Position numbers and translations under genes: made by a program. From Hydrurus foetidus (taxonomy: Eukaryota), in assembly GCA_900617105.1 (NCBI GenBank), contig UYFQ01000001.1:1550001-1614000 (forward strand): DNA of 64,000 bases, in the 5' to 3' direction. Below are positions 1-64,000 of the stretch, piece by piece (position 1 is the first letter of the stretch; each line of letters opens with the position of its first letter). The notes below the pieces were generated by a model. It did not search any database, was not told the origin of the DNA, and saw only the letters and a list, made by a program, of their open reading frames with translations.

Positions 1-1
1 A

Positions 2-196
2 AAGCGAACGGACGGCACGGTGCTCGAAGTCGACACCATCGTGCTTTGCGCCGGGCAAGAGCCGCTGCAAGAGTTGCTTGCACCGCTGAAGGCCGCAGGC
101 GTCAACACCCATTTGATTGGCGGCGCACAAGAAGCAGGTGAGCTGGATGCCAAGCGTGCCATTGACCAGGGCACACGGCTGGGAGCGAGGCTTTAG
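2..196 (+). CDS. fadH: 2,4-dienoyl-CoA reductase, C-terminal part (runs off window start)
   Basis: Hand translation of frame 2 gives VDTIVLCAGQEP...HLIGGAQEAGELDAKRAIDQGTRLGARL*, the FadH C-terminus pattern. Confidence 0.85.
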   Translation, partial: KRTDGTVLEVDTIVLCAGQEPLQELLAPLKAAGVNTHLIGGAQEAGELDAKRAIDQGTRLGARL

Positions 197-249
197 GCGT
201 CCCATGCATCAAAAAGGCATAAAAAATGCTGTTTTCAGGCATAAAAACA

Positions 250-298
250 GCCTGTAGCCCAATAAAAACGGGCGCGAGCAGCTTCTTTATTAATAGCA
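250..298 (-). repeat. 49-bp dispersed motif, copy 1 (intergenic)
   Basis: revcomp tgctat-taataaa-gaagc-tgct-cgcgcc-cgtttttatt-gggctacaggc. Confidence 0.9.
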
Positions 299-322
299 AT
301 TAACAGCCACGATTAACTACAC

Positions 323-1207
323 CTACAACTGCCGCAGGTCGGTCTTCAGCAGCAAGCCCACCAGCGATTGCAAGTGAACTTTCAGCGGCTCAAAACCCGG
401 CAATATTTCAAGCGTTTCCTCGTTCATGTACAGCTTGCGGTTGATCTCCAGCTGCACGCTGTGGCGATGCCCTGCCGGGTTGCTGTAGCGGCGCACCAGC
501 TCTACGCCTTTGTACGGGTGGTTGTAGGCCACGCTGTAACCCAAGCTGCGCAAGTGACCGCAGATCAGCTGCGACAGCGCCGGGTGGGCGGTGGTGCCGT
601 CGCGGTCGCCCACTACAAAGTCAGCGTGCTTTTCGCCGGGGAAATCAGTTGCCTTGCTAGACGCCACCGCCGGCATGGAGTGGCAGTTGATGTGAATGCT
701 GTAACCGTGCTGGGCGTGCGCCAAGTCAATGCTGGCGGCCACCGCCGCGTGATACGGCTGCCAGCAATGGGCGATGCGCGCCTGCACTTCAGCCACGGCC
801 AATTTGCGGCTGTAAATGGGCGAGCCGTCATCTAATGTGCGCCAAATCAGGCCTTTGCCCAGGCGCACTTTTGACATGACGGCAGCGTCAGTTTCAATTG
901 GTCCGAGCCACGCGCCATCAAGCAATGATTCATCCATTTCGGTGATGTTGCGGTTAGCGTCCAGGTAGCTGCGCGGAAACATCGCCTCTACCCAATGCAC
1001 TTTCATGCCGGGCGCAAAGTCGTAGAGTTTTTCAACATGCGTGTCTTCAGCGCGGCGCAGCACCACACCGTCGCAACTGAAGGCAAAGTCGGCCGGGTAA
1101 AGCGTACCGCTGTGCGGGGAGTCCAGCACCAGTGCGCTGGTGCCAGCCACTGCATACACTTGCTCATGCGTCGCTGTTGAATTGACCGAGTTGCCCATCC
1201 CGCTCAT
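323..1207 (-). CDS. N-formylglutamate amidohydrolase family protein
   Basis: LVLDSPHSG, EDTHV, DANR, HINCHSM, PYKG, QLEINR motifs; start trimmed to ATG 1207 (1198 also possible). Confidence 0.88.
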   Translation of the reverse strand: MSGMGNSVNSTATHEQVYAVAGTSALVLDSPHSGTLYPADFAFSCDGVVLRRAEDTHVEKLYDFAPGMKVHWVEAMFPRSYLDANRNITEMDESLLDGAWLGPIETDAAVMSKVRLGKGLIWRTLDDGSPIYSRKLAVAEVQARIAHCWQPYHAAVAASIDLAHAQHGYSIHINCHSMPAVASSKATDFPGEKHADFVVGDRDGTTAHPALSQLICGHLRSLGYSVAYNHPYKGVELVRRYSNPAGHRHSVQLEINRKLYMNEETLEILPGFEPLKVHLQSLVGLLLKTDLRQL

Positions 1208-1282
1208 TGTGCCCCGTGAAGCGGTGGCCCCTTTTCGTTCGCAGCGGATCTTGTTCACACGCATTTTTAGTATGCCAGTGCG

Positions 1283-1558
1283 GTGCATGAGGTGAGCGGC
1301 ATCAACACGCTGGCGGGGCCGCAACTTGATCAATTTCACAGCGTAATTTGTGCCTTCATGGCCGGCATGGGTGTTGCGCTGGTGCCGCATTGCCTGGCCA
1401 AAGACGACATTGCGGCGGGCAACGTGTGCACCCCGCTGGCCATGGGTGACGGTGGGGATTATTTGAGCGACAAAGGCTATTACCTTTGCTACCCAGACGC
1501 GCGCCGCCATGCGCAAAGCCTGGTGTACTTTCGTGACTGGTTGCTGGCCGCTGTGTAG
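1283..1558 (+). pseudogene. C-terminal fragment of a LysR-type (GcvA-like) regulator, no HTH
   Basis: AGMGVALVP...GYYLCYP...FRDWL matches the end of the LTTR substrate-binding domain; only 91 aa, and there is no room upstream for the N-terminus. Confidence 0.7.
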
Positions 1559-1740
1559 CCCTAACTGTGGCGCCGCCTACACGCAAACTTACCGTTTTAA
1601 GCGCTTCATTACGCGCATAGTCCTACGCCTGTGCCCAGTGCGTGCCTACCGCGCTAAACGCTCGTCAAACCTACAGTCGATTCATCTTGCCGCAACGCGC
1701 GGGAAGTTATTTATCTGTTGAATCAACTGAAGGACTAACT

Positions 1741-2403
1741 GTGAAAAAACTCGTTTCCCGCACCCCACTTCGTACCAGCGGTTTTGGCAAATTGGCCAAC
1801 CTTTCAATAATGCTTGCAACCACGGCCTTTGCAGCCGTTGCCATGGCGCAAACCAGCGGCACCACCAACAGCACGTCTAACACTTCTGCATCAAGCGGCT
1901 ACAGCATGATGGCGCCCGGCGCGACTTACATTGGCTTGAACGCCGGTCAATCGAAATTTCGCAACAGCAGCGGTTTTGGCGGATTCGCCTCAGACAGCAA
2001 AGACAATTCGTATGGCATTTACCTCGGCTCTTACTTCACGCCTTATGTTGGCGTGGAGTTGGGCTACACCGACTTCGGCAACGTTGACCGCGCTGGCGGC
2101 AACACCGAAGCCAAAGCAGGCACCGTTGCATTGGTTGGCAAATTTCCATTGAGCCCTTCGTTTAACCTGCTGGGCAAACTGGGGGCGACTTACAGCCGCG
2201 TGAATGTGTCAGCACTGCCCGCCTCAGGGGTGGCCACTGGCGGCAAGTCGGGCTGGGGCCCTTCTTACGGCGTTGGCGCTGAATACAACTTCACGCAGAA
2301 CGTGTCGGCAGTCGTGCAGTACGACGAGTACCGCATGCCCTACCCTGGCGGCAGCAAAGAGAAGGTGAACAACACCAGCGTGGGCATTCGCTTCAGGTAC
2401 TAA
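1741..2403 (+). CDS. Outer-membrane beta-barrel protein (OmpA-like transmembrane domain)
   Basis: Signal peptide, YIGLNAGQS, GVELGYTDFG, YGVGAEYNF and terminal aromatic (GIRFRY); start uncertain. Confidence 0.8.
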   Translation: MKKLVSRTPLRTSGFGKLANLSIMLATTAFAAVAMAQTSGTTNSTSNTSASSGYSMMAPGATYIGLNAGQSKFRNSSGFGGFASDSKDNSYGIYLGSYFTPYVGVELGYTDFGNVDRAGGNTEAKAGTVALVGKFPLSPSFNLLGKLGATYSRVNVSALPASGVATGGKSGWGPSYGVGAEYNFTQNVSAVVQYDEYRMPYPGGSKEKVNNTSVGIRFRY

Positions 2404-2431
2404 AACCCGGCGTGTGCTTTTGAGCCACCAT

Positions 2432-2465
2432 AAAGCCCGCAGCGCAAAAGCCCTGCGGGCTTTTT
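2432..2465 (+). terminator. Rho-independent terminator
   Basis: aaagcccgcag...ctgcgggcttttt. Confidence 0.8.
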
Positions 2466-2468
2466 GTC

Positions 2469-2517
2469 TGCTATTTATTACATAGCTGCTCGCGCCCGTT
2501 TTTATTGACTTAAAGGC
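2469..2517 (+). repeat. 49-bp dispersed motif, copy 2 (intergenic)
   Basis: tgctat-ttattac-atagc-tgct-cgcgcc-cgtttttatt-gacttaaaggc; shares a 24-nt identical block with copy 1. Confidence 0.9.
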
Positions 2518-2584
2518 TACTTTCGTACTAAACGGGAGCTTTTTGCGTTCTGCGGGCTGTAAGGCACCTAAACGCAAAGGGTGA

Positions 2585-2621
2585 TTTTGAATTGCCTATC
2601 GCGCATTTAGTTTTAATAAAT
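2585..2621 (+). promoter_or_regulatory. Putative OxyR site upstream of ahpC
   Basis: tttt-N7-CTAT-N7-TTAG-N7-AAAT is a partial match to ATAG-N7-CTAT-N7-ATAG-N7-CTAT; ahpCF is a classic OxyR target. Confidence 0.45.
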
Positions 2622-2757
2622 CGGTGGTCTGAGCTAAACGCCCCATTTGAGATTAGTATTAACCCTTGCCTTGACCTGACCGCGATAGCTAAAGTTAATG
2701 CCGCGTGATAATTCAAATTCTTTCACCTCCACTTTTACCTCCACCAAGAAAGTAAGC

Positions 2758-3321
2758 ATGTCTTTAATCAACACAACGATTGTTCCCTTCAAAACCACCG
2801 CTTTTCACAATGGCAAGTTCATTGACGTGTCGAATGAGTCGATGAAGGGCAAATGGTCAGTCCTGATCTTCATGCCGGCTGCGTTCACCTTCAACTGCCC
2901 GACTGAAGTCGAGGACGCAGCCGACAATTACGCCGAATTTCAAAAGGCCGGCGCTGAGGTTTACATCGTCACCACCGACACCCACTTTTCACACAAGGTG
3001 TGGCACGAAACCTCGCCTGCGGTTGGCAAAGCCAAGTTCCCGCTGGTTGGCGACCCCACCCATGTGCTGGCCAACGCGTTTGACGTGTACATCCCTGAAG
3101 AAGGCCTGGCACTGCGCGGCACGTTCGTGATCAACCCTGAAGGCGTGATCAAAACCGCCGAAGTGCATTCAAACGAAATCGCCCGCGACGTGAAAGAAAC
3201 GCTTCGCAAGCTCAAAGCGGCTCAGTACACCGCTGCTCACCCTGGCGAAGTTTGCCCAGCCAAGTGGAACGAAGGCGCAAAAACCCTTGCCCCGTCTATT
3301 GACCTCGTCGGCAAGATCTAA
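2758..3321 (+). CDS. ahpC: Alkyl hydroperoxide reductase subunit C
   Basis: FTFNCPTE peroxidatic and GEVCPAKW resolving Cys motifs; ends DLVGKI. Confidence 0.97.
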   Translation: MSLINTTIVPFKTTAFHNGKFIDVSNESMKGKWSVLIFMPAAFTFNCPTEVEDAADNYAEFQKAGAEVYIVTTDTHFSHKVWHETSPAVGKAKFPLVGDPTHVLANAFDVYIPEEGLALRGTFVINPEGVIKTAEVHSNEIARDVKETLRKLKAAQYTAAHPGEVCPAKWNEGAKTLAPSIDLVGKI

Positions 3322-3339
3322 ACGCCCTGCCCGACTTAT

Positions 3340-3386
3340 AAAAAGCCCGGGCTTGGCACACAGCGTGTGCTGCTCCGGGCTTTTTT
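3340..3386 (+). terminator. Hairpin/terminator between ahpC and ahpF
   Basis: aaaaagcccgg...ccgggctttttt. Confidence 0.65.
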
Positions 3387-3435
3387 GTTTCTAATTGCTA
3401 TTGATATTGACACTGAGATTGAAAGTGAGTCTGCC

Positions 3436-5004
3436 ATGCTCGACGACGCCACCAAAGCCCAACTGAAAAGCTACCTCGAACGCGCCACCACGCCGATTGA
3501 AATCGTTGCCTCGCTGGACGACAGCGCAACGTCAAGCGAAATGCAATCGATGCTGAACGACGTTGCTGACTCATCGCCACTGGTCAAACTGACCATCAGC
3601 CGCGACGACAATCAGCGCAAGCCATCGTTTTCAATCAATCGGCCGAGTGAAAACCACGGCCCGCGTTTTGCCGGCCTGCCGATGGGGCACGAGTTCACGT
3701 CGTTGATATTGGCGTTGCTGCAAATTGGCGGCTACCCACCCAAGGTCGAGGAAGAAATTCTGGAGCAGATTCGCGCGCTCGAAGGTGACTTCAATTTTGA
3801 GGTGTACGTATCGCTTACTTGCCACAACTGCCCAGACGTAGTGCAAGCACTCAACGTGATGGCGGTGCAAAACCCGAACATTCGCGCCACCATGATTGAG
3901 GGCGGCTCATTTCAAGACGAAATCAAAGAGCGGCAGATCATGGCGGTGCCGACTGTATTTTTAAACGGCACCGAGTTTGGCCAGGGCCGCATGAGCCTGG
4001 AAGAAATTTTGGCCAAAATCGACACCAAAGGCGTTGAGCGCGAAGCCAAAAAGCTTGACGCCAAAGAAGCCTTTGACATGCTGATGGTCGGTGGTGGCCC
4101 GGCCGGTGCTGCGGCTGCGGTGTACGCTGCGCGCAAAGGCATTCGTACCGGCGTGGTGAGTGAAAACTTTGGCGGGCAAACGCTGGATACGCTGGGCATT
4201 GAAAACTACATTTCGGTTAAAGAAACCGACGGTCCCAAGTTTGCGCTGGCGCTTGAGCAGCACGTGCGCGGGTACGACGTTGACATCATGAACCTGCAGC
4301 GCGCCAAAGCACTGGTGCTGAACACAGGCCTGGACAAAAACCTGATTGAAGTGCAGCTGGAAAGCGGTGCCACGCTGCGCAGCAAATCTATCGTCATATC
4401 AACCGGTGCGCGCTGGAAAAACATCAACGTGCCGGGCGAGCGCGAGTTTAAAAACAAGGGCGTGGCCTATTGCCCGCACTGCGACGGCCCGCTGTTCAAG
4501 GGCAAGCACGTGGCGGTGATTGGCGGCGGCAATTCAGGCGTGGAAGCCGCGATTGATTTGGCGGGCGTGGTCGGCCACGTGACGCTGATTGAGTACGACA
4601 CCGCGCTGCGCGCTGACGCGATTTTGGTCCGCAAGCTGCACAGCTTAAGCAACGTCACCGTGATTACCAACGCGCAAACCACCGAGATTACTGGCAAAGA
4701 AAAAGTCAACGCGCTGGTTTACAAAGACCGTGCCAGCAGTGAGCTCCACACGGTTGTGCTGGAAGGCGTGTTCATTCAGATTGGCCTGGTGCCCAACACC
4801 GACTGGCTGAAGGGCGTGGTCGACTTGAGCAAGCACGGCGAAATTATTGTCGATGCCAAAGGCCAGACGTCGGTGCCTGGCGTGTTTGCGGCGGGCGACG
4901 CCACTACCGTGCCGTTCAAACAAATCATCATTGCGGCGGGCGACGGCGCCAAAGCAGCGCTGGGCGCGTTTGACCATTTGATGCGGACATCTTTACCTGC
5001 CTGA
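3436..5004 (+). CDS. ahpF: Alkyl hydroperoxide reductase subunit F
   Basis: CHNC N-terminal centre, GGGPAG FAD motif, CPHCDG, GGGNSG; follows ahpC. Confidence 0.97.
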
Positions 5005-5083
5005 GACATGGATTCAGGCTGCTCATCGATATAGTTTTGACTGTTTTTAAACACTGTCACTGCCTGTTAAATAGGAAAAAATC

Positions 5084-6079
5084 ATGAAATTACTAACCGC
5101 CAGTTTTCTGGCCGTCGCGTTGAGCGGCTGCGCTGGCCTGCAGATGGGCAGCCCCACTGTGTCGATATTGGTTGATCTGGACCCAGCCAGTACAGAGCGC
5201 ACGGTGATTATTGAAAACATCACCGCTGACAGCAGCGGCGTTTTGTACACGTCAGACCGTGTCACAGGCAACGTTTTGCGCGTCGACCCGAAGTCGCCTA
5301 AACCCGTGGTGGTGGCCAAAATTGAATCGCGCATGGTCGATGGCAAAAAAGTAGATGCCTCACCGGGCGGCATTGCGTTCGATACCAAGGGCGACTTGTA
5401 CCTGGCGGTCGGCCCTTTCAGTGAGGTGGTGCGAATCAAGGCGGCGGACCTGAACGCAGCCAAGCCCGGCATTGCGCAAACTTTTGCAACTGGCGTGCCG
5501 GGCGCCAACGGGATTGCGTTTGACAAGCGCGGCGTTCTATTTGTGTCGGGCGGCGCAAGCGGCATTGTTTACAGCGTGGGCGCCAACGGCGGCGCAGCGC
5601 AAGCAGCTATACAAATTGACAAAAACGTACGCACGCTGCCCAACAGCACAGCCACGCAAGCTATCGTTGCCAACGGCTTGAAGTTTGACGCTCTAGGCGT
5701 ATTGCACGTTGCAGACACCTCACGTGGCGCGGTGTGGAAGGTGGTCATCAGTGCTGACGGTAAGGCTGGTAAGCCCGCCTTGCTGGCCCAGAGCCCGTTG
5801 CTTGAAGGCGCAGACGACATGGCTTTTCACCCCAACGGTGATGTGTGGGTAGCAGCCAATGAGTTGAATGCCATCGTTGCTGTGTCGCCATCAGGGGCGG
5901 TTAAAACGCTGGCAAAAAACGGCGGCATAGGCCCGCTTGAATTTCCCGCAGCGCTGGTGTTTGTCGGCAATACCGCTTACGTGGCCAACTTTGATGTGCC
6001 CCGCCGCGACAATCTGGATGCAACTGGCGTCACTTCCAAAGATGGTGTTGGCGCATCTATTGCTCAAATAATCCCCTGA
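5084..6079 (+). CDS. SMP-30/gluconolactonase-like beta-propeller lipoprotein
   Basis: Lipobox LSGC; repeated NGIAFD/NGLKFD/DDMAF blades. Confidence 0.75.
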   Translation: MKLLTASFLAVALSGCAGLQMGSPTVSILVDLDPASTERTVIIENITADSSGVLYTSDRVTGNVLRVDPKSPKPVVVAKIESRMVDGKKVDASPGGIAFDTKGDLYLAVGPFSEVVRIKAADLNAAKPGIAQTFATGVPGANGIAFDKRGVLFVSGGASGIVYSVGANGGAAQAAIQIDKNVRTLPNSTATQAIVANGLKFDALGVLHVADTSRGAVWKVVISADGKAGKPALLAQSPLLEGADDMAFHPNGDVWVAANELNAIVAVSPSGAVKTLAKNGGIGPLEFPAALVFVGNTAYVANFDVPRRDNLDATGVTSKDGVGASIAQIIP

Positions 6080-6212
6080 GCCGCTTGCACCTTGAATCGC
6101 TATTAGTCCCATTTGCAGTCAATCCGGCTCGATGGGGTTAATGAAATTTTTACTTTGTGGATAGACCTTGCAAGGTAACAATAGCGTTTCTTAAATAGAC
6201 AAAGGAAAAGCC

Positions 6213-6689
6213 ATGAAAGGCGACGCACAAGTTATCACCCACCTGCAGGCCCAGCTTAAAAACGAGTTGACGGCCATCAACCAGTATTTTTTGCATTACC
6301 GCATGTACAAGCATTGGGGTTTGGACAAACTGGCGAAAAAAGAATACGAGGAATCTATCGGCGAGATGAAGCACGCCGACCAATTGATGGACCGAATTTT
6401 TATGCTCGATGGCCTGCCGAATTTGCAGGACATGAGCAAGCTGCTGGTGGGTGAAAACGTGCCCGAGGCACTCGGCTGCGACTTGAAGTCTGAAATGGCC
6501 GCGCAGGTCACCATCAAGGCGGGCATTGCCCACTGCGAGTCGGTGCACGACTTTGTGTCGCGTGATTTGCTTAAAAATATTCTGCACGACACCGAAGAGC
6601 ACATTGATTTTTTAGAAACACAGATTGAGCTGATCGGCAAAGTTGGCTTGCCGAATTACTTGCAAAGCCAAATGGGCGAGCTGGCGTAA
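6213..6689 (+). CDS. bfr: Bacterioferritin
   Basis: MKGD start, ELTAINQYFLH, EMKHAD, EEHIDFLE ferroxidase motifs. Confidence 0.97.
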   Translation: MKGDAQVITHLQAQLKNELTAINQYFLHYRMYKHWGLDKLAKKEYEESIGEMKHADQLMDRIFMLDGLPNLQDMSKLLVGENVPEALGCDLKSEMAAQVTIKAGIAHCESVHDFVSRDLLKNILHDTEEHIDFLETQIELIGKVGLPNYLQSQMGELA

Positions 6690-6714
6690 CGCTCAGCTCG
6701 ATTCCAAAAGATAG

Positions 6715-6739
6715 AAAACCAGCTGCGGCTGGTTTTTTT
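6715..6739 (+). terminator. Rho-independent terminator after bfr
   Basis: aaaaccagc-tgcg-gctggttttttt. Confidence 0.8.
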
Positions 6740-6783
6740 ACGTCAACTGCGCAAGTAATCCAAAAATATAGGAAAGTTATTGC

Positions 6784-6804
6784 AAATGCGACAGATTCGC
6801 ATTT
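6784..6804. promoter_or_regulatory. Fur box upstream of bfd
   Basis: Perfect inverted repeat AAATGCGA-N5-TCGCATTT. Confidence 0.75.
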
Positions 6805-6855
6805 ATAATCAAAGCCCGATTTATCAAATTCATTTTTTAACCAGCTCGCCAACTC

Positions 6856-7098
6856 ATGATCGTTTGCATCTGCCGCCGAATATCTGACAAAGACATTGCC
6901 CGCCACGCACGTGCTGGCATGGGTTTTGACGAAATTCAGTTTGAACTAGGCGTAGCCACCCAGTGCGGGCAGTGTGAAGGTTGTGCGCGTGATGTCGTGG
7001 CCCAGTGCAGCGCAAGCTGCCCGCAAGCCAACATTCTGCAAGCCGACAACCTACCCGGCGGCGGCACATGGCAAACTTCACTCTCTCTTTCTATCTAA
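6856..7098 (+). CDS. bfd: Bacterioferritin-associated ferredoxin
   Basis: MIVCIC...QCGQC 2Fe-2S motif next to bfr. Confidence 0.9.
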   Translation: MIVCICRRISDKDIARHARAGMGFDEIQFELGVATQCGQCEGCARDVVAQCSASCPQANILQADNLPGGGTWQTSLSLSI

Positions 7099-7288
7099 TT
7101 ACCCTGCCCGGCAGCTTGCTGCTGGTACTCGGCGCAGTGTGGTGGGTTTCTCGCGGTTAGGCGGCTTTTAAAAACTGGGCTTTTTGGGCGTGCGCGGCCA
7201 GAACCGGTTAGGCCAGCTAAGCCAGCCACACCGGCCGCACTTCGATCCAGCGACCAGCGGGGATTGCTGTATAACTCCACGAATTGAA

Positions 7289-8023
7289 TTGCACTCACAG
7301 CGCCGACATGCGCCTTTCACTGGTTTGAACTTTCCGGCATCCGTCACTAATCGCAACGCGGCCATCGCACTGGTGGTGGCGCTGCTGCATGTTGCGTTTA
7401 TTTATGGGCTTTCAAGCAGCGCTGCACCGCTGGCTTTTAAGCCCGTGCCTCAAACAACGATGGTGATGGTGCCGCCAGTCGTTGAACCGCCCAAGCCCAG
7501 GATTGAACCTCCGCCAGCGCCGCCGCCGGCTCAGCCAGCGCAAGCAGTCAATAGAGCCGCCAGTCCAACGCCAGCTGCTGCAGTCGCTGCGCCCAGACCG
7601 CTTGCTATACCCGCGCCTGTTGCAGTTGCACCAGGCGGGCAGGCTACGCCTCAGCCCGCCGCTGCGCCAGTTGCTGCCGCGCCAACGGCTACATCAGCGG
7701 CTACGGCAACACCTGCCGCCCCTGCCGTTTCAGCAGCCGTACAGCTGCCATCGAGCAACGCCGACTATCTGCAAAACCCCAAACCTGCGTACCCGGCTCT
7801 TAGCCAACGCTTGAACGAACAAGGCACAACGATTGTGCGCGTGCTGATTGGTTCTGACGGCGTACCTGAGCGGGCCGACATCAGCAAGTCGAGCGGCTTT
7901 GCCCGGCTTGACAGCGCGGCTGTATCGACCGCGATGCGTTGGCGTTATGTGCCGGGAAAGCGCGGCGGCGTTCCAGAAGCCATGTCGTTTGACGTGCCCA
8001 TTAAATGGTCACTAACCGAGTAA
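7289..8023 (+). CDS. tonB: Energy transducer TonB
   Basis: TM helix with LLH, Pro/Ala-rich linker, PAYP..EQG..SSGFARLD C-domain; start uncertain. Confidence 0.85.
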   Translation: MHSQRRHAPFTGLNFPASVTNRNAAIALVVALLHVAFIYGLSSSAAPLAFKPVPQTTMVMVPPVVEPPKPRIEPPPAPPPAQPAQAVNRAASPTPAAAVAAPRPLAIPAPVAVAPGGQATPQPAAAPVAAAPTATSAATATPAAPAVSAAVQLPSSNADYLQNPKPAYPALSQRLNEQGTTIVRVLIGSDGVPERADISKSSGFARLDSAAVSTAMRWRYVPGKRGGVPEAMSFDVPIKWSLTE

Positions 8024-8175
8024 CTGAGTAGGGCTACTTTTCGCAGCGAGTCATCAGCCTAAAAACCCGCTGCCTGCGGGGGTGGCAAATCGGCAACTTA
8101 CCAAATTGCATTTATTGCGTATTAACGAATGCGCTCAAAACATTACCCACAAAAAGCGCTCATGGCTTGACTTTT

Positions 8176-8196
8176 AATTGAGAATAGTTATCATTA
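8176..8196. promoter_or_regulatory. Fur box overlapping the hemP promoter
   Basis: aattgagaatagttatcatta directly after a TTGACT -35-like hexamer (8167-8172). Confidence 0.8.
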
Positions 8197-8226
8197 AGGT
8201 GTCGATCCACTTCAAAGCGAACCGAC

Positions 8227-8415
8227 ATGAACGCCAACCCACCGCTTTCGTTACTGCCTCGCACTTTTGACTCGCTTGAGAAGCCGTCCGTTTCGCCCGG
8301 CAGCATCAGCAGCACCGACCTCTTGCGCGGCCAAAAAACCATAGCCATTAACCACAATGGCTTTACCTACAAGCTGCAGGCAACGCGAATGGGCAAACTT
8401 ATCTTGACCAAGTAA
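8227..8415 (+). CDS. hemP: Hemin uptake protein HemP
   Basis: LLRGQKTIAINHNG.TYKLQATRMGKLILTK signature. Confidence 0.92.
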   Translation: MNANPPLSLLPRTFDSLEKPSVSPGSISSTDLLRGQKTIAINHNGFTYKLQATRMGKLILTK

Positions 8416-8560
8416 ATCGGTTTTAAGCGGATTTATCTCATTTCATCGTGGGGCGACCCGGAGCCATCAAAAGCTCCAGCGGTCGTTTTTGCCAGCCATG
8501 AACCTGCTTTGAAAGCCTGCCCAGCAGGTTGCCGAACAGGTCATATAGCCAGGCTTTTTT
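8416..8560 (+). ncRNA. Candidate hemP 3'-derived iron-responsive sRNA (BrrF-like)
   Basis: Structured non-coding tract with hairpins ggagc..gctcc and aacctgct..agcaggtt ending in a T run; position analogous to Burkholderia BrrF. Confidence 0.4.
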
Positions 8561-8621
8561 TAAACGCCCCTTGCGACAGTTCACTCACATAAGGCGCTTG
8601 GTCAGGCAGCCAAAAGCAGCT

Positions 8622-9332
8622 TTATTTCATCTGCACCGAGCCGCTCACGCTCACCAGCACCGTGGTTTTGCCCGCCTCTACCGGCACGGCCGAGTCTGAT
8701 TCCATTGATTTAGCCTGCATGGCCACCATGCGCGGGCGCGGCTGAAAGCCTTGGTCGTTGGCGTTGATGCTGACTTCACGCAGCGTGTAGCCGGTAAAGC
8801 CAAAGCCTTTAGTGACTTCAAGCGCTTTGGCTTTAAACCGCTCAATGGCCAGCGTTTGCGCTTCGGCCTCCACCTTGGCGCGCTGCTCTTTGCTCAATGC
8901 AAAGCTCACGTTGCCCATGGTCAAGCTTTGAATCTTGCCTGCCGTGCCGGTAATGCGGCTGAAGTCGCGGCCTTCCAGCACCATTTCGGTACTGCCCTGC
9001 CAGCCGTTGATCTTGCCGTTTTTGTCGTAGCGCGGGTAAAGGCTGAAGTTGCCCGTGCGCAAATCAAGCTGGCCTGCCAACACCGCCGGTCGGGCAATGG
9101 CCAGCGCTGCCTCAAGCGCTTGTTTAAGCTGGGTCTGCACCGCATTGGCGTCAGCACCGCCCGCGCTGGTACTCATGGTGATGGACAACAAATCTTGCTG
9201 AACCTCGACGCTGCCGTTGGCTGCCAGCTGCGCAACGTTGCGCAAGTCCTCCCGGGGCATAAAATTTTGAGAAAAAGAGCTTGTAGCCCAAGTAATTAAG
9301 GCGCAAGCAGCTATAACTTTAGTAGCGTTCAT
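8622..9332 (-). CDS. SIMPL (DUF541) domain periplasmic protein
   Basis: Signal peptide, YPRYD..INGW, AIERFKAKA, VPVEAGKTTVLVSVSGSV. Confidence 0.88.
   Translation of the reverse strand: MNATKVIAACALITWATSSFSQNFMPREDLRNVAQLAANGSVEVQQDLLSITMSTSAGGADANAVQTQLKQALEAALAIARPAVLAGQLDLRTGNFSLYPRYDKNGKINGWQGSTEMVLEGRDFSRITGTAGKIQSLTMGNVSFALSKEQRAKVEAEAQTLAIERFKAKALEVTKGFGFTGYTLREVSINANDQGFQPRPRMVAMQAKSMESDSAVPVEAGKTTVLVSVSGSVQMK
9279..9327 (-). repeat. 49-bp dispersed motif, copy 3 (encodes the SIMPL signal peptide)
   Basis: revcomp cgctac-taaagtt-atagc-tgct-tgcgcc-ttaattactt-gggctacaagc. Confidence 0.85.
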
Positions 9333-9573
9333 AGAAAACCTTTTATAAAGAACCTTTAACGCGATGATTATCTCGAAAGACCACAGCGTTTTAGGCGAAT
9401 CGGGCCACACACGCCAAGCTGGAGATGTCGGCCTACACCGCAAAACTTTTACCAGCCTAAATGTAAGCTGTTACAGGCAACTTTTGTAACAGTGTGTCAA
9501 TCTAACGTCAAAATGCCGCCAAACCTACTTTTCTGCCGCCAAAATGAGTTTGTTAGACATTACAAAGGATCTT

Positions 9574-10311
9574 ATGACCCAAGTTGCAACCACCCCGCGC
9601 GCCGACAAAATCCTGATTGTCGATGACGACGCCCGCATTCGAGACCTGCTGCGCCGCTACTTGGCGCAAGAGGGTTTCGAAGTTATTTTGGCCGAAGACA
9701 GCAAGGCACTAAACCGCATCATGTTGCGCGACGCGGTTGATTTGATCGTGCTCGACCTGATGATGCCCGGCGAAGACGGCTTGTCGATTTGCCGCCGCCT
9801 GCGCGCAGCCAACGACCGCACGCCGATCATCATGCTGACCGCCAAGGGCGAAGACGTTGACCGCATTGTGGGCCTGGAAGTCGGCGCCGACGACTATTTA
9901 TCCAAGCCGTTTAACCCACGCGAATTGCTGGCCCGCATTCATGCCGTGCTGCGCCGCCGCCCGGCAACCGAAGTGCCCGGCGCCCCGTCGATGGACCAGG
10001 AAGTCATTACCTTCGGCCCGTTTTCGTTTGACATGGGCCTGCGCAGCCTGCACAAAAACGGCGAAGAGCTGCCGCTGACCACTGGCGAATTTGCGATGCT
10101 GAAAACACTAGTGCGCCACCCGCGCCAGCCGCTGTCGCGTGAAAAGCTGGCCCAGCTGGCGCGCGGCCGCGAATTTGAGCCGTTTGACCGCAGCCTGGAC
10201 GTGCAGGTTTCGCGTCTGCGCAAGCTGGTCGAAGCCGATGCTGCCGCGCCGCGTTATATTCAAACCGTGTGGGGCGTGGGTTATGTGTTTGTGCCGGATG
10301 GCACTAACTAA
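9574..10311 (+). CDS. ompR: OmpR-family response regulator (OmpR/RisA-like)
   Basis: VDDD, LDLMMP, GADDYLSKPF, winged helix YIQTVWGVGY; RBS aagga. Confidence 0.9.
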   Translation: MTQVATTPRADKILIVDDDARIRDLLRRYLAQEGFEVILAEDSKALNRIMLRDAVDLIVLDLMMPGEDGLSICRRLRAANDRTPIIMLTAKGEDVDRIVGLEVGADDYLSKPFNPRELLARIHAVLRRRPATEVPGAPSMDQEVITFGPFSFDMGLRSLHKNGEELPLTTGEFAMLKTLVRHPRQPLSREKLAQLARGREFEPFDRSLDVQVSRLRKLVEADAAAPRYIQTVWGVGYVFVPDGTN

Positions 10312-10375
10312 ATAACCAAGGTAAGCAAGGCCGCCCTCAACGCATTCGTTAACTTAACCCAAGAGAAAAAACCCA

Positions 10376-11779
10376 ATGCTGCTAGCGCGCTCAAGGCTTG
10401 ACGACGTCGGCAGCAGACCGGCCTCGCTTGAAACCGCGCCCGCGCCGCTCGACATGCGGCCGCGCCGGGGTTTCAGCTTGTTCTGGCGAACGTTTTTTTT
10501 CTTGGCGTTGCTGCTGTTTGGCTCCATCGTGGCCTGGCTGCAGACGTATCGGGCGCTTGAGTCTGAGCCTCGCGCCATCGAAAGCGCGCAGCAACTGGCC
10601 TCGCTGGTCAATTTGAGCCGGGTGGCCCTGCGCTTTTCTGACTCGATTGCGCGCGTCACGTTAATCAAGACGCTGGCCGACGAGGAGCGCGTAAAAATCA
10701 CCCTGCGTGAACCGCAAGACAGATTTGAGCTGCCCGAGGGCGACGCGCTGCGCCAACGCATCAGCGCAGAACTGAAAGCACGCCTTGGTGAGGGCACTAT
10801 CGTTGCCAGCAAAGTCAATGGCCAAGACGGTCTGTGGGTCGGGTTTTCAATCGACCGCGACGCCTACTGGTTGCAAACCGACGAATCGCGGATTGGCCCG
10901 TCGCGCGGCACCACTTGGGTCAGTTGGCTGCTGACGGCAGCGGCACTGTCGCTGGCCGGTGCGGCACTGTTTGCCCGGCTGATTAACCGGCCGCTCAAGC
11001 AGCTGTCGTTTGCCGCCAGCCGCATGCGCGATGGCGACTTTGACGCCAGCCTGCTCGACGAAAAAGCAGCCACCAGCGAGATCCGCGAAGTCAATATTGG
11101 CTTTAATCGCATGGCCGAGCAACTGTCAAAAATTGAACAAGACCGGGTCATCATGCTTGCCGGCATATCGCACGACTTGCGTACGCCGCTGGCCCGGCTG
11201 CGGCTGGAAACCGAGCTCAGCGTGACCGACCTGGAGGCGCGCGCCCACATGGCCGCTGACATCACGCAGCTCGACGCCATCATTGACAAGTTTTTAGACT
11301 ACGCTCGGCCCGAACCTGCTGAGCTGGCGCCGGTGTCGCTGAACGCCGTGGTCGACGCTGCCGTGTACGCGGTAGGCGACGCAGACGACATGCGAATTGC
11401 GCTGGACTTGCCCGACAAACTCGATGTGCTGGCCGATGAAATTGAGCTGCTGCGCGTGGTTTCTAACCTGATTGAAAACGCAAGGCGCTATGGCAAATCA
11501 GTCGACACGGGCATTGCGATGATTGATATTTCAGCGAAGATTCGCGACCAGTGGGTGCTGATCAAAATACGCGACCATGGCCTGGGCGTGTCGGCCGAGA
11601 CGCTGCCTAAACTGACCCGCCCGTTTTTCAGGGGTGACGCAGCGCGCACCGCGGCCACCGGCGCGGGTTTGGGTTTGGCGATTGTTGAAAAAACCATCGC
11701 CCGCATGGGCGGCGTTTTTAAGTTGACCAACACCTCATCGGCTGGGCTGGCAGCGCACATCAAGTTGCGGCGCAGTTGA
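10376..11779 (+). CDS. EnvZ-like sensor histidine kinase
   Basis: 2 TM + HAMP, SHDLRTPL H-box, NLIENA, DHG, GAGLGL. Confidence 0.92.
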   Translation: MLLARSRLDDVGSRPASLETAPAPLDMRPRRGFSLFWRTFFFLALLLFGSIVAWLQTYRALESEPRAIESAQQLASLVNLSRVALRFSDSIARVTLIKTLADEERVKITLREPQDRFELPEGDALRQRISAELKARLGEGTIVASKVNGQDGLWVGFSIDRDAYWLQTDESRIGPSRGTTWVSWLLTAAALSLAGAALFARLINRPLKQLSFAASRMRDGDFDASLLDEKAATSEIREVNIGFNRMAEQLSKIEQDRVIMLAGISHDLRTPLARLRLETELSVTDLEARAHMAADITQLDAIIDKFLDYARPEPAELAPVSLNAVVDAAVYAVGDADDMRIALDLPDKLDVLADEIELLRVVSNLIENARRYGKSVDTGIAMIDISAKIRDQWVLIKIRDHGLGVSAETLPKLTRPFFRGDAARTAATGAGLGLAIVEKTIARMGGVFKLTNTSSAGLAAHIKLRRS

Positions 11780-11831
11780 TTGATTTTGGGCTCAAAATGC
11801 CCAAAAATGCCTGGCTTTATCCACAAAACGG

Positions 11832-11880
11832 GCCTGTGGCCCAATAAATTTAGGCGCAAGCAGCTCATTTATTAATAGCA
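11832..11880 (-). repeat. 49-bp dispersed motif, copy 4 (intergenic)
   Basis: revcomp tgctat-taataaa-tgagc-tgct-tgcgcc-taaatttatt-gggccacaggc. Confidence 0.9.
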
Positions 11881-11897
11881 AATATATTCGCTCAGCG

Positions 11898-12395
11898 CTA
11901 AGCAGATTCAAACACCAACGCCACCGCGCGCGCCTCAATGGCCAAGCCCTGCCCCACCGGGCCGAGTTTTTCTGCGGTTTTGGCTTTGATGTTGATGCGG
12001 TTCACGTCCAGATTTAATGCCTCGGCAATCGCCTGCCGCATCGCTGGAATATGGCCTGCCAGCTTGGGTGCTTGCGCGATCACGGTGCTGTCAATGTTGC
12101 TGATTTGGTAGCCGGCCATGCCCAAAAGTTTGGCAGTTTCAACCAATAGCGCCATCGAGTCAGCGCCTTTAAATTTGGCATCCGTGTCTGAAAAATGCGT
12201 GCCAATATCGCCCAGCCCGGCAGCGCCCAGCAACGCGTCAATGATGGCGTGTAGCAGCACATCGGCATCTGAGTGGCCTAGCAACCCGGTCGTGTGCGGC
12301 ACATCGACCCCGCCGATGATGAGCTTGCGGCCAGGCACCAGCGCGTGGGTGTCCCAGCCTTCGCCGATGCGGATATTGGGGAAATCAATTGCCAT
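11898..12395 (-). CDS. ispF: 2-C-methyl-D-erythritol 2,4-cyclodiphosphate synthase
   Basis: [26 protein letters not shown]. Confidence 0.96.
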
Positions 12396-12415
12396 TTTTT
12401 GCTTTCATACGGCCT

Positions 12416-13153
12416 TTATTTGCATTGACTCGGCACTGACTCGGCATTTGTTCGGCTTTTTAAAACCGCCTCTGCCAGCGCAAAGTCATCGGGATAGGTC
12501 ACTTTGAAGTTTTGCGCGCTGCCCGGCACCAGTAGCGGCTTTCGACCCTGAGCTTCGATTGCGCTTGACTCGTCTGTTACCGCATCACCTGCGGCTTCAA
12601 GCGCCTCTAAAAGCGGGCCAATTCGAAACATTTGCGGGGTTTGTGCCAGCCATTTGTCGGCTCGGGCAATCGTGGCTGACACCCGGCCATCGGCGCTGCT
12701 TTTCAGGGTGTCTGGCAGCGGTAAAGCCAGCAATCCACCCACCGCATCATTTTGGCAGGCGTCCATCAGCGTATTGATTTGCTCAGGCGTCACCAGGCAC
12801 CGCGCCGCGTCGTGCACCAGCACCCAGTCGCTTGGCTTGGCAGCGTGTTCGAGCAGGGCTTGCAGGCCGTTGCGCACGCTCAGCGCGCGGGTTGCGCCGC
12901 CTACCGCAACCTGCACACCGCCGTGCTGGTTAAAGTCCGGGCAGGCCTGCGCAAAGCCCCTATCGGCGGGGGCGGTCACCACCCAAATACTTGACAAGCG
13001 AGCCACTTGCCTGAAGGCCTGCAGCGTGTGCCACACCATGGCGTTGGCGGCCAGCAACTGGTATTGTTTGGGGCTTCCAGTACCCGCCCGGCTGCCTAAG
13101 CCAGCGCAAGGAATCAAGGCAAAAAAACGGGACTTGTCTGGCTCTGGCTTCAT
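12416..13153 (-). CDS. ispD: 2-C-methyl-D-erythritol 4-phosphate cytidylyltransferase
   Basis: AGLGSR..PKQY, VLVHDAAR, AQTPQ, NFKVTYPDD. Confidence 0.96.
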   Translation of the reverse strand: MKPEPDKSRFFALIPCAGLGSRAGTGSPKQYQLLAANAMVWHTLQAFRQVARLSSIWVVTAPADRGFAQACPDFNQHGGVQVAVGGATRALSVRNGLQALLEHAAKPSDWVLVHDAARCLVTPEQINTLMDACQNDAVGGLLALPLPDTLKSSADGRVSATIARADKWLAQTPQMFRIGPLLEALEAAGDAVTDESSAIEAQGRKPLLVPGSAQNFKVTYPDDFALAEAVLKSRTNAESVPSQCK

Positions 13154-13268
13154 GCGGTCATCATAAATTCTAAAATGCATAAGCTGCGCGAAACAATTGC
13201 GGACAAGCACCCCACTCTTTTTAGTTTGGGGTGCTTTGTATTGGCTACTCACTTTTAACTGTTGATCG

Positions 13269-16200
13269 ATGGACTTACCCAAACTCACCCTCGGCAAACG
13301 CTACACCCTGCCCCAACCTGTGGGGTCGGCAGACGCACTTTTGATTGGGCAAATAGCCCTGCGTGAAAAGGCGGCTGGCAAGCTGGTTGCCATCGTCACC
13401 TCAGACGCCACCACCGCCCAGCGCCTGATGCAGGAGCTGGCCTTTTTCGCCCCCGATTTGCGTTGCGCGTTGTTCCCTGACTGGGAAACGCTGCCTTACG
13501 ACACGTTTTCGCCGCACCAGGACCTGATCAGCGAGCGCTTGGCTACGCTGTGGCGGATTCAGCAGCGGAACAAAGATTCAGGTGCTGATGTCGTCATCGT
13601 GCCCGCCACCACCGCCCTTTACCGCCTGGCCCCGCCCAGCTTTTTGGCGGGCTACACATTTGAATTCAAGGTCAAACAAAAGCTGGACGAAGCGAAGTTA
13701 AAGGCGCAGCTAACACTGGCCGGGTATAGCCACGTGACGCAAGTTGTCAGCCCCGGTGAATACGCGGTGCGCGGCGGGCTGATTGACTTGTTCCCGATGG
13801 GTTCACTCGTGCCGTACCGCGTTGATTTGTTTGACGATGAAATCGACAGTATTCGCACGTTTGACCCCGACACCCAGCGCAGCTTGTACCCCGTGCCAGA
13901 AGTACGCCTGCTGCCAGGCCGCGAGTTTCCGATGGACGACGATGCACGGGCGAGATTCAGAAGCCGCTGGCGTGAACTGCTCGATGGCGACCCAACCAAA
14001 AGCCGCATCTACAAGGACATCGGCAATGGCGTTGCCACAGCAGGTATTGAATATTATTTGCCGCTGTTTTTTGAAGAGACAGCGACGGTATTTGACTATC
14101 TTGGGGCCAACGCCACCGTGGTTTTGCATGGTGACCTGGAGCCTGCTTTTCAGCGCTTTTGGCAAGACACCAAAGACCGTTACCGCCTGGTCAAAGACGC
14201 GCCAGACCGGCCTGCGCTGCCGCCTGAATCGCTGTTTTTGTCGGCTGAACAGTTTTATGCCCGGGCTAATAACTACGCGCAGCTGGCTTTTAAAACCGGA
14301 CGCGGGGAGAGCCCTCACCCTAGCCCTCTCCCGCTGGCGGGAGAGGGGACGAATGCGGACTTGCGCCCTCTCCCGAGCACGGGAGAGGGCGGGGGTGAGG
14401 GCTCTGCGTATGCGGAGTTTCAAAACCTAGAGCCTATGGCCGTCGTGCGCGGCGCAGAAGACCCGCTAACCCTCCTAAAAGCCCACATCAAAAACACGCC
14501 CCAGCGCGTGTTGATACTGGCCGAGAGCGATGGCCGCCGCGAGAGCCTGTTGGACTTCTTGCGCGCCAGCGGCGTGAGCCCACCCGCGTTCGACTCGCTC
14601 GAAGACTTCCAGACCAGCCCAGAAAAACTGGGCATTGCCACGTCTTCATTGAACGTGGGTTTCAGCTGGCTTAAAGGCGACATTGACTTCATCACCGAGA
14701 CCGAGCTGTTTGCCGCAGGCATGGCCGTGCGCCGACGCAATAAAAAGCAAGAGAAAGTCAGCGATGTAGAAGCGCTGATCAAAGACCTGTCAGAACTGAA
14801 CGTGGGCGACCCGGTGGTGCACAGCGCCCACGGCATTGGCCGCTACAAGGGGCTGATCAACATGGACCTGGGGCAAGGGCCATCCGAGTTTTTGCATTTG
14901 CAGTATGCCGACGACGCGACGCTGTATGTGCCGGTCAGCCAATTGCAGCAGATCAGCCGCTACACCGGCGTCAGTGCCGACGAGGCGCCATTGCACCGCC
15001 TGGGCGGCGCGGCGTGGGACAAAGCCAAGCGCAAAGCCGCCGAGCAAGTGCGCGACTCGGCTGCCGAGCTGCTCAACATTTATGCAAGACGTGCCGCACG
15101 CGAAGGCCACGCCTTCCGTTATTCGCCTAACGATTACGAAACCTTCGCCAACGACTTTGGCTTTGACGAAACCGCCGACCAAAGCGCCGCTATTCATGCC
15201 GTGATTCAGGACATGATCAGCCCACGCCCGATGGACCGGCTGGTTTGTGGAGATGTGGGTTTTGGCAAGACTGAAGTCGCTTTACGCGCGGCTTTTATTG
15301 CGATCACCGGCGGTAAGCAGGTCGCCCTGCTTGCCCCCACCACGCTTCTGGCCGAGCAGCACTTTCAAACGCTGAGCGACCGCTTTGCCAAGTGGCCCGT
15401 CAAGGTGGCGGAGATGAGCCGGTTCAGGTCCGCCAAAGAAATCACCGCCGCTATCAAGGGCATTGCTGACGGCACGATTGACATCGTGGTTGGCACGCAC
15501 AAACTGCTGAGCAAAGACATCAACTTCCAGCGCCTTGGTTTGCTGATCATCGACGAAGAACACCGCTTTGGCGTGCGCCACAAAGAGGCCATGAAAGCCA
15601 TGCGCGCCGAAGTCGATGTGCTGACGCTGACCGCTACGCCGATTCCGCGCACGCTGGGCATGGCACTTGAGGGTTTGCGTGATTTAAGTGTCATAGCCAC
15701 CGCCCCGCAGCGCCGGCTTGCTATCAAAACCTTTGTGCGCAGCGAGAGCAATGGCGTGATTCGCGAGGCTGTGCTGCGTGAACTCAAGCGCGGTGGGCAG
15801 GTTTACTTTTTGCATAACGAGGTGGAAACCATTCAAAACCGCCGCGAAAAGCTTGAAGCCTTGCTGCCAGAAGCCCGCATAGCGGTCGCCCACGGCCAGA
15901 TGCCCGAGCGCGAACTGGAGCGCGTGATGAAAGATTTCATCGCGCAGCGCTACAACCTGCTGCTGTGCTCGACGATTATTGAAACTGGCATTGACGTGCC
16001 CACGGCCAACACCATCGTGATGGCGCGCGCCGACAAGTTTGGCCTGGCGCAACTGCACCAGCTGCGTGGCCGTGTGGGCCGTAGCCACCACCAGGCTTAT
16101 GCCTATTTGATGGTGCCCGACATTGAAGGCCTGACCAAGCACGCCAGCCAGCGGCTGGAAGCGATTCAGCAAATGGAGGAACTCGGTTCAGGCTTTTACC

Positions 16201-16832
16201 TGGCCATGCACGACCTGGAAATTCGCGGCACCGGCGAGGTGCTGGGTGAAAACCAGTCCGGCAACATGATGGAAATTGGATTTCAGCTCTACAACGAAAT
16301 GCTGTCTGAAGCGGTGCGCTGCCTGAAGGCTGGCATTGAGCCCGATTTGCTGAACCCGATGACAGTGACGACCGAGATCAATCTGCACGCCCCCGCCTTG
16401 CTGCCCGACGACTATTGCGGCGATGTGCATTTGCGCCTGAGCTTTTACAAAAAGCTGGCAACGGCTAAAAACACAGACCAGATCGACGCGCTGCTGGAAG
16501 AAATCGTTGACCGCTTCGGCAAGCTGCCGCCGCAAGGCCAAACGCTGATCGACGTGCACCGCCTGCGGGTGATTGCCAAACCGTACGGCGTGGTCAAGGT
16601 GGACGCTGCGCCGGGTGTGATCAACATTACCTTCAAAAAAGACCCGCCGATTGACTCGATGGCCATCATGCATCTGATTCAGAAAAACCGGCATATCAAG
16701 CTGGCGGGCAATGACAAACTGCGCGTTGAAAAGGAACTGCCCGAGGCAAAAGACAGGGCGCAAATGGTGCGGGATGTGCTGCGAAGTTTGGGGCAGCCGA
16801 AGGTGGTGGAGGCATTGGAAAAGACAATGTGA
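13269..16832 (+). CDS. mfd: Transcription-repair coupling factor
   Basis: FPDWETLPYD, GDVGFGKT, DEEH, QLRGRVGR, TRCF C-domain. Confidence 0.98.
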   Translation: MDLPKLTLGKRYTLPQPVGSADALLIGQIALREKAAGKLVAIVTSDATTAQRLMQELAFFAPDLRCALFPDWETLPYDTFSPHQDLISERLATLWRIQQRNKDSGADVVIVPATTALYRLAPPSFLAGYTFEFKVKQKLDEAKLKAQLTLAGYSHVTQVVSPGEYAVRGGLIDLFPMGSLVPYRVDLFDDEIDSIRTFDPDTQRSLYPVPEVRLLPGREFPMDDDARARFRSRWRELLDGDPTKSRIYKDIGNGVATAGIEYYLPLFFEETATVFDYLGANATVVLHGDLEPAFQRFWQDTKDRYRLVKDAPDRPALPPESLFLSAEQFYARANNYAQLAFKTGRGESPHPSPLPLAGEGTNADLRPLPSTGEGGGEGSAYAEFQNLEPMAVVRGAEDPLTLLKAHIKNTPQRVLILAESDGRRESLLDFLRASGVSPPAFDSLEDFQTSPEKLGIATSSLNVGFSWLKGDIDFITETELFAAGMAVRRRNKKQEKVSDVEALIKDLSELNVGDPVVHSAHGIGRYKGLINMDLGQGPSEFLHLQYADDATLYVPVSQLQQISRYTGVSADEAPLHRLGGAAWDKAKRKAAEQVRDSAAELLNIYARRAAREGHAFRYSPNDYETFANDFGFDETADQSAAIHAVIQDMISPRPMDRLVCGDVGFGKTEVALRAAFIAITGGKQVALLAPTTLLAEQHFQTLSDRFAKWPVKVAEMSRFRSAKEITAAIKGIADGTIDIVVGTHKLLSKDINFQRLGLLIIDEEHRFGVRHKEAMKAMRAEVDVLTLTATPIPRTLGMALEGLRDLSVIATAPQRRLAIKTFVRSESNGVIREAVLRELKRGGQVYFLHNEVETIQNRREKLEALLPEARIAVAHGQMPERELERVMKDFIAQRYNLLLCSTIIETGIDVPTANTIVMARADKFGLAQLHQLRGRVGRSHHQAYAYLMVPDIEGLTKHASQRLEAIQQMEELGSGFYLAMHDLEIRGTGEVLGENQSGNMMEIGFQLYNEMLSEAVRCLKAGIEPDLLNPMTVTTEINLHAPALLPDDYCGDVHLRLSFYKKLATAKNTDQIDALLEEIVDRFGKLPPQGQTLIDVHRLRVIAKPYGVVKVDAAPGVINITFKKDPPIDSMAIMHLIQKNRHIKLAGNDKLRVEKELPEAKDRAQMVRDVLRSLGQPKVVEALEKTM
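14308..14405. repeat. BoxC-like palindromic element read in frame inside mfd
   Basis: 13-bp terminal IR agagccctcaccc/gggtgagggctct enclosing two ccctctcccg..cgggagaggg hairpins. Confidence 0.85.
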
Positions 16833-16834
16833 TT

Positions 16835-16862
16835 TTTAGCATATGTCAAGGCCTATGCTAAA
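16835..16862. promoter_or_regulatory. Putative VapBC autoregulatory operator
   Basis: TTTAGCATA-N10-TATGCTAAA inverted repeat 30 bp upstream of vapB. Confidence 0.65.
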
Positions 16863-16892
16863 CTTGCACTGGTCGAATTTCAGGAGTGCAAC

Positions 16893-17213
16893 ATGAACCA
16901 CGTCTCCGACATCATCCCCGAATACTTGGCTGATAGCCCTGTTCAAAACACGGGCCGTAAGGTCAGCCTGTTCCGCAACGGTTCCAATCAGGCGGTGCGC
17001 ATCCCCAAAGAATTTGAGTTGCCCGGCAAGCAGGCCACGATGCGGCGCGTGGGCAATCGATTGATCATTGATTTGGTCGAACCCAAGCACCCCAGAGGTA
17101 GCGCAGCCGCGCTTGTAGCGGCACTGGAAAGCATGAAAGACTGGGAGCCTGTGCTTGAAGAGTTTCCAGACGTTGATGAGGGCTTGCTACCGCTGGACGA
17201 CATCGTTCTATGA
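16893..17213 (+). CDS. vapB: AbrB-type antitoxin
   Basis: SLFRNGSNQAVRIPKEFE motif; overlaps the PIN toxin by 4 nt. Confidence 0.9.
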   Translation: MNHVSDIIPEYLADSPVQNTGRKVSLFRNGSNQAVRIPKEFELPGKQATMRRVGNRLIIDLVEPKHPRGSAAALVAALESMKDWEPVLEEFPDVDEGLLPLDDIVL

Positions 17214-17725
17214 CCAAGCTCTATTTTTTCGACACCAATATCATCTCGCACATGATGCGCGAAACCGCGGGACTGGCCGCCCAACGATATATAGCCGCCG
17301 CAAAGGCCAACACTTCTACAAAGATCGCAACCAGCGTGATCGTGCAGTGCGAGTTGGAGTTTGGACTTGTACGCCGACCCAACCAGCGCCTCAGAGCGGC
17401 ATACGAAAACATAGTGCCGTTACTCGAGGTTATGCCATTAACCGAGCTTGTCACTGCCCACTACGCCCAACTGCGCACCCAACTTGAAACCGCTGGCACA
17501 CCTATCGGCGCAAATGACATGCTGATTGCAGCCCACGCCATGTCCATAGACGCAACACTTGTCAGTGCCGACGCCGAATTTTTGCGCGTGCCTGGGTTAC
17601 GTGTTGAAAACTGGCTGGCAGAAGAGGAGTCCGAGCTGACAACCTGGAATGACGGAAAAGTTAAAAAAAGCGACAAAATTAGCCTACAGCCCAATAAAAA
17701 TGGGCGCAAACAGCTCCTAAAATAA
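17210..17725 (+). CDS. vapC: PIN-domain toxin with C-terminal extension
   Basis: DTNI, ELEFG, GTPIGANDMLIAAHA, EFLRVPGLRVENW. Confidence 0.92.
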   Translation: MTKLYFFDTNIISHMMRETAGLAAQRYIAAAKANTSTKIATSVIVQCELEFGLVRRPNQRLRAAYENIVPLLEVMPLTELVTAHYAQLRTQLETAGTPIGANDMLIAAHAMSIDATLVSADAEFLRVPGLRVENWLAEEESELTTWNDGKVKKSDKISLQPNKNGRKQLLK

Positions 17726-17730
17726 TAGTA
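17682..17730 (-). repeat. 49-bp dispersed motif, copy 5 (overlaps vapC 3' end and stop)
   Basis: revcomp tactat-tatttta-ggagc-tgtt-tgcgcc-catttttatt-gggctgtaggc. Confidence 0.9.
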
Positions 17731-17750
17731 ATCAAAACCTGTCATAACAC

Positions 17751-17951
17751 ATGACCCAAGCCAAAGACCTGCTGCAAAGCCTCGACGGTTTAAGCGCGCC
17801 GCGACTGCGCCGTCTGCTGATGGAGCACCTTACCAAGCAAAAGCTGGGGCCGTACTGGGAAGCCAGTGCGATTAATCGAGACGCGGCGCTCAACACCAAT
17901 GTTGTTTTGCCACTCAAGATTGCAAGTGACAATTGCCGTACACGCCTGTAA
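17751..17951 (+). pseudogene. Truncated 5' stub of a second type III mod allele
   Basis: First ~54 codons align without gaps to the N-terminus of the methyltransferase at 19943, then diverge and stop. Confidence 0.85.
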
Positions 17952-17979
17952 CACCGACCAGCCCAAACGAAAGAACAAC

Positions 17980-19380
17980 ATGAAATTTCAATTCACAAGC
18001 CTGGGCGCGATTGACGAGGCGAGCATCGAGATAGCACCGTTGACCATCATTTGCGGGCGCAACAATACCGGAAAAACGTATGCCACGTACGCGATGTACG
18101 CATTTCTATCTATGTGGCGGCAGCTTATCGACTGGGAAGTTGACCGTGCCGATTTAGAAAAGCTGTCGAAAGATGGAGCCGTCTCAGTTGACATGCAAGC
18201 AAAATTTGTGGACAAATGGCCTGAGATAAAAAAGCTTACTTGCACCCGTTGGCAGGAATCTTTGCCGCGATCGCTTGGTGCGCCGGCTTCACGATTTGAA
18301 GATACTCAAATCTCTTTTGATTTTGATATTGATGGTGCTTGGAAATCAGCCAGCTTCAAAGAGGAATTGCGCAGCGGGCAGGGCAAGATTCTCTTTTCAG
18401 CTGAGAAAGCCGAAAACAGCAGCGTTGTCGAGTTTGCGGCATTGACTGACAACGATCGGGGTGAGTTTCCTCGCTTCGCCCTAGAAGAATTTGTCAGTCA
18501 AACCCTGCTTGAAGTCGTGTTGAGCCCCTATCTGCCGACCGTATTCATGGTCAGCACGGAGCGAACTGGCGCTGTCACCTTTAAGGAAGAGTTAAACCTT
18601 ACAAAGAACAAGCTTGTTAACTTCCTAGCAACGATGGACTCCAGCAATGAGATGCAGCATCCCGGCAAACTTTTTGAAGCGATCTACAGCGGCGGATACC
18701 CGTTGCCGGTCGAAAGCAATGTGCAATTTGTCAACCGTTTTGGGTCTTTGGAAAGTCGTTCTGGTTCACTTCTAAAAGAGCATCCAACGTTAGCTTCCGA
18801 TTTTGAAGGTATTGCAGGCGGACAGTACTTGACCAATAAAGACGGCGTCACGCACTTTGTACCTAAGGGTACAAAAATTCAATTGAAGTTACATGAGGCC
18901 TCAAGCGCGGCACGGAGCTTGGTTGTTATCTGGTATTGGCTCAAGGCAGAAGCTGCAAAGGGCCATATGCTGCTGATAGATGAGCCAGAGTTAAACCTAC
19001 ATCCAGAAAATCAACGAGCGTTCGCACGGTTTTTGGCAAAGCTTGTCAACTTGGATGTCAAGGTACTCATCACAACTCACAGCGACACAATAGTGCGCGA
19101 GTTCAATACTTTGATCATGTTGGCACGCGTTAGCCCGCATGCGGAAGCAGTGCGCAGCAAATTCGGATATGGGATAGATGAATGTTTGGGCACCGAAAAA
19201 ATTGTGCTTTACGTAGCCAACGGCCGAAAGCTAACGAAAACTGGCAGACAGAGCGCAGGTACGTCGACATTAGTGCGCGTCGATCCCAGCCCTACTTTAG
19301 GTTTGGCTGCCGAAATTTTTGACTCGACCATTATTGATATGGGCAAAGTCCAAGATGCATTGCGCTACGGAGCGATATAA
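17980..19380 (+). CDS. ABC-superfamily (AAA_15/AAA_21-like) soluble ATPase
   Basis: Walker A GRNNTGKT, degenerate signature ASSAARS, Walker B/D-loop LLIDEPELNLHP, H-loop ITTHS; no TM partner. Confidence 0.88.
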   Translation: MKFQFTSLGAIDEASIEIAPLTIICGRNNTGKTYATYAMYAFLSMWRQLIDWEVDRADLEKLSKDGAVSVDMQAKFVDKWPEIKKLTCTRWQESLPRSLGAPASRFEDTQISFDFDIDGAWKSASFKEELRSGQGKILFSAEKAENSSVVEFAALTDNDRGEFPRFALEEFVSQTLLEVVLSPYLPTVFMVSTERTGAVTFKEELNLTKNKLVNFLATMDSSNEMQHPGKLFEAIYSGGYPLPVESNVQFVNRFGSLESRSGSLLKEHPTLASDFEGIAGGQYLTNKDGVTHFVPKGTKIQLKLHEASSAARSLVVIWYWLKAEAAKGHMLLIDEPELNLHPENQRAFARFLAKLVNLDVKVLITTHSDTIVREFNTLIMLARVSPHAEAVRSKFGYGIDECLGTEKIVLYVANGRKLTKTGRQSAGTSTLVRVDPSPTLGLAAEIFDSTIIDMGKVQDALRYGAI

Positions 19381-19382
19381 CA

Positions 19383-19946
19383 GTGTCGCTAGCAACCTTC
19401 AATGCCATTCGAGCGCTATTAAACAGCAGCAAAATTCAAACCGTCAACCAGTCAGTTCTTAGAATAGAGGAAAAAAGTAAGTCGGCCAGTATGAAACTGA
19501 TCGAAATTGACGGTGTCGGAAAAAACGCGTTTTCAATCAAATACGACGAGTGCGGATTTCCCGGACAAAACCTTTTTGCTCCACATCCCGAACTACATCG
19601 CGGGTGCGATTCAGTGGCATTCTGTGAGTTAGAGGGACAGCCTTACATTTTGTGTTTTGAACTTAAATCGAGTGAGCCTTCGAGACACGATGTCACACCG
19701 CAATTTCGGGGGGCACAATGCTTTCTAGAGTACCTAGAAACTCTGCTGAAAACTTATTCCAGGGTCGACTCTATTTCAAAGTGGCAGCGTCGTTACTACG
19801 TTTTTCACAATCAAGCCACAACGCCACTGAGTAAACGCACATCGCACGATAGTTACGACAACACAACGCCAGAGCAGGCTCTATTTATTGCGGCCAACAC
19901 GGGCGCTAAAACGTATCTTCGGAAACTCTTGGGGAAACCGTTTTGA
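19383..19946 (+). CDS. Putative PD-(D/E)xK nuclease-fold protein
   Basis: EE...RGCD-x16-ELKS-x10-Q pattern; tightly coupled to both neighbours. Confidence 0.6.
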   Translation: MSLATFNAIRALLNSSKIQTVNQSVLRIEEKSKSASMKLIEIDGVGKNAFSIKYDECGFPGQNLFAPHPELHRGCDSVAFCELEGQPYILCFELKSSEPSRHDVTPQFRGAQCFLEYLETLLKTYSRVDSISKWQRRYYVFHNQATTPLSKRTSHDSYDNTTPEQALFIAANTGAKTYLRKLLGKPF

Positions 19947-22027
19947 CCCAACCCAAAGACTTACTCCAAAGCCTTGACGGTTTAAGCGCGCCGCAACTGC
20001 GCCGTCTGCTGACCGAACACCTGACCAAGCAAAAGCTGGGGTTGTATTGGGAATCCAATGCAATTGAGCGTGATGCAGCGCTAAACGCGAACATTGTGTT
20101 GCCGCATGTGGTCGAAGAGAACTCGCACAACCTGAATGCTGTCGCCGGGACAGGCACACCCAACCTGATTATTGAGGGCGACAACTACGACTCGTTAAGG
20201 CTGCTTAAAAGCACACACGCTGGCAAAGTACGCGTGATTTACATTGACCCGCCCTACAACACCGGCAACAAAGACTGGGTGTACAACGACCGTTATGTGG
20301 GCGCCAATGACCGCTGGCGGCACAGCCAGTGGCTGGAGTTTTTGTACCGCCGCCTCACACTGGCCAAAGATTTGCTCACCCAAGACGGCGTGATCATGGT
20401 CAGCATCAACGACGAAAACCGGGCGCGGCTGGAGTTGTTGATGGATGAGGTGTTTCCGGGGCGGCGTGTGGGTAGCCTTGTATGGCGCACCAAAGACACG
20501 GGTAATGACCTTAGCCAGCGCTTTAGCCATGTGCATGAGCATGTGCTGGTGTATGGCAACGCAGGCTTCAAGTTCAATGGCCGGGCGACTGACCGCAGCA
20601 AGTTCAGAAATTCCGACAACGACCCGCGTGGCGACTGGTCGCCACAGCCTTTGACCGCGAACAAAACACTCATTGAACGCAAAAACACCTATTACCCGAT
20701 TCAAAACCCCGAGACAGGTTATTGGTACCCCTGCGACCCAGACAGTACCTGGAGATTTGCTTCTGAAAAAGAAATCCGCCAGCGGCTAGGCGATGACGAA
20801 GTGGGTGTACAAGCTGCTTTGGATGGCTTACGCAGCGACACCATGGAAGAGCTGATTGCGCAAAAACTGATTTACTTCCCACCTTGCAAAGCTGCTGACG
20901 TCATGCTGTATGAGACACGAGCTGCGTTAAGCGCTGCCATTGCCGCTGGCACAGGGCCTATGCTGCCGAAAAAGAAAACCCCTTTGTTACGCGAAGACTT
21001 GCCCGACATTGACTTTTGGGTCGGCAAACCGATTGCCACTGGACGACCGTCACGCAAAGAGCTGTGGACAGCCAAGCCAGAAGCGGATCGGCTAGCACCC
21101 TTGAGCAGCTGGATTGCCGGGCAAAACGAAGCTGTTGCAAGCGTTGAAGACGAAAACGGTGACGAGCCCGCCGTGCTGCGCAGCGACAGAGGTGGCGTGG
21201 CCACAGAAGAGATTAAAAACTTGCTGGGCTCAAAAGCCTTCCCCTACCCCAAGCCGTTATCTCTCATTCAAGGCCTACTTTCCCAAGCCACCTGCCCCAA
21301 CGACACCATCCTCGATTTCTTCGCAGGCAGCGGCACCACAGGCCATGCGGTACTGGCATTGAACGCACTCGACGGCGGCAACCGCAAGTTCATTTTGTGC
21401 AGCAGCACCGAGGCCACTGACAAAGAGCCCGCTAAAAACCTGTGCCGTGACGTGTGTGCAGAACGCATGAAGCGGGTGATTGAATCAGATGCCGCGTTTG
21501 CAAACAACAGCTTTGCCTACCTGCAGCTCGACAAAATAGCACCGGGCGATGCACCATTTGAGTCTGACTGCGCGCATGCTTTTCAGTTGCTCACGCTGCG
21601 ACTGGGCAAAGTGGCTCGGCCTGTGCCTACAGCCGACAAGGGCATCAAAATTTTGCTGCAAAGCGCGGCTGAAGGCTCATTGACCGTGCTGGTACACCGC
21701 CTGACAACCGCAGCACTTGAGGCTCTAGCCGCCCTGCCCTTGTCCAGCAACGCCAACTACGGCCACTTGCGCGTTTACTCAACCCGGCCAGACACGGTGC
21801 GCAACCATTTGCAGCGCGTCTGGGAGGGGAGTGAGAAAACCTTCGAGTCCCTGTCGCTGCAAAAAGCCATGCTGCATGGGCAAATAGCGCCGCGGGCGCG
21901 CGTCAAAAGCAGGCGTACAACTGCACAAGGCGCTGAAGTTACTACTGATTTGATAGCTGCTCGCGCCCATGAATCGGCGGCTAGCGGTCTAAATGCCTCT
22001 GAAAAGCCTGAAAAATCCGAAAAATGA
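19943..22027 (+). CDS. Type III R-M adenine methyltransferase (Mod)
   Basis: LIIEGDN, IYIDPPYNTG, FPYPKP, DFFAGSGTT (beta-class order); TTG start. Confidence 0.93.
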   Translation: MTQPKDLLQSLDGLSAPQLRRLLTEHLTKQKLGLYWESNAIERDAALNANIVLPHVVEENSHNLNAVAGTGTPNLIIEGDNYDSLRLLKSTHAGKVRVIYIDPPYNTGNKDWVYNDRYVGANDRWRHSQWLEFLYRRLTLAKDLLTQDGVIMVSINDENRARLELLMDEVFPGRRVGSLVWRTKDTGNDLSQRFSHVHEHVLVYGNAGFKFNGRATDRSKFRNSDNDPRGDWSPQPLTANKTLIERKNTYYPIQNPETGYWYPCDPDSTWRFASEKEIRQRLGDDEVGVQAALDGLRSDTMEELIAQKLIYFPPCKAADVMLYETRAALSAAIAAGTGPMLPKKKTPLLREDLPDIDFWVGKPIATGRPSRKELWTAKPEADRLAPLSSWIAGQNEAVASVEDENGDEPAVLRSDRGGVATEEIKNLLGSKAFPYPKPLSLIQGLLSQATCPNDTILDFFAGSGTTGHAVLALNALDGGNRKFILCSSTEATDKEPAKNLCRDVCAERMKRVIESDAAFANNSFAYLQLDKIAPGDAPFESDCAHAFQLLTLRLGKVARPVPTADKGIKILLQSAAEGSLTVLVHRLTTAALEALAALPLSSNANYGHLRVYSTRPDTVRNHLQRVWEGSEKTFESLSLQKAMLHGQIAPRARVKSRRTTAQGAEVTTDLIAARAHESAASGLNASEKPEKSEK
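21940..21988 (+). repeat. 49-bp dispersed motif, copy 6 (in frame in the mod tail)
   Basis: tactac-tgatttg-atagc-tgct-cgcgcc-catgaatcgg-cggctagcggt. Confidence 0.8.
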
Positions 22028-24789
22028 CATTACTTCAGAGCCCTACACCGCAAATCGCAGCCCCGCAGGGTGACGCGCGCGTGCCCAAGCGGTTTCAAAC
22101 CGACATCATCAACGGCATCACCACTGCTTTGCAACGTGAGGCACGCCCGCCCTGCTTGCTGCGCAGCCCTACTGGGTCTGGCAAAACCTACATGCTGGCC
22201 AAGGTGCTGCAGCGCATCAGCAGCCAGCAGCCCACACTGTGGCTGTGGTTTGTGCCCTACGTGACGCTAGTGGCGCAAACCATTGACGCGCTGGTAACTG
22301 AAGGCGCTGGGTTGACTGCCAGAGAGCTATCCACCGCCTTGAACGAGGAACCCGCAGCCAACCTAGTGCTGCTTTCAACCGCACAAGGCGTGGCAAGTGC
22401 GAAAGGTCGTGCCAGTGGCTACACCACGGGCAACAATGACACCGCCCGCAGCATTGCGCCCTACCTGGCACGCGCTAAAAGCATGGGCCTGGAGATTGGC
22501 CTGGTAGTTGACGAAGCGCACATCGCCCTGAAAAGCACCACTGAATTTGGCGAATTTGCGCACTGGGTGCAGGCTGATTACTTTTTAATGGCCAGCGCCA
22601 CACCGCGCGATGCAGCGCTGAACGCGTTTATTGAAAAAGCAGGCTACGGCGCGATCGAAACCTTCACCGCCAGCCGGGCCGACGTGGTCAATGCGCGGCT
22701 GAACAAGCAATGGATTCAAGCGGTGGTCTACAACCTGCGTGAGTCCATGCAAAGCGTGACCGACCTGGATATGACGGTGCTGCGCCGAGCCTGGCGACAA
22801 AACCGCAAAATTGAGCGTGACCTGCGCGCACTGGGCTTGGCCACCGTGCCGCTGATGCTGGTGCAAGTGGCCAACGGCGAAGAGGCGATACGCGAGGCGT
22901 TTTCCTTTTTAACCAAGGATTTAGGCATTTCGCCCGACGTGATTGGCATGCACGAGGCGGCAGACCCTGACCCCCTGATGATGGCGGCCATTGCCAACGA
23001 CACGCGCAGGCAGGTACTGATCTTCAAGCAATCGGCCGGGACGGGTTTTGATGCGCCACGCGCGTTTGTTCTGGCGTCAACCAAGCACGTGAACGACGCC
23101 GACTTTGCCACCCAATTTATTGGCCGAATCATGCGCGTGCCGTTCGAGTTGCAGCAGGCTTACCCAGACGCAAACCGCGTACCACCCGAATTGGACACGG
23201 CTTATGTATTTTTGGCCAATGCTCAATCGCAGCCGGGTTTTGCTGAAGCTGCAGCCGCCATCAAAGGCGTGAAATCGCAGCTCAGCGGGCAAACCGAAGA
23301 GCTTTACTTTCGGCGTACCGCGCACGGCGGGGTGGCCATGACCAATCGGCCCACAGACCAAACGCCTTTGATTTACAACCTGGGTTTGCTGCGCACACAG
23401 GCACCAGACGGCGCAGTGCGTCCCCCTGAAGTGATTGCCCAAAATCACTTACCAAATCGACCAACGCCGCTTGATGGCCTTGAACCCGGTAGCAGCCTGA
23501 GTTTGTTTGAGCCGCTGGCAGAAGCTGACGACCTGGACACACTGCTGCCTTCAGACGCCTTTGCAGACTCCTTCGCCACCAAAAAAGCGCCCCGCGCCGT
23601 ACCCAAGGCGCCAGCCAGCCGGGATGAGCTTTATGCAGCGCTTGATGAAGCTGACCTGCGCGCGTTGCCGCGCCGCACGCAGCTAGCCAGCCACAAAGTG
23701 CCTAACCGCTTCATGACGGAGGTGCAGCCGATGTTTGAGGCACTGGCACTTGACGTGAATGAAGCGGCTCGCAATTTGAGTATCGACGACAACACCCGAG
23801 CCAATGCAGTGAAAGCGGCGCTGAACCGGATGACTGAAAAGGAAATTCGTACAGAGCTTTTTGGCGGTGAGGTGTTTGAAGAAGACGTGCAGGTTATTAC
23901 CGACCAAGAAGCGCTGCTTGACCACACGCGCGAACAGCTAGCCACATTGGGCCTAGAAGATCAAGACGCCACCGACGTGATTCAAACGCTGGCCTTACGG
24001 CTGATTGATGCCGTCGAGCAAGCCTGGGCGCTGCAAGATGAAGACGCACGCCCCAGCGCAGCAGCACAGCGTAGCCAAGCTCGGCAAGCGGCTTGCTGGG
24101 TGATACACAAGCAATTCCCTGAGTTGCAAGAGGCGCTGCACAGCCAGTGGGCTAACCGTGCCAAGCTGGACTTTGCACAGCCGCTGCCTGATGCCCTGTT
24201 GCTACCAGCCAGTGTTGCTGTGTTGCCGTCACGCAAAAACATTTATGGTGTGCTGTACCCAGACCTGGGTGTGGTGGCTGCCGCGCGCGAGATCATGGGG
24301 CCAGATGCACGCAAGCTTTTTAAAAACGAAACGTGGGTATATGGTGAAAGTGCTGAAGTCGTCAGCCTGGCGTGCGTGGACGGTACTTACGAGTTCAACG
24401 AGGGTGAATTGACGTTCGCCAAAGCGCTTGATCTGGCCAATTTTGTAGAGTGGTGGCATCGCAACCCACAAGGCAAACCGTTTAGCGTGGGCCTGCTGCG
24501 CGGCGACAGCAAAAAACTGTTTTACCCCGACTTTTTGGTGTGCATGACGCACATGCCTGGCGACGAGCCACTGATGCGCTTGATTGACCCCAAGCACGAC
24601 ACCAAAGACGCTTCACGCAAGTCCATACACACGTCAAGCTACTACGGCAAGGTGCTGTTTTTAACCAAAGACGCAAGTCGCTTCAAAATCGTCAATGATG
24701 ACGGCAGCGTAGGCGATGTGGTGGACTTTGACGACCTAAGCCGCTTGAAGACGTGGATGCGTGCGACGCAGCCGTTGGGACAAAAATAG
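22024..24789 (+). CDS. Type III R-M restriction subunit (SF2 helicase-nuclease, Res)
   Basis: PTGSGKT, DEAH, SAT, QFIGRIMR, C-terminal YPDF..DPK nuclease motif; ATGA overlap with mod. Confidence 0.88.
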   Translation: MTLLQSPTPQIAAPQGDARVPKRFQTDIINGITTALQREARPPCLLRSPTGSGKTYMLAKVLQRISSQQPTLWLWFVPYVTLVAQTIDALVTEGAGLTARELSTALNEEPAANLVLLSTAQGVASAKGRASGYTTGNNDTARSIAPYLARAKSMGLEIGLVVDEAHIALKSTTEFGEFAHWVQADYFLMASATPRDAALNAFIEKAGYGAIETFTASRADVVNARLNKQWIQAVVYNLRESMQSVTDLDMTVLRRAWRQNRKIERDLRALGLATVPLMLVQVANGEEAIREAFSFLTKDLGISPDVIGMHEAADPDPLMMAAIANDTRRQVLIFKQSAGTGFDAPRAFVLASTKHVNDADFATQFIGRIMRVPFELQQAYPDANRVPPELDTAYVFLANAQSQPGFAEAAAAIKGVKSQLSGQTEELYFRRTAHGGVAMTNRPTDQTPLIYNLGLLRTQAPDGAVRPPEVIAQNHLPNRPTPLDGLEPGSSLSLFEPLAEADDLDTLLPSDAFADSFATKKAPRAVPKAPASRDELYAALDEADLRALPRRTQLASHKVPNRFMTEVQPMFEALALDVNEAARNLSIDDNTRANAVKAALNRMTEKEIRTELFGGEVFEEDVQVITDQEALLDHTREQLATLGLEDQDATDVIQTLALRLIDAVEQAWALQDEDARPSAAAQRSQARQAACWVIHKQFPELQEALHSQWANRAKLDFAQPLPDALLLPASVAVLPSRKNIYGVLYPDLGVVAAAREIMGPDARKLFKNETWVYGESAEVVSLACVDGTYEFNEGELTFAKALDLANFVEWWHRNPQGKPFSVGLLRGDSKKLFYPDFLVCMTHMPGDEPLMRLIDPKHDTKDASRKSIHTSSYYGKVLFLTKDASRFKIVNDDGSVGDVVDFDDLSRLKTWMRATQPLGQK

Positions 24790-24810
24790 CTTTAAAAACC
24801 AATTAAATCA

Positions 24811-24859
24811 ACCTATAGCCCAATAGATACAGGCGCAAGCAGCTCCTAAAATAATAGTA
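24811..24859 (-). repeat. 49-bp dispersed motif, copy 7 (intergenic, res-serB)
   Basis: revcomp tactat-tatttta-ggagc-tgct-tgcgcc-tgtatctatt-gggctataggt; shares a 21-nt identical block with copy 5. Confidence 0.9.
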
Positions 24860-24869
24860 AATAAGAATC

Positions 24870-25580
24870 ATGAATTCTTCAGACAAATCACCCGGTTTGG
24901 TCATTCAAGGCTTTAAGCCACCGCTTAAGCTGGCCAGTTTCAAATTGATCGCCTTCGACATGGACTCGACGCTGATCAACATCGAATGCATCGATGAAAT
25001 AGCCGACGCGGTGGGCTTGAAGCCGCAAGTAGCGGCTATTACCGAAGCCACCATGCGCGGGGAGATTGCTGATTTCAAAACCAGCTTGCGCCGCCGGGTG
25101 GCGCTGCTTAAAGGCGTCAGCGTGCAAGACATGCAGCGCGTGTACGACGAGCGCTTGCAACTGAACCCCGGCGCCATTGAGTTGGTGGCTGCTTGCAAAC
25201 AGGCGGGCATGAAAACGCTTTTGGTGTCTGGCGGATTCACATTTTTTGCCGACCGTGTGGCCCAGCGCTTGGCGCTTGACTATGCCAAGTCAAACCAATT
25301 GCAAATTGAAACCGGCTTGCTGACCGGCGCGCTGGTGCCGCAAACATGGGGTGACATTTGTGATGGCGATGAAAAGCGCAAAACGCTGCTTGACACTTGC
25401 GCGCTGCTGGGCATTGAGCCAAGCCAGGCGATCGCAGTGGGTGATGGCGCGAACGATTTGCCGATGATGGCGGCGGCTGGGCTGTCAGTGGCTTTTCATG
25501 CCAAACCCACCGTGCGTGAACAAGCCATGGTGGCAATCAACTCGGGTGGGCTTGACCGCTTGCTTGAAGTTTTTCAGTGA
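24870..25580 (+). CDS. serB: Phosphoserine phosphatase
   Basis: FDMDSTL, VSGGF, GDGAND HAD motifs. Confidence 0.95.
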   Translation: MNSSDKSPGLVIQGFKPPLKLASFKLIAFDMDSTLINIECIDEIADAVGLKPQVAAITEATMRGEIADFKTSLRRRVALLKGVSVQDMQRVYDERLQLNPGAIELVAACKQAGMKTLLVSGGFTFFADRVAQRLALDYAKSNQLQIETGLLTGALVPQTWGDICDGDEKRKTLLDTCALLGIEPSQAIAVGDGANDLPMMAAAGLSVAFHAKPTVREQAMVAINSGGLDRLLEVFQ

Positions 25581-25592
25581 CCAACGCGGTGA

Positions 25593-27176
25593 TCAAAGCC
25601 GCTCCACCATCGCCTTGCCGCCAGCCACCGTAAACTGCGCCAGCGTTTCAATGCCGGCGTCTTGCCGGGTGACATCGGTGACCACCCGCAGCGTAGTTTT
25701 CAACTGCCTGGCGCTCACGTCGACTACGCCGTAGCCTTTGCGCTCTGCATCGGCAAACACAAAGTGCGGGTTCTCGGCCAGCGTTTCCGCCAGCTTGGCG
25801 TTGCCGCCTGAGCGCGACGTGATGCTGGTGCCGCAAAACTCCACGCCGACTGCGCCGCTGTTGGCTTGCGCGTAGTCGGCTTTGATTTGGCCAACCCAGT
25901 TTTCATGCACGTCGCCGCCGAGCACGACCAGGTTGGGCACCTCGCTTTTGCGGGCGGAGTCAATCAAACGGGTTCGAGCCGCGCTGTAGCCGTCCCAACC
26001 GTCGTTCCACAAACTTTGCTCTGGCCCTGCTTTCCAGTCACGCTGGCCTAGCAACGACTGCTGACCGACGATGTTCCAGCCAGTCGATTTGGTTTGCTGG
26101 CTGGCCCAATTGGCGTCCAGCCAGTGCTCTTGCTCGGCACCCAGCATGGTGCGGGCGGGGTCAGCCCAGGCCGGGCAATTGGCGGGGTTAACTGTGCTGG
26201 AGCCGCGCTTGCCGCCTGTGGTGCAGACCTGTGGGCTTTTGTATTGGCGTGCGTCCAGCATGGTGAATGAGGCCAGCTGGCCGTACTGCACGCGGTTGTA
26301 GATTCGCATTTCTGCGCCAGTGGCCATTCCCGCCACAGCCCGCGTGAGCACCGATGCCCGCACCGGCATGTGTTCGTAAAACGCCTGATACGCAGCAGAT
26401 CGACGCGCTGCAAAGTCGGCCACGTCAGGTCCGTTTTCACCAACACTTAAACCCGCATAGTCGTTTTGCACCTCGTGATCGTCCCAGGTCACCAGCCACG
26501 GGCATGCGGCGTGCATGGTTTGCAAATCTGCGTCTTGCTTGTGGGTGGCATAGCGCTGGCGATAGTCATCAAGCGTCAATACCCAGCCACCCGGCGCTGT
26601 ACGTACGCCGTTGGCTGCGCGCGGGTACTCGTAAATATAGTCGCCCAAAAACATGACCAAATCGAGGTTTTCTTCAGCCATGTGGCGGTACGCAGAAAAG
26701 TAGCCGTGTTCCCAGCGCTGGCACGACGCGTAGGCCAAACGCAAGCCGCTGACCACAGCATCAGGCGCCGGGAAAGTACGGGTACGGCCCACAGGGCTGA
26801 CTGCGTCGCCGACTATAAAACGATAGAAATACCAGCGGTCGGGCGCCAAGCCCTGCACTTCAGCGTGCACCGAGTAGGCCAGTCCGGCCACTGCAGTAGA
26901 CTGCCCGCTTTGTACGATGCGCGTGAACTTGTCGTCGTGCGCCACCTCCCACTTCACGCTCACGCCGACGCTGTTGAAGCTTGCAGGAACGGGCGGCATC
27001 AATCTTGTCCACAACACAACCGAATCGTGTGTGGGCGAACCGCTGGCAACGCCAAGGCCGAAAGGCGAAGTATCAAACTTTGCCTGCGCCCAGGCGCGGC
27101 GGGGCAAACACAGGCTTGCGCCGCCGAGTGCAGCCAATTGAAGCCATTGACGACGCTGTAGCACTGGATGAGTCAT
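25593..27176 (-). CDS. phoD: Alkaline phosphatase D family, Tat-exported
   Basis: RRQWL Tat motif, GVASG, GDYIYE, WDDHE, DGWDGY, GDVH. Confidence 0.92.
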   Translation of the reverse strand: MTHPVLQRRQWLQLAALGGASLCLPRRAWAQAKFDTSPFGLGVASGSPTHDSVVLWTRLMPPVPASFNSVGVSVKWEVAHDDKFTRIVQSGQSTAVAGLAYSVHAEVQGLAPDRWYFYRFIVGDAVSPVGRTRTFPAPDAVVSGLRLAYASCQRWEHGYFSAYRHMAEENLDLVMFLGDYIYEYPRAANGVRTAPGGWVLTLDDYRQRYATHKQDADLQTMHAACPWLVTWDDHEVQNDYAGLSVGENGPDVADFAARRSAAYQAFYEHMPVRASVLTRAVAGMATGAEMRIYNRVQYGQLASFTMLDARQYKSPQVCTTGGKRGSSTVNPANCPAWADPARTMLGAEQEHWLDANWASQQTKSTGWNIVGQQSLLGQRDWKAGPEQSLWNDGWDGYSAARTRLIDSARKSEVPNLVVLGGDVHENWVGQIKADYAQANSGAVGVEFCGTSITSRSGGNAKLAETLAENPHFVFADAERKGYGVVDVSARQLKTTLRVVTDVTRQDAGIETLAQFTVAGGKAMVERL

Positions 27177-27210
27177 TTGCGCAAACTCTCAAAGTTGAAA
27201 TAAATACGGC

Positions 27211-28659
27211 TCAGGCGATCAGCGATTGCAGCACACCCACTTCAAAATGCAGCTCAATGTAATCGGCCAGCCCGTTAAACACGCTGTCAAGCGTTGGCAC
27301 CTTTGCACCAAACAATGCTTGCAACACGGCCGGGTCTTCAAACAAGCCATGCAGATAAATGCCCAGTACATTGCCGTGCGCGTTTTGCCAGGCCAGCTCA
27401 TGCGGCATAACCGGATGTGTCCCGTCTGCCATGTCGGCGCGCAACGCTGTTTGCCCTTGGTGAATTTCATAGCCCGACACTTGCACATTCGACAATGCAG
27501 CCCACAAACCTGTGAGTTCAGTGAATTGCGTTTGCCTGCGCTGCACCGTTTTGAATTCTTCAAACACAGTGACCACACCCAGCAAGCCCAGCCCGGCCGC
27601 ATTGCCCTCAATGCCGTGCGGGTCTATCAACGCCTCGCCCAACATTTGCAAGCCGCCGCAAATGCCCAGCACCGGGCCACCCCGCGCGGCATGGTCGGCA
27701 ACCGATTGATCAAGCCCTTGTGCGCGCAGCCAGGCCAGGTCACCGCTGGTGGCTTTTGAACCCGGCAAGATGATCCAGTCGTCACTCGATAGGCCAGCCA
27801 GTTCTACCGGGCTGCGTGCCCACACCAAACGCACGCCGGGCACGTTTTTAAGTGATTGGAATTCGTCCAGGTTGCTGATGCGCGGGTAAGCGACGACTGC
27901 GATAGTTTTCGTGACTTGCCCGCTAGACTTTGTTGTGTCGTCGAACACACCGTCCTCTTCGGGCAGGCCGTGCTGCCACCACATGGGCAGCGTTGCGACG
28001 GTCGGCACACCGGTCAGGTCTTGCAGCATTTGCGGGCCGGGCGCGAGCAGTTTGGCGTCGCCCCTGAACTTGTTTAATACAAAACCTTTGATAAGTTTTT
28101 GCTCCGCAGCATCCAGCATCGCCCACGTGCCATACAGGTGCGCAAACGCCCCGCCCCGGTCAATGTCAGTGACCAGCAGGCAAGCCGCGTTGGCATGCAG
28201 GGCGACCCGCATATTAACGATGTCGCTGTGCTTTAAATTGATTTCTGCGGGCGAACCTGCGCCTTCAATCACCACCACATCGTTGTCGGCCATCAGCTCA
28301 TCCAGTGCGCGCGCCACCTCGGGCCACACAAGTGCACTGCGTTCACGCCACGGCATTTTTGACAATTCAGCATGAACCTGCCCCATCAAAATCACCTGGC
28401 TTTGGGTGTCTTTTTCAGGTTTAAGGAGCAGCGGGTTCATGCGGACTTCAGGCGTTGCAAGTGCAGCCAGCGCCTGAAAATACTGAGCGCTGCCAATCTC
28501 CCCGCCCGGAACCACCCTGGCGTTGTTGCTCATGTTTTGCGCTTTGTAAGGCGCCACCTTCAAGCCCTGCCTGGCGTAGTAGCGACACAGCGCCGTCGTC
28601 AACCAGCTTTTGCCAGCGCCGCTGGTCGTGCCCAACACCATCACTGCTTTTGCAGTCAC
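27211..28659 (-). CDS. cobQ: Cobyric acid synthase
   Basis: GTTSGAGKS, KAQNMSNN, EGAGSPAEIN, GICGG, YLHG; GTG start overlaps the upstream stop. Confidence 0.95.
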   Translation of the reverse strand: MTAKAVMVLGTTSGAGKSWLTTALCRYYARQGLKVAPYKAQNMSNNARVVPGGEIGSAQYFQALAALATPEVRMNPLLLKPEKDTQSQVILMGQVHAELSKMPWRERSALVWPEVARALDELMADNDVVVIEGAGSPAEINLKHSDIVNMRVALHANAACLLVTDIDRGGAFAHLYGTWAMLDAAEQKLIKGFVLNKFRGDAKLLAPGPQMLQDLTGVPTVATLPMWWQHGLPEEDGVFDDTTKSSGQVTKTIAVVAYPRISNLDEFQSLKNVPGVRLVWARSPVELAGLSSDDWIILPGSKATSGDLAWLRAQGLDQSVADHAARGGPVLGICGGLQMLGEALIDPHGIEGNAAGLGLLGVVTVFEEFKTVQRRQTQFTELTGLWAALSNVQVSGYEIHQGQTALRADMADGTHPVMPHELAWQNAHGNVLGIYLHGLFEDPAVLQALFGAKVPTLDSVFNGLADYIELHFEVGVLQSLIA

Positions 28660-29642
28660 GTCATGCCTTTGATTTGCATCCACGCATTGTGCAGCGCGGT
28701 TTGCGCAGCCGGGCTTTGCACGCTGATGCGCACATGCCCGGGCAGTCCAAAAGAGGTGCAGTCACGCAGCTGAATGCCGCGCCCGCGCAGCGCCGCCAGA
28801 TCAATGTTTGTCTGGCAAACAAAAAAATTAGCCAGGCTGGGTAAAACCACCCAACCGAACGATTGACACATGGCAACTTGCTTCGCCTTCCATTGCCGCA
28901 GCGTAGCCAAACTGCTGGCCAGCCAGGCTTGCGCTTCTGGCTGCGTCCAGGCACTGAGCATGGCCACGCCGTGCGCGCCAATAGGCCACGACGGGCAGAG
29001 CTGATTCATCGCTTCAATATCGGCCGCTGCACGCACCGGCGCAATGGCGTAAGCGGCCCGCACGCCAGTCAGGTCAAGCGCTTTGTTGGGCGAGTACAGC
29101 TGCCACACCTTTTGCAGTTCAGGCTCTGGCAACGTCAACTTGCCGTCCAGGCGCAGTGGCTCATAGGCCAGGTCAAGCACCCGCACTGCTCCGCTTGCAC
29201 TGCGCCAGTCAACGTGTTCTGCGCCAAGTGGGCTGGACGGCTCGCAGGCCCAGACCAGGTCAGACGCAAACGGATTGGTCACCGCAATCAAACCTTGCGC
29301 AGCGGATGCGTGCGCGTAGTCACCGTAGCTGTGCGGCGGCAGCCACACGGAGTGCCCACCGCGCCTGGCCACCAGTGCTGTGATGCGAAAAATAAACTCA
29401 CTGGCGCTGGCGGCTAGCACCACACGCTGCACGTCTACGCCATGAAAATTTGCCAGCTTCTCACGCAGTGCGGTGTAGCCGTTATCAGGGTATTGCGTTG
29501 GGTCAGCCTGCAGCATAGCCGCCAATGCCGTTGGGCATGCGCCGTACGCATTGCTGTTGGTTGAAAAGTCAAACTGAGCCGCGCCGGATCCATCGGGGCC
29601 GCCATGAATACGTTGTTGCTCGCGTTGCAATGGAGAATTCAT
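28656..29642 (-). CDS. Threonine-phosphate decarboxylase-like PLP enzyme (CobD/CobC type)
   Basis: HGG..DFSTN, SPNK PLP lysine, LRDCTSFGL; cob context. Confidence 0.8.
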   Translation of the reverse strand: MNSPLQREQQRIHGGPDGSGAAQFDFSTNSNAYGACPTALAAMLQADPTQYPDNGYTALREKLANFHGVDVQRVVLAASASEFIFRITALVARRGGHSVWLPPHSYGDYAHASAAQGLIAVTNPFASDLVWACEPSSPLGAEHVDWRSASGAVRVLDLAYEPLRLDGKLTLPEPELQKVWQLYSPNKALDLTGVRAAYAIAPVRAAADIEAMNQLCPSWPIGAHGVAMLSAWTQPEAQAWLASSLATLRQWKAKQVAMCQSFGWVVLPSLANFFVCQTNIDLAALRGRGIQLRDCTSFGLPGHVRISVQSPAAQTALHNAWMQIKGMT

Positions 29643-30583
29643 AAAATTAAAAACGCTATGAATACCATCGCTGCTTGCGCCCATAAAAATGCGGCTGCAA
29701 CCACTTTTGATGCCATTTTTAAAGCCAAATCGACATCTGGCGGCGCTGGCGGCCTGCCTGCAGCGTTCAGAACATAAACACCGGGCTTTTGCAGGCGCAC
29801 GCCCAGTGCAAGCGCCATTGCCGCCATCGGCCAGCCGCTGTTGGGCGACGGCGTTTTGCGGGCTTCAACGCTGAGGGTTTTGAAATCAACGCTTTGTGAA
29901 AACAGCTTGAGCAGCAGCGCTGTGATGCGCGCGGGCAACCAGCTCAGCGCATCATCAGCGCGCGCAGCCCACTTGCCCGACCACTCCCAGTTCACGCCGT
30001 TGCGCAGGCCGCGGTAGCCCCACATGGCATCAGCCGTATTGGCAAAGCGGTACAGCGCAGCGCCCGGCAAGCCGAACAGCACAAAATAGAGAATGGGCGC
30101 GACCACAGAGTCGTTCAAGTTTTCAGCCAGCGATTCAATCGCACTCTCGCGCACTTCAGCCTCGCTTAAATTTGCCGTGTCACGACTGACCAAAAAGGCC
30201 AAGCGCTGGCGACCTGCATCCAGCGATTGACTCAAGGCGGCCTCAATTGCACGCACCTCAGACTGCAACATCGCCCAAGCCAGCATCGGTTTAAGCGCCA
30301 GGCCCAAAAGCAAAGCAGCGATGTACCAAGGCAATGCCAAAGCCGCCCATTGCACACCGCAAGACACTATCAAAACAAGAGCTGCTCCCGCCCACCAATA
30401 GGCGGCTGCGAGCCAAAATGACTTCAAATCACGAAGATCAGGAGAGGCTTCAGGCCAAAGTCGCCTGGCAGCCCAGTTCAGGTAATTGCCGATCCACACC
30501 ACCGGGTGCAAATGCATCCTTGGCTCGCCCCACCATCGATCAATCGCTAACGCAATCGCCAACGCGCCGCACCCCGCCAGCAC
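29639..30583 (-). CDS. cbiB: Adenosylcobinamide-phosphate synthase
   Basis: HPVVWIG, VSRDT, ESLAEN, NTADAMWGY, SPNSG. Confidence 0.93.
   Translation of the reverse strand: MLAGCGALAIALAIDRWWGEPRMHLHPVVWIGNYLNWAARRLWPEASPDLRDLKSFWLAAAYWWAGAALVLIVSCGVQWAALALPWYIAALLLGLALKPMLAWAMLQSEVRAIEAALSQSLDAGRQRLAFLVSRDTANLSEAEVRESAIESLAENLNDSVVAPILYFVLFGLPGAALYRFANTADAMWGYRGLRNGVNWEWSGKWAARADDALSWLPARITALLLKLFSQSVDFKTLSVEARKTPSPNSGWPMAAMALALGVRLQKPGVYVLNAAGRPPAPPDVDLALKMASKVVAAAFLWAQAAMVFIAFLIL
29654..29702 (+). repeat. 49-bp dispersed motif, copy 8 (in frame in the cbiB C-terminal TM)
   Basis: cgctat-gaatacc-atcgc-tgct-tgcgcc-cataaaaatg-cggctgcaacc. Confidence 0.75.
30365..30413 (+). repeat. 49-bp dispersed motif, copy 9 (in frame in a cbiB TM)
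   Basis: cactat-caaaaca-agagc-tgct-cccgcc-caccaatagg-cggctgcgagc (more degenerate). Confidence 0.6.
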
Positions 30584-30585
30584 GC

Positions 30586-31179
30586 TCAGTCCTCTATTCC
30601 GCGCTGGGCCGGTATGCCGTCTTTGAACGCGTGCTTGACCATGGTCATTTCAGTCACGGTGTCGGCCAGCTCAATAATCTCGGGCGGGCAGCGGCGACCA
30701 GTGATGACGACGTGGGTATGCGAGGGCCGGTCAAAGAGCGTTTGCACCACTTCTTCAACGCCGCCGAGTGGCTCCATCCAGCCGTAAATCAGCGGGTAAG
30801 TAAATTCATCCAGCACCACCATGAAGTACTCGCCACTTTGAATGGTGGCCTTGGCTTTTAGCCAGCCATCACGCGCAATTTGGCCCGAACGCTCGATGTC
30901 TTGACTTTTCCAGCTGAAGCCGTCGCCCAGCCCTTCAATGGGTATGCCGAGCTGCTCAAACATGCGGTGCTCGCCAAAGCGGGCGGTGGGCACTTTCATG
31001 AACTGAAAAATTTTGATTTTCTTGTTGTGCACATGCGTGCGGCCAAATGCCCGCAGCGCCAAGCCAAACGCCGCCGTGCTTTTGCCCTTGCCGTCGCCCG
31101 TGTTCACAATAAGCAAGCCGCGCCGCTCACCGTCGGGTTTTTCGTAGGGCTTGTCGGTCGGTGGTGTTTCAATTTGCAT
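30586..31179 (-). CDS. cobO: Cob(I)yrinic acid a,c-diamide adenosyltransferase
   Basis: [27 protein letters not shown]. Confidence 0.95.
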
Positions 31180-31241
31180 AATGCATGCCCTAATTTCTAA
31201 TTTTTTTCCTAATTGGGGTCAGACTCCAATTAATTTCAGCT

Positions 31242-32033
31242 TTAAATTCTTGGCAAAGCCACCCATTGCCCCGCTAATAGGTGCACGGCGATTCGCTCGT
31301 CGAACACTTGTTCAATCGCTCGGTGGCTGACACCGGCGCTGCACAGGCCTTGGTGCTTGATGCAACCGTTGGCCATCACCACCACCTCATCGGCCTGCAG
31401 CGCGAATGAAATTTCATGCAGCACGCTGATGACGGTTTTACCGCTGGCCACCAGCGCTTTGACCAGCAGCAACCAATCGGTTTGGTGGGGCGGGTCCAGG
31501 TTGGCCAGCGGCTCGTCCATCAGCAGAACTTCAGCCTCAACCGCCAGCGCGCGCGCCAGCAATACACGTTGCCTTTCACCACCCGACAACTGGCCGAGCG
31601 CCCTGCCCCGCCAGTCCCACGCCTGGGTTGAGCGCAGCGCTTTTTCAACCGCCGCATGATCGGCCGCGCTGGCGGGCGCCAGCCACGGCTGATGGGGCAG
31701 CCGGCCCAGCATGGTGACGTCATAGGCAGTCAAGTCGTCGGCGGTTGCTTCGCTTTGGCCCAGCCACGACATCTGCCGCGCGCGCTGCTTGGCAGGCAAA
31801 TTTTGAGCGGGATGGCCGAGCAATTCGGTAGCGCCCGAAAAGGGAGTCAACCCCGCCAGCACTTTGAGTAGAGTCGATTTGCCGGCACCGTTGGGGCCGA
31901 CGATGCTGGTCCAGCGGGCGCGCGGGAAAGTGACGGAAATATCGCTTAAAACCTCGACATTTCCGAGCCTAGCCCCTATTTTATGGGCGCGAGCAGCTAT
32001 TGAATACATAGCAATACTCAAAGGTTTTGTCAT
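31242..32033 (-). CDS. ABC transporter ATPase (BtuD/FecE-like)
   Basis: GPNGAGKS, LSGGE, MDEP; start trimmed to the ATG overlapping the permease stop. Confidence 0.9.
   Translation of the reverse strand: MTKPLSIAMYSIAARAHKIGARLGNVEVLSDISVTFPRARWTSIVGPNGAGKSTLLKVLAGLTPFSGATELLGHPAQNLPAKQRARQMSWLGQSEATADDLTAYDVTMLGRLPHQPWLAPASAADHAAVEKALRSTQAWDWRGRALGQLSGGERQRVLLARALAVEAEVLLMDEPLANLDPPHQTDWLLLVKALVASGKTVISVLHEISFALQADEVVVMANGCIKHQGLCSAGVSHRAIEQVFDERIAVHLLAGQWVALPRI
31965..32013 (-). repeat. 49-bp dispersed motif, copy 10 (in frame in the ABC ATPase N-terminus)
   Basis: revcomp tgctat-gtattca-atagc-tgct-cgcgcc-cataaaatag-gggctaggctc. Confidence 0.88.
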
Positions 32034-33049
32034 AACCCGGCTCCGCGCCCCGTCTGCCGGTGCATCAGCCACAGCAAGTAGCCGCCGCCCAGCACGGCGG
32101 TGAGTACGCCGACCGGTAATTCTTGCGGCGCCACTAACCAGCGGGCCAGCACGTCGGCTGCAGCCAGCAATACCGCGCCCATCAAACTGGACAACACAAT
32201 CAAACGGCCGTGCGTGGTTTTCACCACTGACCGCACCAAGTGCGGTGCAGCCAGCCCGACAAATGCAATCAGGCCGGTTTGCGCCACAGCTGTGCCGGTG
32301 GCCAGTGCAAGTACGGCGACCAGTGCGGCACGCATCAACGGCAGTTGCAGGCCCAGGCTTTGCGCAGTGGCTTCGCCCAGCGCCAGGCCGTCGAGCACAT
32401 GGCTCATGAGCCAGGCCGCCAGCAAACTCAATGCCAATGCACCCGCCATGACGGCGCAGGCGGTCCAGCCCACGAAAGCCGTAGTGCCCAACATAAAGCC
32501 TTGCATGGCCTGCATGATGTCCGGCGTGAGCAGCAAAATCAATGACGTCACTGCCCCCAGCACCACGCCCACTACAACACCTGCCAACAACAAGCGCAGC
32601 GTGTGTTGTACGCCTTTGGCCAGCAGCAGTGTCAGCAGCACCGCCGCGACTGCGCCAGTAAACGCAGCGCCGGTCAAGCCCAACCGCACCGCCCACTGCG
32701 TTGCCACCGGCGACACGCCAAAAAGCGCCATGCAAAGCGCCACGCCTAACGACGCGCCCGATGCACTGCCCAGTAAATACGGGTCAGCCAGCGGATTGCG
32801 AAACAGCCCTTGCGCTACTGCGCCCGCCAGGCCCAGCAACGCGCCTGCCAGGTACGCGCCCAGCGTGCGCGGTAAGCGAATGTCGCGCACTATAAGCAAT
32901 GCTTGGGCGTCGTTCTGCATGGCCAGCACGCTCTCAAACCCCATGCTTCCCACGGCGGTGCCGAGCAATACCAGAAGGCTGGAAGCCACCAGCAGCATGA
33001 GCAGCAACACGCTGGAGCGGCGCGCCAAATGGCCAGCTGCATCGCTCAT
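32030..33049 (-). CDS. ABC permease (BtuC/FecCD family)
   Basis: IRLPR, QGLFRNPLADP, IAFVGL..PH, ELPVG. Confidence 0.92.
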   Translation of the reverse strand: MSDAAGHLARRSSVLLLMLLVASSLLVLLGTAVGSMGFESVLAMQNDAQALLIVRDIRLPRTLGAYLAGALLGLAGAVAQGLFRNPLADPYLLGSASGASLGVALCMALFGVSPVATQWAVRLGLTGAAFTGAVAAVLLTLLLAKGVQHTLRLLLAGVVVGVVLGAVTSLILLLTPDIMQAMQGFMLGTTAFVGWTACAVMAGALALSLLAAWLMSHVLDGLALGEATAQSLGLQLPLMRAALVAVLALATGTAVAQTGLIAFVGLAAPHLVRSVVKTTHGRLIVLSSLMGAVLLAAADVLARWLVAPQELPVGVLTAVLGGGYLLWLMHRQTGRGAGL

Positions 33050-33924
33050 TTGGTTTTGCCTTCAAGGCAGCGCGCCATAATGCGTGCCGCCTCTGCCATG
33101 CGCGGGCCAGGGCGCACCAGCACGTCTGAGTCTTGGCGGTCAAAAATACACACCCGCTGGTTTTTAACTGCCTTCAAGCTGCCCCAGCCGGGAAACATGG
33201 CCATGGCCAACATGCTGGCGTTGCTGCCCATAATGACGTCTGGATTGGCCCGCACAATGAATTCGGGGCTCAATTTTGGGAACGGCCCCAGCTTGGCCGC
33301 AATCACGTTTTTGGCACCCAGCCGGGTCAGCGTTTCGCCAATAAAAGATGACTCACCCGCGCCGTACTGACCGCGGCTGACTTCAAAAAACACCCGCAAA
33401 TTGCGCGACTGTGCAGGCAGTGATTGCGCTGCCGCCGACACGGCGCTGTCAATTTCCCGCCACAAGCGATCGGCACCCTGCGCGTCGGGCACCCCCAGCA
33501 ACGTGCCCAACACACGCAGCACCCGCTGCACATCGGCATGGGTTTTGGTCTCTAGCGCCACCACTTTTATGCCGAGCGACTCCAGTCGTTCAGTCGAGCG
33601 GGACTTGTTGGAAACCAGCACCACATCTGGCCGCAGCGCCACGATCGCCTCGATGTTGGGGTCCAGGCCGCCGCCCAGCTTAGGCAGATTTTTAAGGCTG
33701 TCGGGGAAATTGGAATAACGATCTACACCCACCAGGCGATGGCACTGCTCCATTGCGCAAACGCTTTCTGTGAGTGACGGCAACATGCTGACAATGCGCT
33801 GCGGCGTTTGCGCAAACGTGATGGGCACGCCCCGGTCATCCGTTACTTGCAGGGCATGCACCGGGCTGATTCCACAGCCGCAGATCCACATCAGCCAGCA
33901 CCTCACCGCGATTTTCCAAGTCAC
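33046..33924 (-). CDS. Periplasmic cobalamin/Fe-siderophore-type binding protein (BtuF-like)
   Basis: PQRIVSMLPSLTE, PNIEAIVALRPD, RPGPR. Confidence 0.88.
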   Translation of the reverse strand: MTWKIAVRCWLMWICGCGISPVHALQVTDDRGVPITFAQTPQRIVSMLPSLTESVCAMEQCHRLVGVDRYSNFPDSLKNLPKLGGGLDPNIEAIVALRPDVVLVSNKSRSTERLESLGIKVVALETKTHADVQRVLRVLGTLLGVPDAQGADRLWREIDSAVSAAAQSLPAQSRNLRVFFEVSRGQYGAGESSFIGETLTRLGAKNVIAAKLGPFPKLSPEFIVRANPDVIMGSNASMLAMAMFPGWGSLKAVKNQRVCIFDRQDSDVLVRPGPRMAEAARIMARCLEGKTK

Positions 33925-34535
33925 AGTTGCCCCTTCAAAAATAACGGCAAACCAGCGGCCATGAACGTCACCCGCTCACAGGCAGCGGCCACGTCTTGGT
34001 TCAAGCGCCCAAGCGCATCAACGAACGCACGCGTTTCGCGCCCCATCGGGATCACGCCCAGTCCGATCTCATTGCCCACCAAAACAACGGGGCCTGGTGC
34101 CCCCTCAATTGCTATTAAAAGCGTAGCTGCTTGCGCCCGTATTTGTTGGGCTACGTCTTGTTTTAATGCATTTTCTAGGTCATTTTTAGCGTTTTCAGGG
34201 CTATTTTCAGCATTTTCGTGGGGCATCAACAGGTTAGTGAGCCACAACGTCAAACAGTCCACTACCACCAGGGTGTGCGGCTGGCTGTGAGTTTGAATCG
34301 CTTCGCCAAGCTTGATTGGCGCTTCAATTGTTTGCATACCCGGCACGCGCTCAGCGCGGTCCAGTTGGTGACGCGCAATGCGTTCTCGCATCTCGTCGTC
34401 CCACGCCGTTGCAGTGGCGATCAACACCGCTTGGTGGCTAGGGACTAGCGCCAGCCAGTCACGCGCCAGCAGTTCGGCCCGGCGCGACTTGCCGCTGCGC
34501 TGCCCGCCCAAAATAAGTTCGCTACGCGCTTGCAT
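33921..34535 (-). CDS. cobU: Adenosylcobinamide kinase/phosphate guanylyltransferase
   Basis: GGQRSGKS, RIARH, VDCLTLW, NEIGLG, GRLNQ. Confidence 0.93.
   Translation of the reverse strand: MQARSELILGGQRSGKSRRAELLARDWLALVPSHQAVLIATATAWDDEMRERIARHQLDRAERVPGMQTIEAPIKLGEAIQTHSQPHTLVVVDCLTLWLTNLLMPHENAENSPENAKNDLENALKQDVAQQIRAQAATLLIAIEGAPGPVVLVGNEIGLGVIPMGRETRAFVDALGRLNQDVAAACERVTFMAAGLPLFLKGQL
34110..34158 (+). repeat. 49-bp dispersed motif, copy 11 (in frame in cobU)
   Basis: tgctat-taaaagc-gtagc-tgct-tgcgcc-cgtatttgtt-gggctacgtct. Confidence 0.88.
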
Positions 34536-35370
34536 GCAGTTCACTCCAAGCCATGATGATTTTGTGAATCTGCTCAACGCCATCGGTTAGCGCTGCCGGA
34601 CCAGGCTGCAAGATTTCGGCTGACTTGATTTCAAACAACTGGTCGTACCTAACAGCATTCACGTCTTGCCAGCCAGGCCTGGCGCGCACATGCGCAGGCC
34701 GAAACCTCCGGCCACACCAGGAGCCAAAAATAATGTCGGGGTTGCACCGCACAATCTCTGCACCGTCAGCAATGATTCGGGCTTTGCCCATGGGTTCTTT
34801 GGCAAGCTCTGGAAAGCAGTCGTCACCACCCGCGATGCCAATCAACTCAGACACCCAGGCAATAGCGCTGATGTGTGGGTCGTACCATTCTTCAAAAAAA
34901 ACGCGGGGACGGAGCGTCAAAGTACTGGCCGCCGCTTCAATTTGCAGCAGGCGGCTTTGTATGTTGTGTATTAAGGCCAAGCCTTTCTCAAGCTGCCCGA
35001 CCATCGCGGCCAGCTGGTAAAGCATCGAAAAGATTTCAGCCACGCTGCGCTGGTTAAAAATCGTGACCTGAATACCTTTTTTAATCAGCTGCGAAGCAAT
35101 GTCCGCCTGCAGGTCTGAAAAGCCAATTACACAGTCGGGTTGCAATTCAACAATTTTGTCAATCTTGGCACTTGTAAAGGCGCTGACTTTGGGCTTTTCT
35201 TCTCGCGCCCGTGCAGGCCGCACCGTGTAGCCCGATATGCCGACTATGCGCCGCTCTTCGCCCAGCATATAAAGCCATTCGGTGGGCTCTTCTGTCAGGC
35301 AAACGATGCGCTGCGGACCGTAATTTTGGCCAGTTGAATGAGCGCGCCAGTCAGTTGCGTTATTTAGCAT
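34522..35370 (-). CDS. Cobalamin-binding protein family (helical-backbone receptor, no clear signal peptide)
   Basis: PQRIVCLTEE, FSDLQADI, FEEWYDP, ILQPGPAAL. Confidence 0.82.
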   Translation of the reverse strand: MLNNATDWRAHSTGQNYGPQRIVCLTEEPTEWLYMLGEERRIVGISGYTVRPARAREEKPKVSAFTSAKIDKIVELQPDCVIGFSDLQADIASQLIKKGIQVTIFNQRSVAEIFSMLYQLAAMVGQLEKGLALIHNIQSRLLQIEAAASTLTLRPRVFFEEWYDPHISAIAWVSELIGIAGGDDCFPELAKEPMGKARIIADGAEIVRCNPDIIFGSWCGRRFRPAHVRARPGWQDVNAVRYDQLFEIKSAEILQPGPAALTDGVEQIHKIIMAWSELHASA

Positions 35371-36772
35371 GTTGGCCCTTCAAAAACAAACGGGCCGCAG
35401 CTGTTGGGTCAGACCCAAACCAGGCGTGAAAGTAAGTAGCCTTCACTGAGCCGAGCACGTACAACGCTTCGCCTTCACCACGCAACTTGCGGCCTGGCGC
35501 GGCTGCAGTGCGCGCTGCAGCAGGCAGCGTTGTCGCGCAAGTGGAATAGTGAAACGCATGACCCCTCAAAATACTGCCGCCAACTTCAAGCTGCTGCGGC
35601 CCAATGGCTGCCAAGCGTTTTTGCAGCGCCACGCTGCCGGGCAGCACACCCCACATGGGGTAAGTAGCGCCGTCCGCGCACGCTAGCGTTTCAAACAAGG
35701 CCATCATGCCGCCGCATTCAGCCCACACGGGTTTGCCTGCTGCCACATGCGCCGCAATGCTGGTTTTCATCGCCGTGTTATCCGCTATTTTCTGTGCGTG
35801 CAGCTCGGGGTAACCACCCGGCAACCACAGGGCATCACAAGGCGGCAATGCGCTGTTTTGCAGCGGAGAAAAGTAAACAATCTGCGCACCCATGGCTTGC
35901 AAGCAATCAATGTTGGCGGCATAAACAAAGCAAAACGCAGCGTCGCGCGCTACCGCGATGGTTTGGCCAAAAAGCAGCTTGCCATCTTGCTCAGTTTCTG
36001 GCAATAGTACGGCTGCCGTGAGGGCTTTTTGCGGCGCCGGGAAACTCACTGACCAGGCCTGCAAATCATCGTCAGTCATTTTGCCAAGCGGCGTTTCGGC
36101 CAGCGCATCAGCCGCCGCGTCCAGCCTGTCTGCAGCGTCGCTTAACTCGCTGGTCACCACTAAACCCAAATGCCGCTCGGGCAGGGTGAAGGCATCACTG
36201 CGCATCAAAGCACCACGCCACTGCCCGGCATCACGCAGCCCAGCCTCAAGCATTTCGGCATGGCCAGTTGAAGCCACCCGGTTGGCCAACACGCCCGCAA
36301 AGCGCAGGCCTTCCCGGTAGCTTTGCAAGCCCCAGGCTAGCGCCCCAAATGTTCCGGCCATGGCGCTGGCGTCAATCACCACCAACACGGGCAGACCGAA
36401 ACGCTGCGCCAGGTCAGCCGCGCTTGGCTCGCCATCAAACAGCCCCATGACGCCTTCGACAATGATGAGGTCTGCCTCAAGCGCGGCAGCATGCAGGCGT
36501 GATGCGCAGTCATGCTCGCCAGTCATCCACAAGTCCAGCTGGTGCACCGGCGCGCTGCTGGCCAGTGCCAGCCAGTGCGGATCTAAAAAATCAGGCCCGC
36601 ACTTGAAGACCCGAACCCGCTTGCCGCGCCGAACGTACAGGCGGGCCAGCGCGCAAGCCACCGTGGTCTTGCCTTGCCCAGACGCGGGCGCAGCAACCAG
36701 AACAGCGGGGCATCTGGCGGGCTCGCCCATCACTTTTGCGGCCTGCGATGGCGCGGGAGCGATGTCGCGCAT
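35360..36772 (-). CDS. cobB: Cobyrinate a,c-diamide synthase
   Basis: SGQGKTT, KCGPDFLDP, EGVMGLFDG, PERHLGL, GGYPE, AECGG. Confidence 0.93.
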   Translation of the reverse strand: MRDIAPAPSQAAKVMGEPARCPAVLVAAPASGQGKTTVACALARLYVRRGKRVRVFKCGPDFLDPHWLALASSAPVHQLDLWMTGEHDCASRLHAAALEADLIIVEGVMGLFDGEPSAADLAQRFGLPVLVVIDASAMAGTFGALAWGLQSYREGLRFAGVLANRVASTGHAEMLEAGLRDAGQWRGALMRSDAFTLPERHLGLVVTSELSDAADRLDAAADALAETPLGKMTDDDLQAWSVSFPAPQKALTAAVLLPETEQDGKLLFGQTIAVARDAAFCFVYAANIDCLQAMGAQIVYFSPLQNSALPPCDALWLPGGYPELHAQKIADNTAMKTSIAAHVAAGKPVWAECGGMMALFETLACADGATYPMWGVLPGSVALQKRLAAIGPQQLEVGGSILRGHAFHYSTCATTLPAAARTAAAPGRKLRGEGEALYVLGSVKATYFHAWFGSDPTAAARLFLKGQHAK

Positions 36773-36779
36773 ACGTTGC

Positions 36780-38690
36780 CTATTGAAGCTTGTAAGACAC
36801 AGAAGCAAACATATTAAAGCCCGGCGTTGAGTACCCGTTGGCCAGCGTGTACTGCTTGTCAAGCAAGTTATTGATGCGAAGCAAGAACGATACGTTTTTG
36901 TTCAGTGCGTAAGTACCGCCAAGGTTAAACGTGCTGTAGCCAGGCAAGTCGTCACGCCCCGTGCCCACCACTTTTGCGTCTACCCGCTTGCTGGACAACT
37001 TCCACTCGCCAAACACGTCCACATCGCCAAAGCTGCGGCCTACCCGCGCATTGAGCACGTTGCGCGCTACTCGAACAAACTGCAAATTGTTTGACGCAGG
37101 AATCGTCGAAAAAGTACGCGGGTCGGCGTAGTCATAAGACACGCTGTAAGTCAGGTCGCCGACGGCGTTGTCTGCCGTCAGCGTAGCGCCGCGCAGCTCC
37201 GCAGATGACGTTTGTACGTTGGTCGACGGCACGATGAAACCTTTAATTACGTTGTGATAGACCACCGCACCCATCGCCAATGATCCGACGTTGTACTTAA
37301 CGCCAAATTCTTTGGCTTTGTTGCGTTGCGGCTGTAGAGTGGGGACACCAAAACCTGGAAAGTACAAAGAGTTAAAGCTCGGCGCTTCAAAACTTGTGCC
37401 TACGCTGGCGACGACACGTAACGCATCAGTCAATCGATAGCCGCCTGACAACGCCCAGTTGCTGAAACTGCCGAACTGAGAGTTTTTGTCTTTGCGAACA
37501 ACAACCAAAGCATTGAAGTCTTTTTTATTCAAGGCGTACGAGGCTACGGCGCTGCGCACGCTTCGGTCGCTAACTTTGTACAGCGTCGTGCTGTCTACCG
37601 CTTCTTCGCGCTTTTCCAAAATCAGGGACAGCACGTCTTTGCCGATTGCAATGTCGTTTTGCCAGGTGATTTGTTGACGCTCGGTGTTGAACTTGCCAGA
37701 CGCCCCGAAAACGCCCGTATCAAGGCGTTGGTAGCGCGTTACTGACTCATCGGTGCTGCTGCCAACGGTCAACGTAGATTTCCAAGCCTCGAGCCACTGG
37801 GCTTGCCAATTGAACGTGACATTTTTCAAAGCCAGTTCGCCCGTGGCATCCCAGCGCAGAGCGCTTACGGCACCGGGGTTTGGGGAAGGCCGCCCGTCAA
37901 ACTGGTTGTTCGTCTTGCTTTGCAAAAGCGACAAGGTAAACAGATGATCTTTGTGCACCTGTGCTGTCAGTTTGGCATCAAAACTCGTGCTCTTGAAGGC
38001 GTCATCGTCCGGATTAAAGCTGTTGGACAGAGAGTTGTTAATTGTGCTGATACCGGCCGCTTCTTCACGCGATACACCCACGCTGTAGCCGATAGGCCCC
38101 ATACTGCCGCGCGCTGACAGACCCCGGCTAAGCAAACCATCGAAGCCAACGCCAAAGTTGGCCGTTGCTTCGAGTTTTTCGGTCGGTGCACGCGTAAAAA
38201 TCTGAATCACACCGCCCACCGCGTCCGGCCCATACAGCGCAGAAGCCGCGCCGCGCAGCACCTCGATGCGCTCAATGCGATCAAGCGGCATGTTTTCATA
38301 CGACGCCCCGCCGCTGGTGGCAGCACCCACCCGCACGCCATCAATCAGCACAATCGTCTGGCGGCTGACGGCGCCTCTCAAAAAGATCCCACTGCTTGAA
38401 CGATAACTGCCATTGGATGAAAACTGCACACCTGGCAGCTGCGCCAACACGTCGCGCAGCGAGCTTGGGCCGGCTTTGTCTAGCGTCTCACGCGTCACGA
38501 TTGACACGTCGGCGAGCACGTCGGTAATCGGCACCGCAATCCGGCTGGCAGTTACCACGGTTTCGGGCAGTGCCGCCACTGGCGTCGCTGTCGACGCGGG
38601 CCCAGTTTGAGCAAACAAATTTGTCGAGAATGCGGCAGCCAACGCCAGCGGAAGTGCGGCAAAGCGCACCGGGCAAGTAGAAATTTTCAT
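36780..38690 (-). CDS. TonB-dependent receptor 1 (BtuB-like)
   Basis: ETVVTASR TonB box, LIDGVR, RIEVLRG..LYG plug; downstream of a cobalamin riboswitch. Confidence 0.9.
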   Translation of the reverse strand: MKISTCPVRFAALPLALAAAFSTNLFAQTGPASTATPVAALPETVVTASRIAVPITDVLADVSIVTRETLDKAGPSSLRDVLAQLPGVQFSSNGSYRSSSGIFLRGAVSRQTIVLIDGVRVGAATSGGASYENMPLDRIERIEVLRGAASALYGPDAVGGVIQIFTRAPTEKLEATANFGVGFDGLLSRGLSARGSMGPIGYSVGVSREEAAGISTINNSLSNSFNPDDDAFKSTSFDAKLTAQVHKDHLFTLSLLQSKTNNQFDGRPSPNPGAVSALRWDATGELALKNVTFNWQAQWLEAWKSTLTVGSSTDESVTRYQRLDTGVFGASGKFNTERQQITWQNDIAIGKDVLSLILEKREEAVDSTTLYKVSDRSVRSAVASYALNKKDFNALVVVRKDKNSQFGSFSNWALSGGYRLTDALRVVASVGTSFEAPSFNSLYFPGFGVPTLQPQRNKAKEFGVKYNVGSLAMGAVVYHNVIKGFIVPSTNVQTSSAELRGATLTADNAVGDLTYSVSYDYADPRTFSTIPASNNLQFVRVARNVLNARVGRSFGDVDVFGEWKLSSKRVDAKVVGTGRDDLPGYSTFNLGGTYALNKNVSFLLRINNLLDKQYTLANGYSTPGFNMFASVSYKLQ

Positions 38691-38710
38691 GAGTAAAACC
38701 ATCAACGAAC

Positions 38711-39040
38711 AAACTCTCACCGGCATCCCCGCCAGTGCATGAGCGACAAGACGACGCGCTTTTTTCAAAGCGCAGCATCACCTTGTTGGCCGGTATCCGG
38801 GCTGACGGAACTGCTTTCATCGCCTTCCCAAGTGATTTTTAAAGTCACTCAGTGGCTGAGGATGAAGGCTGAAAGCACGACCTTGGACAGGCGTGCTTTC
38901 GTCCGTTTTACCGTTGCGGGGGCAGCGCAGGTTAAAAGGCATCGCGTACTTGGCACCGGTTAAACCGGAATAAAGTCGCGCTTGCCTCCTCCTGCTTCCC
39001 GTTGAACTGCAGCGTGTGAACCACACCGCGAGCACCAACA
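38711..39040. repeat. 330-bp direct repeat, copy A
   Basis: Reads identical to 41118-41447 (offset 2407). Confidence 0.95.
38784..39040 (-). promoter_or_regulatory. Cobalamin riboswitch 1
   Basis: Minus strand: tgttgg..ccaaca closing stem, GGGAA, CTGCCCCCGCAACGGT, GCCACTG..GGGAAGG, AGCCCGGATACCGGCC B12-box. Confidence 0.93.
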
Positions 39041-39079
39041 GCGCGGATTCTACGCTGGAGCAAGCAGCGAACCTCGTAC

Positions 39080-39120
39080 GTGTCGAGCAGATTGCATGCC
39101 GAATTGATCGGCTGCTGCTG
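39080..39120 (+). pseudogene. Diverged 5' stub of the zapB-like gene
   Basis: Encodes VEQIACRIDRLLL versus IEQITDRVDRLLL in the intact gene at 41498. Confidence 0.65.
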
Positions 39121-39129
39121 CCGAGCGCG

Positions 39130-41097
39130 CTAGAACTTAACCCGCACCGACGCAGTCAGCACCCGCCCGGCTTCAGGGTAGATGGCAGTCGTTACGCCAG
39201 CATTGCAACCATAAGCCTGTGTGTAGAACTTGCGGTTCATCAGGTTGGCAGCGCCGATGGCGAATTCAGCATTTTTCCATTCAATGGCGTAGCGCGCATC
39301 AACCGTCGAGTACGCCGGTATCTTGCACAAATTACTGAAATCAGCGCTTTGGGTTGACACCCAATTGACGCCCGCATTCAGCGACTGGCCAGGAGCAAAG
39401 CGCCAGTCAGCGCGAACCGCCAGGGTTCTGCTTGGCACCAGCGCCACGTTGTTGCCCGCGTACACGCCGTCAGTAAAGCGCGCTTGACGAAAAGCCGCAT
39501 TCACACGCAGGTCCAGCGTTGAGGCCAAGGCCTGCTTGACCTCAATTTCTAAACCCTGGCGCTGCGTCGGGTCAAAGTTGACGTTGGCACCAAACGGGCC
39601 AAACGGGCCCTCACCTGCCGGGTTGTAGCCAATTTCATTTTTCAAATGGCTGCGGTACAGGCGCGCGTCTAGTTGGGTTTGCGCGTTTTTGTAGCGCACA
39701 CCAAGCTCTAGATCACGTGAGGTTTGTGCTTTCAAAGGCACACCGGGCGTGGTGAATGAAAACTCATCTACGTTAGCGATTCGAAAGCTCTTGCCGACGC
39801 GCCCGTAAACGCTGGCGTTGCTGGACACTTGCTGACTGATGCCGAATTCAAAGGCGCGCTGACGATCGTTCAAGTCACTCAATGAAGACGCCTCGGTGCG
39901 TTCGAGTTTTTCAGACCGTATGCCCACGCTCAGGCGTGTGCCGCTGGCGGGAATCGCCAACTCGTCCTTGAAGTAAACAGCCGATGAATTCGCGGTGGCC
40001 AGAGTGCCGATGGGCGTGAAACTCGACGCCGTGATGGTGCGGTCCCAATTGGCATTGTCGTAGCCCACCGTCAGCACGTTGCCAAGGCTGCCGATTTTGC
40101 CTTCGTGCCTGGCGCGAAGCCCGTAGTTGGCGGCATCAACGTCGTACCCATAGTCGCTGCCAAACGTGAAGCTCTCGTACTGCTTTTTTCGCTGGTTGGC
40201 GTCCAGTGCGAACTGCCATGCACCCACACTGATTTCAGCGAAAACGCCTGCGTTTTGCTTTTTGGTGTTGCCGAATTCGGTGAGTGAGTTGGCTTGTTTG
40301 GGATTTTCGGCATACTGCTCAGCCTTCAAAGAGCCCGGCAAGCCGCTTTTCAAATCAGCACGGCCCGCGCGAGCACCGATGCGCAGCCATTCATTGGTCC
40401 ATTGCGCGGTAGCTGCCAATGAATTTGACCCGGACGCAAAGTTCTCGCGGTGGCCGTCGCTGCGGCGGTCGTCAGCTGATACATCAAGTGAAAATCCGCT
40501 TGCCGCAACAGTGAATGCACCGCGCACATCGCGCAAGCCGTTGGAGCCCACAGCGCCATACAACTGAGCTGAATTTTTACGTTGCAGGCCGATTCCTGAT
40601 TTTGTGGTTACTACGATCACGCCGCCGCTGGCACCCTCGCCGTACAGCACGGCGCCAGAGCCGCGCAGCACTTCAATTTTGTACACCGACTCAATGGGAA
40701 TCGACGCCAAGCCGGTGCCGGACAGATCGGCTTCGTTCAATCGCAAACCGTCGACCACCACCACCTGGTTGCTGTCTGCAGTTACGCCGAAGCCGCGCAA
40801 ATCGAGCGTGTAGTTGTTGCCGCCGGAAGTATCGAGCCGGCCCGGCACGCCTAGCAAACGGGAAATGGCTTCATTAACGGTGGTGGCACCAGACGCCTGA
40901 ATCTCTTCGGCGGTGATAACGCTGACACCAAAAGCCAGAGACGAAGCATCCTCGGCGAATCGGGTAGCAGTAACCTTGACTTCTGGCAGTGAGTTTTGCG
41001 CGTAAGCAGAACCCGATAAGACCAAGAATGAAGAAAAAGCAGCGGCCAGCGCCAATGGAAGTGCGGCACGGCGCGCACGGTAAAAACACGTTTTCAT
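39130..41097 (-). CDS. TonB-dependent receptor 2 (cobamide-regulated)
   Basis: EVKVTATR, LDLRGFG, KIEVLRGSGAVLYG, terminal F; downstream of riboswitch 2. Confidence 0.9.
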   Translation of the reverse strand: MKTCFYRARRAALPLALAAAFSSFLVLSGSAYAQNSLPEVKVTATRFAEDASSLAFGVSVITAEEIQASGATTVNEAISRLLGVPGRLDTSGGNNYTLDLRGFGVTADSNQVVVVDGLRLNEADLSGTGLASIPIESVYKIEVLRGSGAVLYGEGASGGVIVVTTKSGIGLQRKNSAQLYGAVGSNGLRDVRGAFTVAASGFSLDVSADDRRSDGHRENFASGSNSLAATAQWTNEWLRIGARAGRADLKSGLPGSLKAEQYAENPKQANSLTEFGNTKKQNAGVFAEISVGAWQFALDANQRKKQYESFTFGSDYGYDVDAANYGLRARHEGKIGSLGNVLTVGYDNANWDRTITASSFTPIGTLATANSSAVYFKDELAIPASGTRLSVGIRSEKLERTEASSLSDLNDRQRAFEFGISQQVSSNASVYGRVGKSFRIANVDEFSFTTPGVPLKAQTSRDLELGVRYKNAQTQLDARLYRSHLKNEIGYNPAGEGPFGPFGANVNFDPTQRQGLEIEVKQALASTLDLRVNAAFRQARFTDGVYAGNNVALVPSRTLAVRADWRFAPGQSLNAGVNWVSTQSADFSNLCKIPAYSTVDARYAIEWKNAEFAIGAANLMNRKFYTQAYGCNAGVTTAIYPEAGRVLTASVRVKF

Positions 41098-41117
41098 GGG
41101 TGAATCAATCAATAACA

Positions 41118-41447
41118 AAACTCTCACCGGCATCCCCGCCAGTGCATGAGCGACAAGACGACGCGCTTTTTTCAAAGCGCAGCATCACCTTGTTGGCCGG
41201 TATCCGGGCTGACGGAACTGCTTTCATCGCCTTCCCAAGTGATTTTTAAAGTCACTCAGTGGCTGAGGATGAAGGCTGAAAGCACGACCTTGGACAGGCG
41301 TGCTTTCGTCCGTTTTACCGTTGCGGGGGCAGCGCAGGTTAAAAGGCATCGCGTACTTGGCACCGGTTAAACCGGAATAAAGTCGCGCTTGCCTCCTCCT
41401 GCTTCCCGTTGAACTGCAGCGTGTGAACCACACCGCGAGCACCAACA
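41118..41447. repeat. 330-bp direct repeat, copy B
   Basis: Reads identical to 38711-39040. Confidence 0.95.
41191..41447 (-). promoter_or_regulatory. Cobalamin riboswitch 2
   Basis: Same motifs as riboswitch 1. Confidence 0.93.
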
Positions 41448-41497
41448 TCGTAGATTCTACGCTGGAGCACGCCGCAAACCCTACAATTGGCGAAGCT

Positions 41498-41740
41498 ATG
41501 GCAAACCCCACTTCCATCGAACAAATTACAGATCGCGTTGATCGGCTTCTGTTGCGCTACGAAGAAGTGCAGCGAACCAATGCGCTGCTCGCTGACGAGA
41601 TCAGCGTGTTGTCCCAAGAACGTGACTCGCTTAAATCGCGTTTAGGCGCTGCGCGCGCACGGGTCGATGCGCTGCTTGAACGCCTGCCAGAAAACGCCAG
41701 CGGCAAAGCAAATTCAGCACCTACGGGAGCTGCACAATGA
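41498..41740 (+). CDS. ZapB-like (DUF904) coiled-coil protein
   Basis: Short coiled coil ending ARVDALLERLP, coupled to zapA. Confidence 0.8.
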   Translation: MANPTSIEQITDRVDRLLLRYEEVQRTNALLADEISVLSQERDSLKSRLGAARARVDALLERLPENASGKANSAPTGAAQ

Positions 41741-42060
41741 AGCAGCTTGAAGTGCAAATCATGGGCCAAAGCTACTTGTTGGGCTGCCCGCCAGACGGTG
41801 ACGCCCGCTTGCTTGACGCGGTTAACCGGGTAGACATTGCGATGTGCAAAATTCGCGATGGCGGCAAGATCAAGGCACGCGACAGAATTGCAGTGCTGGC
41901 TGCGCTCAACCTGGCGTTTGAAGTGCCGCAACCGACGCTTGGCGCTACTTCAATAACCACAGCAACAGGTGCCGCTGCGTCTTCAGCCGATGACGCGCAA
42001 GTTGCCCTTTTGTTGCAGCGCCTGGACGCAGCGCTTGGCCAAGACGGGCAGTTGCTTTAA
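41737..42060 (+). CDS. zapA: Cell division protein ZapA
   Basis: VQIMGQSY..CP, RIAVLAALNLA. Confidence 0.92.
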   Translation: MKQLEVQIMGQSYLLGCPPDGDARLLDAVNRVDIAMCKIRDGGKIKARDRIAVLAALNLAFEVPQPTLGATSITTATGAAASSADDAQVALLLQRLDAALGQDGQLL

Positions 42061-42145
42061 CAACGGCTTTAACCGCTGGTCGACAAAGCGAGCGCTCTGC
42101 TCGCGGTAAATCGCAAATTTTTTCCAGCAGGCCTACAATCGTTTT

Positions 42146-42320
42146 TGTCTGCGGTACGCGCTGGGCTTTATATTTCCTTGAACCAATGCTTTTAATAGCA
42201 CGGGCTTGGTAAATTGCCCGGCTGGCGCGCCCGTCTCGCGTTAGACGAGCCCAAAGCCAGGCTGCCCTCGCCCACCTGAACCCCGGTTCAGGATGACGGT
42301 CCAGCGGTACTTGCAGACAC
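42146..42320 (+). ncRNA. ssrS: 6S RNA
   Basis: Follows zapA; closing stem tgtctgc/gcagaca, ccttgaacc and cctgaacc-ggttcagg elements; TACAAT -10 at 42134. Confidence 0.88.
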
Positions 42321-42417
42321 CTTTTTCAGCACCTGCGCCAAATTAATTGGTACTTTGCGTTGACTCGACAGCGTGCTCTGCTTTGGGTCTAATTGCTTGT
42401 TTTGTAAAAGCACTATC

Positions 42418-43563
42418 ATGCAGAAGATCAATATTTCAAGTACCTTGAGTAATTTGGGCAGTTTGGGCAAATTGAGTTTGGCGAGCCTGCTTTTTTGTGC
42501 AGCCGCTAGCCACGCGCAAACGCCATGGGTCATTGGCCAATCAGTCCCACTCACGGGCAGCAACGCCGCTTTCGGCATTGACATTCGAGACGGCGCCTTG
42601 GCCTATTTCAAATCGGTGAATGCAAAAGGCGGCGTAGACGGCCGCCCGATTGAGTTGGTGTCGCTTGACGACAAAAACGACCGCAAAACCGCTGGCGCAA
42701 ATGCCCAAAAGCTGTTGCAAGAAAATAAAGCAGCAGCCCTTTTTGGGTTTGCCTCGGCTACGTTGAGTTTGGATGCGATGCCGCTGGCAGAAAAAGCCGA
42801 CGTTCTGTTTTTCGCGCCTTTTTCAGGTGCCAATCCGGTCCGCAAGCCCAACCCGGTGGTATTTACTTTGCGCGCGTCTTACCCGGAAGAGCTGGAGAAA
42901 ATGCTGGCCTTTTGGACTGGCCTTGGATTAAAGCAGGTGGTGGTTGTGCACTATGACGACGAGGTAGGCAAACAGAACCTGGCTGCCGTTGTGGAGTATT
43001 TGGCCAAACAAGGCAAGCAACCCCAGTCGTTTTCTTTGCAGCGCAATGCCAAGGTGGAGCCGAGCAAACTTAACGAGCTTATAAAACTCAAACCAGAGGT
43101 GCTGATCAACACGGTGCTGTCTGGCCCTGCTGCTGAAATCAGCCGCCAACTCGTGAGCCGCGGTTTGACCATACCGATGTCCAGCCTGTCGTTTGTGGGT
43201 GCCCAGCAATTTATTACGGCCGCCGGAGAAGCTGGCGCAGGCGTCTCAATTGCGCAGGTTGTGCCCAGCGCGTCATCACCACTGCCTGTGGTGCGTGAAT
43301 GCGCCAAAGCCTTGCAAGAATCGGGCATTGCGACCCCTATGAACAGCACGCACCTTGAAGCCTGCATTGGCGCAAAAGTGTTGACAGAAGCTATGCGGCG
43401 AGCAAAGAAGCCTTTCAACGCCGAAAGCCTGATGACCTCGATGCGAAGTTTGGGCACTTACGATGCAGGCGGCTTTGTAGTGTCGTATGGCGCAACCAAA
43501 CAGCATGGCAGCAAGTTTGTTGACCTGGCCATGGTGTCCCGAGATGGCCGCCTGCGTAACTAG
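42418..43563 (+). CDS. Leu/Ile/Val-type periplasmic binding protein (orphan)
   Basis: IGQSVPLTG, NAKGGVDGRPIELVSLDD, RASY, QVVP. Confidence 0.85.
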   Translation: MQKINISSTLSNLGSLGKLSLASLLFCAAASHAQTPWVIGQSVPLTGSNAAFGIDIRDGALAYFKSVNAKGGVDGRPIELVSLDDKNDRKTAGANAQKLLQENKAAALFGFASATLSLDAMPLAEKADVLFFAPFSGANPVRKPNPVVFTLRASYPEELEKMLAFWTGLGLKQVVVVHYDDEVGKQNLAAVVEYLAKQGKQPQSFSLQRNAKVEPSKLNELIKLKPEVLINTVLSGPAAEISRQLVSRGLTIPMSSLSFVGAQQFITAAGEAGAGVSIAQVVPSASSPLPVVRECAKALQESGIATPMNSTHLEACIGAKVLTEAMRRAKKPFNAESLMTSMRSLGTYDAGGFVVSYGATKQHGSKFVDLAMVSRDGRLRN

Positions 43564-43574
43564 GCCAAATTGAG

Positions 43575-45095
43575 CTAGACCAAACCCAGCTTTTGCGCCA
43601 GCCCGATGCGCTGCAGTTTGCCGGTCGCACCTTTGGGAATTTCATCCATGATGAGAATTTTCTTGGGCACTTTAAAGTCTGCTAATTTGGTAGCGACGAA
43701 GGCGCGAATTTCTTGCTCTGTCGCTGTTTTGCCTTCACGCAGCACCACGGCGGCAGCGACTTCTTCGCCGAGTTTTTCGTGTGGCATTCCAAAAGTGACG
43801 ACCTGCGCTACTGCGGGGTGATCCATCAATATTTCGTCGACCTCGCGCGGGGAAATTTTTTCGCCACCGCGGTTGATGATTTCTTTTAAGCGCCCTGTTA
43901 GGGTCAGGTAGCCGTCTTCAGTCAGGGTGCCTTGGTCGCCGGTGCGAAACCAGCCGTTCGTAAAGCCTTCAGCGTTGGCCTTGTCGTTGTTCTCGTAGCC
44001 CAGCGTGACGTTTTCACCGCGAATTACGATCTCGCCAATATCGCCTGCGGCAAGCAACTTGCCGGTGATGTCCATGATCGCAACTTCCGGACCGGCAGCA
44101 ATGCCGACGGAACCAGGAATACGCTTGCCCGGTGGCAGCGGGCTGCTGGCCATCTGGTGCGCAGCTTCGGTCATGCCGTACGACTCGATCAACGGCGTTT
44201 TAAACACCCGCTCAAGCTCGGCAATCACCTGTGGCGGCATTGACGACGAAGACGAACGAATAAAGCGCAGCGGGTTGGCTTCAATCACGTCCATGTTGCC
44301 AGCGGCGCGCGCCAAAATGGTTTGGTGCATGGTGGGCACAGCTGTGTACCAAGTAGGCTTGCATTCTTTCATCCAGCCGAAAAACTTGAGCGCATTAAAG
44401 CCAGGTGTGCAGAAAATCATGCTGCCCACGGCCATCGGCGCCAAAACTCCAGCAATCAAGCCATGAATATGAAACAGCGGCATAACGTGCAGCTCGCGGT
44501 CCGCGCTGGTTAGCTGAAGCGTGTGGCTGATGTTGCGCGCCGAGGCACACACATTGAGGTGTGACAGCGGCACAATTTTCGGCCGTGAAGTAGTGCCCGA
44601 GGTGTGCAAAATCAATGCGACGTCTTCTGAATGGGCTGGGCCCGGTAAAGCAGCCTGGCCCTTTTGTGTTGAGACGAGTTCAAAGTTACCGGCACCTAGT
44701 TCTGGCAAGGCTTTCAGATAAATGACTGCCACGCCCTGCTTGGCCGCTACCGACAGCGCCGGGGTTTCGCTACCCACGGCCACTATCAGCGCCTTGGCTT
44801 TTAAGTCGCTCAAGTAAAACTCAAACTCGTCGGCCCGGTAGGCCATGTTGAGTGGCGCAGCCGTGCAGGCGCTGGCCACAGCTACGAAAGCGGTTGCCAT
44901 TTCAGGGCAGTTGGGCAGCACGATGCCCACACGGTCACCGCGGCCGATGCCCATGTCATTTAGGGCAGCAGTCGTTTGTGCGATGAGCAGATTCATTGCG
45001 CCGTACGACAACGGCACACCGCCGGGCGCCATCATGGCGGTGGATGCGGGCGCTTGCAGCGCCACCATTTCGTGGAGAGTGGTGAAGTGGGTCAT
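43575..45095 (-). CDS. Acyl-CoA synthetase (oxalate-CoA ligase-like)
   Basis: HTSGTTSRPK, MPLFHIHGL, YGMTEAAHQ, FRTGDQG, INRGGEKISP. Confidence 0.85.
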   Translation of the reverse strand: MTHFTTLHEMVALQAPASTAMMAPGGVPLSYGAMNLLIAQTTAALNDMGIGRGDRVGIVLPNCPEMATAFVAVASACTAAPLNMAYRADEFEFYLSDLKAKALIVAVGSETPALSVAAKQGVAVIYLKALPELGAGNFELVSTQKGQAALPGPAHSEDVALILHTSGTTSRPKIVPLSHLNVCASARNISHTLQLTSADRELHVMPLFHIHGLIAGVLAPMAVGSMIFCTPGFNALKFFGWMKECKPTWYTAVPTMHQTILARAAGNMDVIEANPLRFIRSSSSSMPPQVIAELERVFKTPLIESYGMTEAAHQMASSPLPPGKRIPGSVGIAAGPEVAIMDITGKLLAAGDIGEIVIRGENVTLGYENNDKANAEGFTNGWFRTGDQGTLTEDGYLTLTGRLKEIINRGGEKISPREVDEILMDHPAVAQVVTFGMPHEKLGEEVAAAVVLREGKTATEQEIRAFVATKLADFKVPKKILIMDEIPKGATGKLQRIGLAQKLGLV

Positions 45096-45111
45096 AAAAG
45101 AATAATTTTGA

Positions 45112-46113
45112 TTAGGAGATTTTGAGAGTTGCGTTGTGCTGCTGCAAATTCTTGGCTAGCAAGCTGGCCAGCGCGTACACAGCGTGAATGGTTGGCGTGG
45201 GGGTTTGTGTAATTTGACCGAGCTCGATGACAGCAGCCACCAGCGCCTGCAGCTCAAGCGCGCGACCCTGCTCAACGTCTTGCAGCATGGATGTTTTGTG
45301 TTGCCCTACCGCCTGCGCGCCTGCAATGCGTTTTTCCAGGCTGACCTTGAACTGTACGCCGAGCTTTTCGCCAATCGCTTGGGCTTCAGTCATCATGCTG
45401 GCGGCCAGCTCACGCGTGGGTGGGTACAAGCAAATGTCTTCGAGCGTGGCGTGCGTCAAGGCGCTAATCGGATTAAAACTTAAATTGCCCCAAACCTTAA
45501 GCCAAATTTCTGAGCGAATGTCCATGGAGACAGGTGCTTTGAAACCCGCCGCCTTGAAGGCATCGCTGATCGCCCGAATGCTGGGTGTGTCAGATCCGTC
45601 AATCTCGCCCAGTGTGAATCGATTGCCCTCAATAACTTTGATAACGCCGGGCTTGATAACTTCACTGGCCGGGTACACCACGCTGCCTATCACGCTGTCG
45701 ATGGGAATGTATTTGGCGATCTCACCGTCGGGGTCAACTGCGCGCACCGGCATGCCGGTGTAAGTGCCTGGCAGCTTGTGAAAATACCACCAGGGGATAC
45801 CGTTTTGCATCGTCACTACGCGTGTTGCGCTGTGCATCAACTGCGGCAAATCGGCGGCGACTGCTGCAACCTGGTGTGCCTTCAAACCCAAAATCACCAC
45901 GTCTTGCACGCCCGCTTCGCTGGTAGTGGAAGTAGCCTTAATCGGCTTGGCAACGAGTTCGTTGCCGTTTTCCTCAATCAACGTCAAACCGTTTTGGCGC
46001 ACGGCGTCCAAATTGGCTCCTCGCAAAATGAGCGTCACGTCATGTCCGCTTAACGCCAGCTTGACACCCAGCATGCCGCCAATGGCACCCGCGCCTACTA
46101 TGCAAATTTTCAT
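45112..46113 (-). CDS. Ketopantoate reductase family (oxalyl-CoA reductase-like)
   Basis: GAGAIG, QNGIPWWYF, WLKVWGN, HKTSMLQD. Confidence 0.85.
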   Translation of the reverse strand: MKICIVGAGAIGGMLGVKLALSGHDVTLILRGANLDAVRQNGLTLIEENGNELVAKPIKATSTTSEAGVQDVVILGLKAHQVAAVAADLPQLMHSATRVVTMQNGIPWWYFHKLPGTYTGMPVRAVDPDGEIAKYIPIDSVIGSVVYPASEVIKPGVIKVIEGNRFTLGEIDGSDTPSIRAISDAFKAAGFKAPVSMDIRSEIWLKVWGNLSFNPISALTHATLEDICLYPPTRELAASMMTEAQAIGEKLGVQFKVSLEKRIAGAQAVGQHKTSMLQDVEQGRALELQALVAAVIELGQITQTPTPTIHAVYALASLLAKNLQQHNATLKIS

Positions 46114-46114
46114 T

Positions 46115-46912
46115 TCAAACTTTTAAGCTGTTGGTATTTGACTCGTACGTATTCTTCAATACGCCAACGCCGTCTATCGACACTTCTACCACTGTACCCG
46201 GCTTGATGGGAAGTACGCCCAAAGACGTTCCGCAAGCAATCACATCGCCAGGCATCAGCGTCATCTCTTGCGACAGACACGACACGATTTGCGCTGGTGA
46301 AAAAATCATGTCGCTGCACGGGTAGTTTTGACGCTCACGGCCATTGACCAGCGTGCGTACCGTCAGCGTCTGCCAATTGAGTCCGCTGGCAATCACCGGC
46401 CCAAAAATGCCAAAGGTATCAAAGCTTTTGGCGCGGCTCCATTGGGCAAATGATGCGTCGCGCGTGAGCAGATCCAGCGCGGTTACATCATTGACGCAAG
46501 TCACGCCAAAAATCGCTTCCGATGCTTCTTCAACTGACACGTTTTTGCATTTTTTGCCTATCACCAGGCCCAACTCGCCCTCGTACACCACCCGGCCATC
46601 GTAATTAGCGGGTGCCGAAAAAGGCGCCTCGTGCGCGCAATAACTGCTTGCCGCTTTAATAAACCACAACGGCTCTGCGGGCAAGCTCAAAGCCTGCTTG
46701 ACAGCTTGCGCGTGATAGTTGTTCCACAGCCCGATGAATTTGCTGGGTACGCAGGGCAAGGCTGTGGTGACATCCGCTAGCAAAAGCAACTGCCCCGTGC
46801 GCTCAAAGTCGCCAAACATGTCGCCTTGGCACACGGCGACTTGCGCGCCTTCAAGCAAGCCAAAGCCCAACTCCCCCTGCGCCTCGTAGCGCATCCATAG
46901 CCTGACGGTCAT
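46115..46912 (-). CDS. Fumarylacetoacetate hydrolase family protein
   Basis: YEGELG, NDVTA, RAKSFDTF, GDVIACGT. Confidence 0.9.
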   Translation of the reverse strand: MTVRLWMRYEAQGELGFGLLEGAQVAVCQGDMFGDFERTGQLLLLADVTTALPCVPSKFIGLWNNYHAQAVKQALSLPAEPLWFIKAASSYCAHEAPFSAPANYDGRVVYEGELGLVIGKKCKNVSVEEASEAIFGVTCVNDVTALDLLTRDASFAQWSRAKSFDTFGIFGPVIASGLNWQTLTVRTLVNGRERQNYPCSDMIFSPAQIVSCLSQEMTLMPGDVIACGTSLGVLPIKPGTVVEVSIDGVGVLKNTYESNTNSLKV

Positions 46913-48408
46913 GCTGGTTTTGACTTCAAGCGGTTCAACACCGCACCAATCAATGGCCAAAACAGCATCAGCAATGCCAAACACGTGATGCTTGCCACCA
47001 GCGGGTTCGACACAAACACGAGCATGCTGCCGCTTGAGCCAAGTAATGATTGCCTGAAGGCGTTTTCTGCCATATCGCCAAGTACCAACGCCAACACCAA
47101 CGGGGCCAGCGGGTAGTCGAGCTTTTTAAACACATAGCCCATCACGCCAAACCCCATCATCAGCCACACATCAAACATGGAGCTGTGCACCGTGTAGGCG
47201 CCTACCGCACAAATCACCAAAATGACCGGCGCGATGATGGAAAAGGGAATCCGCAAAATTGCGGCAAACCAAGGCACGGTGAGCAACACCACGATCAGCC
47301 CTGCAATATTGCCCAAGTACATGCTGGCAATCAGCCCCCACACAAAATCTTTCTGCTCTACAAATAGCAATGGCCCTGGCTGCAAACCCCACACCAGCAA
47401 GCCCCCCAGCAACACGGCGGCGGTAGGGGAGCCAGGTATGCCCAGCGTCAACATGGGCAGCAGCGCCGCAGTGCCCGCTGCATGGGCGGCGGTTTCAGGG
47501 GCAATAACGCCTTCAATATCGCCTTTGCCAAAGTTGCCTGGGGTTTTAGAAAAGCGTTTGGCAATGCCGTAGCCCATGAACGATGCAGGAGTTGCGCCGC
47601 CGGGCGTAATGCCCATCCAGCAGCCGACCGCTGCGCTGCGAATGTAGCTCAGCCAATAGCGCGGCAATTTTTTCCAGGTTTCCAAAACCACTTTGGCGTT
47701 GATCTTGCCGTCTTTGCCTTTGAAGGCCAAGCCTTCTTCCATCGTCAGCAAAATTTCGCCAATGCCGAACAGGCCAATCACTGCAATTAAAAAGTCAAAG
47801 CCTTTCATCATCGGCTCAAAGCCGAAAGTCAGGCGCAGCTGACCTGTGACGTTGTCCATACCAATAGCGGCCAGGGTGAAGCCGAGGAACATAGCGGCCA
47901 GCGTCTTCCAGGGTGCGCCTTTGCTCATGCCTACAAAGCTGCAAAACGTCAATAGTTGCACCGCAAAAAATTCAGGCGGTCCAAATTTAAGCGCGAACTT
48001 TGCCACCAGCGGCGCTAAAAAAGTAATCATCAGTACAGCTACAAACGCGCCGACAAAAGACGACGTGAACGCCGCGGTCAGCGCCTGCCCAGCGTGGCCT
48101 TGCTGGGCCATAGGGTAACCATCGAACGTAGTGGCTACCGACCAAGGCTCGCCGGGTATGTTGAACAAAATCGATGTAATTGCGCCGCCAAACAATGCGC
48201 CCCAGTAAATACACGACAACAAAATAATGCCCGACACCGGCGTCATGCTGAAGGTCAGCGGCAGCAAAATCGCTACGCCATTGGCACCGCCCAAACCAGG
48301 CAATACGCCAATCAAAATGCCCAAAACAATACCCAAAAACATCAGCCCGATATTCACCGGGGAAAGGGCCACGGAAAAGCCCTGAAACAACGCTTGTATT
48401 TCTTCCAC
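46909..48408 (-). CDS. tctA: Tripartite tricarboxylate transporter large subunit
   Basis: GVLPGLG, NIPGEP, DGYPMA, LGIPG, PGPLL. Confidence 0.93.
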   Translation of the reverse strand: MEEIQALFQGFSVALSPVNIGLMFLGIVLGILIGVLPGLGGANGVAILLPLTFSMTPVSGIILLSCIYWGALFGGAITSILFNIPGEPWSVATTFDGYPMAQQGHAGQALTAAFTSSFVGAFVAVLMITFLAPLVAKFALKFGPPEFFAVQLLTFCSFVGMSKGAPWKTLAAMFLGFTLAAIGMDNVTGQLRLTFGFEPMMKGFDFLIAVIGLFGIGEILLTMEEGLAFKGKDGKINAKVVLETWKKLPRYWLSYIRSAAVGCWMGITPGGATPASFMGYGIAKRFSKTPGNFGKGDIEGVIAPETAAHAAGTAALLPMLTLGIPGSPTAAVLLGGLLVWGLQPGPLLFVEQKDFVWGLIASMYLGNIAGLIVVLLTVPWFAAILRIPFSIIAPVILVICAVGAYTVHSSMFDVWLMMGFGVMGYVFKKLDYPLAPLVLALVLGDMAENAFRQSLLGSSGSMLVFVSNPLVASITCLALLMLFWPLIGAVLNRLKSKPA

Positions 48409-48409
48409 G

Positions 48410-48916
48410 CTAATACCCCAAAGCAGCTTCCAGAGGGCCTTTGATCAGCGGCACCTTGAACCAGATTTCAAACATTACAAACAGCACGGCCACCACGATA
48501 AGAGACGTCAGCGCTGATTTAAAAAGGCTGAACTTCCCCTGCCAGCGCATGAACACCGCAATAAAAATAACCGAGGCTACATACAAGCCCAGCCACTGCA
48601 TAACTGCTACATACACCAGGCACGGCAAAAAGATAGCCAGAACCAGCTTGATGGCTGGCCGCGACACAAACGACTCAGCTTTGCTTGACCTGATCGCCAG
48701 CCATAAGTTGACCGCGCTGGCTACATTCATCAGCAAGCCAACGTAAAACGGAAAGTAGCCGCTTTGCGGGCCGTCAGCACTCCAACCTGCGCCGATCCGC
48801 GAGCTGTCCCACATGACTACGCTACCAATGATCAGGAAAAAAATCGCGGTGATGATTTCAAGCGTTCGTTTGGAGGCAGCGCTTGCCTCTGCTGCTTCGG
48901 GTGCTTCTTGTTGCAT
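48410..48916 (-). CDS. tctB: Tripartite tricarboxylate transporter small subunit
   Basis: GP..GYFP, 4-5 TM, between tctC and tctA. Confidence 0.88.
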   Translation of the reverse strand: MQQEAPEAAEASAASKRTLEIITAIFFLIIGSVVMWDSSRIGAGWSADGPQSGYFPFYVGLLMNVASAVNLWLAIRSSKAESFVSRPAIKLVLAIFLPCLVYVAVMQWLGLYVASVIFIAVFMRWQGKFSLFKSALTSLIVVAVLFVMFEIWFKVPLIKGPLEAALGY

Positions 48917-48929
48917 GAAATTCTTTGGT

Positions 48930-49934
48930 TTATTTGGCGACGAATCCGGCTTCTTGCATCAGAAGGCGGTGGCGAATTTCTTCGCCGGCTACCCAGCGCG
49001 CAAACTCAGCGCCCTCCATAAACGTTTGGTTAAAAGCGCCCTCGTCCATGAACTTTTTCCACTCTGCAGTGGCACGCACTTTCTTCATCAATTCGACGTA
49101 GTAAGCGGTCTGCTCTGGGGTCACGCCGGGGGCCATGAAGATGCCGCGCAGCATCAGGTATTCCACATCCAGGCCGCCTTCTTTGCAGGTGGGAATGTCT
49201 GACCATGCTTTGTCAGCAATTTTGTCTTTGTACGTGAGGCGCTTGCCGTCGAAAACACACAGGGGCCGCAACTTGCCGCCGCGCCACTGAGCTACTGCTT
49301 CAATCGGGTTGTTCACCGTCGAGTCGACGTGCTTGCCTACCAGCTGCACAGCCACTTCGCCGCCGCCTTTGTAGGGTACGTAAATGAATTTGTTGCCACT
49401 GGACTTTTCAATCAGCGCAGTGATGATCTGGTCTTCTTGTTTTGAGCCAGTGCCACCCATTTTGAGTTTGCCGCCCGATGCCTTGACGGCTGCCATGTAC
49501 TCTTGCGTCGTTTTGTACGGCGTTTCGGCATTGACCCACAGCACAAATTCATCAAGCGCCAACATAGACACCGGCGTCATGTCTTTCCAGCTGAACGGCA
49601 CACCCGTGGCCAGTGGCGTAGTGAACATATTCGACAAGGTAATCACAATCTTGTGCGGGTCACCTTTGGCGTTTTTAATCTCTAAAAACCCCTCCGCACC
49701 CGCGCCACCGCCTTTGTTGACAACCACCATCGCCGTCTTCATCAAGTTGTTTTTGGTGATGATGCCTTGAATCAACCGCGCCATTTGGTCAGCCCCGCCA
49801 CCGGTACCCGCAGGCACAACAAACTCAACGTTTTTCGTCGGCTGCCAAGTGGCAGCTTGCGCCGCTCCTGCAACAACCAAAGCTACACTGACAATGGATT
49901 TTGTTGCGAGGTTTAAAAAAGAATTGAAGCGCAT
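48930..49934 (-). CDS. tctC: Tripartite tricarboxylate transporter binding protein (Bug family)
   Basis: VPAGTGGGAD, NKGGGAG, VPYKGGGE. Confidence 0.92.
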   Translation of the reverse strand: MRFNSFLNLATKSIVSVALVVAGAAQAATWQPTKNVEFVVPAGTGGGADQMARLIQGIITKNNLMKTAMVVVNKGGGAGAEGFLEIKNAKGDPHKIVITLSNMFTTPLATGVPFSWKDMTPVSMLALDEFVLWVNAETPYKTTQEYMAAVKASGGKLKMGGTGSKQEDQIITALIEKSSGNKFIYVPYKGGGEVAVQLVGKHVDSTVNNPIEAVAQWRGGKLRPLCVFDGKRLTYKDKIADKAWSDIPTCKEGGLDVEYLMLRGIFMAPGVTPEQTAYYVELMKKVRATAEWKKFMDEGAFNQTFMEGAEFARWVAGEEIRHRLLMQEAGFVAK

Positions 49935-50047
49935 GAACAGCCTCCTGTACGTTTAAAAAGGGCGACGAGGTAAAAAAACTAATTTCAGTTTAACTGCCCA
50001 GTCCAAAAAAATACCCCATGGTCTCCGGGTGAAAACCCGCGCAAAGT

Positions 50048-50872
50048 GTGCTTTACGTGTCAATCGAACCCCTACTTATTTTTGAATTAGCGTTGCTCGG
50101 CGTGTGCAGCGGATTTATGGCGGGTTTGCTTGGCATAGGCGGCGGCATGATGATGGTGCCGTTTATTACCTTCATCATGTCCCACCGCGGTGTAGCGCCT
50201 GACCTGGCCGTAAAAATGGCCATTGCCACCTCAATGGCGACCATCATGTTCACCTCTGTTTCAAGCGTTTGGGCGCACCACCGGCAAGGAGCAGTGCGCT
50301 GGGACATCGTTAGACGACTTGCGCCCGGGGTTGTGGCCGGCAGCCTGCTAGGCAGCTTAGGCGTATTTGCGCTGATCAAAGGCGCTTACCTTGCGATCTT
50401 CTTTGGACTTTTCGTTGGCTTTTCTGCAACCCAAATGTTTCTTAACAAAAGGCCTGAGCCAACACGGCAGTTACCCGGCACCTACGGCCTGCTGGCGGCT
50501 GGGGGCTTGATAGGCTTTTTATCCGGGTTGGTAGGTGCAGGTGGCGCTTTCATCAGCGTGCCTTTTATGACCCGCTGCAATGTGGCGATTCGCAGCGCGG
50601 TCGCCACCTCGGCGGCAATCGGCTTTCCGGTAGCTGCGGCAAATGCTGCAGGCTACATCGTAAGCGGCTGGACGTTGGGCAACCTACCAGAAGGCGCATT
50701 TGGCTATGTTTGGCTGCCAGCATTGCTCATCATTGCCCTGTGCAGCTTTTTAACTGCGCCGCTGGGGGCCAAGGCATCACACACGTTGCCGGTGGGCGGC
50801 CTTCGGCGCATTTTTGCAAGTATGTTGTATGCGCTGGCTTTTTATATGCTTTACAAAGGTCTGACAGGTTAG
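50048..50872 (+). CDS. TauE/SafE family membrane protein
   Basis: Duplicated GLLGIGGG / GLVGAGG motifs, hydrophobic. Confidence 0.88.
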
Positions 50873-51381
50873 CTAAAAGTCGGCGCGGGCATCACCACCA
50901 TTCCGTCGGCATCGGCATACAGCCAATCACCCGGACTGATTCGCACGCCTTGTATTTGAACGGTCACGTCGCACTGCCCGGCGCCCAGCTTATCAGTCGG
51001 CAAAGGGACAGCCGCCAGCGCGCGTATGCCAACGCTGCACTGCGCCAGCTCGGCCACATCGCGCACGCAACCATCAACGACCACGCCGGCCCAGCCATTT
51101 TTTGCCGCAGCCGCACCCAGGTTGCCGCCCAACAAAGCGCGGCGAAGCGACGCACCGCCGTCGACCACCAGCACCCGTCCCTTTCCGGCGGTTTCAACGG
51201 CAGCTTTGACCAGCGAGTTGTCTTCAAAACACTTCACGGTAGCTACTTCACCGCTGAATTTCTGCAGGCCACCGAAATCTTTAAACACAGCCGCAAGCAC
51301 CCTGAAGCGGCCTGACAAATCATTTTTATGAGCGTCGCATAAGTCAAAGGTTGCAAATTTCAGCGGAACATCTTGAGCCAT
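50869..51381 (-). CDS. rraA: RraA family protein (HMG aldolase-like)
   Basis: DLCDA, KCFEDN, VLVVDGG, GCVRD, YADADG. Confidence 0.9.
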
Positions 51382-51598
51382 TGCTATGCCTTTTGTCAGA
51401 AGAAGCTTGCTATTTTCTGCTCTTAAAGAGGTAGCAAGAGATAAGATTTTGCTGGTTAGAGGCAAATATGCATCAGAAACGGCCTAAAAAGCAGTTTCCC
51501 CCTATGAAAATAGCGTTTTCTCCAGTAGCATCCGCAATGCCGCGAGGAAGTAGTTATCTCACGCGGTGATTTAACAACTTCTAGAAGGAAAATCAATC

Positions 51599-52042
51599 AT
51601 GGCAACTGCAAAAAAAGCACCGGCTAAAAAAGCGCCTGCAAAAAAGGCTGCTCCGGCAAAGAAAGTAGCTGCGAAGAAAGCAGCTCCAGCGAAAAAGGTA
51701 GCCGCTAAAAAGGCAGCTCCTGCCAAGAAGGTAGCCGCTAAAAAAGCAGCACCGGCGAAAAAAGCAGCCGTTAAAGCGGCGCCTGCTAAAAAACGCACCC
51801 CGAACGCAGCGTTCATGAAGGCATTGACACTGAGCCCGGCTTTGGCCGCAGTGTTGGGCGACAAGCCACTGCCGCGCACTGAGATTGTCAGCAAGCTGTG
51901 GGTCTACATCAAGGCCAACAAGCTGCAAGACAGCATCAACAAGCGCATGATCAACGCCGACGCCAAGCTCAAAGCCGTCTTCGGCAAAGCCCAAGTGTCG
52001 ATGTTCGAGATGGCCGGCCTGATCGGTAAGCACGTCAAGTAA
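51599..52042 (+). CDS. SWIB/MDM2-domain protein with histone-H1-like Ala/Lys/Pro N-terminus
   Basis: AAPAKKVAAKK repeats then PRTEIVSKLWVYIK..LQD. Confidence 0.9.
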   Translation: MATAKKAPAKKAPAKKAAPAKKVAAKKAAPAKKVAAKKAAPAKKVAAKKAAPAKKAAVKAAPAKKRTPNAAFMKALTLSPALAAVLGDKPLPRTEIVSKLWVYIKANKLQDSINKRMINADAKLKAVFGKAQVSMFEMAGLIGKHVK

Positions 52043-52063
52043 TCTGCTTTAGAGCTAGAGACT

Positions 52064-52091
52064 AAAAAGCCGGCAAAAGCCGGCTTTTTTT
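52064..52091. terminator. Bidirectional terminator
   Basis: aaaaagccggc-aaaa-gccggcttttttt. Confidence 0.85.
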
Positions 52092-52113
52092 ATGGTTTTC
52101 AGGCATGCTTTAA

Positions 52114-52162
52114 GGCTGACGCCCAATGAATACGGGCGCGAGAAGCTATGAATTTAATAGTA
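52114..52162 (-). repeat. 49-bp dispersed motif, copy 12 (intergenic)
   Basis: revcomp tactat-taaattc-atagc-ttct-cgcgcc-cgtattcatt-gggcgtcagcc. Confidence 0.88.
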
Positions 52163-52193
52163 AATTTTAACGCCATTAATCACAATTCAACGG

Positions 52194-52496
52194 CTAAAAC
52201 TTCTGCGGCCGCATCACCTCAATGTTAGAGAAAAACAAACTCACACCGTAGTTGCTGGCGTATTGCTCAATGACGTGGCTGGCCATCGCGTCGGCCACCA
52301 GCTCATCGCAAATGATCTTCATCTCTATCATGCGGTCAGCATCCCAATTGCCCTCATGCGTGGCGTACTGTGAGCCGCCGCGCACGTCGTACACGGTGTA
52401 GCCCTGCGCACCCAGCCGCTTGGCATCCAGGATCAGTGACTTTTCCAGCACGGCCTCGGTAATGATGACGAGTAGTTTTTTTTGATGTTTAAGCAT
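52194..52496 (-). CDS. sbtB: PII-like protein SbtB
   Basis: IITEAVLE, GAQGYT..VRGG, RPQKF; downstream of sbtA. Confidence 0.82.
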   Translation of the reverse strand: MLKHQKKLLVIITEAVLEKSLILDAKRLGAQGYTVYDVRGGSQYATHEGNWDADRMIEMKIICDELVADAMASHVIEQYASNYGVSLFFSNIEVMRPQKF

Positions 52497-52533
52497 GGTT
52501 CATGTCTCTAATGTCTCTATTCATCAGGCCGAC

Positions 52534-53493
52534 TCAACCGAGGAATTGGGCCAGCTTCAAATACAGCGGTATGCCCAGCAGCACGTTAAATGGAAAAGTA
52601 ATGCCCAAAGCTGCCGTGATTGACAACGCAGCATTGGCCTGCGGCACGGCAATACGCATGGCAGTAGGCGCGGCAATGTAGCTGGCGCTGGCGGCCAACG
52701 CCGCCATGATGGCGATGCCGCCAGTGCTCAACCCCAGCGCCTTGCCGCCAAGAGCTCCCAGTACGGCCAAGCCTAGGGGTGCCACTAACGCGAACGCTAT
52801 CAATTTAACCCCGTAGCGTTTGAGCTCGCCCAACCTGCCCCCGGCAACTAGCCCCAGCTCTAGTAAAAACAGCGCCAGCACGCCTTTGAAGAGCACCGTG
52901 AACAGCGGCGCAATCGGTGCGGTGCCCGTCTCACCCATGAACGTGCCAATTGCCAGCCCACCGACCAGCAAAAAAACCGACTTGCCCAAGAAAACGTCAT
53001 GCGCCAAAGCGCGCCACGCAAAGCCAGTTTTAGTGCCGCTGGGGTTGCCCTGCTTTTTTTCAAACCAGCGCGCCAGGGCAATGCCGGTAACGATTCCTGG
53101 CGCTTCCAGCAGCGCCACCCACAAAGCTGCGTGCGCTTCAAACTCGATGTTGCGATGCGTCAGGTAAGCACTGGCCACAGCGAAGGTAACCACGCTTACC
53201 GAGCCGTAATGCGCTGCGACTGAGGCCGCATCGAACCCGTTGAGCCCGACCAAACGACGCAGCAGGGGGTAGAGCAACACCGGGATCATCAATCCCAGAC
53301 TCAAGCAAAAAAGCATCTGCGGCACAACTGCGCTCAGGCTTTGTTTTGACAACTCGACCCCGCCCTTTAAGCCGATGGCGAGCAACAGGTAAATTGATAG
53401 GGTTTCGTATAGAACCCCGGGCAAAGCCAAGTCGCTTTTCACCAACCGCGCTAGCAGGCCGAGTAAAAAGAACAAAACAACAACATCAATCAT
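52534..53493 (-). CDS. sbtA: Sodium-dependent bicarbonate transporter family
   Basis: KSDL, YLLLAIGLKGG, HYGSVSVVTF, SASYIAAP, TFPFN. Confidence 0.88.
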   Translation of the reverse strand: MIDVVVLFFLLGLLARLVKSDLALPGVLYETLSIYLLLAIGLKGGVELSKQSLSAVVPQMLFCLSLGLMIPVLLYPLLRRLVGLNGFDAASVAAHYGSVSVVTFAVASAYLTHRNIEFEAHAALWVALLEAPGIVTGIALARWFEKKQGNPSGTKTGFAWRALAHDVFLGKSVFLLVGGLAIGTFMGETGTAPIAPLFTVLFKGVLALFLLELGLVAGGRLGELKRYGVKLIAFALVAPLGLAVLGALGGKALGLSTGGIAIMAALAASASYIAAPTAMRIAVPQANAALSITAALGITFPFNVLLGIPLYLKLAQFLG

Positions 53494-53540
53494 TCAAAAG
53501 ACTTTGTATTAATTTTTAAAATTGTCGACGCCGGCACAAG

Positions 53541-55235
53541 CTAGGACTTGGTTTGCAACGCATTGCGGGTAATCGCAGACAGGGTGGTTCGAGTGGTGAT
53601 GACTTCTTCGTCCAGCATCACTTCAATCAGTGTGCCTTCAGGGCGAGCAAGCGCTGCCAGAAGCTGACCCTCAAATTCGGCGGTGCGGGTAATTCGCACG
53701 CCCGCATAGCCGTAGGCGCGGGCCAGCGCAGCAAAGTCGGGGTTTTGCAAATATGAACCGCTGGAGTGCGTTGGGTACTCGCGCTCCTGGTGCATGCGAA
53801 TCGTGCCGTACATGCCGTTGTTCAGCAACACAATGATGGTTTTGGCACCGTGTTGCACGGCGGTGGCCAGCTCTTGGCCGTTCATTAAAAAGTCGCCGTC
53901 ACCAGCCATCGTCAACACCACGCGCCCAGTAGTAATGGCTGCGGCAATGCCCGCCGGTACGCCGTAGCCCATCGCACCCACTGTCGGCGCAAGCTGGGTT
54001 TTGTGGCCTTTCACCAAACCGTGGTGCTTGTAAAAACGATGCATCCAACTGGCAAAGTTACCCGCGCCGTTGGTCAGTACTGCATCAGGCGGTAAATGCT
54101 TTTGCAACATGCCAACAATGGCGGGCATGTCGATGTCGCCGGGTAATTTGTTCGGCTGCAAGTTCCCCAAGTAATCGACATTCGCTTCAAGCGTCCATGC
54201 CTCCCACGGCACGCTGATGGGAGCAGTCAACACCTCAAGCGAGCGTGAAGCAGCATTCATGGTGGCGTTGATCGCCAAGTCCGCCTGATAAACACGATTC
54301 AGTTCTTCCGCACTGCTGTGAATATGCACCAGCTTTTGTTTTGGCTTGGGCGCTTCAAGCAGCGTGTAATTATTCGTCGTCATCTCACCCAAACGCGGGC
54401 CGATGGCGATGATCAAATCTGCCGCCTTAACGCGTGCCGCTAGTTTCGGGTTCAGGCCAATGCCGACATCACCTGCGTACAGCGGATGGTGATTGTCAAA
54501 GGTGTCTTGAAACCTGAAGGCATTGCCTACAGGCAAGCGCCAGTTTTCGGCAAAACGCTGCAGTGCTTGGGCGGCCAGCGGCGTCCAGCCGCCGCCGCCT
54601 GTAATAACAAAGGGTCGCTCTGACTTTAATAGCATCTCACGCAGCGTGCGCAGCGCGCCGGGGTCGCTCCAGGCTTGTACGGCTTCTACTCTGGGCAAAG
54701 GCTGCGCGGCGGTCATGCGGGTCAACATGTCCTCAGGCAGCACCAGCACCACTGGGCCCGGCCTGCCGTTCATGGCGGTGGCAAAGGCGCGTGCGATGTA
54801 TTCAGGAATGCGGTCGGCGTCGTCAATGCGCTCGACCCGCTTGGCAAAGCCTTTGGTACTGGGGCCAAAAAAGGCCTGGTAGTCAACTTCCTGGAATGCC
54901 TCGCGGTCTCGGCAATCACTGGCCACATCACCCACCAGTAGCACCATGGGGGTGGAATCTTGAAACGCCGTGTGCACGCCAATCGACGCATTGGTTGCGC
55001 CCGGCCCGCGCGTGACCATGCACACGCCCGGCCTGCCAGTCAGCTTGCCATGTGCCTCGGCCATGTAAGCCGCCCCGCCCTCTTGCCTGCAGGTGATGAA
55101 GCGAATTTGATCTTGACGCGCGTGCAGGCCATCCAGCACAGCGAGGTAACTTTCACCCGGCACGCCAAAAGCATGGGTCACGCCTTGGGCAATCAGGCAG
55201 TCAACTATAAGGTGCCCGGCGAGCTGTGCTGTCAT
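53541..55235 (-). CDS. Thiamine pyrophosphate-dependent enzyme (acetolactate synthase-like)
   Basis: GVPGESY, RQEGGA, RGPGATN, GDGDFLM..NN. Confidence 0.9.
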   Translation of the reverse strand: MTAQLAGHLIVDCLIAQGVTHAFGVPGESYLAVLDGLHARQDQIRFITCRQEGGAAYMAEAHGKLTGRPGVCMVTRGPGATNASIGVHTAFQDSTPMVLLVGDVASDCRDREAFQEVDYQAFFGPSTKGFAKRVERIDDADRIPEYIARAFATAMNGRPGPVVLVLPEDMLTRMTAAQPLPRVEAVQAWSDPGALRTLREMLLKSERPFVITGGGGWTPLAAQALQRFAENWRLPVGNAFRFQDTFDNHHPLYAGDVGIGLNPKLAARVKAADLIIAIGPRLGEMTTNNYTLLEAPKPKQKLVHIHSSAEELNRVYQADLAINATMNAASRSLEVLTAPISVPWEAWTLEANVDYLGNLQPNKLPGDIDMPAIVGMLQKHLPPDAVLTNGAGNFASWMHRFYKHHGLVKGHKTQLAPTVGAMGYGVPAGIAAAITTGRVVLTMAGDGDFLMNGQELATAVQHGAKTIIVLLNNGMYGTIRMHQEREYPTHSSGSYLQNPDFAALARAYGYAGVRITRTAEFEGQLLAALARPEGTLIEVMLDEEVITTRTTLSAITRNALQTKS

Positions 55236-55263
55236 TGGCGACGCTTGATTCTGCGGTGGGTTC

Positions 55264-55581
55264 TTATTCAGGCGTGCTGCTGTCGCCATCGTCGCCACCG
55301 GCTTCAAGTGCTTGGCGGGCCAGTTCTTCATCGCTGATGGGCGGTGCTTGTTCAAGTGCCGCCAGCTCGTCTAAAAACGCTTGTGTTGGCTGCTCGTGTT
55401 CAAGCAGTACTTCTTCAAGCTTTTGCAGGCCAGTTTCCACATGCACCGACGGTGAATGAAGCTGGGTAGGGGGCACGGGAAACTTTTCACCCAGCTCGTG
55501 CTTCAGCGCTTCTGATTTGCTTTCAACCCAGCTTGCAAAGTCACCGTCTTTCGGTGTGTCTGATGCGTTGGAATTATTCAT
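55264..55581 (-). CDS. Small acidic hypothetical protein
   Basis: 105-aa ORF with a plausible RBS, filling the gap upstream of the TPP enzyme. Confidence 0.55.
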   Translation of the reverse strand: MNNSNASDTPKDGDFASWVESKSEALKHELGEKFPVPPTQLHSPSVHVETGLQKLEEVLLEHEQPTQAFLDELAALEQAPPISDEELARQALEAGGDDGDSSTPE

Positions 55582-55708
55582 AAGTACCCCTGTTTGCGTC
55601 GTCTGATTTGAACTCGACCGGAACAAACCTTGTTCGCCTCTTGATTATGGACGCTTGCAAACCATGTCGAATCAACGCCAACAGGTCGAGCAGGAAGTGC
55701 CCCACCAA

Positions 55709-55726
55709 ACGTCACAAAACCGTCAC
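55709..55726 (+). promoter_or_regulatory. Putative Pho box
   Basis: acGTCACaaaaccGTCAC, 11-bp-spaced direct repeat upstream of a 5'-nucleotidase. Confidence 0.6.
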
Positions 55727-55780
55727 TGACGGCTTATACATTGAACCTGTCTAGCAACAAATAAATTGACACCCCCAGCA

Positions 55781-57715
55781 ATGAAAGTCATGATGATGCA
55801 AAAACCTCATTCGCCCTATTTGATTATGTGTACAAGCGCCCTTATCGCGGCAGCCGTTGTGGTGGCTTGCGGCGGCTCAGATTCATCGCCCGTAACAACA
55901 CCTGTTAGCGTCGAACCGGCGCTGTTCACTGTTAAGGTTATCGGCTTTAACGACTACCACGGCAACCTTGAGGCGGCTGGCACGTTTGGTACCAGCACCG
56001 CAGTAATTGCCGCTAACCGCCCGCCTGTCGGTGGCGCAGATTTCCTTGCTGCGCATGTGGCGGCGTTAAAAAAGCAAAACCCTTTAAATGTGGTGGTCGG
56101 CGCAGGTGACTTGATCGGCGCGACGCCGCTGATTTCATCGCTTTTTTCAGACGAACCATCAGTTGAAACGCTAAACCTCATTGGTCTTGAGTTTTCATCT
56201 GTGGGCAACCACGAATTTGACAAAGGCTCGGCTGAATTGTTGCGCCTTCAAAATGGCGGCTGCAAACAAACTGCTGGCGCAGCAGACCCAAACAGCTGCA
56301 AGGGCGCAGCTGTCGGTACGCCAGTGCCTTTTGAGGGTGCTAAATTCAAATGGCTTTCAGCCAACGTGGTGCAGACGTCCACCGGAAAAACGCTGCTGCC
56401 CGCCTACGGTGTCAAAACTTTTAATGGCGTGAAAATGGCTTTTATTGGCATGACATTAAAGGCAACGCCAAGCATCGTGACCCCAACTGGCGTTGCCGGG
56501 CTGGAGTTCAAAGATGAAGTTGCCACGGTAAATGCACTGATTCCCGAACTACAAGCACAAGGCATTGAAGCGATTGCCGTGTTAATTCACGAAGGCGGCA
56601 CCCAAACGGGTACGACGTTTGACATCAACGCCTGCGAAGGCAACATGGCCAACACAGCCATTGCCGCGATTGTCAAACAGCTCGACAACGCGGTTGACTT
56701 TGTGGTCAGCGGCCACAGCCACCAGGCCTACAACTGCCAGCTGCCCAATGCCAAAGGCCGCAGTATTTTGGTGACCAGCGCCAGCTCGCAGGGCCGGTTG
56801 TTGTCGGATATTGACGTTACCTTGAACCCAGCTACCCGCGACGTGACCGCTGCAGTGGCCACCAATCGCCTGGTGGTGCGTAACGACCCTGCAATCCTTG
56901 CTGATGCCGCTGTTGCGAAAGTCGTCAAGGGTTACAGCGACCTGATCGCGCCGATTGCCAACGTGGTCATTGGCTCAATTTCAGCGAACGTGCCCAACAC
57001 CCGAATTGACGGCGCTTGCAACAATCCAGCGGGAAATTTGATTGCCGATGCGCAGCTGGCCGCTACGCAGCCGGCCAACTTTGGTGGCTCGGTGGCCGCG
57101 TTTATTAACGGCGGCGGCGTGCGTGATGCAGGCTTTATTTTTGCAGGCAGCACAGCCGGAGAAGGCGACGGCAACGTTACCTACCGCGAAGCCTTCACGG
57201 TGCAGCCATTTGGCAACACGCTGGTTGCCATGTCACTTACCACCAGCAACATCAAAGATTTTCTGGAAGAACAGTTTGCCGGTTGCCTCGGGCAAGCCGC
57301 TGACCGCACGCGTTTTGCACTGCCCTCTGCCGGATTTAAGTACACGTGGGATGGCACCAAATCGTGCGGCGCCCGCATCAGCAACGTGACGGTTCGCACC
57401 GCTTCGGGTGTTGAAACCTTGGTCGATGCATCAGGGGTGGTACAAAACCCAACCAAAAGCTACCGCATCACGGTGAACAACTTTATGGCCGACGGCGGCG
57501 ACGGCTACAAAACTCTTATAAAAGGCACATCGCGTTTGGGTGGCTCGCAAGACATTGACGCACTGACAGCTTATTTTTCCGGCAACTTCAAAGCGCCCAA
57601 GCCTGCTTACATGCCTGGCCTGAACAGCAACACGCTTGACGACGGCACAGCGCGCATTAACCGCGTGGGCAAGGTCAGCACTGTTTGCCCGGGCGGCGCC
57701 GACGTGAACCCGTAA
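55781..57715 (+). CDS. Bifunctional metallophosphatase/5'-nucleotidase lipoprotein
   Basis: Lipobox VACG, NDYHG, AGD, GNHEFD, SGHSH, QPFGN; start uncertain. Confidence 0.92.
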   Translation: MKVMMMQKPHSPYLIMCTSALIAAAVVVACGGSDSSPVTTPVSVEPALFTVKVIGFNDYHGNLEAAGTFGTSTAVIAANRPPVGGADFLAAHVAALKKQNPLNVVVGAGDLIGATPLISSLFSDEPSVETLNLIGLEFSSVGNHEFDKGSAELLRLQNGGCKQTAGAADPNSCKGAAVGTPVPFEGAKFKWLSANVVQTSTGKTLLPAYGVKTFNGVKMAFIGMTLKATPSIVTPTGVAGLEFKDEVATVNALIPELQAQGIEAIAVLIHEGGTQTGTTFDINACEGNMANTAIAAIVKQLDNAVDFVVSGHSHQAYNCQLPNAKGRSILVTSASSQGRLLSDIDVTLNPATRDVTAAVATNRLVVRNDPAILADAAVAKVVKGYSDLIAPIANVVIGSISANVPNTRIDGACNNPAGNLIADAQLAATQPANFGGSVAAFINGGGVRDAGFIFAGSTAGEGDGNVTYREAFTVQPFGNTLVAMSLTTSNIKDFLEEQFAGCLGQAADRTRFALPSAGFKYTWDGTKSCGARISNVTVRTASGVETLVDASGVVQNPTKSYRITVNNFMADGGDGYKTLIKGTSRLGGSQDIDALTAYFSGNFKAPKPAYMPGLNSNTLDDGTARINRVGKVSTVCPGGADVNP

Positions 57716-57746
57716 CCCAATATGGCCTTGCATTGAAAGCCAAAGA

Positions 57747-59015
57747 TTGATAGCGCAATTCACAATGTTGTTGCTGGCGGCAACAGCGATAACTGCGAAC
57801 GGCCAAGCAACCACCAGCGACGAAAAACTTCGGCTGTTGATGGAGCGAAGCAGCAAGCAAGCGACTGGGAGTTCGCCAGTACAGTCAGCGGCGGGGTTGC
57901 CCCCTGAACGATTAAAAGAACGTGCTGAGCTGCTTGTCAAAGGTGAGCTTGACCTGGCCAATCTTCATGTGGACGCCGCTCAACAAGCGTTTGAAAAAGC
58001 AGCTCTAATTCTGCACGCGGCAGACTCTGAAATGGCACTGGTGCGAAGCTACATGCAGGCAGGCGAGTACCGTCGAGCACTCAGATTTGGCGCGCACACC
58101 GCTAGCGCCCACCTGGACGTGGTGGGTGGCACGGCGCTGTATGCGTGGCTGCTCAATGTGGGCGGCCAAGAGGCCGTTGCCAAGCGGTTGCTTGACGACA
58201 CATTGACCCGCATGCCCAACAGCGCCCTGATTAAAAGCGCACAACAACAGCTTGCCAGCGGCACGCTATTAGCAACTGGCGATTTGCTGGCGTTGCCACT
58301 CAGGCTGGCGCCATACAGCGCGTTGATCAAACTGCCCAAGGGTGCCCACATAACGTCCAGCGCCATGTTGCTGGCAGACAGCACGGGTACATCAGCATCA
58401 AGCCGCTTTGCTTTAGTGCCGTTCAAGGCAACTGCCAGCAACCAAACCCAACTGTGGCTACGCAACGGCTTGGGCCAGGTTAGCGCGGCGAAAGTTGCGC
58501 AGCGCTTGCCCAGCTTGGGCTTGGCCGTCGTACGCTTGGCAGTGCCGCTGCCGTTGCCTGATGGCCTTGCCCCCGCCATGAATGAAGCATTTCCGGGAAG
58601 CGCTGCGTACGCGGTGCAGTACCCCATAGCACCGGGCAAGCCGATGATTGACGCTGCCTGGCCACAACTGCACATTGGCTTTGTGGGCGGCATGGCAGCG
58701 CCTGCAAACGCTGACAGTCAAGACCGGCTGCTCGGCGTCAAGCTGCCCAACGAAGCGCGTGGTGGTCCGGTTTTTAACGCTGGGGGGCAATGGATTGGCG
58801 TCGCCGTTCAAGCTGATTCAGCTCAAGGCGATTTTTTAGTCACTACTGCGCAACTGGCCAAAGCCATCGGCGCTAACGCCAGCAAGTTTGGGCTGGTGTC
58901 GCGCCCTTCAGCGCCGATGGCAGGCGTATCGGCGATTGCACCCGCAACAATAGCTGCAGACCGAATCTACGAAGCCAGTCTAAAAACCGCGTTGCAGGTG
59001 ATCACCAGCCGCTGA
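57747..59015 (+). CDS. Exported protein: TPR-like helices + degenerate trypsin-like domain
   Basis: Signal peptide, helical repeat region, GGPVFNAGGQWIGV trypsin-like motif without Ser. Confidence 0.6.
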   Translation: MIAQFTMLLLAATAITANGQATTSDEKLRLLMERSSKQATGSSPVQSAAGLPPERLKERAELLVKGELDLANLHVDAAQQAFEKAALILHAADSEMALVRSYMQAGEYRRALRFGAHTASAHLDVVGGTALYAWLLNVGGQEAVAKRLLDDTLTRMPNSALIKSAQQQLASGTLLATGDLLALPLRLAPYSALIKLPKGAHITSSAMLLADSTGTSASSRFALVPFKATASNQTQLWLRNGLGQVSAAKVAQRLPSLGLAVVRLAVPLPLPDGLAPAMNEAFPGSAAYAVQYPIAPGKPMIDAAWPQLHIGFVGGMAAPANADSQDRLLGVKLPNEARGGPVFNAGGQWIGVAVQADSAQGDFLVTTAQLAKAIGANASKFGLVSRPSAPMAGVSAIAPATIAADRIYEASLKTALQVITSR

Positions 59016-59051
59016 CCTGCGAGCCTGGGGGCGCTGGCGGTGGCAATTAAA

Positions 59052-60299
59052 TTACGCGCCAGCCAGGTTAGTGCGCCCAACCCGCTGCACATTCAGTGCG
59101 CTAACAATCAGCACCCCTTGCAGCAACGCCAAACCAAGCAACACGCTGCGGTATTGGCCGTTGTCCATCATCAAACCAAACAGCAAAGGCGCTGTGGCCT
59201 GGCCAATGTCGAGCCCGGCGTACACCACCCCATACACCCGGCCCGTGGCGTTGGCCGGTGTTGAACGCTTGACCAGCAAGTCACGCGACGGCCCTGCAAT
59301 GCCTGACGCAAAACCCATTGCACCAAACAGCGCCGGTACCACCCACGACCCCAAGCCGCCAAACTGCCCAAACGCCAACAGCACCGCTAAAGCCGCTGCG
59401 GCACTGAAAGCCATGGCAACAATCCGTTCGCAGCGCGACGGGTCGGCCGCCAAAAAGCCGCCCAGCACCATGCCACCCGCGCTTAGCAACATGTAAATCG
59501 TCAGGCAAGTAGCAACCAGGGCAACAGGCACGTTGTGCAGCTGGCGCGCGGCTTCTGGCGCAAACGCTTGCACCACACTTAATGCTGCGGCGTACCAAAA
59601 AAAGAAAGAAAAGCACATCCACACCGCCGGAATGCGCAAAAAAGCGAAGCTGCCGTCGGTTGGCTGGTCTGTCTTGGCGGCGGGCGCCTGGGGCAGTTGA
59701 AGTTTGCGGCGGTTCAGCACCAACAGCACCAGCACCGCTAACGCCAGCACGCCCGCAGCCGCCACCGCAACGCGCCACGAGTACGCGTAAGCAATCGGCA
59801 CCATCAATGCGGGCGCCAGCGCCCAGCCCAGGCTGCCCGTAATGCCGTGCACGCTGTAAGCATGGCCGAGCCGGTGGCTGCTGATCTTGCGGTTAAGCAG
59901 CGTGTAGTCCACCGGGTGAAACACGCCATTACCCGCCCCCGCCACCACAGCAAACGCCGCCATCATCCAGAAACTGGTGCTGGCAGCGTAGCCAAATGCA
60001 GCTACGCCTAAAAGCGTCAGGCCAGCAAACAAAATAGGGCGCGGGCCAAACCGGTCAACCCAAAAGCCTGACGCCGCTTGCACAGCGCAAGACACCACAA
60101 AAAACAGCGTCAGTAAAAAAGCGAGTTCGGTGTAGCTCACGCCAAACTCAATTTTCAGCAACGGGAACAGCGGCGCCAAAATCAACTGGCTGAAGTGGCT
60201 GATTAAATGGGCAATACCCACAAGGCCCATCACTTCAGCGTCGGGGCGCAGTGGCGTTTGTGTGGGTTGTTGCAGGGGAGCGGGGAAAACGACGGACAT
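59052..60299 (-). CDS. MFS transporter (Fsr-like)
   Basis: GFWVDRFGPR motif A, GVFHP, ~12 TM. Confidence 0.9.
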   Translation of the reverse strand: MSVVFPAPLQQPTQTPLRPDAEVMGLVGIAHLISHFSQLILAPLFPLLKIEFGVSYTELAFLLTLFFVVSCAVQAASGFWVDRFGPRPILFAGLTLLGVAAFGYAASTSFWMMAAFAVVAGAGNGVFHPVDYTLLNRKISSHRLGHAYSVHGITGSLGWALAPALMVPIAYAYSWRVAVAAAGVLALAVLVLLVLNRRKLQLPQAPAAKTDQPTDGSFAFLRIPAVWMCFSFFFWYAAALSVVQAFAPEAARQLHNVPVALVATCLTIYMLLSAGGMVLGGFLAADPSRCERIVAMAFSAAAALAVLLAFGQFGGLGSWVVPALFGAMGFASGIAGPSRDLLVKRSTPANATGRVYGVVYAGLDIGQATAPLLFGLMMDNGQYRSVLLGLALLQGVLIVSALNVQRVGRTNLAGA

Positions 60300-60383
60300 G
60301 GTTTATCGTAATTCAACTGCCGTCAAAATACATGGGCAGGCGGCACAATAACTCCATTGATACCGTTCCCGCCAAAAAGTAAT

Positions 60384-61781
60384 ATGCCGCCAACCCGCCC
60401 TGAACCTTCTAGCTCTGCCCTGCGCAATCAGCCCGCGACATCCATTCAAGGCAAATTCGTCACTGGCTCAACCCTCAAGCACGTTATCGGCATGACGGTG
60501 TCCGGCTCGGTCGGGTTGATTGCTGTGTTTGCAGTTGACTTGCTGAACCTGTTTTATATCTCCTTGCTCGGTCAAAAAGAATTGGCCGCAGCCGTGGGTT
60601 ACGCGGGCACGCTGCTGTTTTTTGTGGTGTCACTTTCAATCGGCTTGGCGATTGCGGTAAGTGCCCTCACCTCCCGCGCACTTGGCCGGGGCGACCGCGA
60701 CCAGGCCAAGCACATGGCCGGTGCGTCGCTGGTATTGATGGTCGGCAGCATGGCGCTGGGCTCGCTGGCGATCTACCCGTTAGTTGGCCAATTGCTCGGC
60801 CTTTTGGGCGCCACTGGTGTCACCGCGGAGCTGGCGCTGCGCTTCACGCACTGGGTGCTGCCGTCTGCGCCGCTGCTGGGCGCGGGCATGTGCATCAGCG
60901 CCCTGCTGCGGGCGCTGGGCGATGGTAAGCGGGCGATGTATGTCACGCTCAGCGCAGCCGCCGCAGTAGCGCTGCTTGACCCGCTGTTTATTTTTGTTTT
61001 TGGCTGGGGCCTGGACGGCGCGGCACTGGCCACCGGCACTGCACGTATCGTGATGGTGGGCGTTGGGCTGTACGGGCTGGTACGCGTTCACCACCTGCTG
61101 GCCTGGCCCACGCAGCATGAACTGCTGACCACTGCCAAACCGTTTTTCGCCATTGGTTTGCCGTCGATATTGACGCAGGTGGCCACGCCGGTGGGCAACG
61201 CTTTCGTTACCGCAGCCATTGCGCCGTTTGGCGACAGCGCCATTTCGGGCTGGGCCATCGTCGGGCGAATTATTCCGGTGGCGTTTGCCGCGCTGTATGG
61301 CTTGTCTGGCGCGGTCGGACCGATTCTTGGACAAAACCTGGGCGCAGGGCGATATGACCGGTTGCGCTCCACCATGATGGACAGCTTGAAAGTGGTGGTG
61401 GTGTACGTGCTGCTGACCTGGCTGGTGTTGGCGCTGCTCAGTGGGGTGATTGCGAACGCATTTGGCGCAACCGGTGAAGGACGCGAAGTCATCGTATTTT
61501 TCTGCCAATTCATTGCGGTCAGCTTCGTGTTTAACGGCGCTGTCTTTGTGGCCAATGCCGCTTTTAACAACCTCGGCTTTGCGCTGTATTCCACCGCGCT
61601 CAATTGGGGCCGGGCCACGCTCGGCGTAGTACCATTTATCTGGCTGGGTGGCCACTACTACGGTGTGAAAGGTGTGCTGGCCGGCTACGGTCTGGGCGTG
61701 GTGCTGTTTGGCGTAGTTGGTGTTTGGGGTTGCTTTAAGGCGCTGAAAACGCTCGAACTACGGGTTAAAAAGCCAGCATAA
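60384..61781 (+). CDS. MATE family efflux transporter
   Basis: ELAAAVG, LRALGDGK, LDPLFIF..GLDGAA, GQNLGA. Confidence 0.9.
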   Translation: MPPTRPEPSSSALRNQPATSIQGKFVTGSTLKHVIGMTVSGSVGLIAVFAVDLLNLFYISLLGQKELAAAVGYAGTLLFFVVSLSIGLAIAVSALTSRALGRGDRDQAKHMAGASLVLMVGSMALGSLAIYPLVGQLLGLLGATGVTAELALRFTHWVLPSAPLLGAGMCISALLRALGDGKRAMYVTLSAAAAVALLDPLFIFVFGWGLDGAALATGTARIVMVGVGLYGLVRVHHLLAWPTQHELLTTAKPFFAIGLPSILTQVATPVGNAFVTAAIAPFGDSAISGWAIVGRIIPVAFAALYGLSGAVGPILGQNLGAGRYDRLRSTMMDSLKVVVVYVLLTWLVLALLSGVIANAFGATGEGREVIVFFCQFIAVSFVFNGAVFVANAAFNNLGFALYSTALNWGRATLGVVPFIWLGGHYYGVKGVLAGYGLGVVLFGVVGVWGCFKALKTLELRVKKPA

Positions 61782-61782
61782 T

Positions 61783-61831
61783 TGCTACGCTATTCATAGC
61801 TTCTTGCGCCTGTATTAATTGGGCTATCGGC
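61783..61831 (+). repeat. 49-bp dispersed motif, copy 13 (intergenic)
   Basis: tgctac-gctattc-atagc-ttct-tgcgcc-tgtattaatt-gggctatcggc. Confidence 0.88.
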
Positions 61832-61876
61832 CATTTTTACCCTTAACATCAGTCTTCTTTGCCTTGTAGCTGCCCC

Positions 61877-62545
61877 ATGTGCTCACACTACCAAGCTGTT
61901 ACTGCGCTAGAGCGCTTTGAGCGCCACTTTCACACCCCGGCCCCTGCCTGCCCCAACCTCACAGACATGTGGCCCACCTACCCGGCAGCTGTGGTGCTGG
62001 CCCAGCTTGGTGATCGGCAGTCAGTTGCCGCCCGTTGGGGTTTGATTGCGGCATCAACCAAGGCGTTGAACCCCAAGCTGTCGACATTTAACGCGCGCAG
62101 CGAAAGCATGGCCACGGCCCCAACCTTCAGCGGTGCTTGGGCCAAAGGCCAGCGCTGCATTGTGCCGGCCGAGGCAATCTACGAGCCGGACTGGCGCAGC
62201 GGCCGCCACGTGCCAACCCGCCTGCAGCGCGCCGACGGCCAGCCAATGGGCATTGCCGGGCTGTGGGACTGCTGGGCAGCACCCACCGGCGAAGTGACGA
62301 TGAGCTTCACCATGCTCACCATCAACGCTGATGCACACCCACTGATGAAGCACCTGCACAAGCCACAAGACGAAAAACGCATGGTCGTTGTATTAAGCGA
62401 AGCGCACTATGACGAGTGGTTAAACCCGTCGACCACCGCCACTGCAGCCAATTACCAGAGGTTGCTGCAGCCCTACGCCGCTGACCAACTGACGGCCATT
62501 AGCGAACCCAGCCAAGCCACACTGGACAACCCCGAGTTATTTTAG
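61877..62545 (+). CDS. SOS response-associated peptidase (SRAP/YedK family)
   Basis: Met-Cys start, RWGL, FNARSE, RCIVPA, AGLW, H..KRM. Confidence 0.9.
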   Translation: MCSHYQAVTALERFERHFHTPAPACPNLTDMWPTYPAAVVLAQLGDRQSVAARWGLIAASTKALNPKLSTFNARSESMATAPTFSGAWAKGQRCIVPAEAIYEPDWRSGRHVPTRLQRADGQPMGIAGLWDCWAAPTGEVTMSFTMLTINADAHPLMKHLHKPQDEKRMVVVLSEAHYDEWLNPSTTATAANYQRLLQPYAADQLTAISEPSQATLDNPELF

Positions 62546-62567
62546 CGCCGAGAAGTTGACTCCGAAT

Positions 62568-62616
62568 TGCTATTTATTTAATAGCTGCTAGCGCCTGTAT
62601 TGATTGGGCTACAGGT
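62568..62616 (+). repeat. 49-bp dispersed motif, copy 14 (intergenic)
   Basis: tgctat-ttattta-atagc-tgct-agcgcc-tgtattgatt-gggctacaggt. Confidence 0.9.
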
Positions 62617-62653
62617 CAAATTAGGCTGTATTTTCGGTGCTTTTTCGTGTTTT

Positions 62654-63325
62654 TTACGGATTCAGCCACTGCATCGTGCAGCTGCTTTCCGGCGAGTCGT
62701 CCAACCAACTAAACGCCGCGCGACGCTGGCCGCGCGTGTGCAGGTGCAGCCATTCAAGCCGCTGCACAGCAACTTGCAGCACAGCAAAATGCGGCTCGGC
62801 CACTTGCAGCTCGGCAGGCTCGGGCTCACGGCCTTCCACCTGCGCAGGCAAGCCGCTGGTCGGACCGGCACTGATGCCGCCCGGCTGCGCGCCCAGGTAG
62901 CAGCGCAGCGAACTCGGGCGCGATGCAGCCCACCGCTGGTGGCTGACTGCATCGTTGGCATGCACGCTGGCCACACCGGCCACGCGCAACTGAGTCTTTC
63001 GGGCGGCATCATAAAAAGTGAGCGCCACGCGGTTATCAAGGGCTAGCTCAGGCAGCTTGGCGCTGCGCGTGTCGGTATGAAAAGTCAGCAGCCGCGCCAG
63101 CACGTCAGCCGCGCGCAGCACCAGCACCCGCGCCTGCGGGCCGTCTGCACTTTGCGTGGCAAACACGGGTGTGTGAAAGGCTGAGCGCCGGTCTTGTACA
63201 CCCCGGCCGATCATTTGCCAGGCAAACTTTAAAGTAGCAGCCAGGTCGTTGTGGTGGTCCGGGAAAGGCTCGTCGGCACGCTCGGCGGGTTGCAGTGGTT
63301 GCGTCGTTGGGGTTTGAATTTGCAT
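62654..63325 (-). CDS. Pyridoxamine 5'-phosphate oxidase-like FMN-binding protein
   Basis: PQARVLVLR, FHTDTRSAK, QLRV.G, WLNP. Confidence 0.85.
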   Translation of the reverse strand: MQIQTPTTQPLQPAERADEPFPDHHNDLAATLKFAWQMIGRGVQDRRSAFHTPVFATQSADGPQARVLVLRAADVLARLLTFHTDTRSAKLPELALDNRVALTFYDAARKTQLRVAGVASVHANDAVSHQRWAASRPSSLRCYLGAQPGGISAGPTSGLPAQVEGREPEPAELQVAEPHFAVLQVAVQRLEWLHLHTRGQRRAAFSWLDDSPESSCTMQWLNP

Positions 63326-63442
63326 CGTTTGAGTTTAGTTGGCTGGCCGACCGCTGGCTGGAAGGGCACAGCACTTTTTCCTACAAAAACCCGGCAAGCC
63401 TGCTGCTGGCAAAAGGGGCTGATGGCGCCTGTAATAGGTTGC

Positions 63443-64000
63443 ATGCCTCAAGTCATTCAAGTTAGCCAAACCAGTTCGAGCACTACTTCTACTGCAGGGT
63501 TAATTTCCGCGCGCTTGTCAAAGGCCTGGCACTGGCTGGATGCCGTGCTGGCTCCCACCGCCATGCCACCCGGCCCGCAGCCTGCCGAGCAAGGGTTGCA
63601 AGCCAGCGCAGTGCGTATACCCGCAGCCGACGGTTTGCAGTTGTTTGGCTGGTACGCCGCGTCAAACTTGCCAGGACCACGCCCAGCGGCAGTGCTGCTG
63701 CACGGCTGGGGCGGCAACGCCAGCAATTTGCTGCCCGCCGCCATCACGCTGCATGAAGCCGGCTACGCCGTGCTGCTGGTGGAGGCTAGAAACCACGGCC
63801 GCAGCGACCACGAAGGCCATTCGTCACTGCCCCGCTTTGCTGAAGATTTAGACAGCGCCATTGACTGGCTGGCCGCGCAACGCGGGGTAGACGCAGGCGC
63901 ACTGGTGGCCATGGGCCATTCAGTCGGCGCGGCGGCGGCGTTGCTGTCGGCATCACGGCGCAATGACCTGGCCGCCGTCGTCAGCGTGTCTAGTTTTGCC
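63443..64000 (+). CDS. Alpha/beta hydrolase (runs off window end)
   Basis: Hand translation: LLHGWGGN, ARNHGRS, GHSVG nucleophile elbow. Confidence 0.85.
   Translation, partial: MPQVIQVSQTSSSTTSTAGLISARLSKAWHWLDAVLAPTAMPPGPQPAEQGLQASAVRIPAADGLQLFGWYAASNLPGPRPAAVLLHGWGGNASNLLPAAITLHEAGYAVLLVEARNHGRSDHEGHSSLPRFAEDLDSAIDWLAAQRGVDAGALVAMGHSVGAAAALLSASRRNDLAAVVSVSSFA

Follow-up and report, generated by a model that had tools for sequence, protein, structure and literature searches.

We describe a dispersed DNA signal of ~65 bp with fixed geometry that may well be a tag of the uptake type, propagated by molecular drive; this is the explanation that we tentatively prefer. By analogy with known systems, the evolution of this motif bears the signature of the uptake sequences USS and DUS.

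The window, i.e., the whole 64-kb stretch of DNA analyzed, contains 14 copies of the motif (Table 1), seven on each strand, as the earlier note had counted. All 14 starts matched its consensus without gaps and with 2 to 8 mismatches. A matrix built from these copies gave scores above 5 bits for the same 14 only when the window was scanned, the leave-one-out scores were 28 to 64 bits (best of 30 shuffles, 3.3), and the 27-letter core was matched 12 times with up to three mismatches (0.01 expected). The originally proposed length of 49 bp held for the ungapped part and not for the end, since the motif extends to ~58 to 65 bp with a WWWW tract (positions 52 to 55), RY (57 and 58), and an A-rich patch (63 to 65). 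Two adjacent dyads had also been proposed; the second is weak, with a register that shifts among lineages. The fixed spacer length was borne out (exact at 77 of 78 sites), as was the lack of a transposase in the window, none being found in a Pfam scan of 58 of the 146 listed open reading frames. Half of the window copies (7 of 14) lie in or overlap coding sequence, a feature absent from the first account. Among the matches listed for four metagenome contig sets, there was no indel at three sites in positions 51000 to 64000; a metagenome joint at 61826-62575 was set aside as a presumed artifact, being out of register with the repeats.

Table 1. Copies of the motif in the 64-kb window, their genomic context, and their counterparts in related genomes
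Position	Strand	Context	Counterparts and remarks
233..298	-	Intergenic, just 3' of N-formylglutamate amidohydrolase gene	Identical site in G001
2469..2534	+	After hairpin of ompA-like gene, upstream of ahpC	Degenerate (19 bits) in G001; 54-bit site after same gene in G416
9262..9327	-	Coding, sense: predicted signal peptide of SIMPL/DUF541 protein, in-frame ATG 9332	Retained in G001; G416 and G535 have degenerate copies
11815..11880	-	Flanked by convergent sensor kinase and ispF genes	Shared with G416 (same strand, G416 dialect); G535 102 bp shorter, without site
17665..17730	-	Antisense, over 3' end of PIN-domain (VapC-like) gene, in accessory island	
21940..22005	+	Sense, C-terminal tail of type III restriction-modification methyltransferase gene	
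24794..24859	-	Between type III Res gene and HAD phosphatase (serB-like) gene	
29654..29719	+	Antisense, last codons of cobD/cbiB and start of cobC-like gene	Shared by 4 of 4 anchored members of the genus
30365..30430	+	Antisense, inside cobD/cbiB (within Pfam match)	Uninformative on origin, as orthologue lengths differ much there
31948..32013	-	Sense, first residues of btuD-like ABC ATPase, in-frame ATG 32009	In register with orthologues without site; 8 of 18 anchored loci score 19 bits or more
34110..34175	+	Antisense, inside cobU (within Pfam match)	Same site, 36 to 55 bits, in 13 genus loci; missing in 3 of 15 anchored loci (separate comparison)
52097..52162	-	Between convergent SWIB-domain and P-II genes, adjoins terminator-like hairpin	
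61783..61848	+	Directly 3' of MATE gene stop, upstream of SRAP gene	Identical in G001
62568..62633	+	Between convergent SRAP and pyridoxamine-oxidase-like genes	Retained in two G001 contigs

The genome-scale results rest on genome G001 plus 600 kb of genome G416, with 177 kb of its motif-poor sister species, G535. Sites occur at a density of one per 5 to 6.5 kb and are spaced slightly more evenly than random (coefficient of variation, 0.80; p = 0.025). Each carries ~50 bits of information, against the ~14 needed for locating the sites. The sites are all or none: weak sites were no commoner than in the G535 control, and lone dyads numbered 6 in 600 kb versus 1 in 177 kb. Such all-or-none scores are awkward for a stepwise gain. 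A/T tracts recur near positions 10, 53, and 64, approximately in phase with the helix, with AA and TT interchangeable. The first dyad has the form T-N11-A, as do LysR-type operators. In the scanned part of one chromosome (0.04 to 2.94 Mb of 4.5 Mb), we found no regional pattern among the 100 of 162 sites listed and no strand pattern (77 versus 85).

Many of the sites lie over genes. Of the 92 G416 sites, 45 were in or overlapping genes (32 within genes and 13 over gene ends); those within genes were divided equally between sense and antisense (16 each) and used two preferred frames. Coding sites fell within Pfam matches in 15 of 29 cases, including aroA, folC, gpsA, and pdxA. Among 47 intergenic sites, divergent promoter gaps were underused (6 sites, versus 26% of gap length) and convergent gaps somewhat favored (16 sites), many copies were at most 50 bp from gene ends, and orientation to transcription was random (11 same, 14 opposite). 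We compared lengths at 17 G416 sites anchored on both sides against G535. There was no length difference at six, all in genes, while nine, including intergenic sites, were in DNA that was 12 to 205 bp longer than in G535, the differences not being flush with the motif. A site in a helix of a branched-chain amino-acid permease aligned without gaps with sequences from a non-carrying member of the genus and from a different family. Between G416 and G535, third codon positions differed at 15 of 20 in this site versus 193 of 595 elsewhere in the gene, and at 11 of 20 versus 69 of 221 in a second coding site; overall GC3 in this comparison was equal (0.84 and 0.85). The coding sites are maintained against codon bias. 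Some sites may, conversely, arrive with added DNA: a loop of Tex has 16 to 23 residues where the site is present versus 8 to 10 in motif-poor genomes. A hairpin in mfd in the same window is a true insertion that adds ~30 residues, unlike the motif sites.

The motif is restricted in its distribution. At least 20 exact dyads were present in 86 of 301 Comamonadaceae genomes versus none of 293 genomes from other families of the order, and occurrence was patchy within genera. The genome of Acidovorax temperans DSM 7270 has 199. Five plasmids of carrier species, in contrast, had 1 exact dyad in 1.12 Mb (101 are listed for one host genome), and a BLAST search of one copy against plasmids returned only eight partial matches. 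A role in self-tag immunity is unlikely because carrier species keep these large untagged plasmids. The accessory island of the window has two sites, and 41 of 120 viral loci have a site of at least 30 bits; some full sites have phage genes (recT/recE, portal, terminase, and ninG) as neighbors. We rejected a phage att site, as sites lie beside many different genes and an integrase was near only 2 of 27 loci (58 of 132 called open reading frames scanned). Orthologous sites persist across genera, each in the dialect of its own lineage, and dialects differ even within one genus. A dialect test placed all 25 sites of the window lineage, and 91 of the 92 from G416, in their own lineage; one orthologous pair scored +20 and -62. 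Ancient shared sites were found in comEC (5 of 10 loci) and tex (9 of 20 motif-rich and 0 of 10 motif-poor genomes). G535 retains 1 site in 177 kb, versus 27 in 200 kb of G416, and in lineages losing the motif the sites have decayed or been deleted. Dyads of G146 and G220, considered as a different element, proved to be decayed copies, and a G416 site after rmuC is not a clean recent insertion, as it has a decayed counterpart in G609. Some lineage-specific sites accompany swapped neighboring DNA.

Under the uptake-type explanation, a candidate protein would bind the motif on incoming double-stranded DNA, probably recognizing the boxes by their bases and the A/T tracts by the shape of the DNA, and its binding would favor uptake and homologous recombination of tagged DNA from kin. 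Transformation would then replace alleles carrying worse sites with alleles carrying better ones (molecular drive), pushing each site to the full preference of the reader where protein coding allows; once the bias was lost, sites would rot. A. temperans is naturally transformable (PMC4212676). Competence machinery is present and not discriminating: ComEC was found in 68 of 70 genomes and HhH/ComEA in 61 of 61, both motif rich and motif poor, and type IV pilins were found in 5 of 5. As for a surface receptor (ComP in known uptake-sequence systems, with PpdA/ComN predicted), a ComP-like PilE was present in 62 of 63 genomes, again both rich and poor. No reader emerged from these profiles: none of the candidate families profiled separated rich from poor genomes, and the pilin and comEC neighborhoods of five genomes held no gene confined to rich ones. 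Minor-pilin clusters of rich genomes were only ~30 to 50% alike. We also rejected as partners Ssn-type GIY-YIG proteins, which rich and poor genomes both encode, and Terminase_6N (6 of 41 rich genomes, one below the cutoff, and 4 of 20 poor genomes). The commonly known consensus sites of IHF, Fis, FNR, and OxyR fit the motif poorly.

Other explanations can be weighed against these data. An RNA element or an ordinary transcription-factor operator (a terminator, a stability hairpin, or a LysR regulon) would suit the T-N11-A dyad and the many intergenic copies close to gene ends, a placement likewise reported by Tong et al., but this idea is largely refuted and very improbable. Across 92 sites no pair exceeded the independent expectation for covariation by more than 0.05, folding energies equaled those of column-shuffled controls on both strands, and Rfam covariance models did not match the motif; a hairpin or RNA role was rejected on these results, and the random orientation and avoidance of promoter gaps also speak against it. 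In the 25-site window-lineage set, pair 25-41 reached 0.84 versus 0.74 expected, with too few sites to weigh. It also seems improbable that the sites go back to old insertions of a domesticated mobile repeat (REP, dRS3/NTS, or MITE type) and were then retained and refined. The longer DNA at intergenic anchored sites, the longer Tex loop, the favored convergent gaps, and the patchiness within genera speak for such an origin. Against it stand the gap-free coding sites in conserved helices, the non-flush and variable length differences, and the contrast with the mfd insertion. No target duplication was detected (at best 3 bp, in 7 of 92 sites), nor were terminal inverted repeats, flush filled and empty sites, or young identical copies in the between-species comparisons, or a REP-type hairpin with a covarying stem and a GTAG or CGTC tag in the motif. 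Variable blocks showed no haplotype linkage (27.1 versus 26.3 ± 0.9), and nearest-neighbor identity of sites was slightly higher than in column-shuffled sets (0.71 versus 0.68). A Y1 transposase/RAYT-like gene occurred once each in three rich and two poor genomes, without flanking arrays, and RAYT was rejected as a partner on its presence in both. The earlier note took the motif for a double-stranded DNA site read by a protein rather than an RNA hairpin or MITE. This view is supported by the lack of covariation or folding excess, the exact spacing, the lack of target duplication or transcriptional orientation, and the length neutrality of some coding copies. That note had also named observations that would speak against it, such as target duplications and freely varying spacers; among those tested, none was made.

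Drive might instead act after or beside uptake, with a reader that shields transferred chromosomal DNA, packages it, or recombines it; the motif would then be a hot spot of recombination or a signal used by transducing particles or vesicles. This would give the same drive predictions without a pilin reader and would accommodate the full sites among phage genes and the swapped DNA beside some lineage-specific sites. We nonetheless regard it as a minor contender: Terminase_6N, the terminase family profiled, was present in just a few rich and poor genomes, GIY-YIG genes do not discriminate, the sites lack the strand polarity that Chi shows, and phage sites adjoin many genes and not a single packaging locus. 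An intracellular, lineage-specific chromosome protein (a nucleoid organizer or a topoisomerase or condensin loader) that bends or wraps ~65 bp, with purifying selection keeping its sites, is the strongest rival, although we consider it rather unlikely. The large composite footprint, the phased and interchangeable A/T tracts, the T-N11-A dyad, the all-or-none scores with mildly even spacing, and the ancient shared comEC and tex sites all favor it, and the lack of a pilin reader among the genomes profiled leaves room for it. However, G535 has lost nearly all sites and other lineages hold decayed copies, the regional or strand pattern of matS, SlmA, Noc, and parS sites is missing, the information far exceeds the need, and dialects within a genus would be costly if hundreds of sites had to track a changing binder. 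Every positive trait of an uptake-type tag also fits selection for an intracellular binder. A bolder reading, which we put forward as conceivable but doubtful, is that the motif would be a genome-wide DNA code of a categorically new kind: a 65-bp, ~50-bit, all-or-none site lying hundreds of times over housekeeping genes, retuned at each locus with its reader, erased on loss of the reader, and read by a DNA-wrapping multisubunit machine (no known pilin) that biases allele inheritance.

Genome-wide uptake sequences have so far been described for two families, Pasteurellaceae and Neisseriaceae. If the uptake tag is real, it would be a third case, twice as long and in abundant freshwater, soil, and wastewater bacteria; its gain and loss between sister species would offer a natural test of molecular drive against selection, and of how gene exchange biased toward kin affects the borders of species and their choice of codons. 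With an intracellular reader, the motif would instead belong to a system that binds the chromosome at a site of unusual size. The question is directly testable because a culturable, naturally transformable carrier (A. temperans) exists, and the contrast between sister genomes that have or lack the motif points to the gene of the reader. Transformation of these hard-to-engineer biodegraders could become easier with a validated tag.

Among known systems, the sites of matS/MatP, SlmA, Noc, and parS are likewise protein-read palindromes in double-stranded DNA that may lie in genes. Those sites are 12 to 16 bp long, number in the tens, and are regional, whereas the motif is ~65 bp long, has hundreds of copies, and is uniform (0.04 to 2.94 Mb). 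Pieces of the motif, with the same dyad, distances, and family, are present in the study of Tong, Schliekelman, and Mrazek of 2017 (PMC5217627): GCTTAT(N)5AAGCG in Acidovorax ebreus, ATAGCT(N)22CAAAAG in Polaromonas naphthalenivorans, and GCTAT_ATAGC with d=7. These pairs were 11 to 25% in genes and frequent between convergent genes; they are given there as separate uncharacterized pairs, and the available account does not join them or treat structure, coding overlay, orthology, dialects, or loss. The table of that study lists no pair of the motif for Verminephrobacter eiseniae, the sole relative with selective-uptake competition data. The earlier note knew of no formal description of the motif, but these pieces of it are already on record.

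The dRS3/NTS repeats of Neisseria, associated with the SsnA nuclease and tied to transformation, share short inverted arms, a free spacer of fixed length, and hundreds of copies with the motif; NTS, however, is a single-strand hairpin, is clustered around certain genes, and flanks ssnA (PMC11893778), whereas the motif has no hairpin signal, clustering, or associated GIY-YIG gene. REP/BIME elements with RAYT, and BRE, are also dispersed short repeats near gene ends, with some BRE in genes (PMC3733652, PMC3110155). REPs form hairpins that bear a GTAG or CGTC tag, and BRE are ~90 bp long with 69% GC, often in tandem, present in 1 to 29 copies, and also found in Alcaligenaceae (PMC3733652, PMC3110155); the motif, by contrast, lacks tags and arrays and is length neutral in several genes. 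The motif differs from USS and DUS in its 58 to 65 bp with a palindromic first box (versus cores of 9 to 12 bp), its sparser placement, its near lack of partial sites, and its loss in some sister species. With USS of ~30 bp at ~one per kb, the motif is about twice as long and about one-fifth as dense. Like USS of Pasteurellaceae and DUS of Neisseriaceae, it is dispersed in hundreds of copies that align without gaps and lie on either strand (PMC3458573, PMC2817400, PMC2397512, PMC3630211). Mobile DNA carries few USS and DUS; the motif is nearly absent from the five plasmids but present in the accessory island and in viral loci. For USS and DUS, the share in genes, frame bias, permissive sites, and dialects have been described (PMC2817400, PMC2397512, PMC3630211), and the motif resembles them in having about one-third of its copies in genes (34.5% for DUS), a frame bias, permissive positions, a family-restricted range with dialects, and, as in USS, a core accompanied by A/T tracts.

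The motif is real, family-wide, and maintained. In the window, an ungapped copy was found at all 14 positions proposed in an earlier note, 7 per strand, and the matrix of these copies (leave-one-out scores, 28 to 64 bits) gave no further window match of >5 bits; the best score in 30 shuffled controls was 3.3. The core pattern had 12 hits in the window versus 0.01 expected. Pfam searches of 58 of the 146 listed window ORFs revealed ordinary chromosomal genes plus one restriction/toxin-antitoxin island and, in keeping with the note, no transposase. Seven of the 14 copies lie in or across coding sequences (the SIMPL signal peptide, PIN tail, Mod tail, cobD [twice], btuD start, and cobU), and the btuD site was aligned in register with orthologs lacking the motif. 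The accessory island carries two copies, both in the host dialect (i.e., the lineage-specific version of the motif). Across the window, Rfam hits were limited to 6S RNA and two cobalamin riboswitches, none at a motif copy; over two motif copies, it gave no match at E values up to 1.

Other features of the window (G001, nearest genome; G416 and G535, a motif-rich relative and its motif-poor sister)
Feature	Window position	Observation
Hairpin repeat in mfd	14296-14410	In-frame insertion relative to G416 and G535 orthologs; multicopy in G001; may be a BRE or REP-type element
Accessory island	16893-24789	Flanked by mfd and a serB-like gene; carries an antitoxin and a PIN toxin, an AAA ATPase, an unknown ORF, and type III restriction-modification genes; G001, G416, and G535 gave no match
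Identical 330-bp blocks	38711-39040, 41118-41447	Each contains a cobalamin riboswitch; two TonB-dependent receptor genes in tandem are each preceded by one block; appear to be a recent duplication or conversion
6S RNA	42143-42323	Downstream of zapB-zapA
SWIB-domain gene	51599-52042	Stand-alone; lysine/alanine-rich N terminus; length variable among strains
Doubly matched stretch	62054-63780	Matched by two G001 contigs
Stretch opposite G001 locus L067	63283-63527	~1 kb of extra DNA in L067, including a motif copy absent from the window and an ORF for a membrane protein of 229 residues

Identity between the window and G001 was patchy, at 96 to 100% in some blocks and 78 to 89% in others (ahpCF, ompA-like, and cob genes). 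This, together with the doubly matched stretch, suggests allele exchange or a mixed bin.

G001 contained 398 matches to the 26-letter core (two mismatches or fewer) in 2.7 Mb (reversed control, 1). Of 301 genomes from the same family, 86 had 20 or more exact copies of the dyad GCTAT-N7-ATAGC (up to 394; no more than 7 for the control). None of 293 genomes from the order's other families, a sample that includes G024 (three dyads), reached this number (up to 12). This family is probably Comamonadaceae, because the motif-bearing records known by name (80 of 124 loci) belong to Polaromonas, Rhodoferax, Acidovorax, Simplicispira, Curvibacter, Giesbergeria, Comamonas, and related MAGs. Dyad counts differed sharply inside genera (298 versus 21, 284 versus 1, and 45 versus 0), and decayed copies were present in few-dyad lineages. 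G416 had 92 sites in 600 kb (by extrapolation, ~690 per chromosome). G535, its sister in a tree built on at most 15 common genes (minimum of 900 residues per taxon), had 1 site in 177 kb; their aligned DNA was 84% identical. Five plasmids of two carrier species contained 1 exact dyad in 1,116,523 bp, compared with 101 listed for the R. ferrireducens genome (PMC5217627). Sites of at least 30 bits occurred in 41 of 120 viral loci; in the 27 examined, they lay amid varied phage genes, with an integrase nearby in 2.

The consensus of 124 family-wide loci (first 27 positions fixed by the search pattern itself) and G416 comprises, in order, YGCTAY, a 7-base stretch with WWW at its center, and RTAGC. 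It continues through five weak bases, a GC box (24 to 28), nine weak bases, TGSGCT, and RSARSC, followed by WWWW at 52 to 55, RY at 57 and 58, and an A-rich patch at 63 to 65. Spacing was exact in 77 of 78 cases having the first dyad and the downstream module. A site contains ~50 bits of information, whereas ~14 would suffice to find sites in such numbers. Background values for comparison were the consensus or site sizes of IHF, Fis, FNR, OxyR, LysR operators, matS, SlmA, Noc, parS, and Chi, plus USS length and density. Scores were bimodal (held-out matrix, 27 sites of >20 bits in 200 kb and 3 others above 0), weak matches were no more frequent than in a motif-poor control, and lone dyads were rare (6 in 600 kb versus 1 in 177 kb). 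A stricter pattern gave 77 and 85 hits on the two strands; the 100 of these 162 hits that were listed spread evenly over 0.04 to 2.94 Mb, and gaps between sites were a little more regular than random (coefficient of variation [CV], 0.80; P = 0.025).

A hairpin was ruled out by the absence of both covariation and a folding excess. No candidate pair in either dyad exceeded independent expectation by >0.05 across 92 G416 sites, and folding energies equaled those of column-shuffled sites (-14.97 versus -14.89 ± 0.29; other strand, -13.61 versus -13.39 ± 0.26). Dependencies were strongest between adjacent bases, chiefly AA versus TT within tracts. The earlier proposal of a double-stranded protein site rather than an RNA hairpin or MITE is supported, and the motif is probably read by a protein, in double-stranded form, through bases and minor-groove shape. 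According to a simple, purpose-written gene caller, 32 of the 92 sites were inside genes (16 sense and 16 antisense, in two preferred frames), 13 overlapped a gene end, and 47 were intergenic, with 25 of the latter between codirectional genes (11 same, 14 opposite), 16 between convergent genes, and 6 between divergent genes. We consider an RNA or operator role highly improbable.

Descent from an old domesticated insertion element appears unlikely. No target duplication was seen, in line with the earlier note. Among 27 G416 sites compared with G535, 17 were anchored on both sides and 10 were not; the length difference was zero at 6 of the 17, all coding. At nine, G416 DNA was 12 to 205 bp longer, the extra length not being flush with the motif, and two adjoined extra G535 DNA. 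A permease site (22 to 45 bits in six genus members) aligned gap-free with a same-genus noncarrier and with another family; an ABC ATPase site spans the conserved LTVLQNV stretch, two outgroups being 2 residues shorter further on. Third codon positions differed between G416 and G535 at 15/20 within the permease site versus 193/595 in the remaining gene and at 11/20 versus 69/221 for the ABC ATPase. This divergence, with overall GC3 equal, indicates that carriers maintain sites against codon bias and that sites relax after motif loss. Pfam matches contained 15 of 29 coding G416 sites (3 of the 32, in genes crossing a locus edge, were skipped). Two sites are old and shared: one in Tex, present in 9 of 20 rich and 0 of 10 poor genomes, and one in a loop of ComEC, present at 5 of 10 loci. 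The Tex loop has 16 to 23 residues with the site and 8 to 10 in poor genomes, which counts against a purely substitutional origin; as an internal control, a different repeat, the GC-rich mfd hairpin, adds ~30 residues. A Y1 transposase-like, RAYT-like gene was single copy in three rich and two poor genomes and lay beside gltB, without motif arrays, in four translated loci (L414 to L417; at least two genera); it looks vertically inherited. Separately, a site at a hydroxyacid dehydrogenase gene end is shifted by ~45 bp relative to other genus members in one clade, L455, L454, and L456 (G610, G616, and G622, respectively); by eye, this looks like a short duplication parting protein coding from the DNA site.

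Dialects were distinct. Under leave-one-out, 25/25 window-lineage and 91/92 G416 sites were assigned to their own lineage, coding and island copies included, and the orthologous site at 11832 followed each host's dialect (+20 and -62). Nearest-neighbor identity was 0.71 (maximum, 0.85) versus 0.68 when shuffled, a small excess that may reflect differences in site quality and runs within the tracts, and variable blocks were unlinked in the 64 strongest sites. The reader, a putative protein recognizing the motif, probably coevolves with it, tuning each site independently. No reader was found among the candidate families compared across rich and poor genomes: GIY-YIG, ComEC, ComEA, and ComP-like PilE were common to both; no minor pilin was rich-only in 20 stretches read, those of rich genomes being divergent; and a Terminase_6N gene occurred in 6 of 41 rich versus 4 of 20 poor genomes. 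An intracellular chromosome-binding protein is a possible, though less probable, reader than an uptake system. We tentatively place first an uptake-type tag, since one cause would cover excess information, genic writing, retuning, and painless loss: biased uptake and recombination would spread the motif, push site information beyond need, write it into genes, and retune sites, with loss apparently harmless. Against the uptake tag stand the long, all-or-none site and the lack of any pilin tracking the motif; a drive acting at a step later than uptake is improbable. Verminephrobacter eiseniae, the sole relative with selective-uptake data, also counts against the uptake tag, as it shows no such motif pair in the table of Tong et al. 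(PMC5217627). Acidovorax temperans is motif-rich and is described as naturally transformable (PMC4212676).

The note named no formal description of the motif. For the whole element and its function, a literature search with most subscription papers outside its reach found no account. Pieces of the motif appear as uncharacterized pairs in PMC5217627. A term search of the main text of PMC3733652 found no carrier genera; its supplements could name them. In its evolution, the motif behaves like an uptake sequence, and it is a candidate member of that class. The published USS and DUS of Pasteurellaceae and Neisseriaceae (PMC2817400, PMC2397512, and PMC3630211) resemble it in the fraction lying within genes, a bias in reading frame, a preference for permissive sites, and dialects. 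They are also scarce in recently acquired genes, a trait that the plasmids examined here match but the viral loci and the accessory island match less well.
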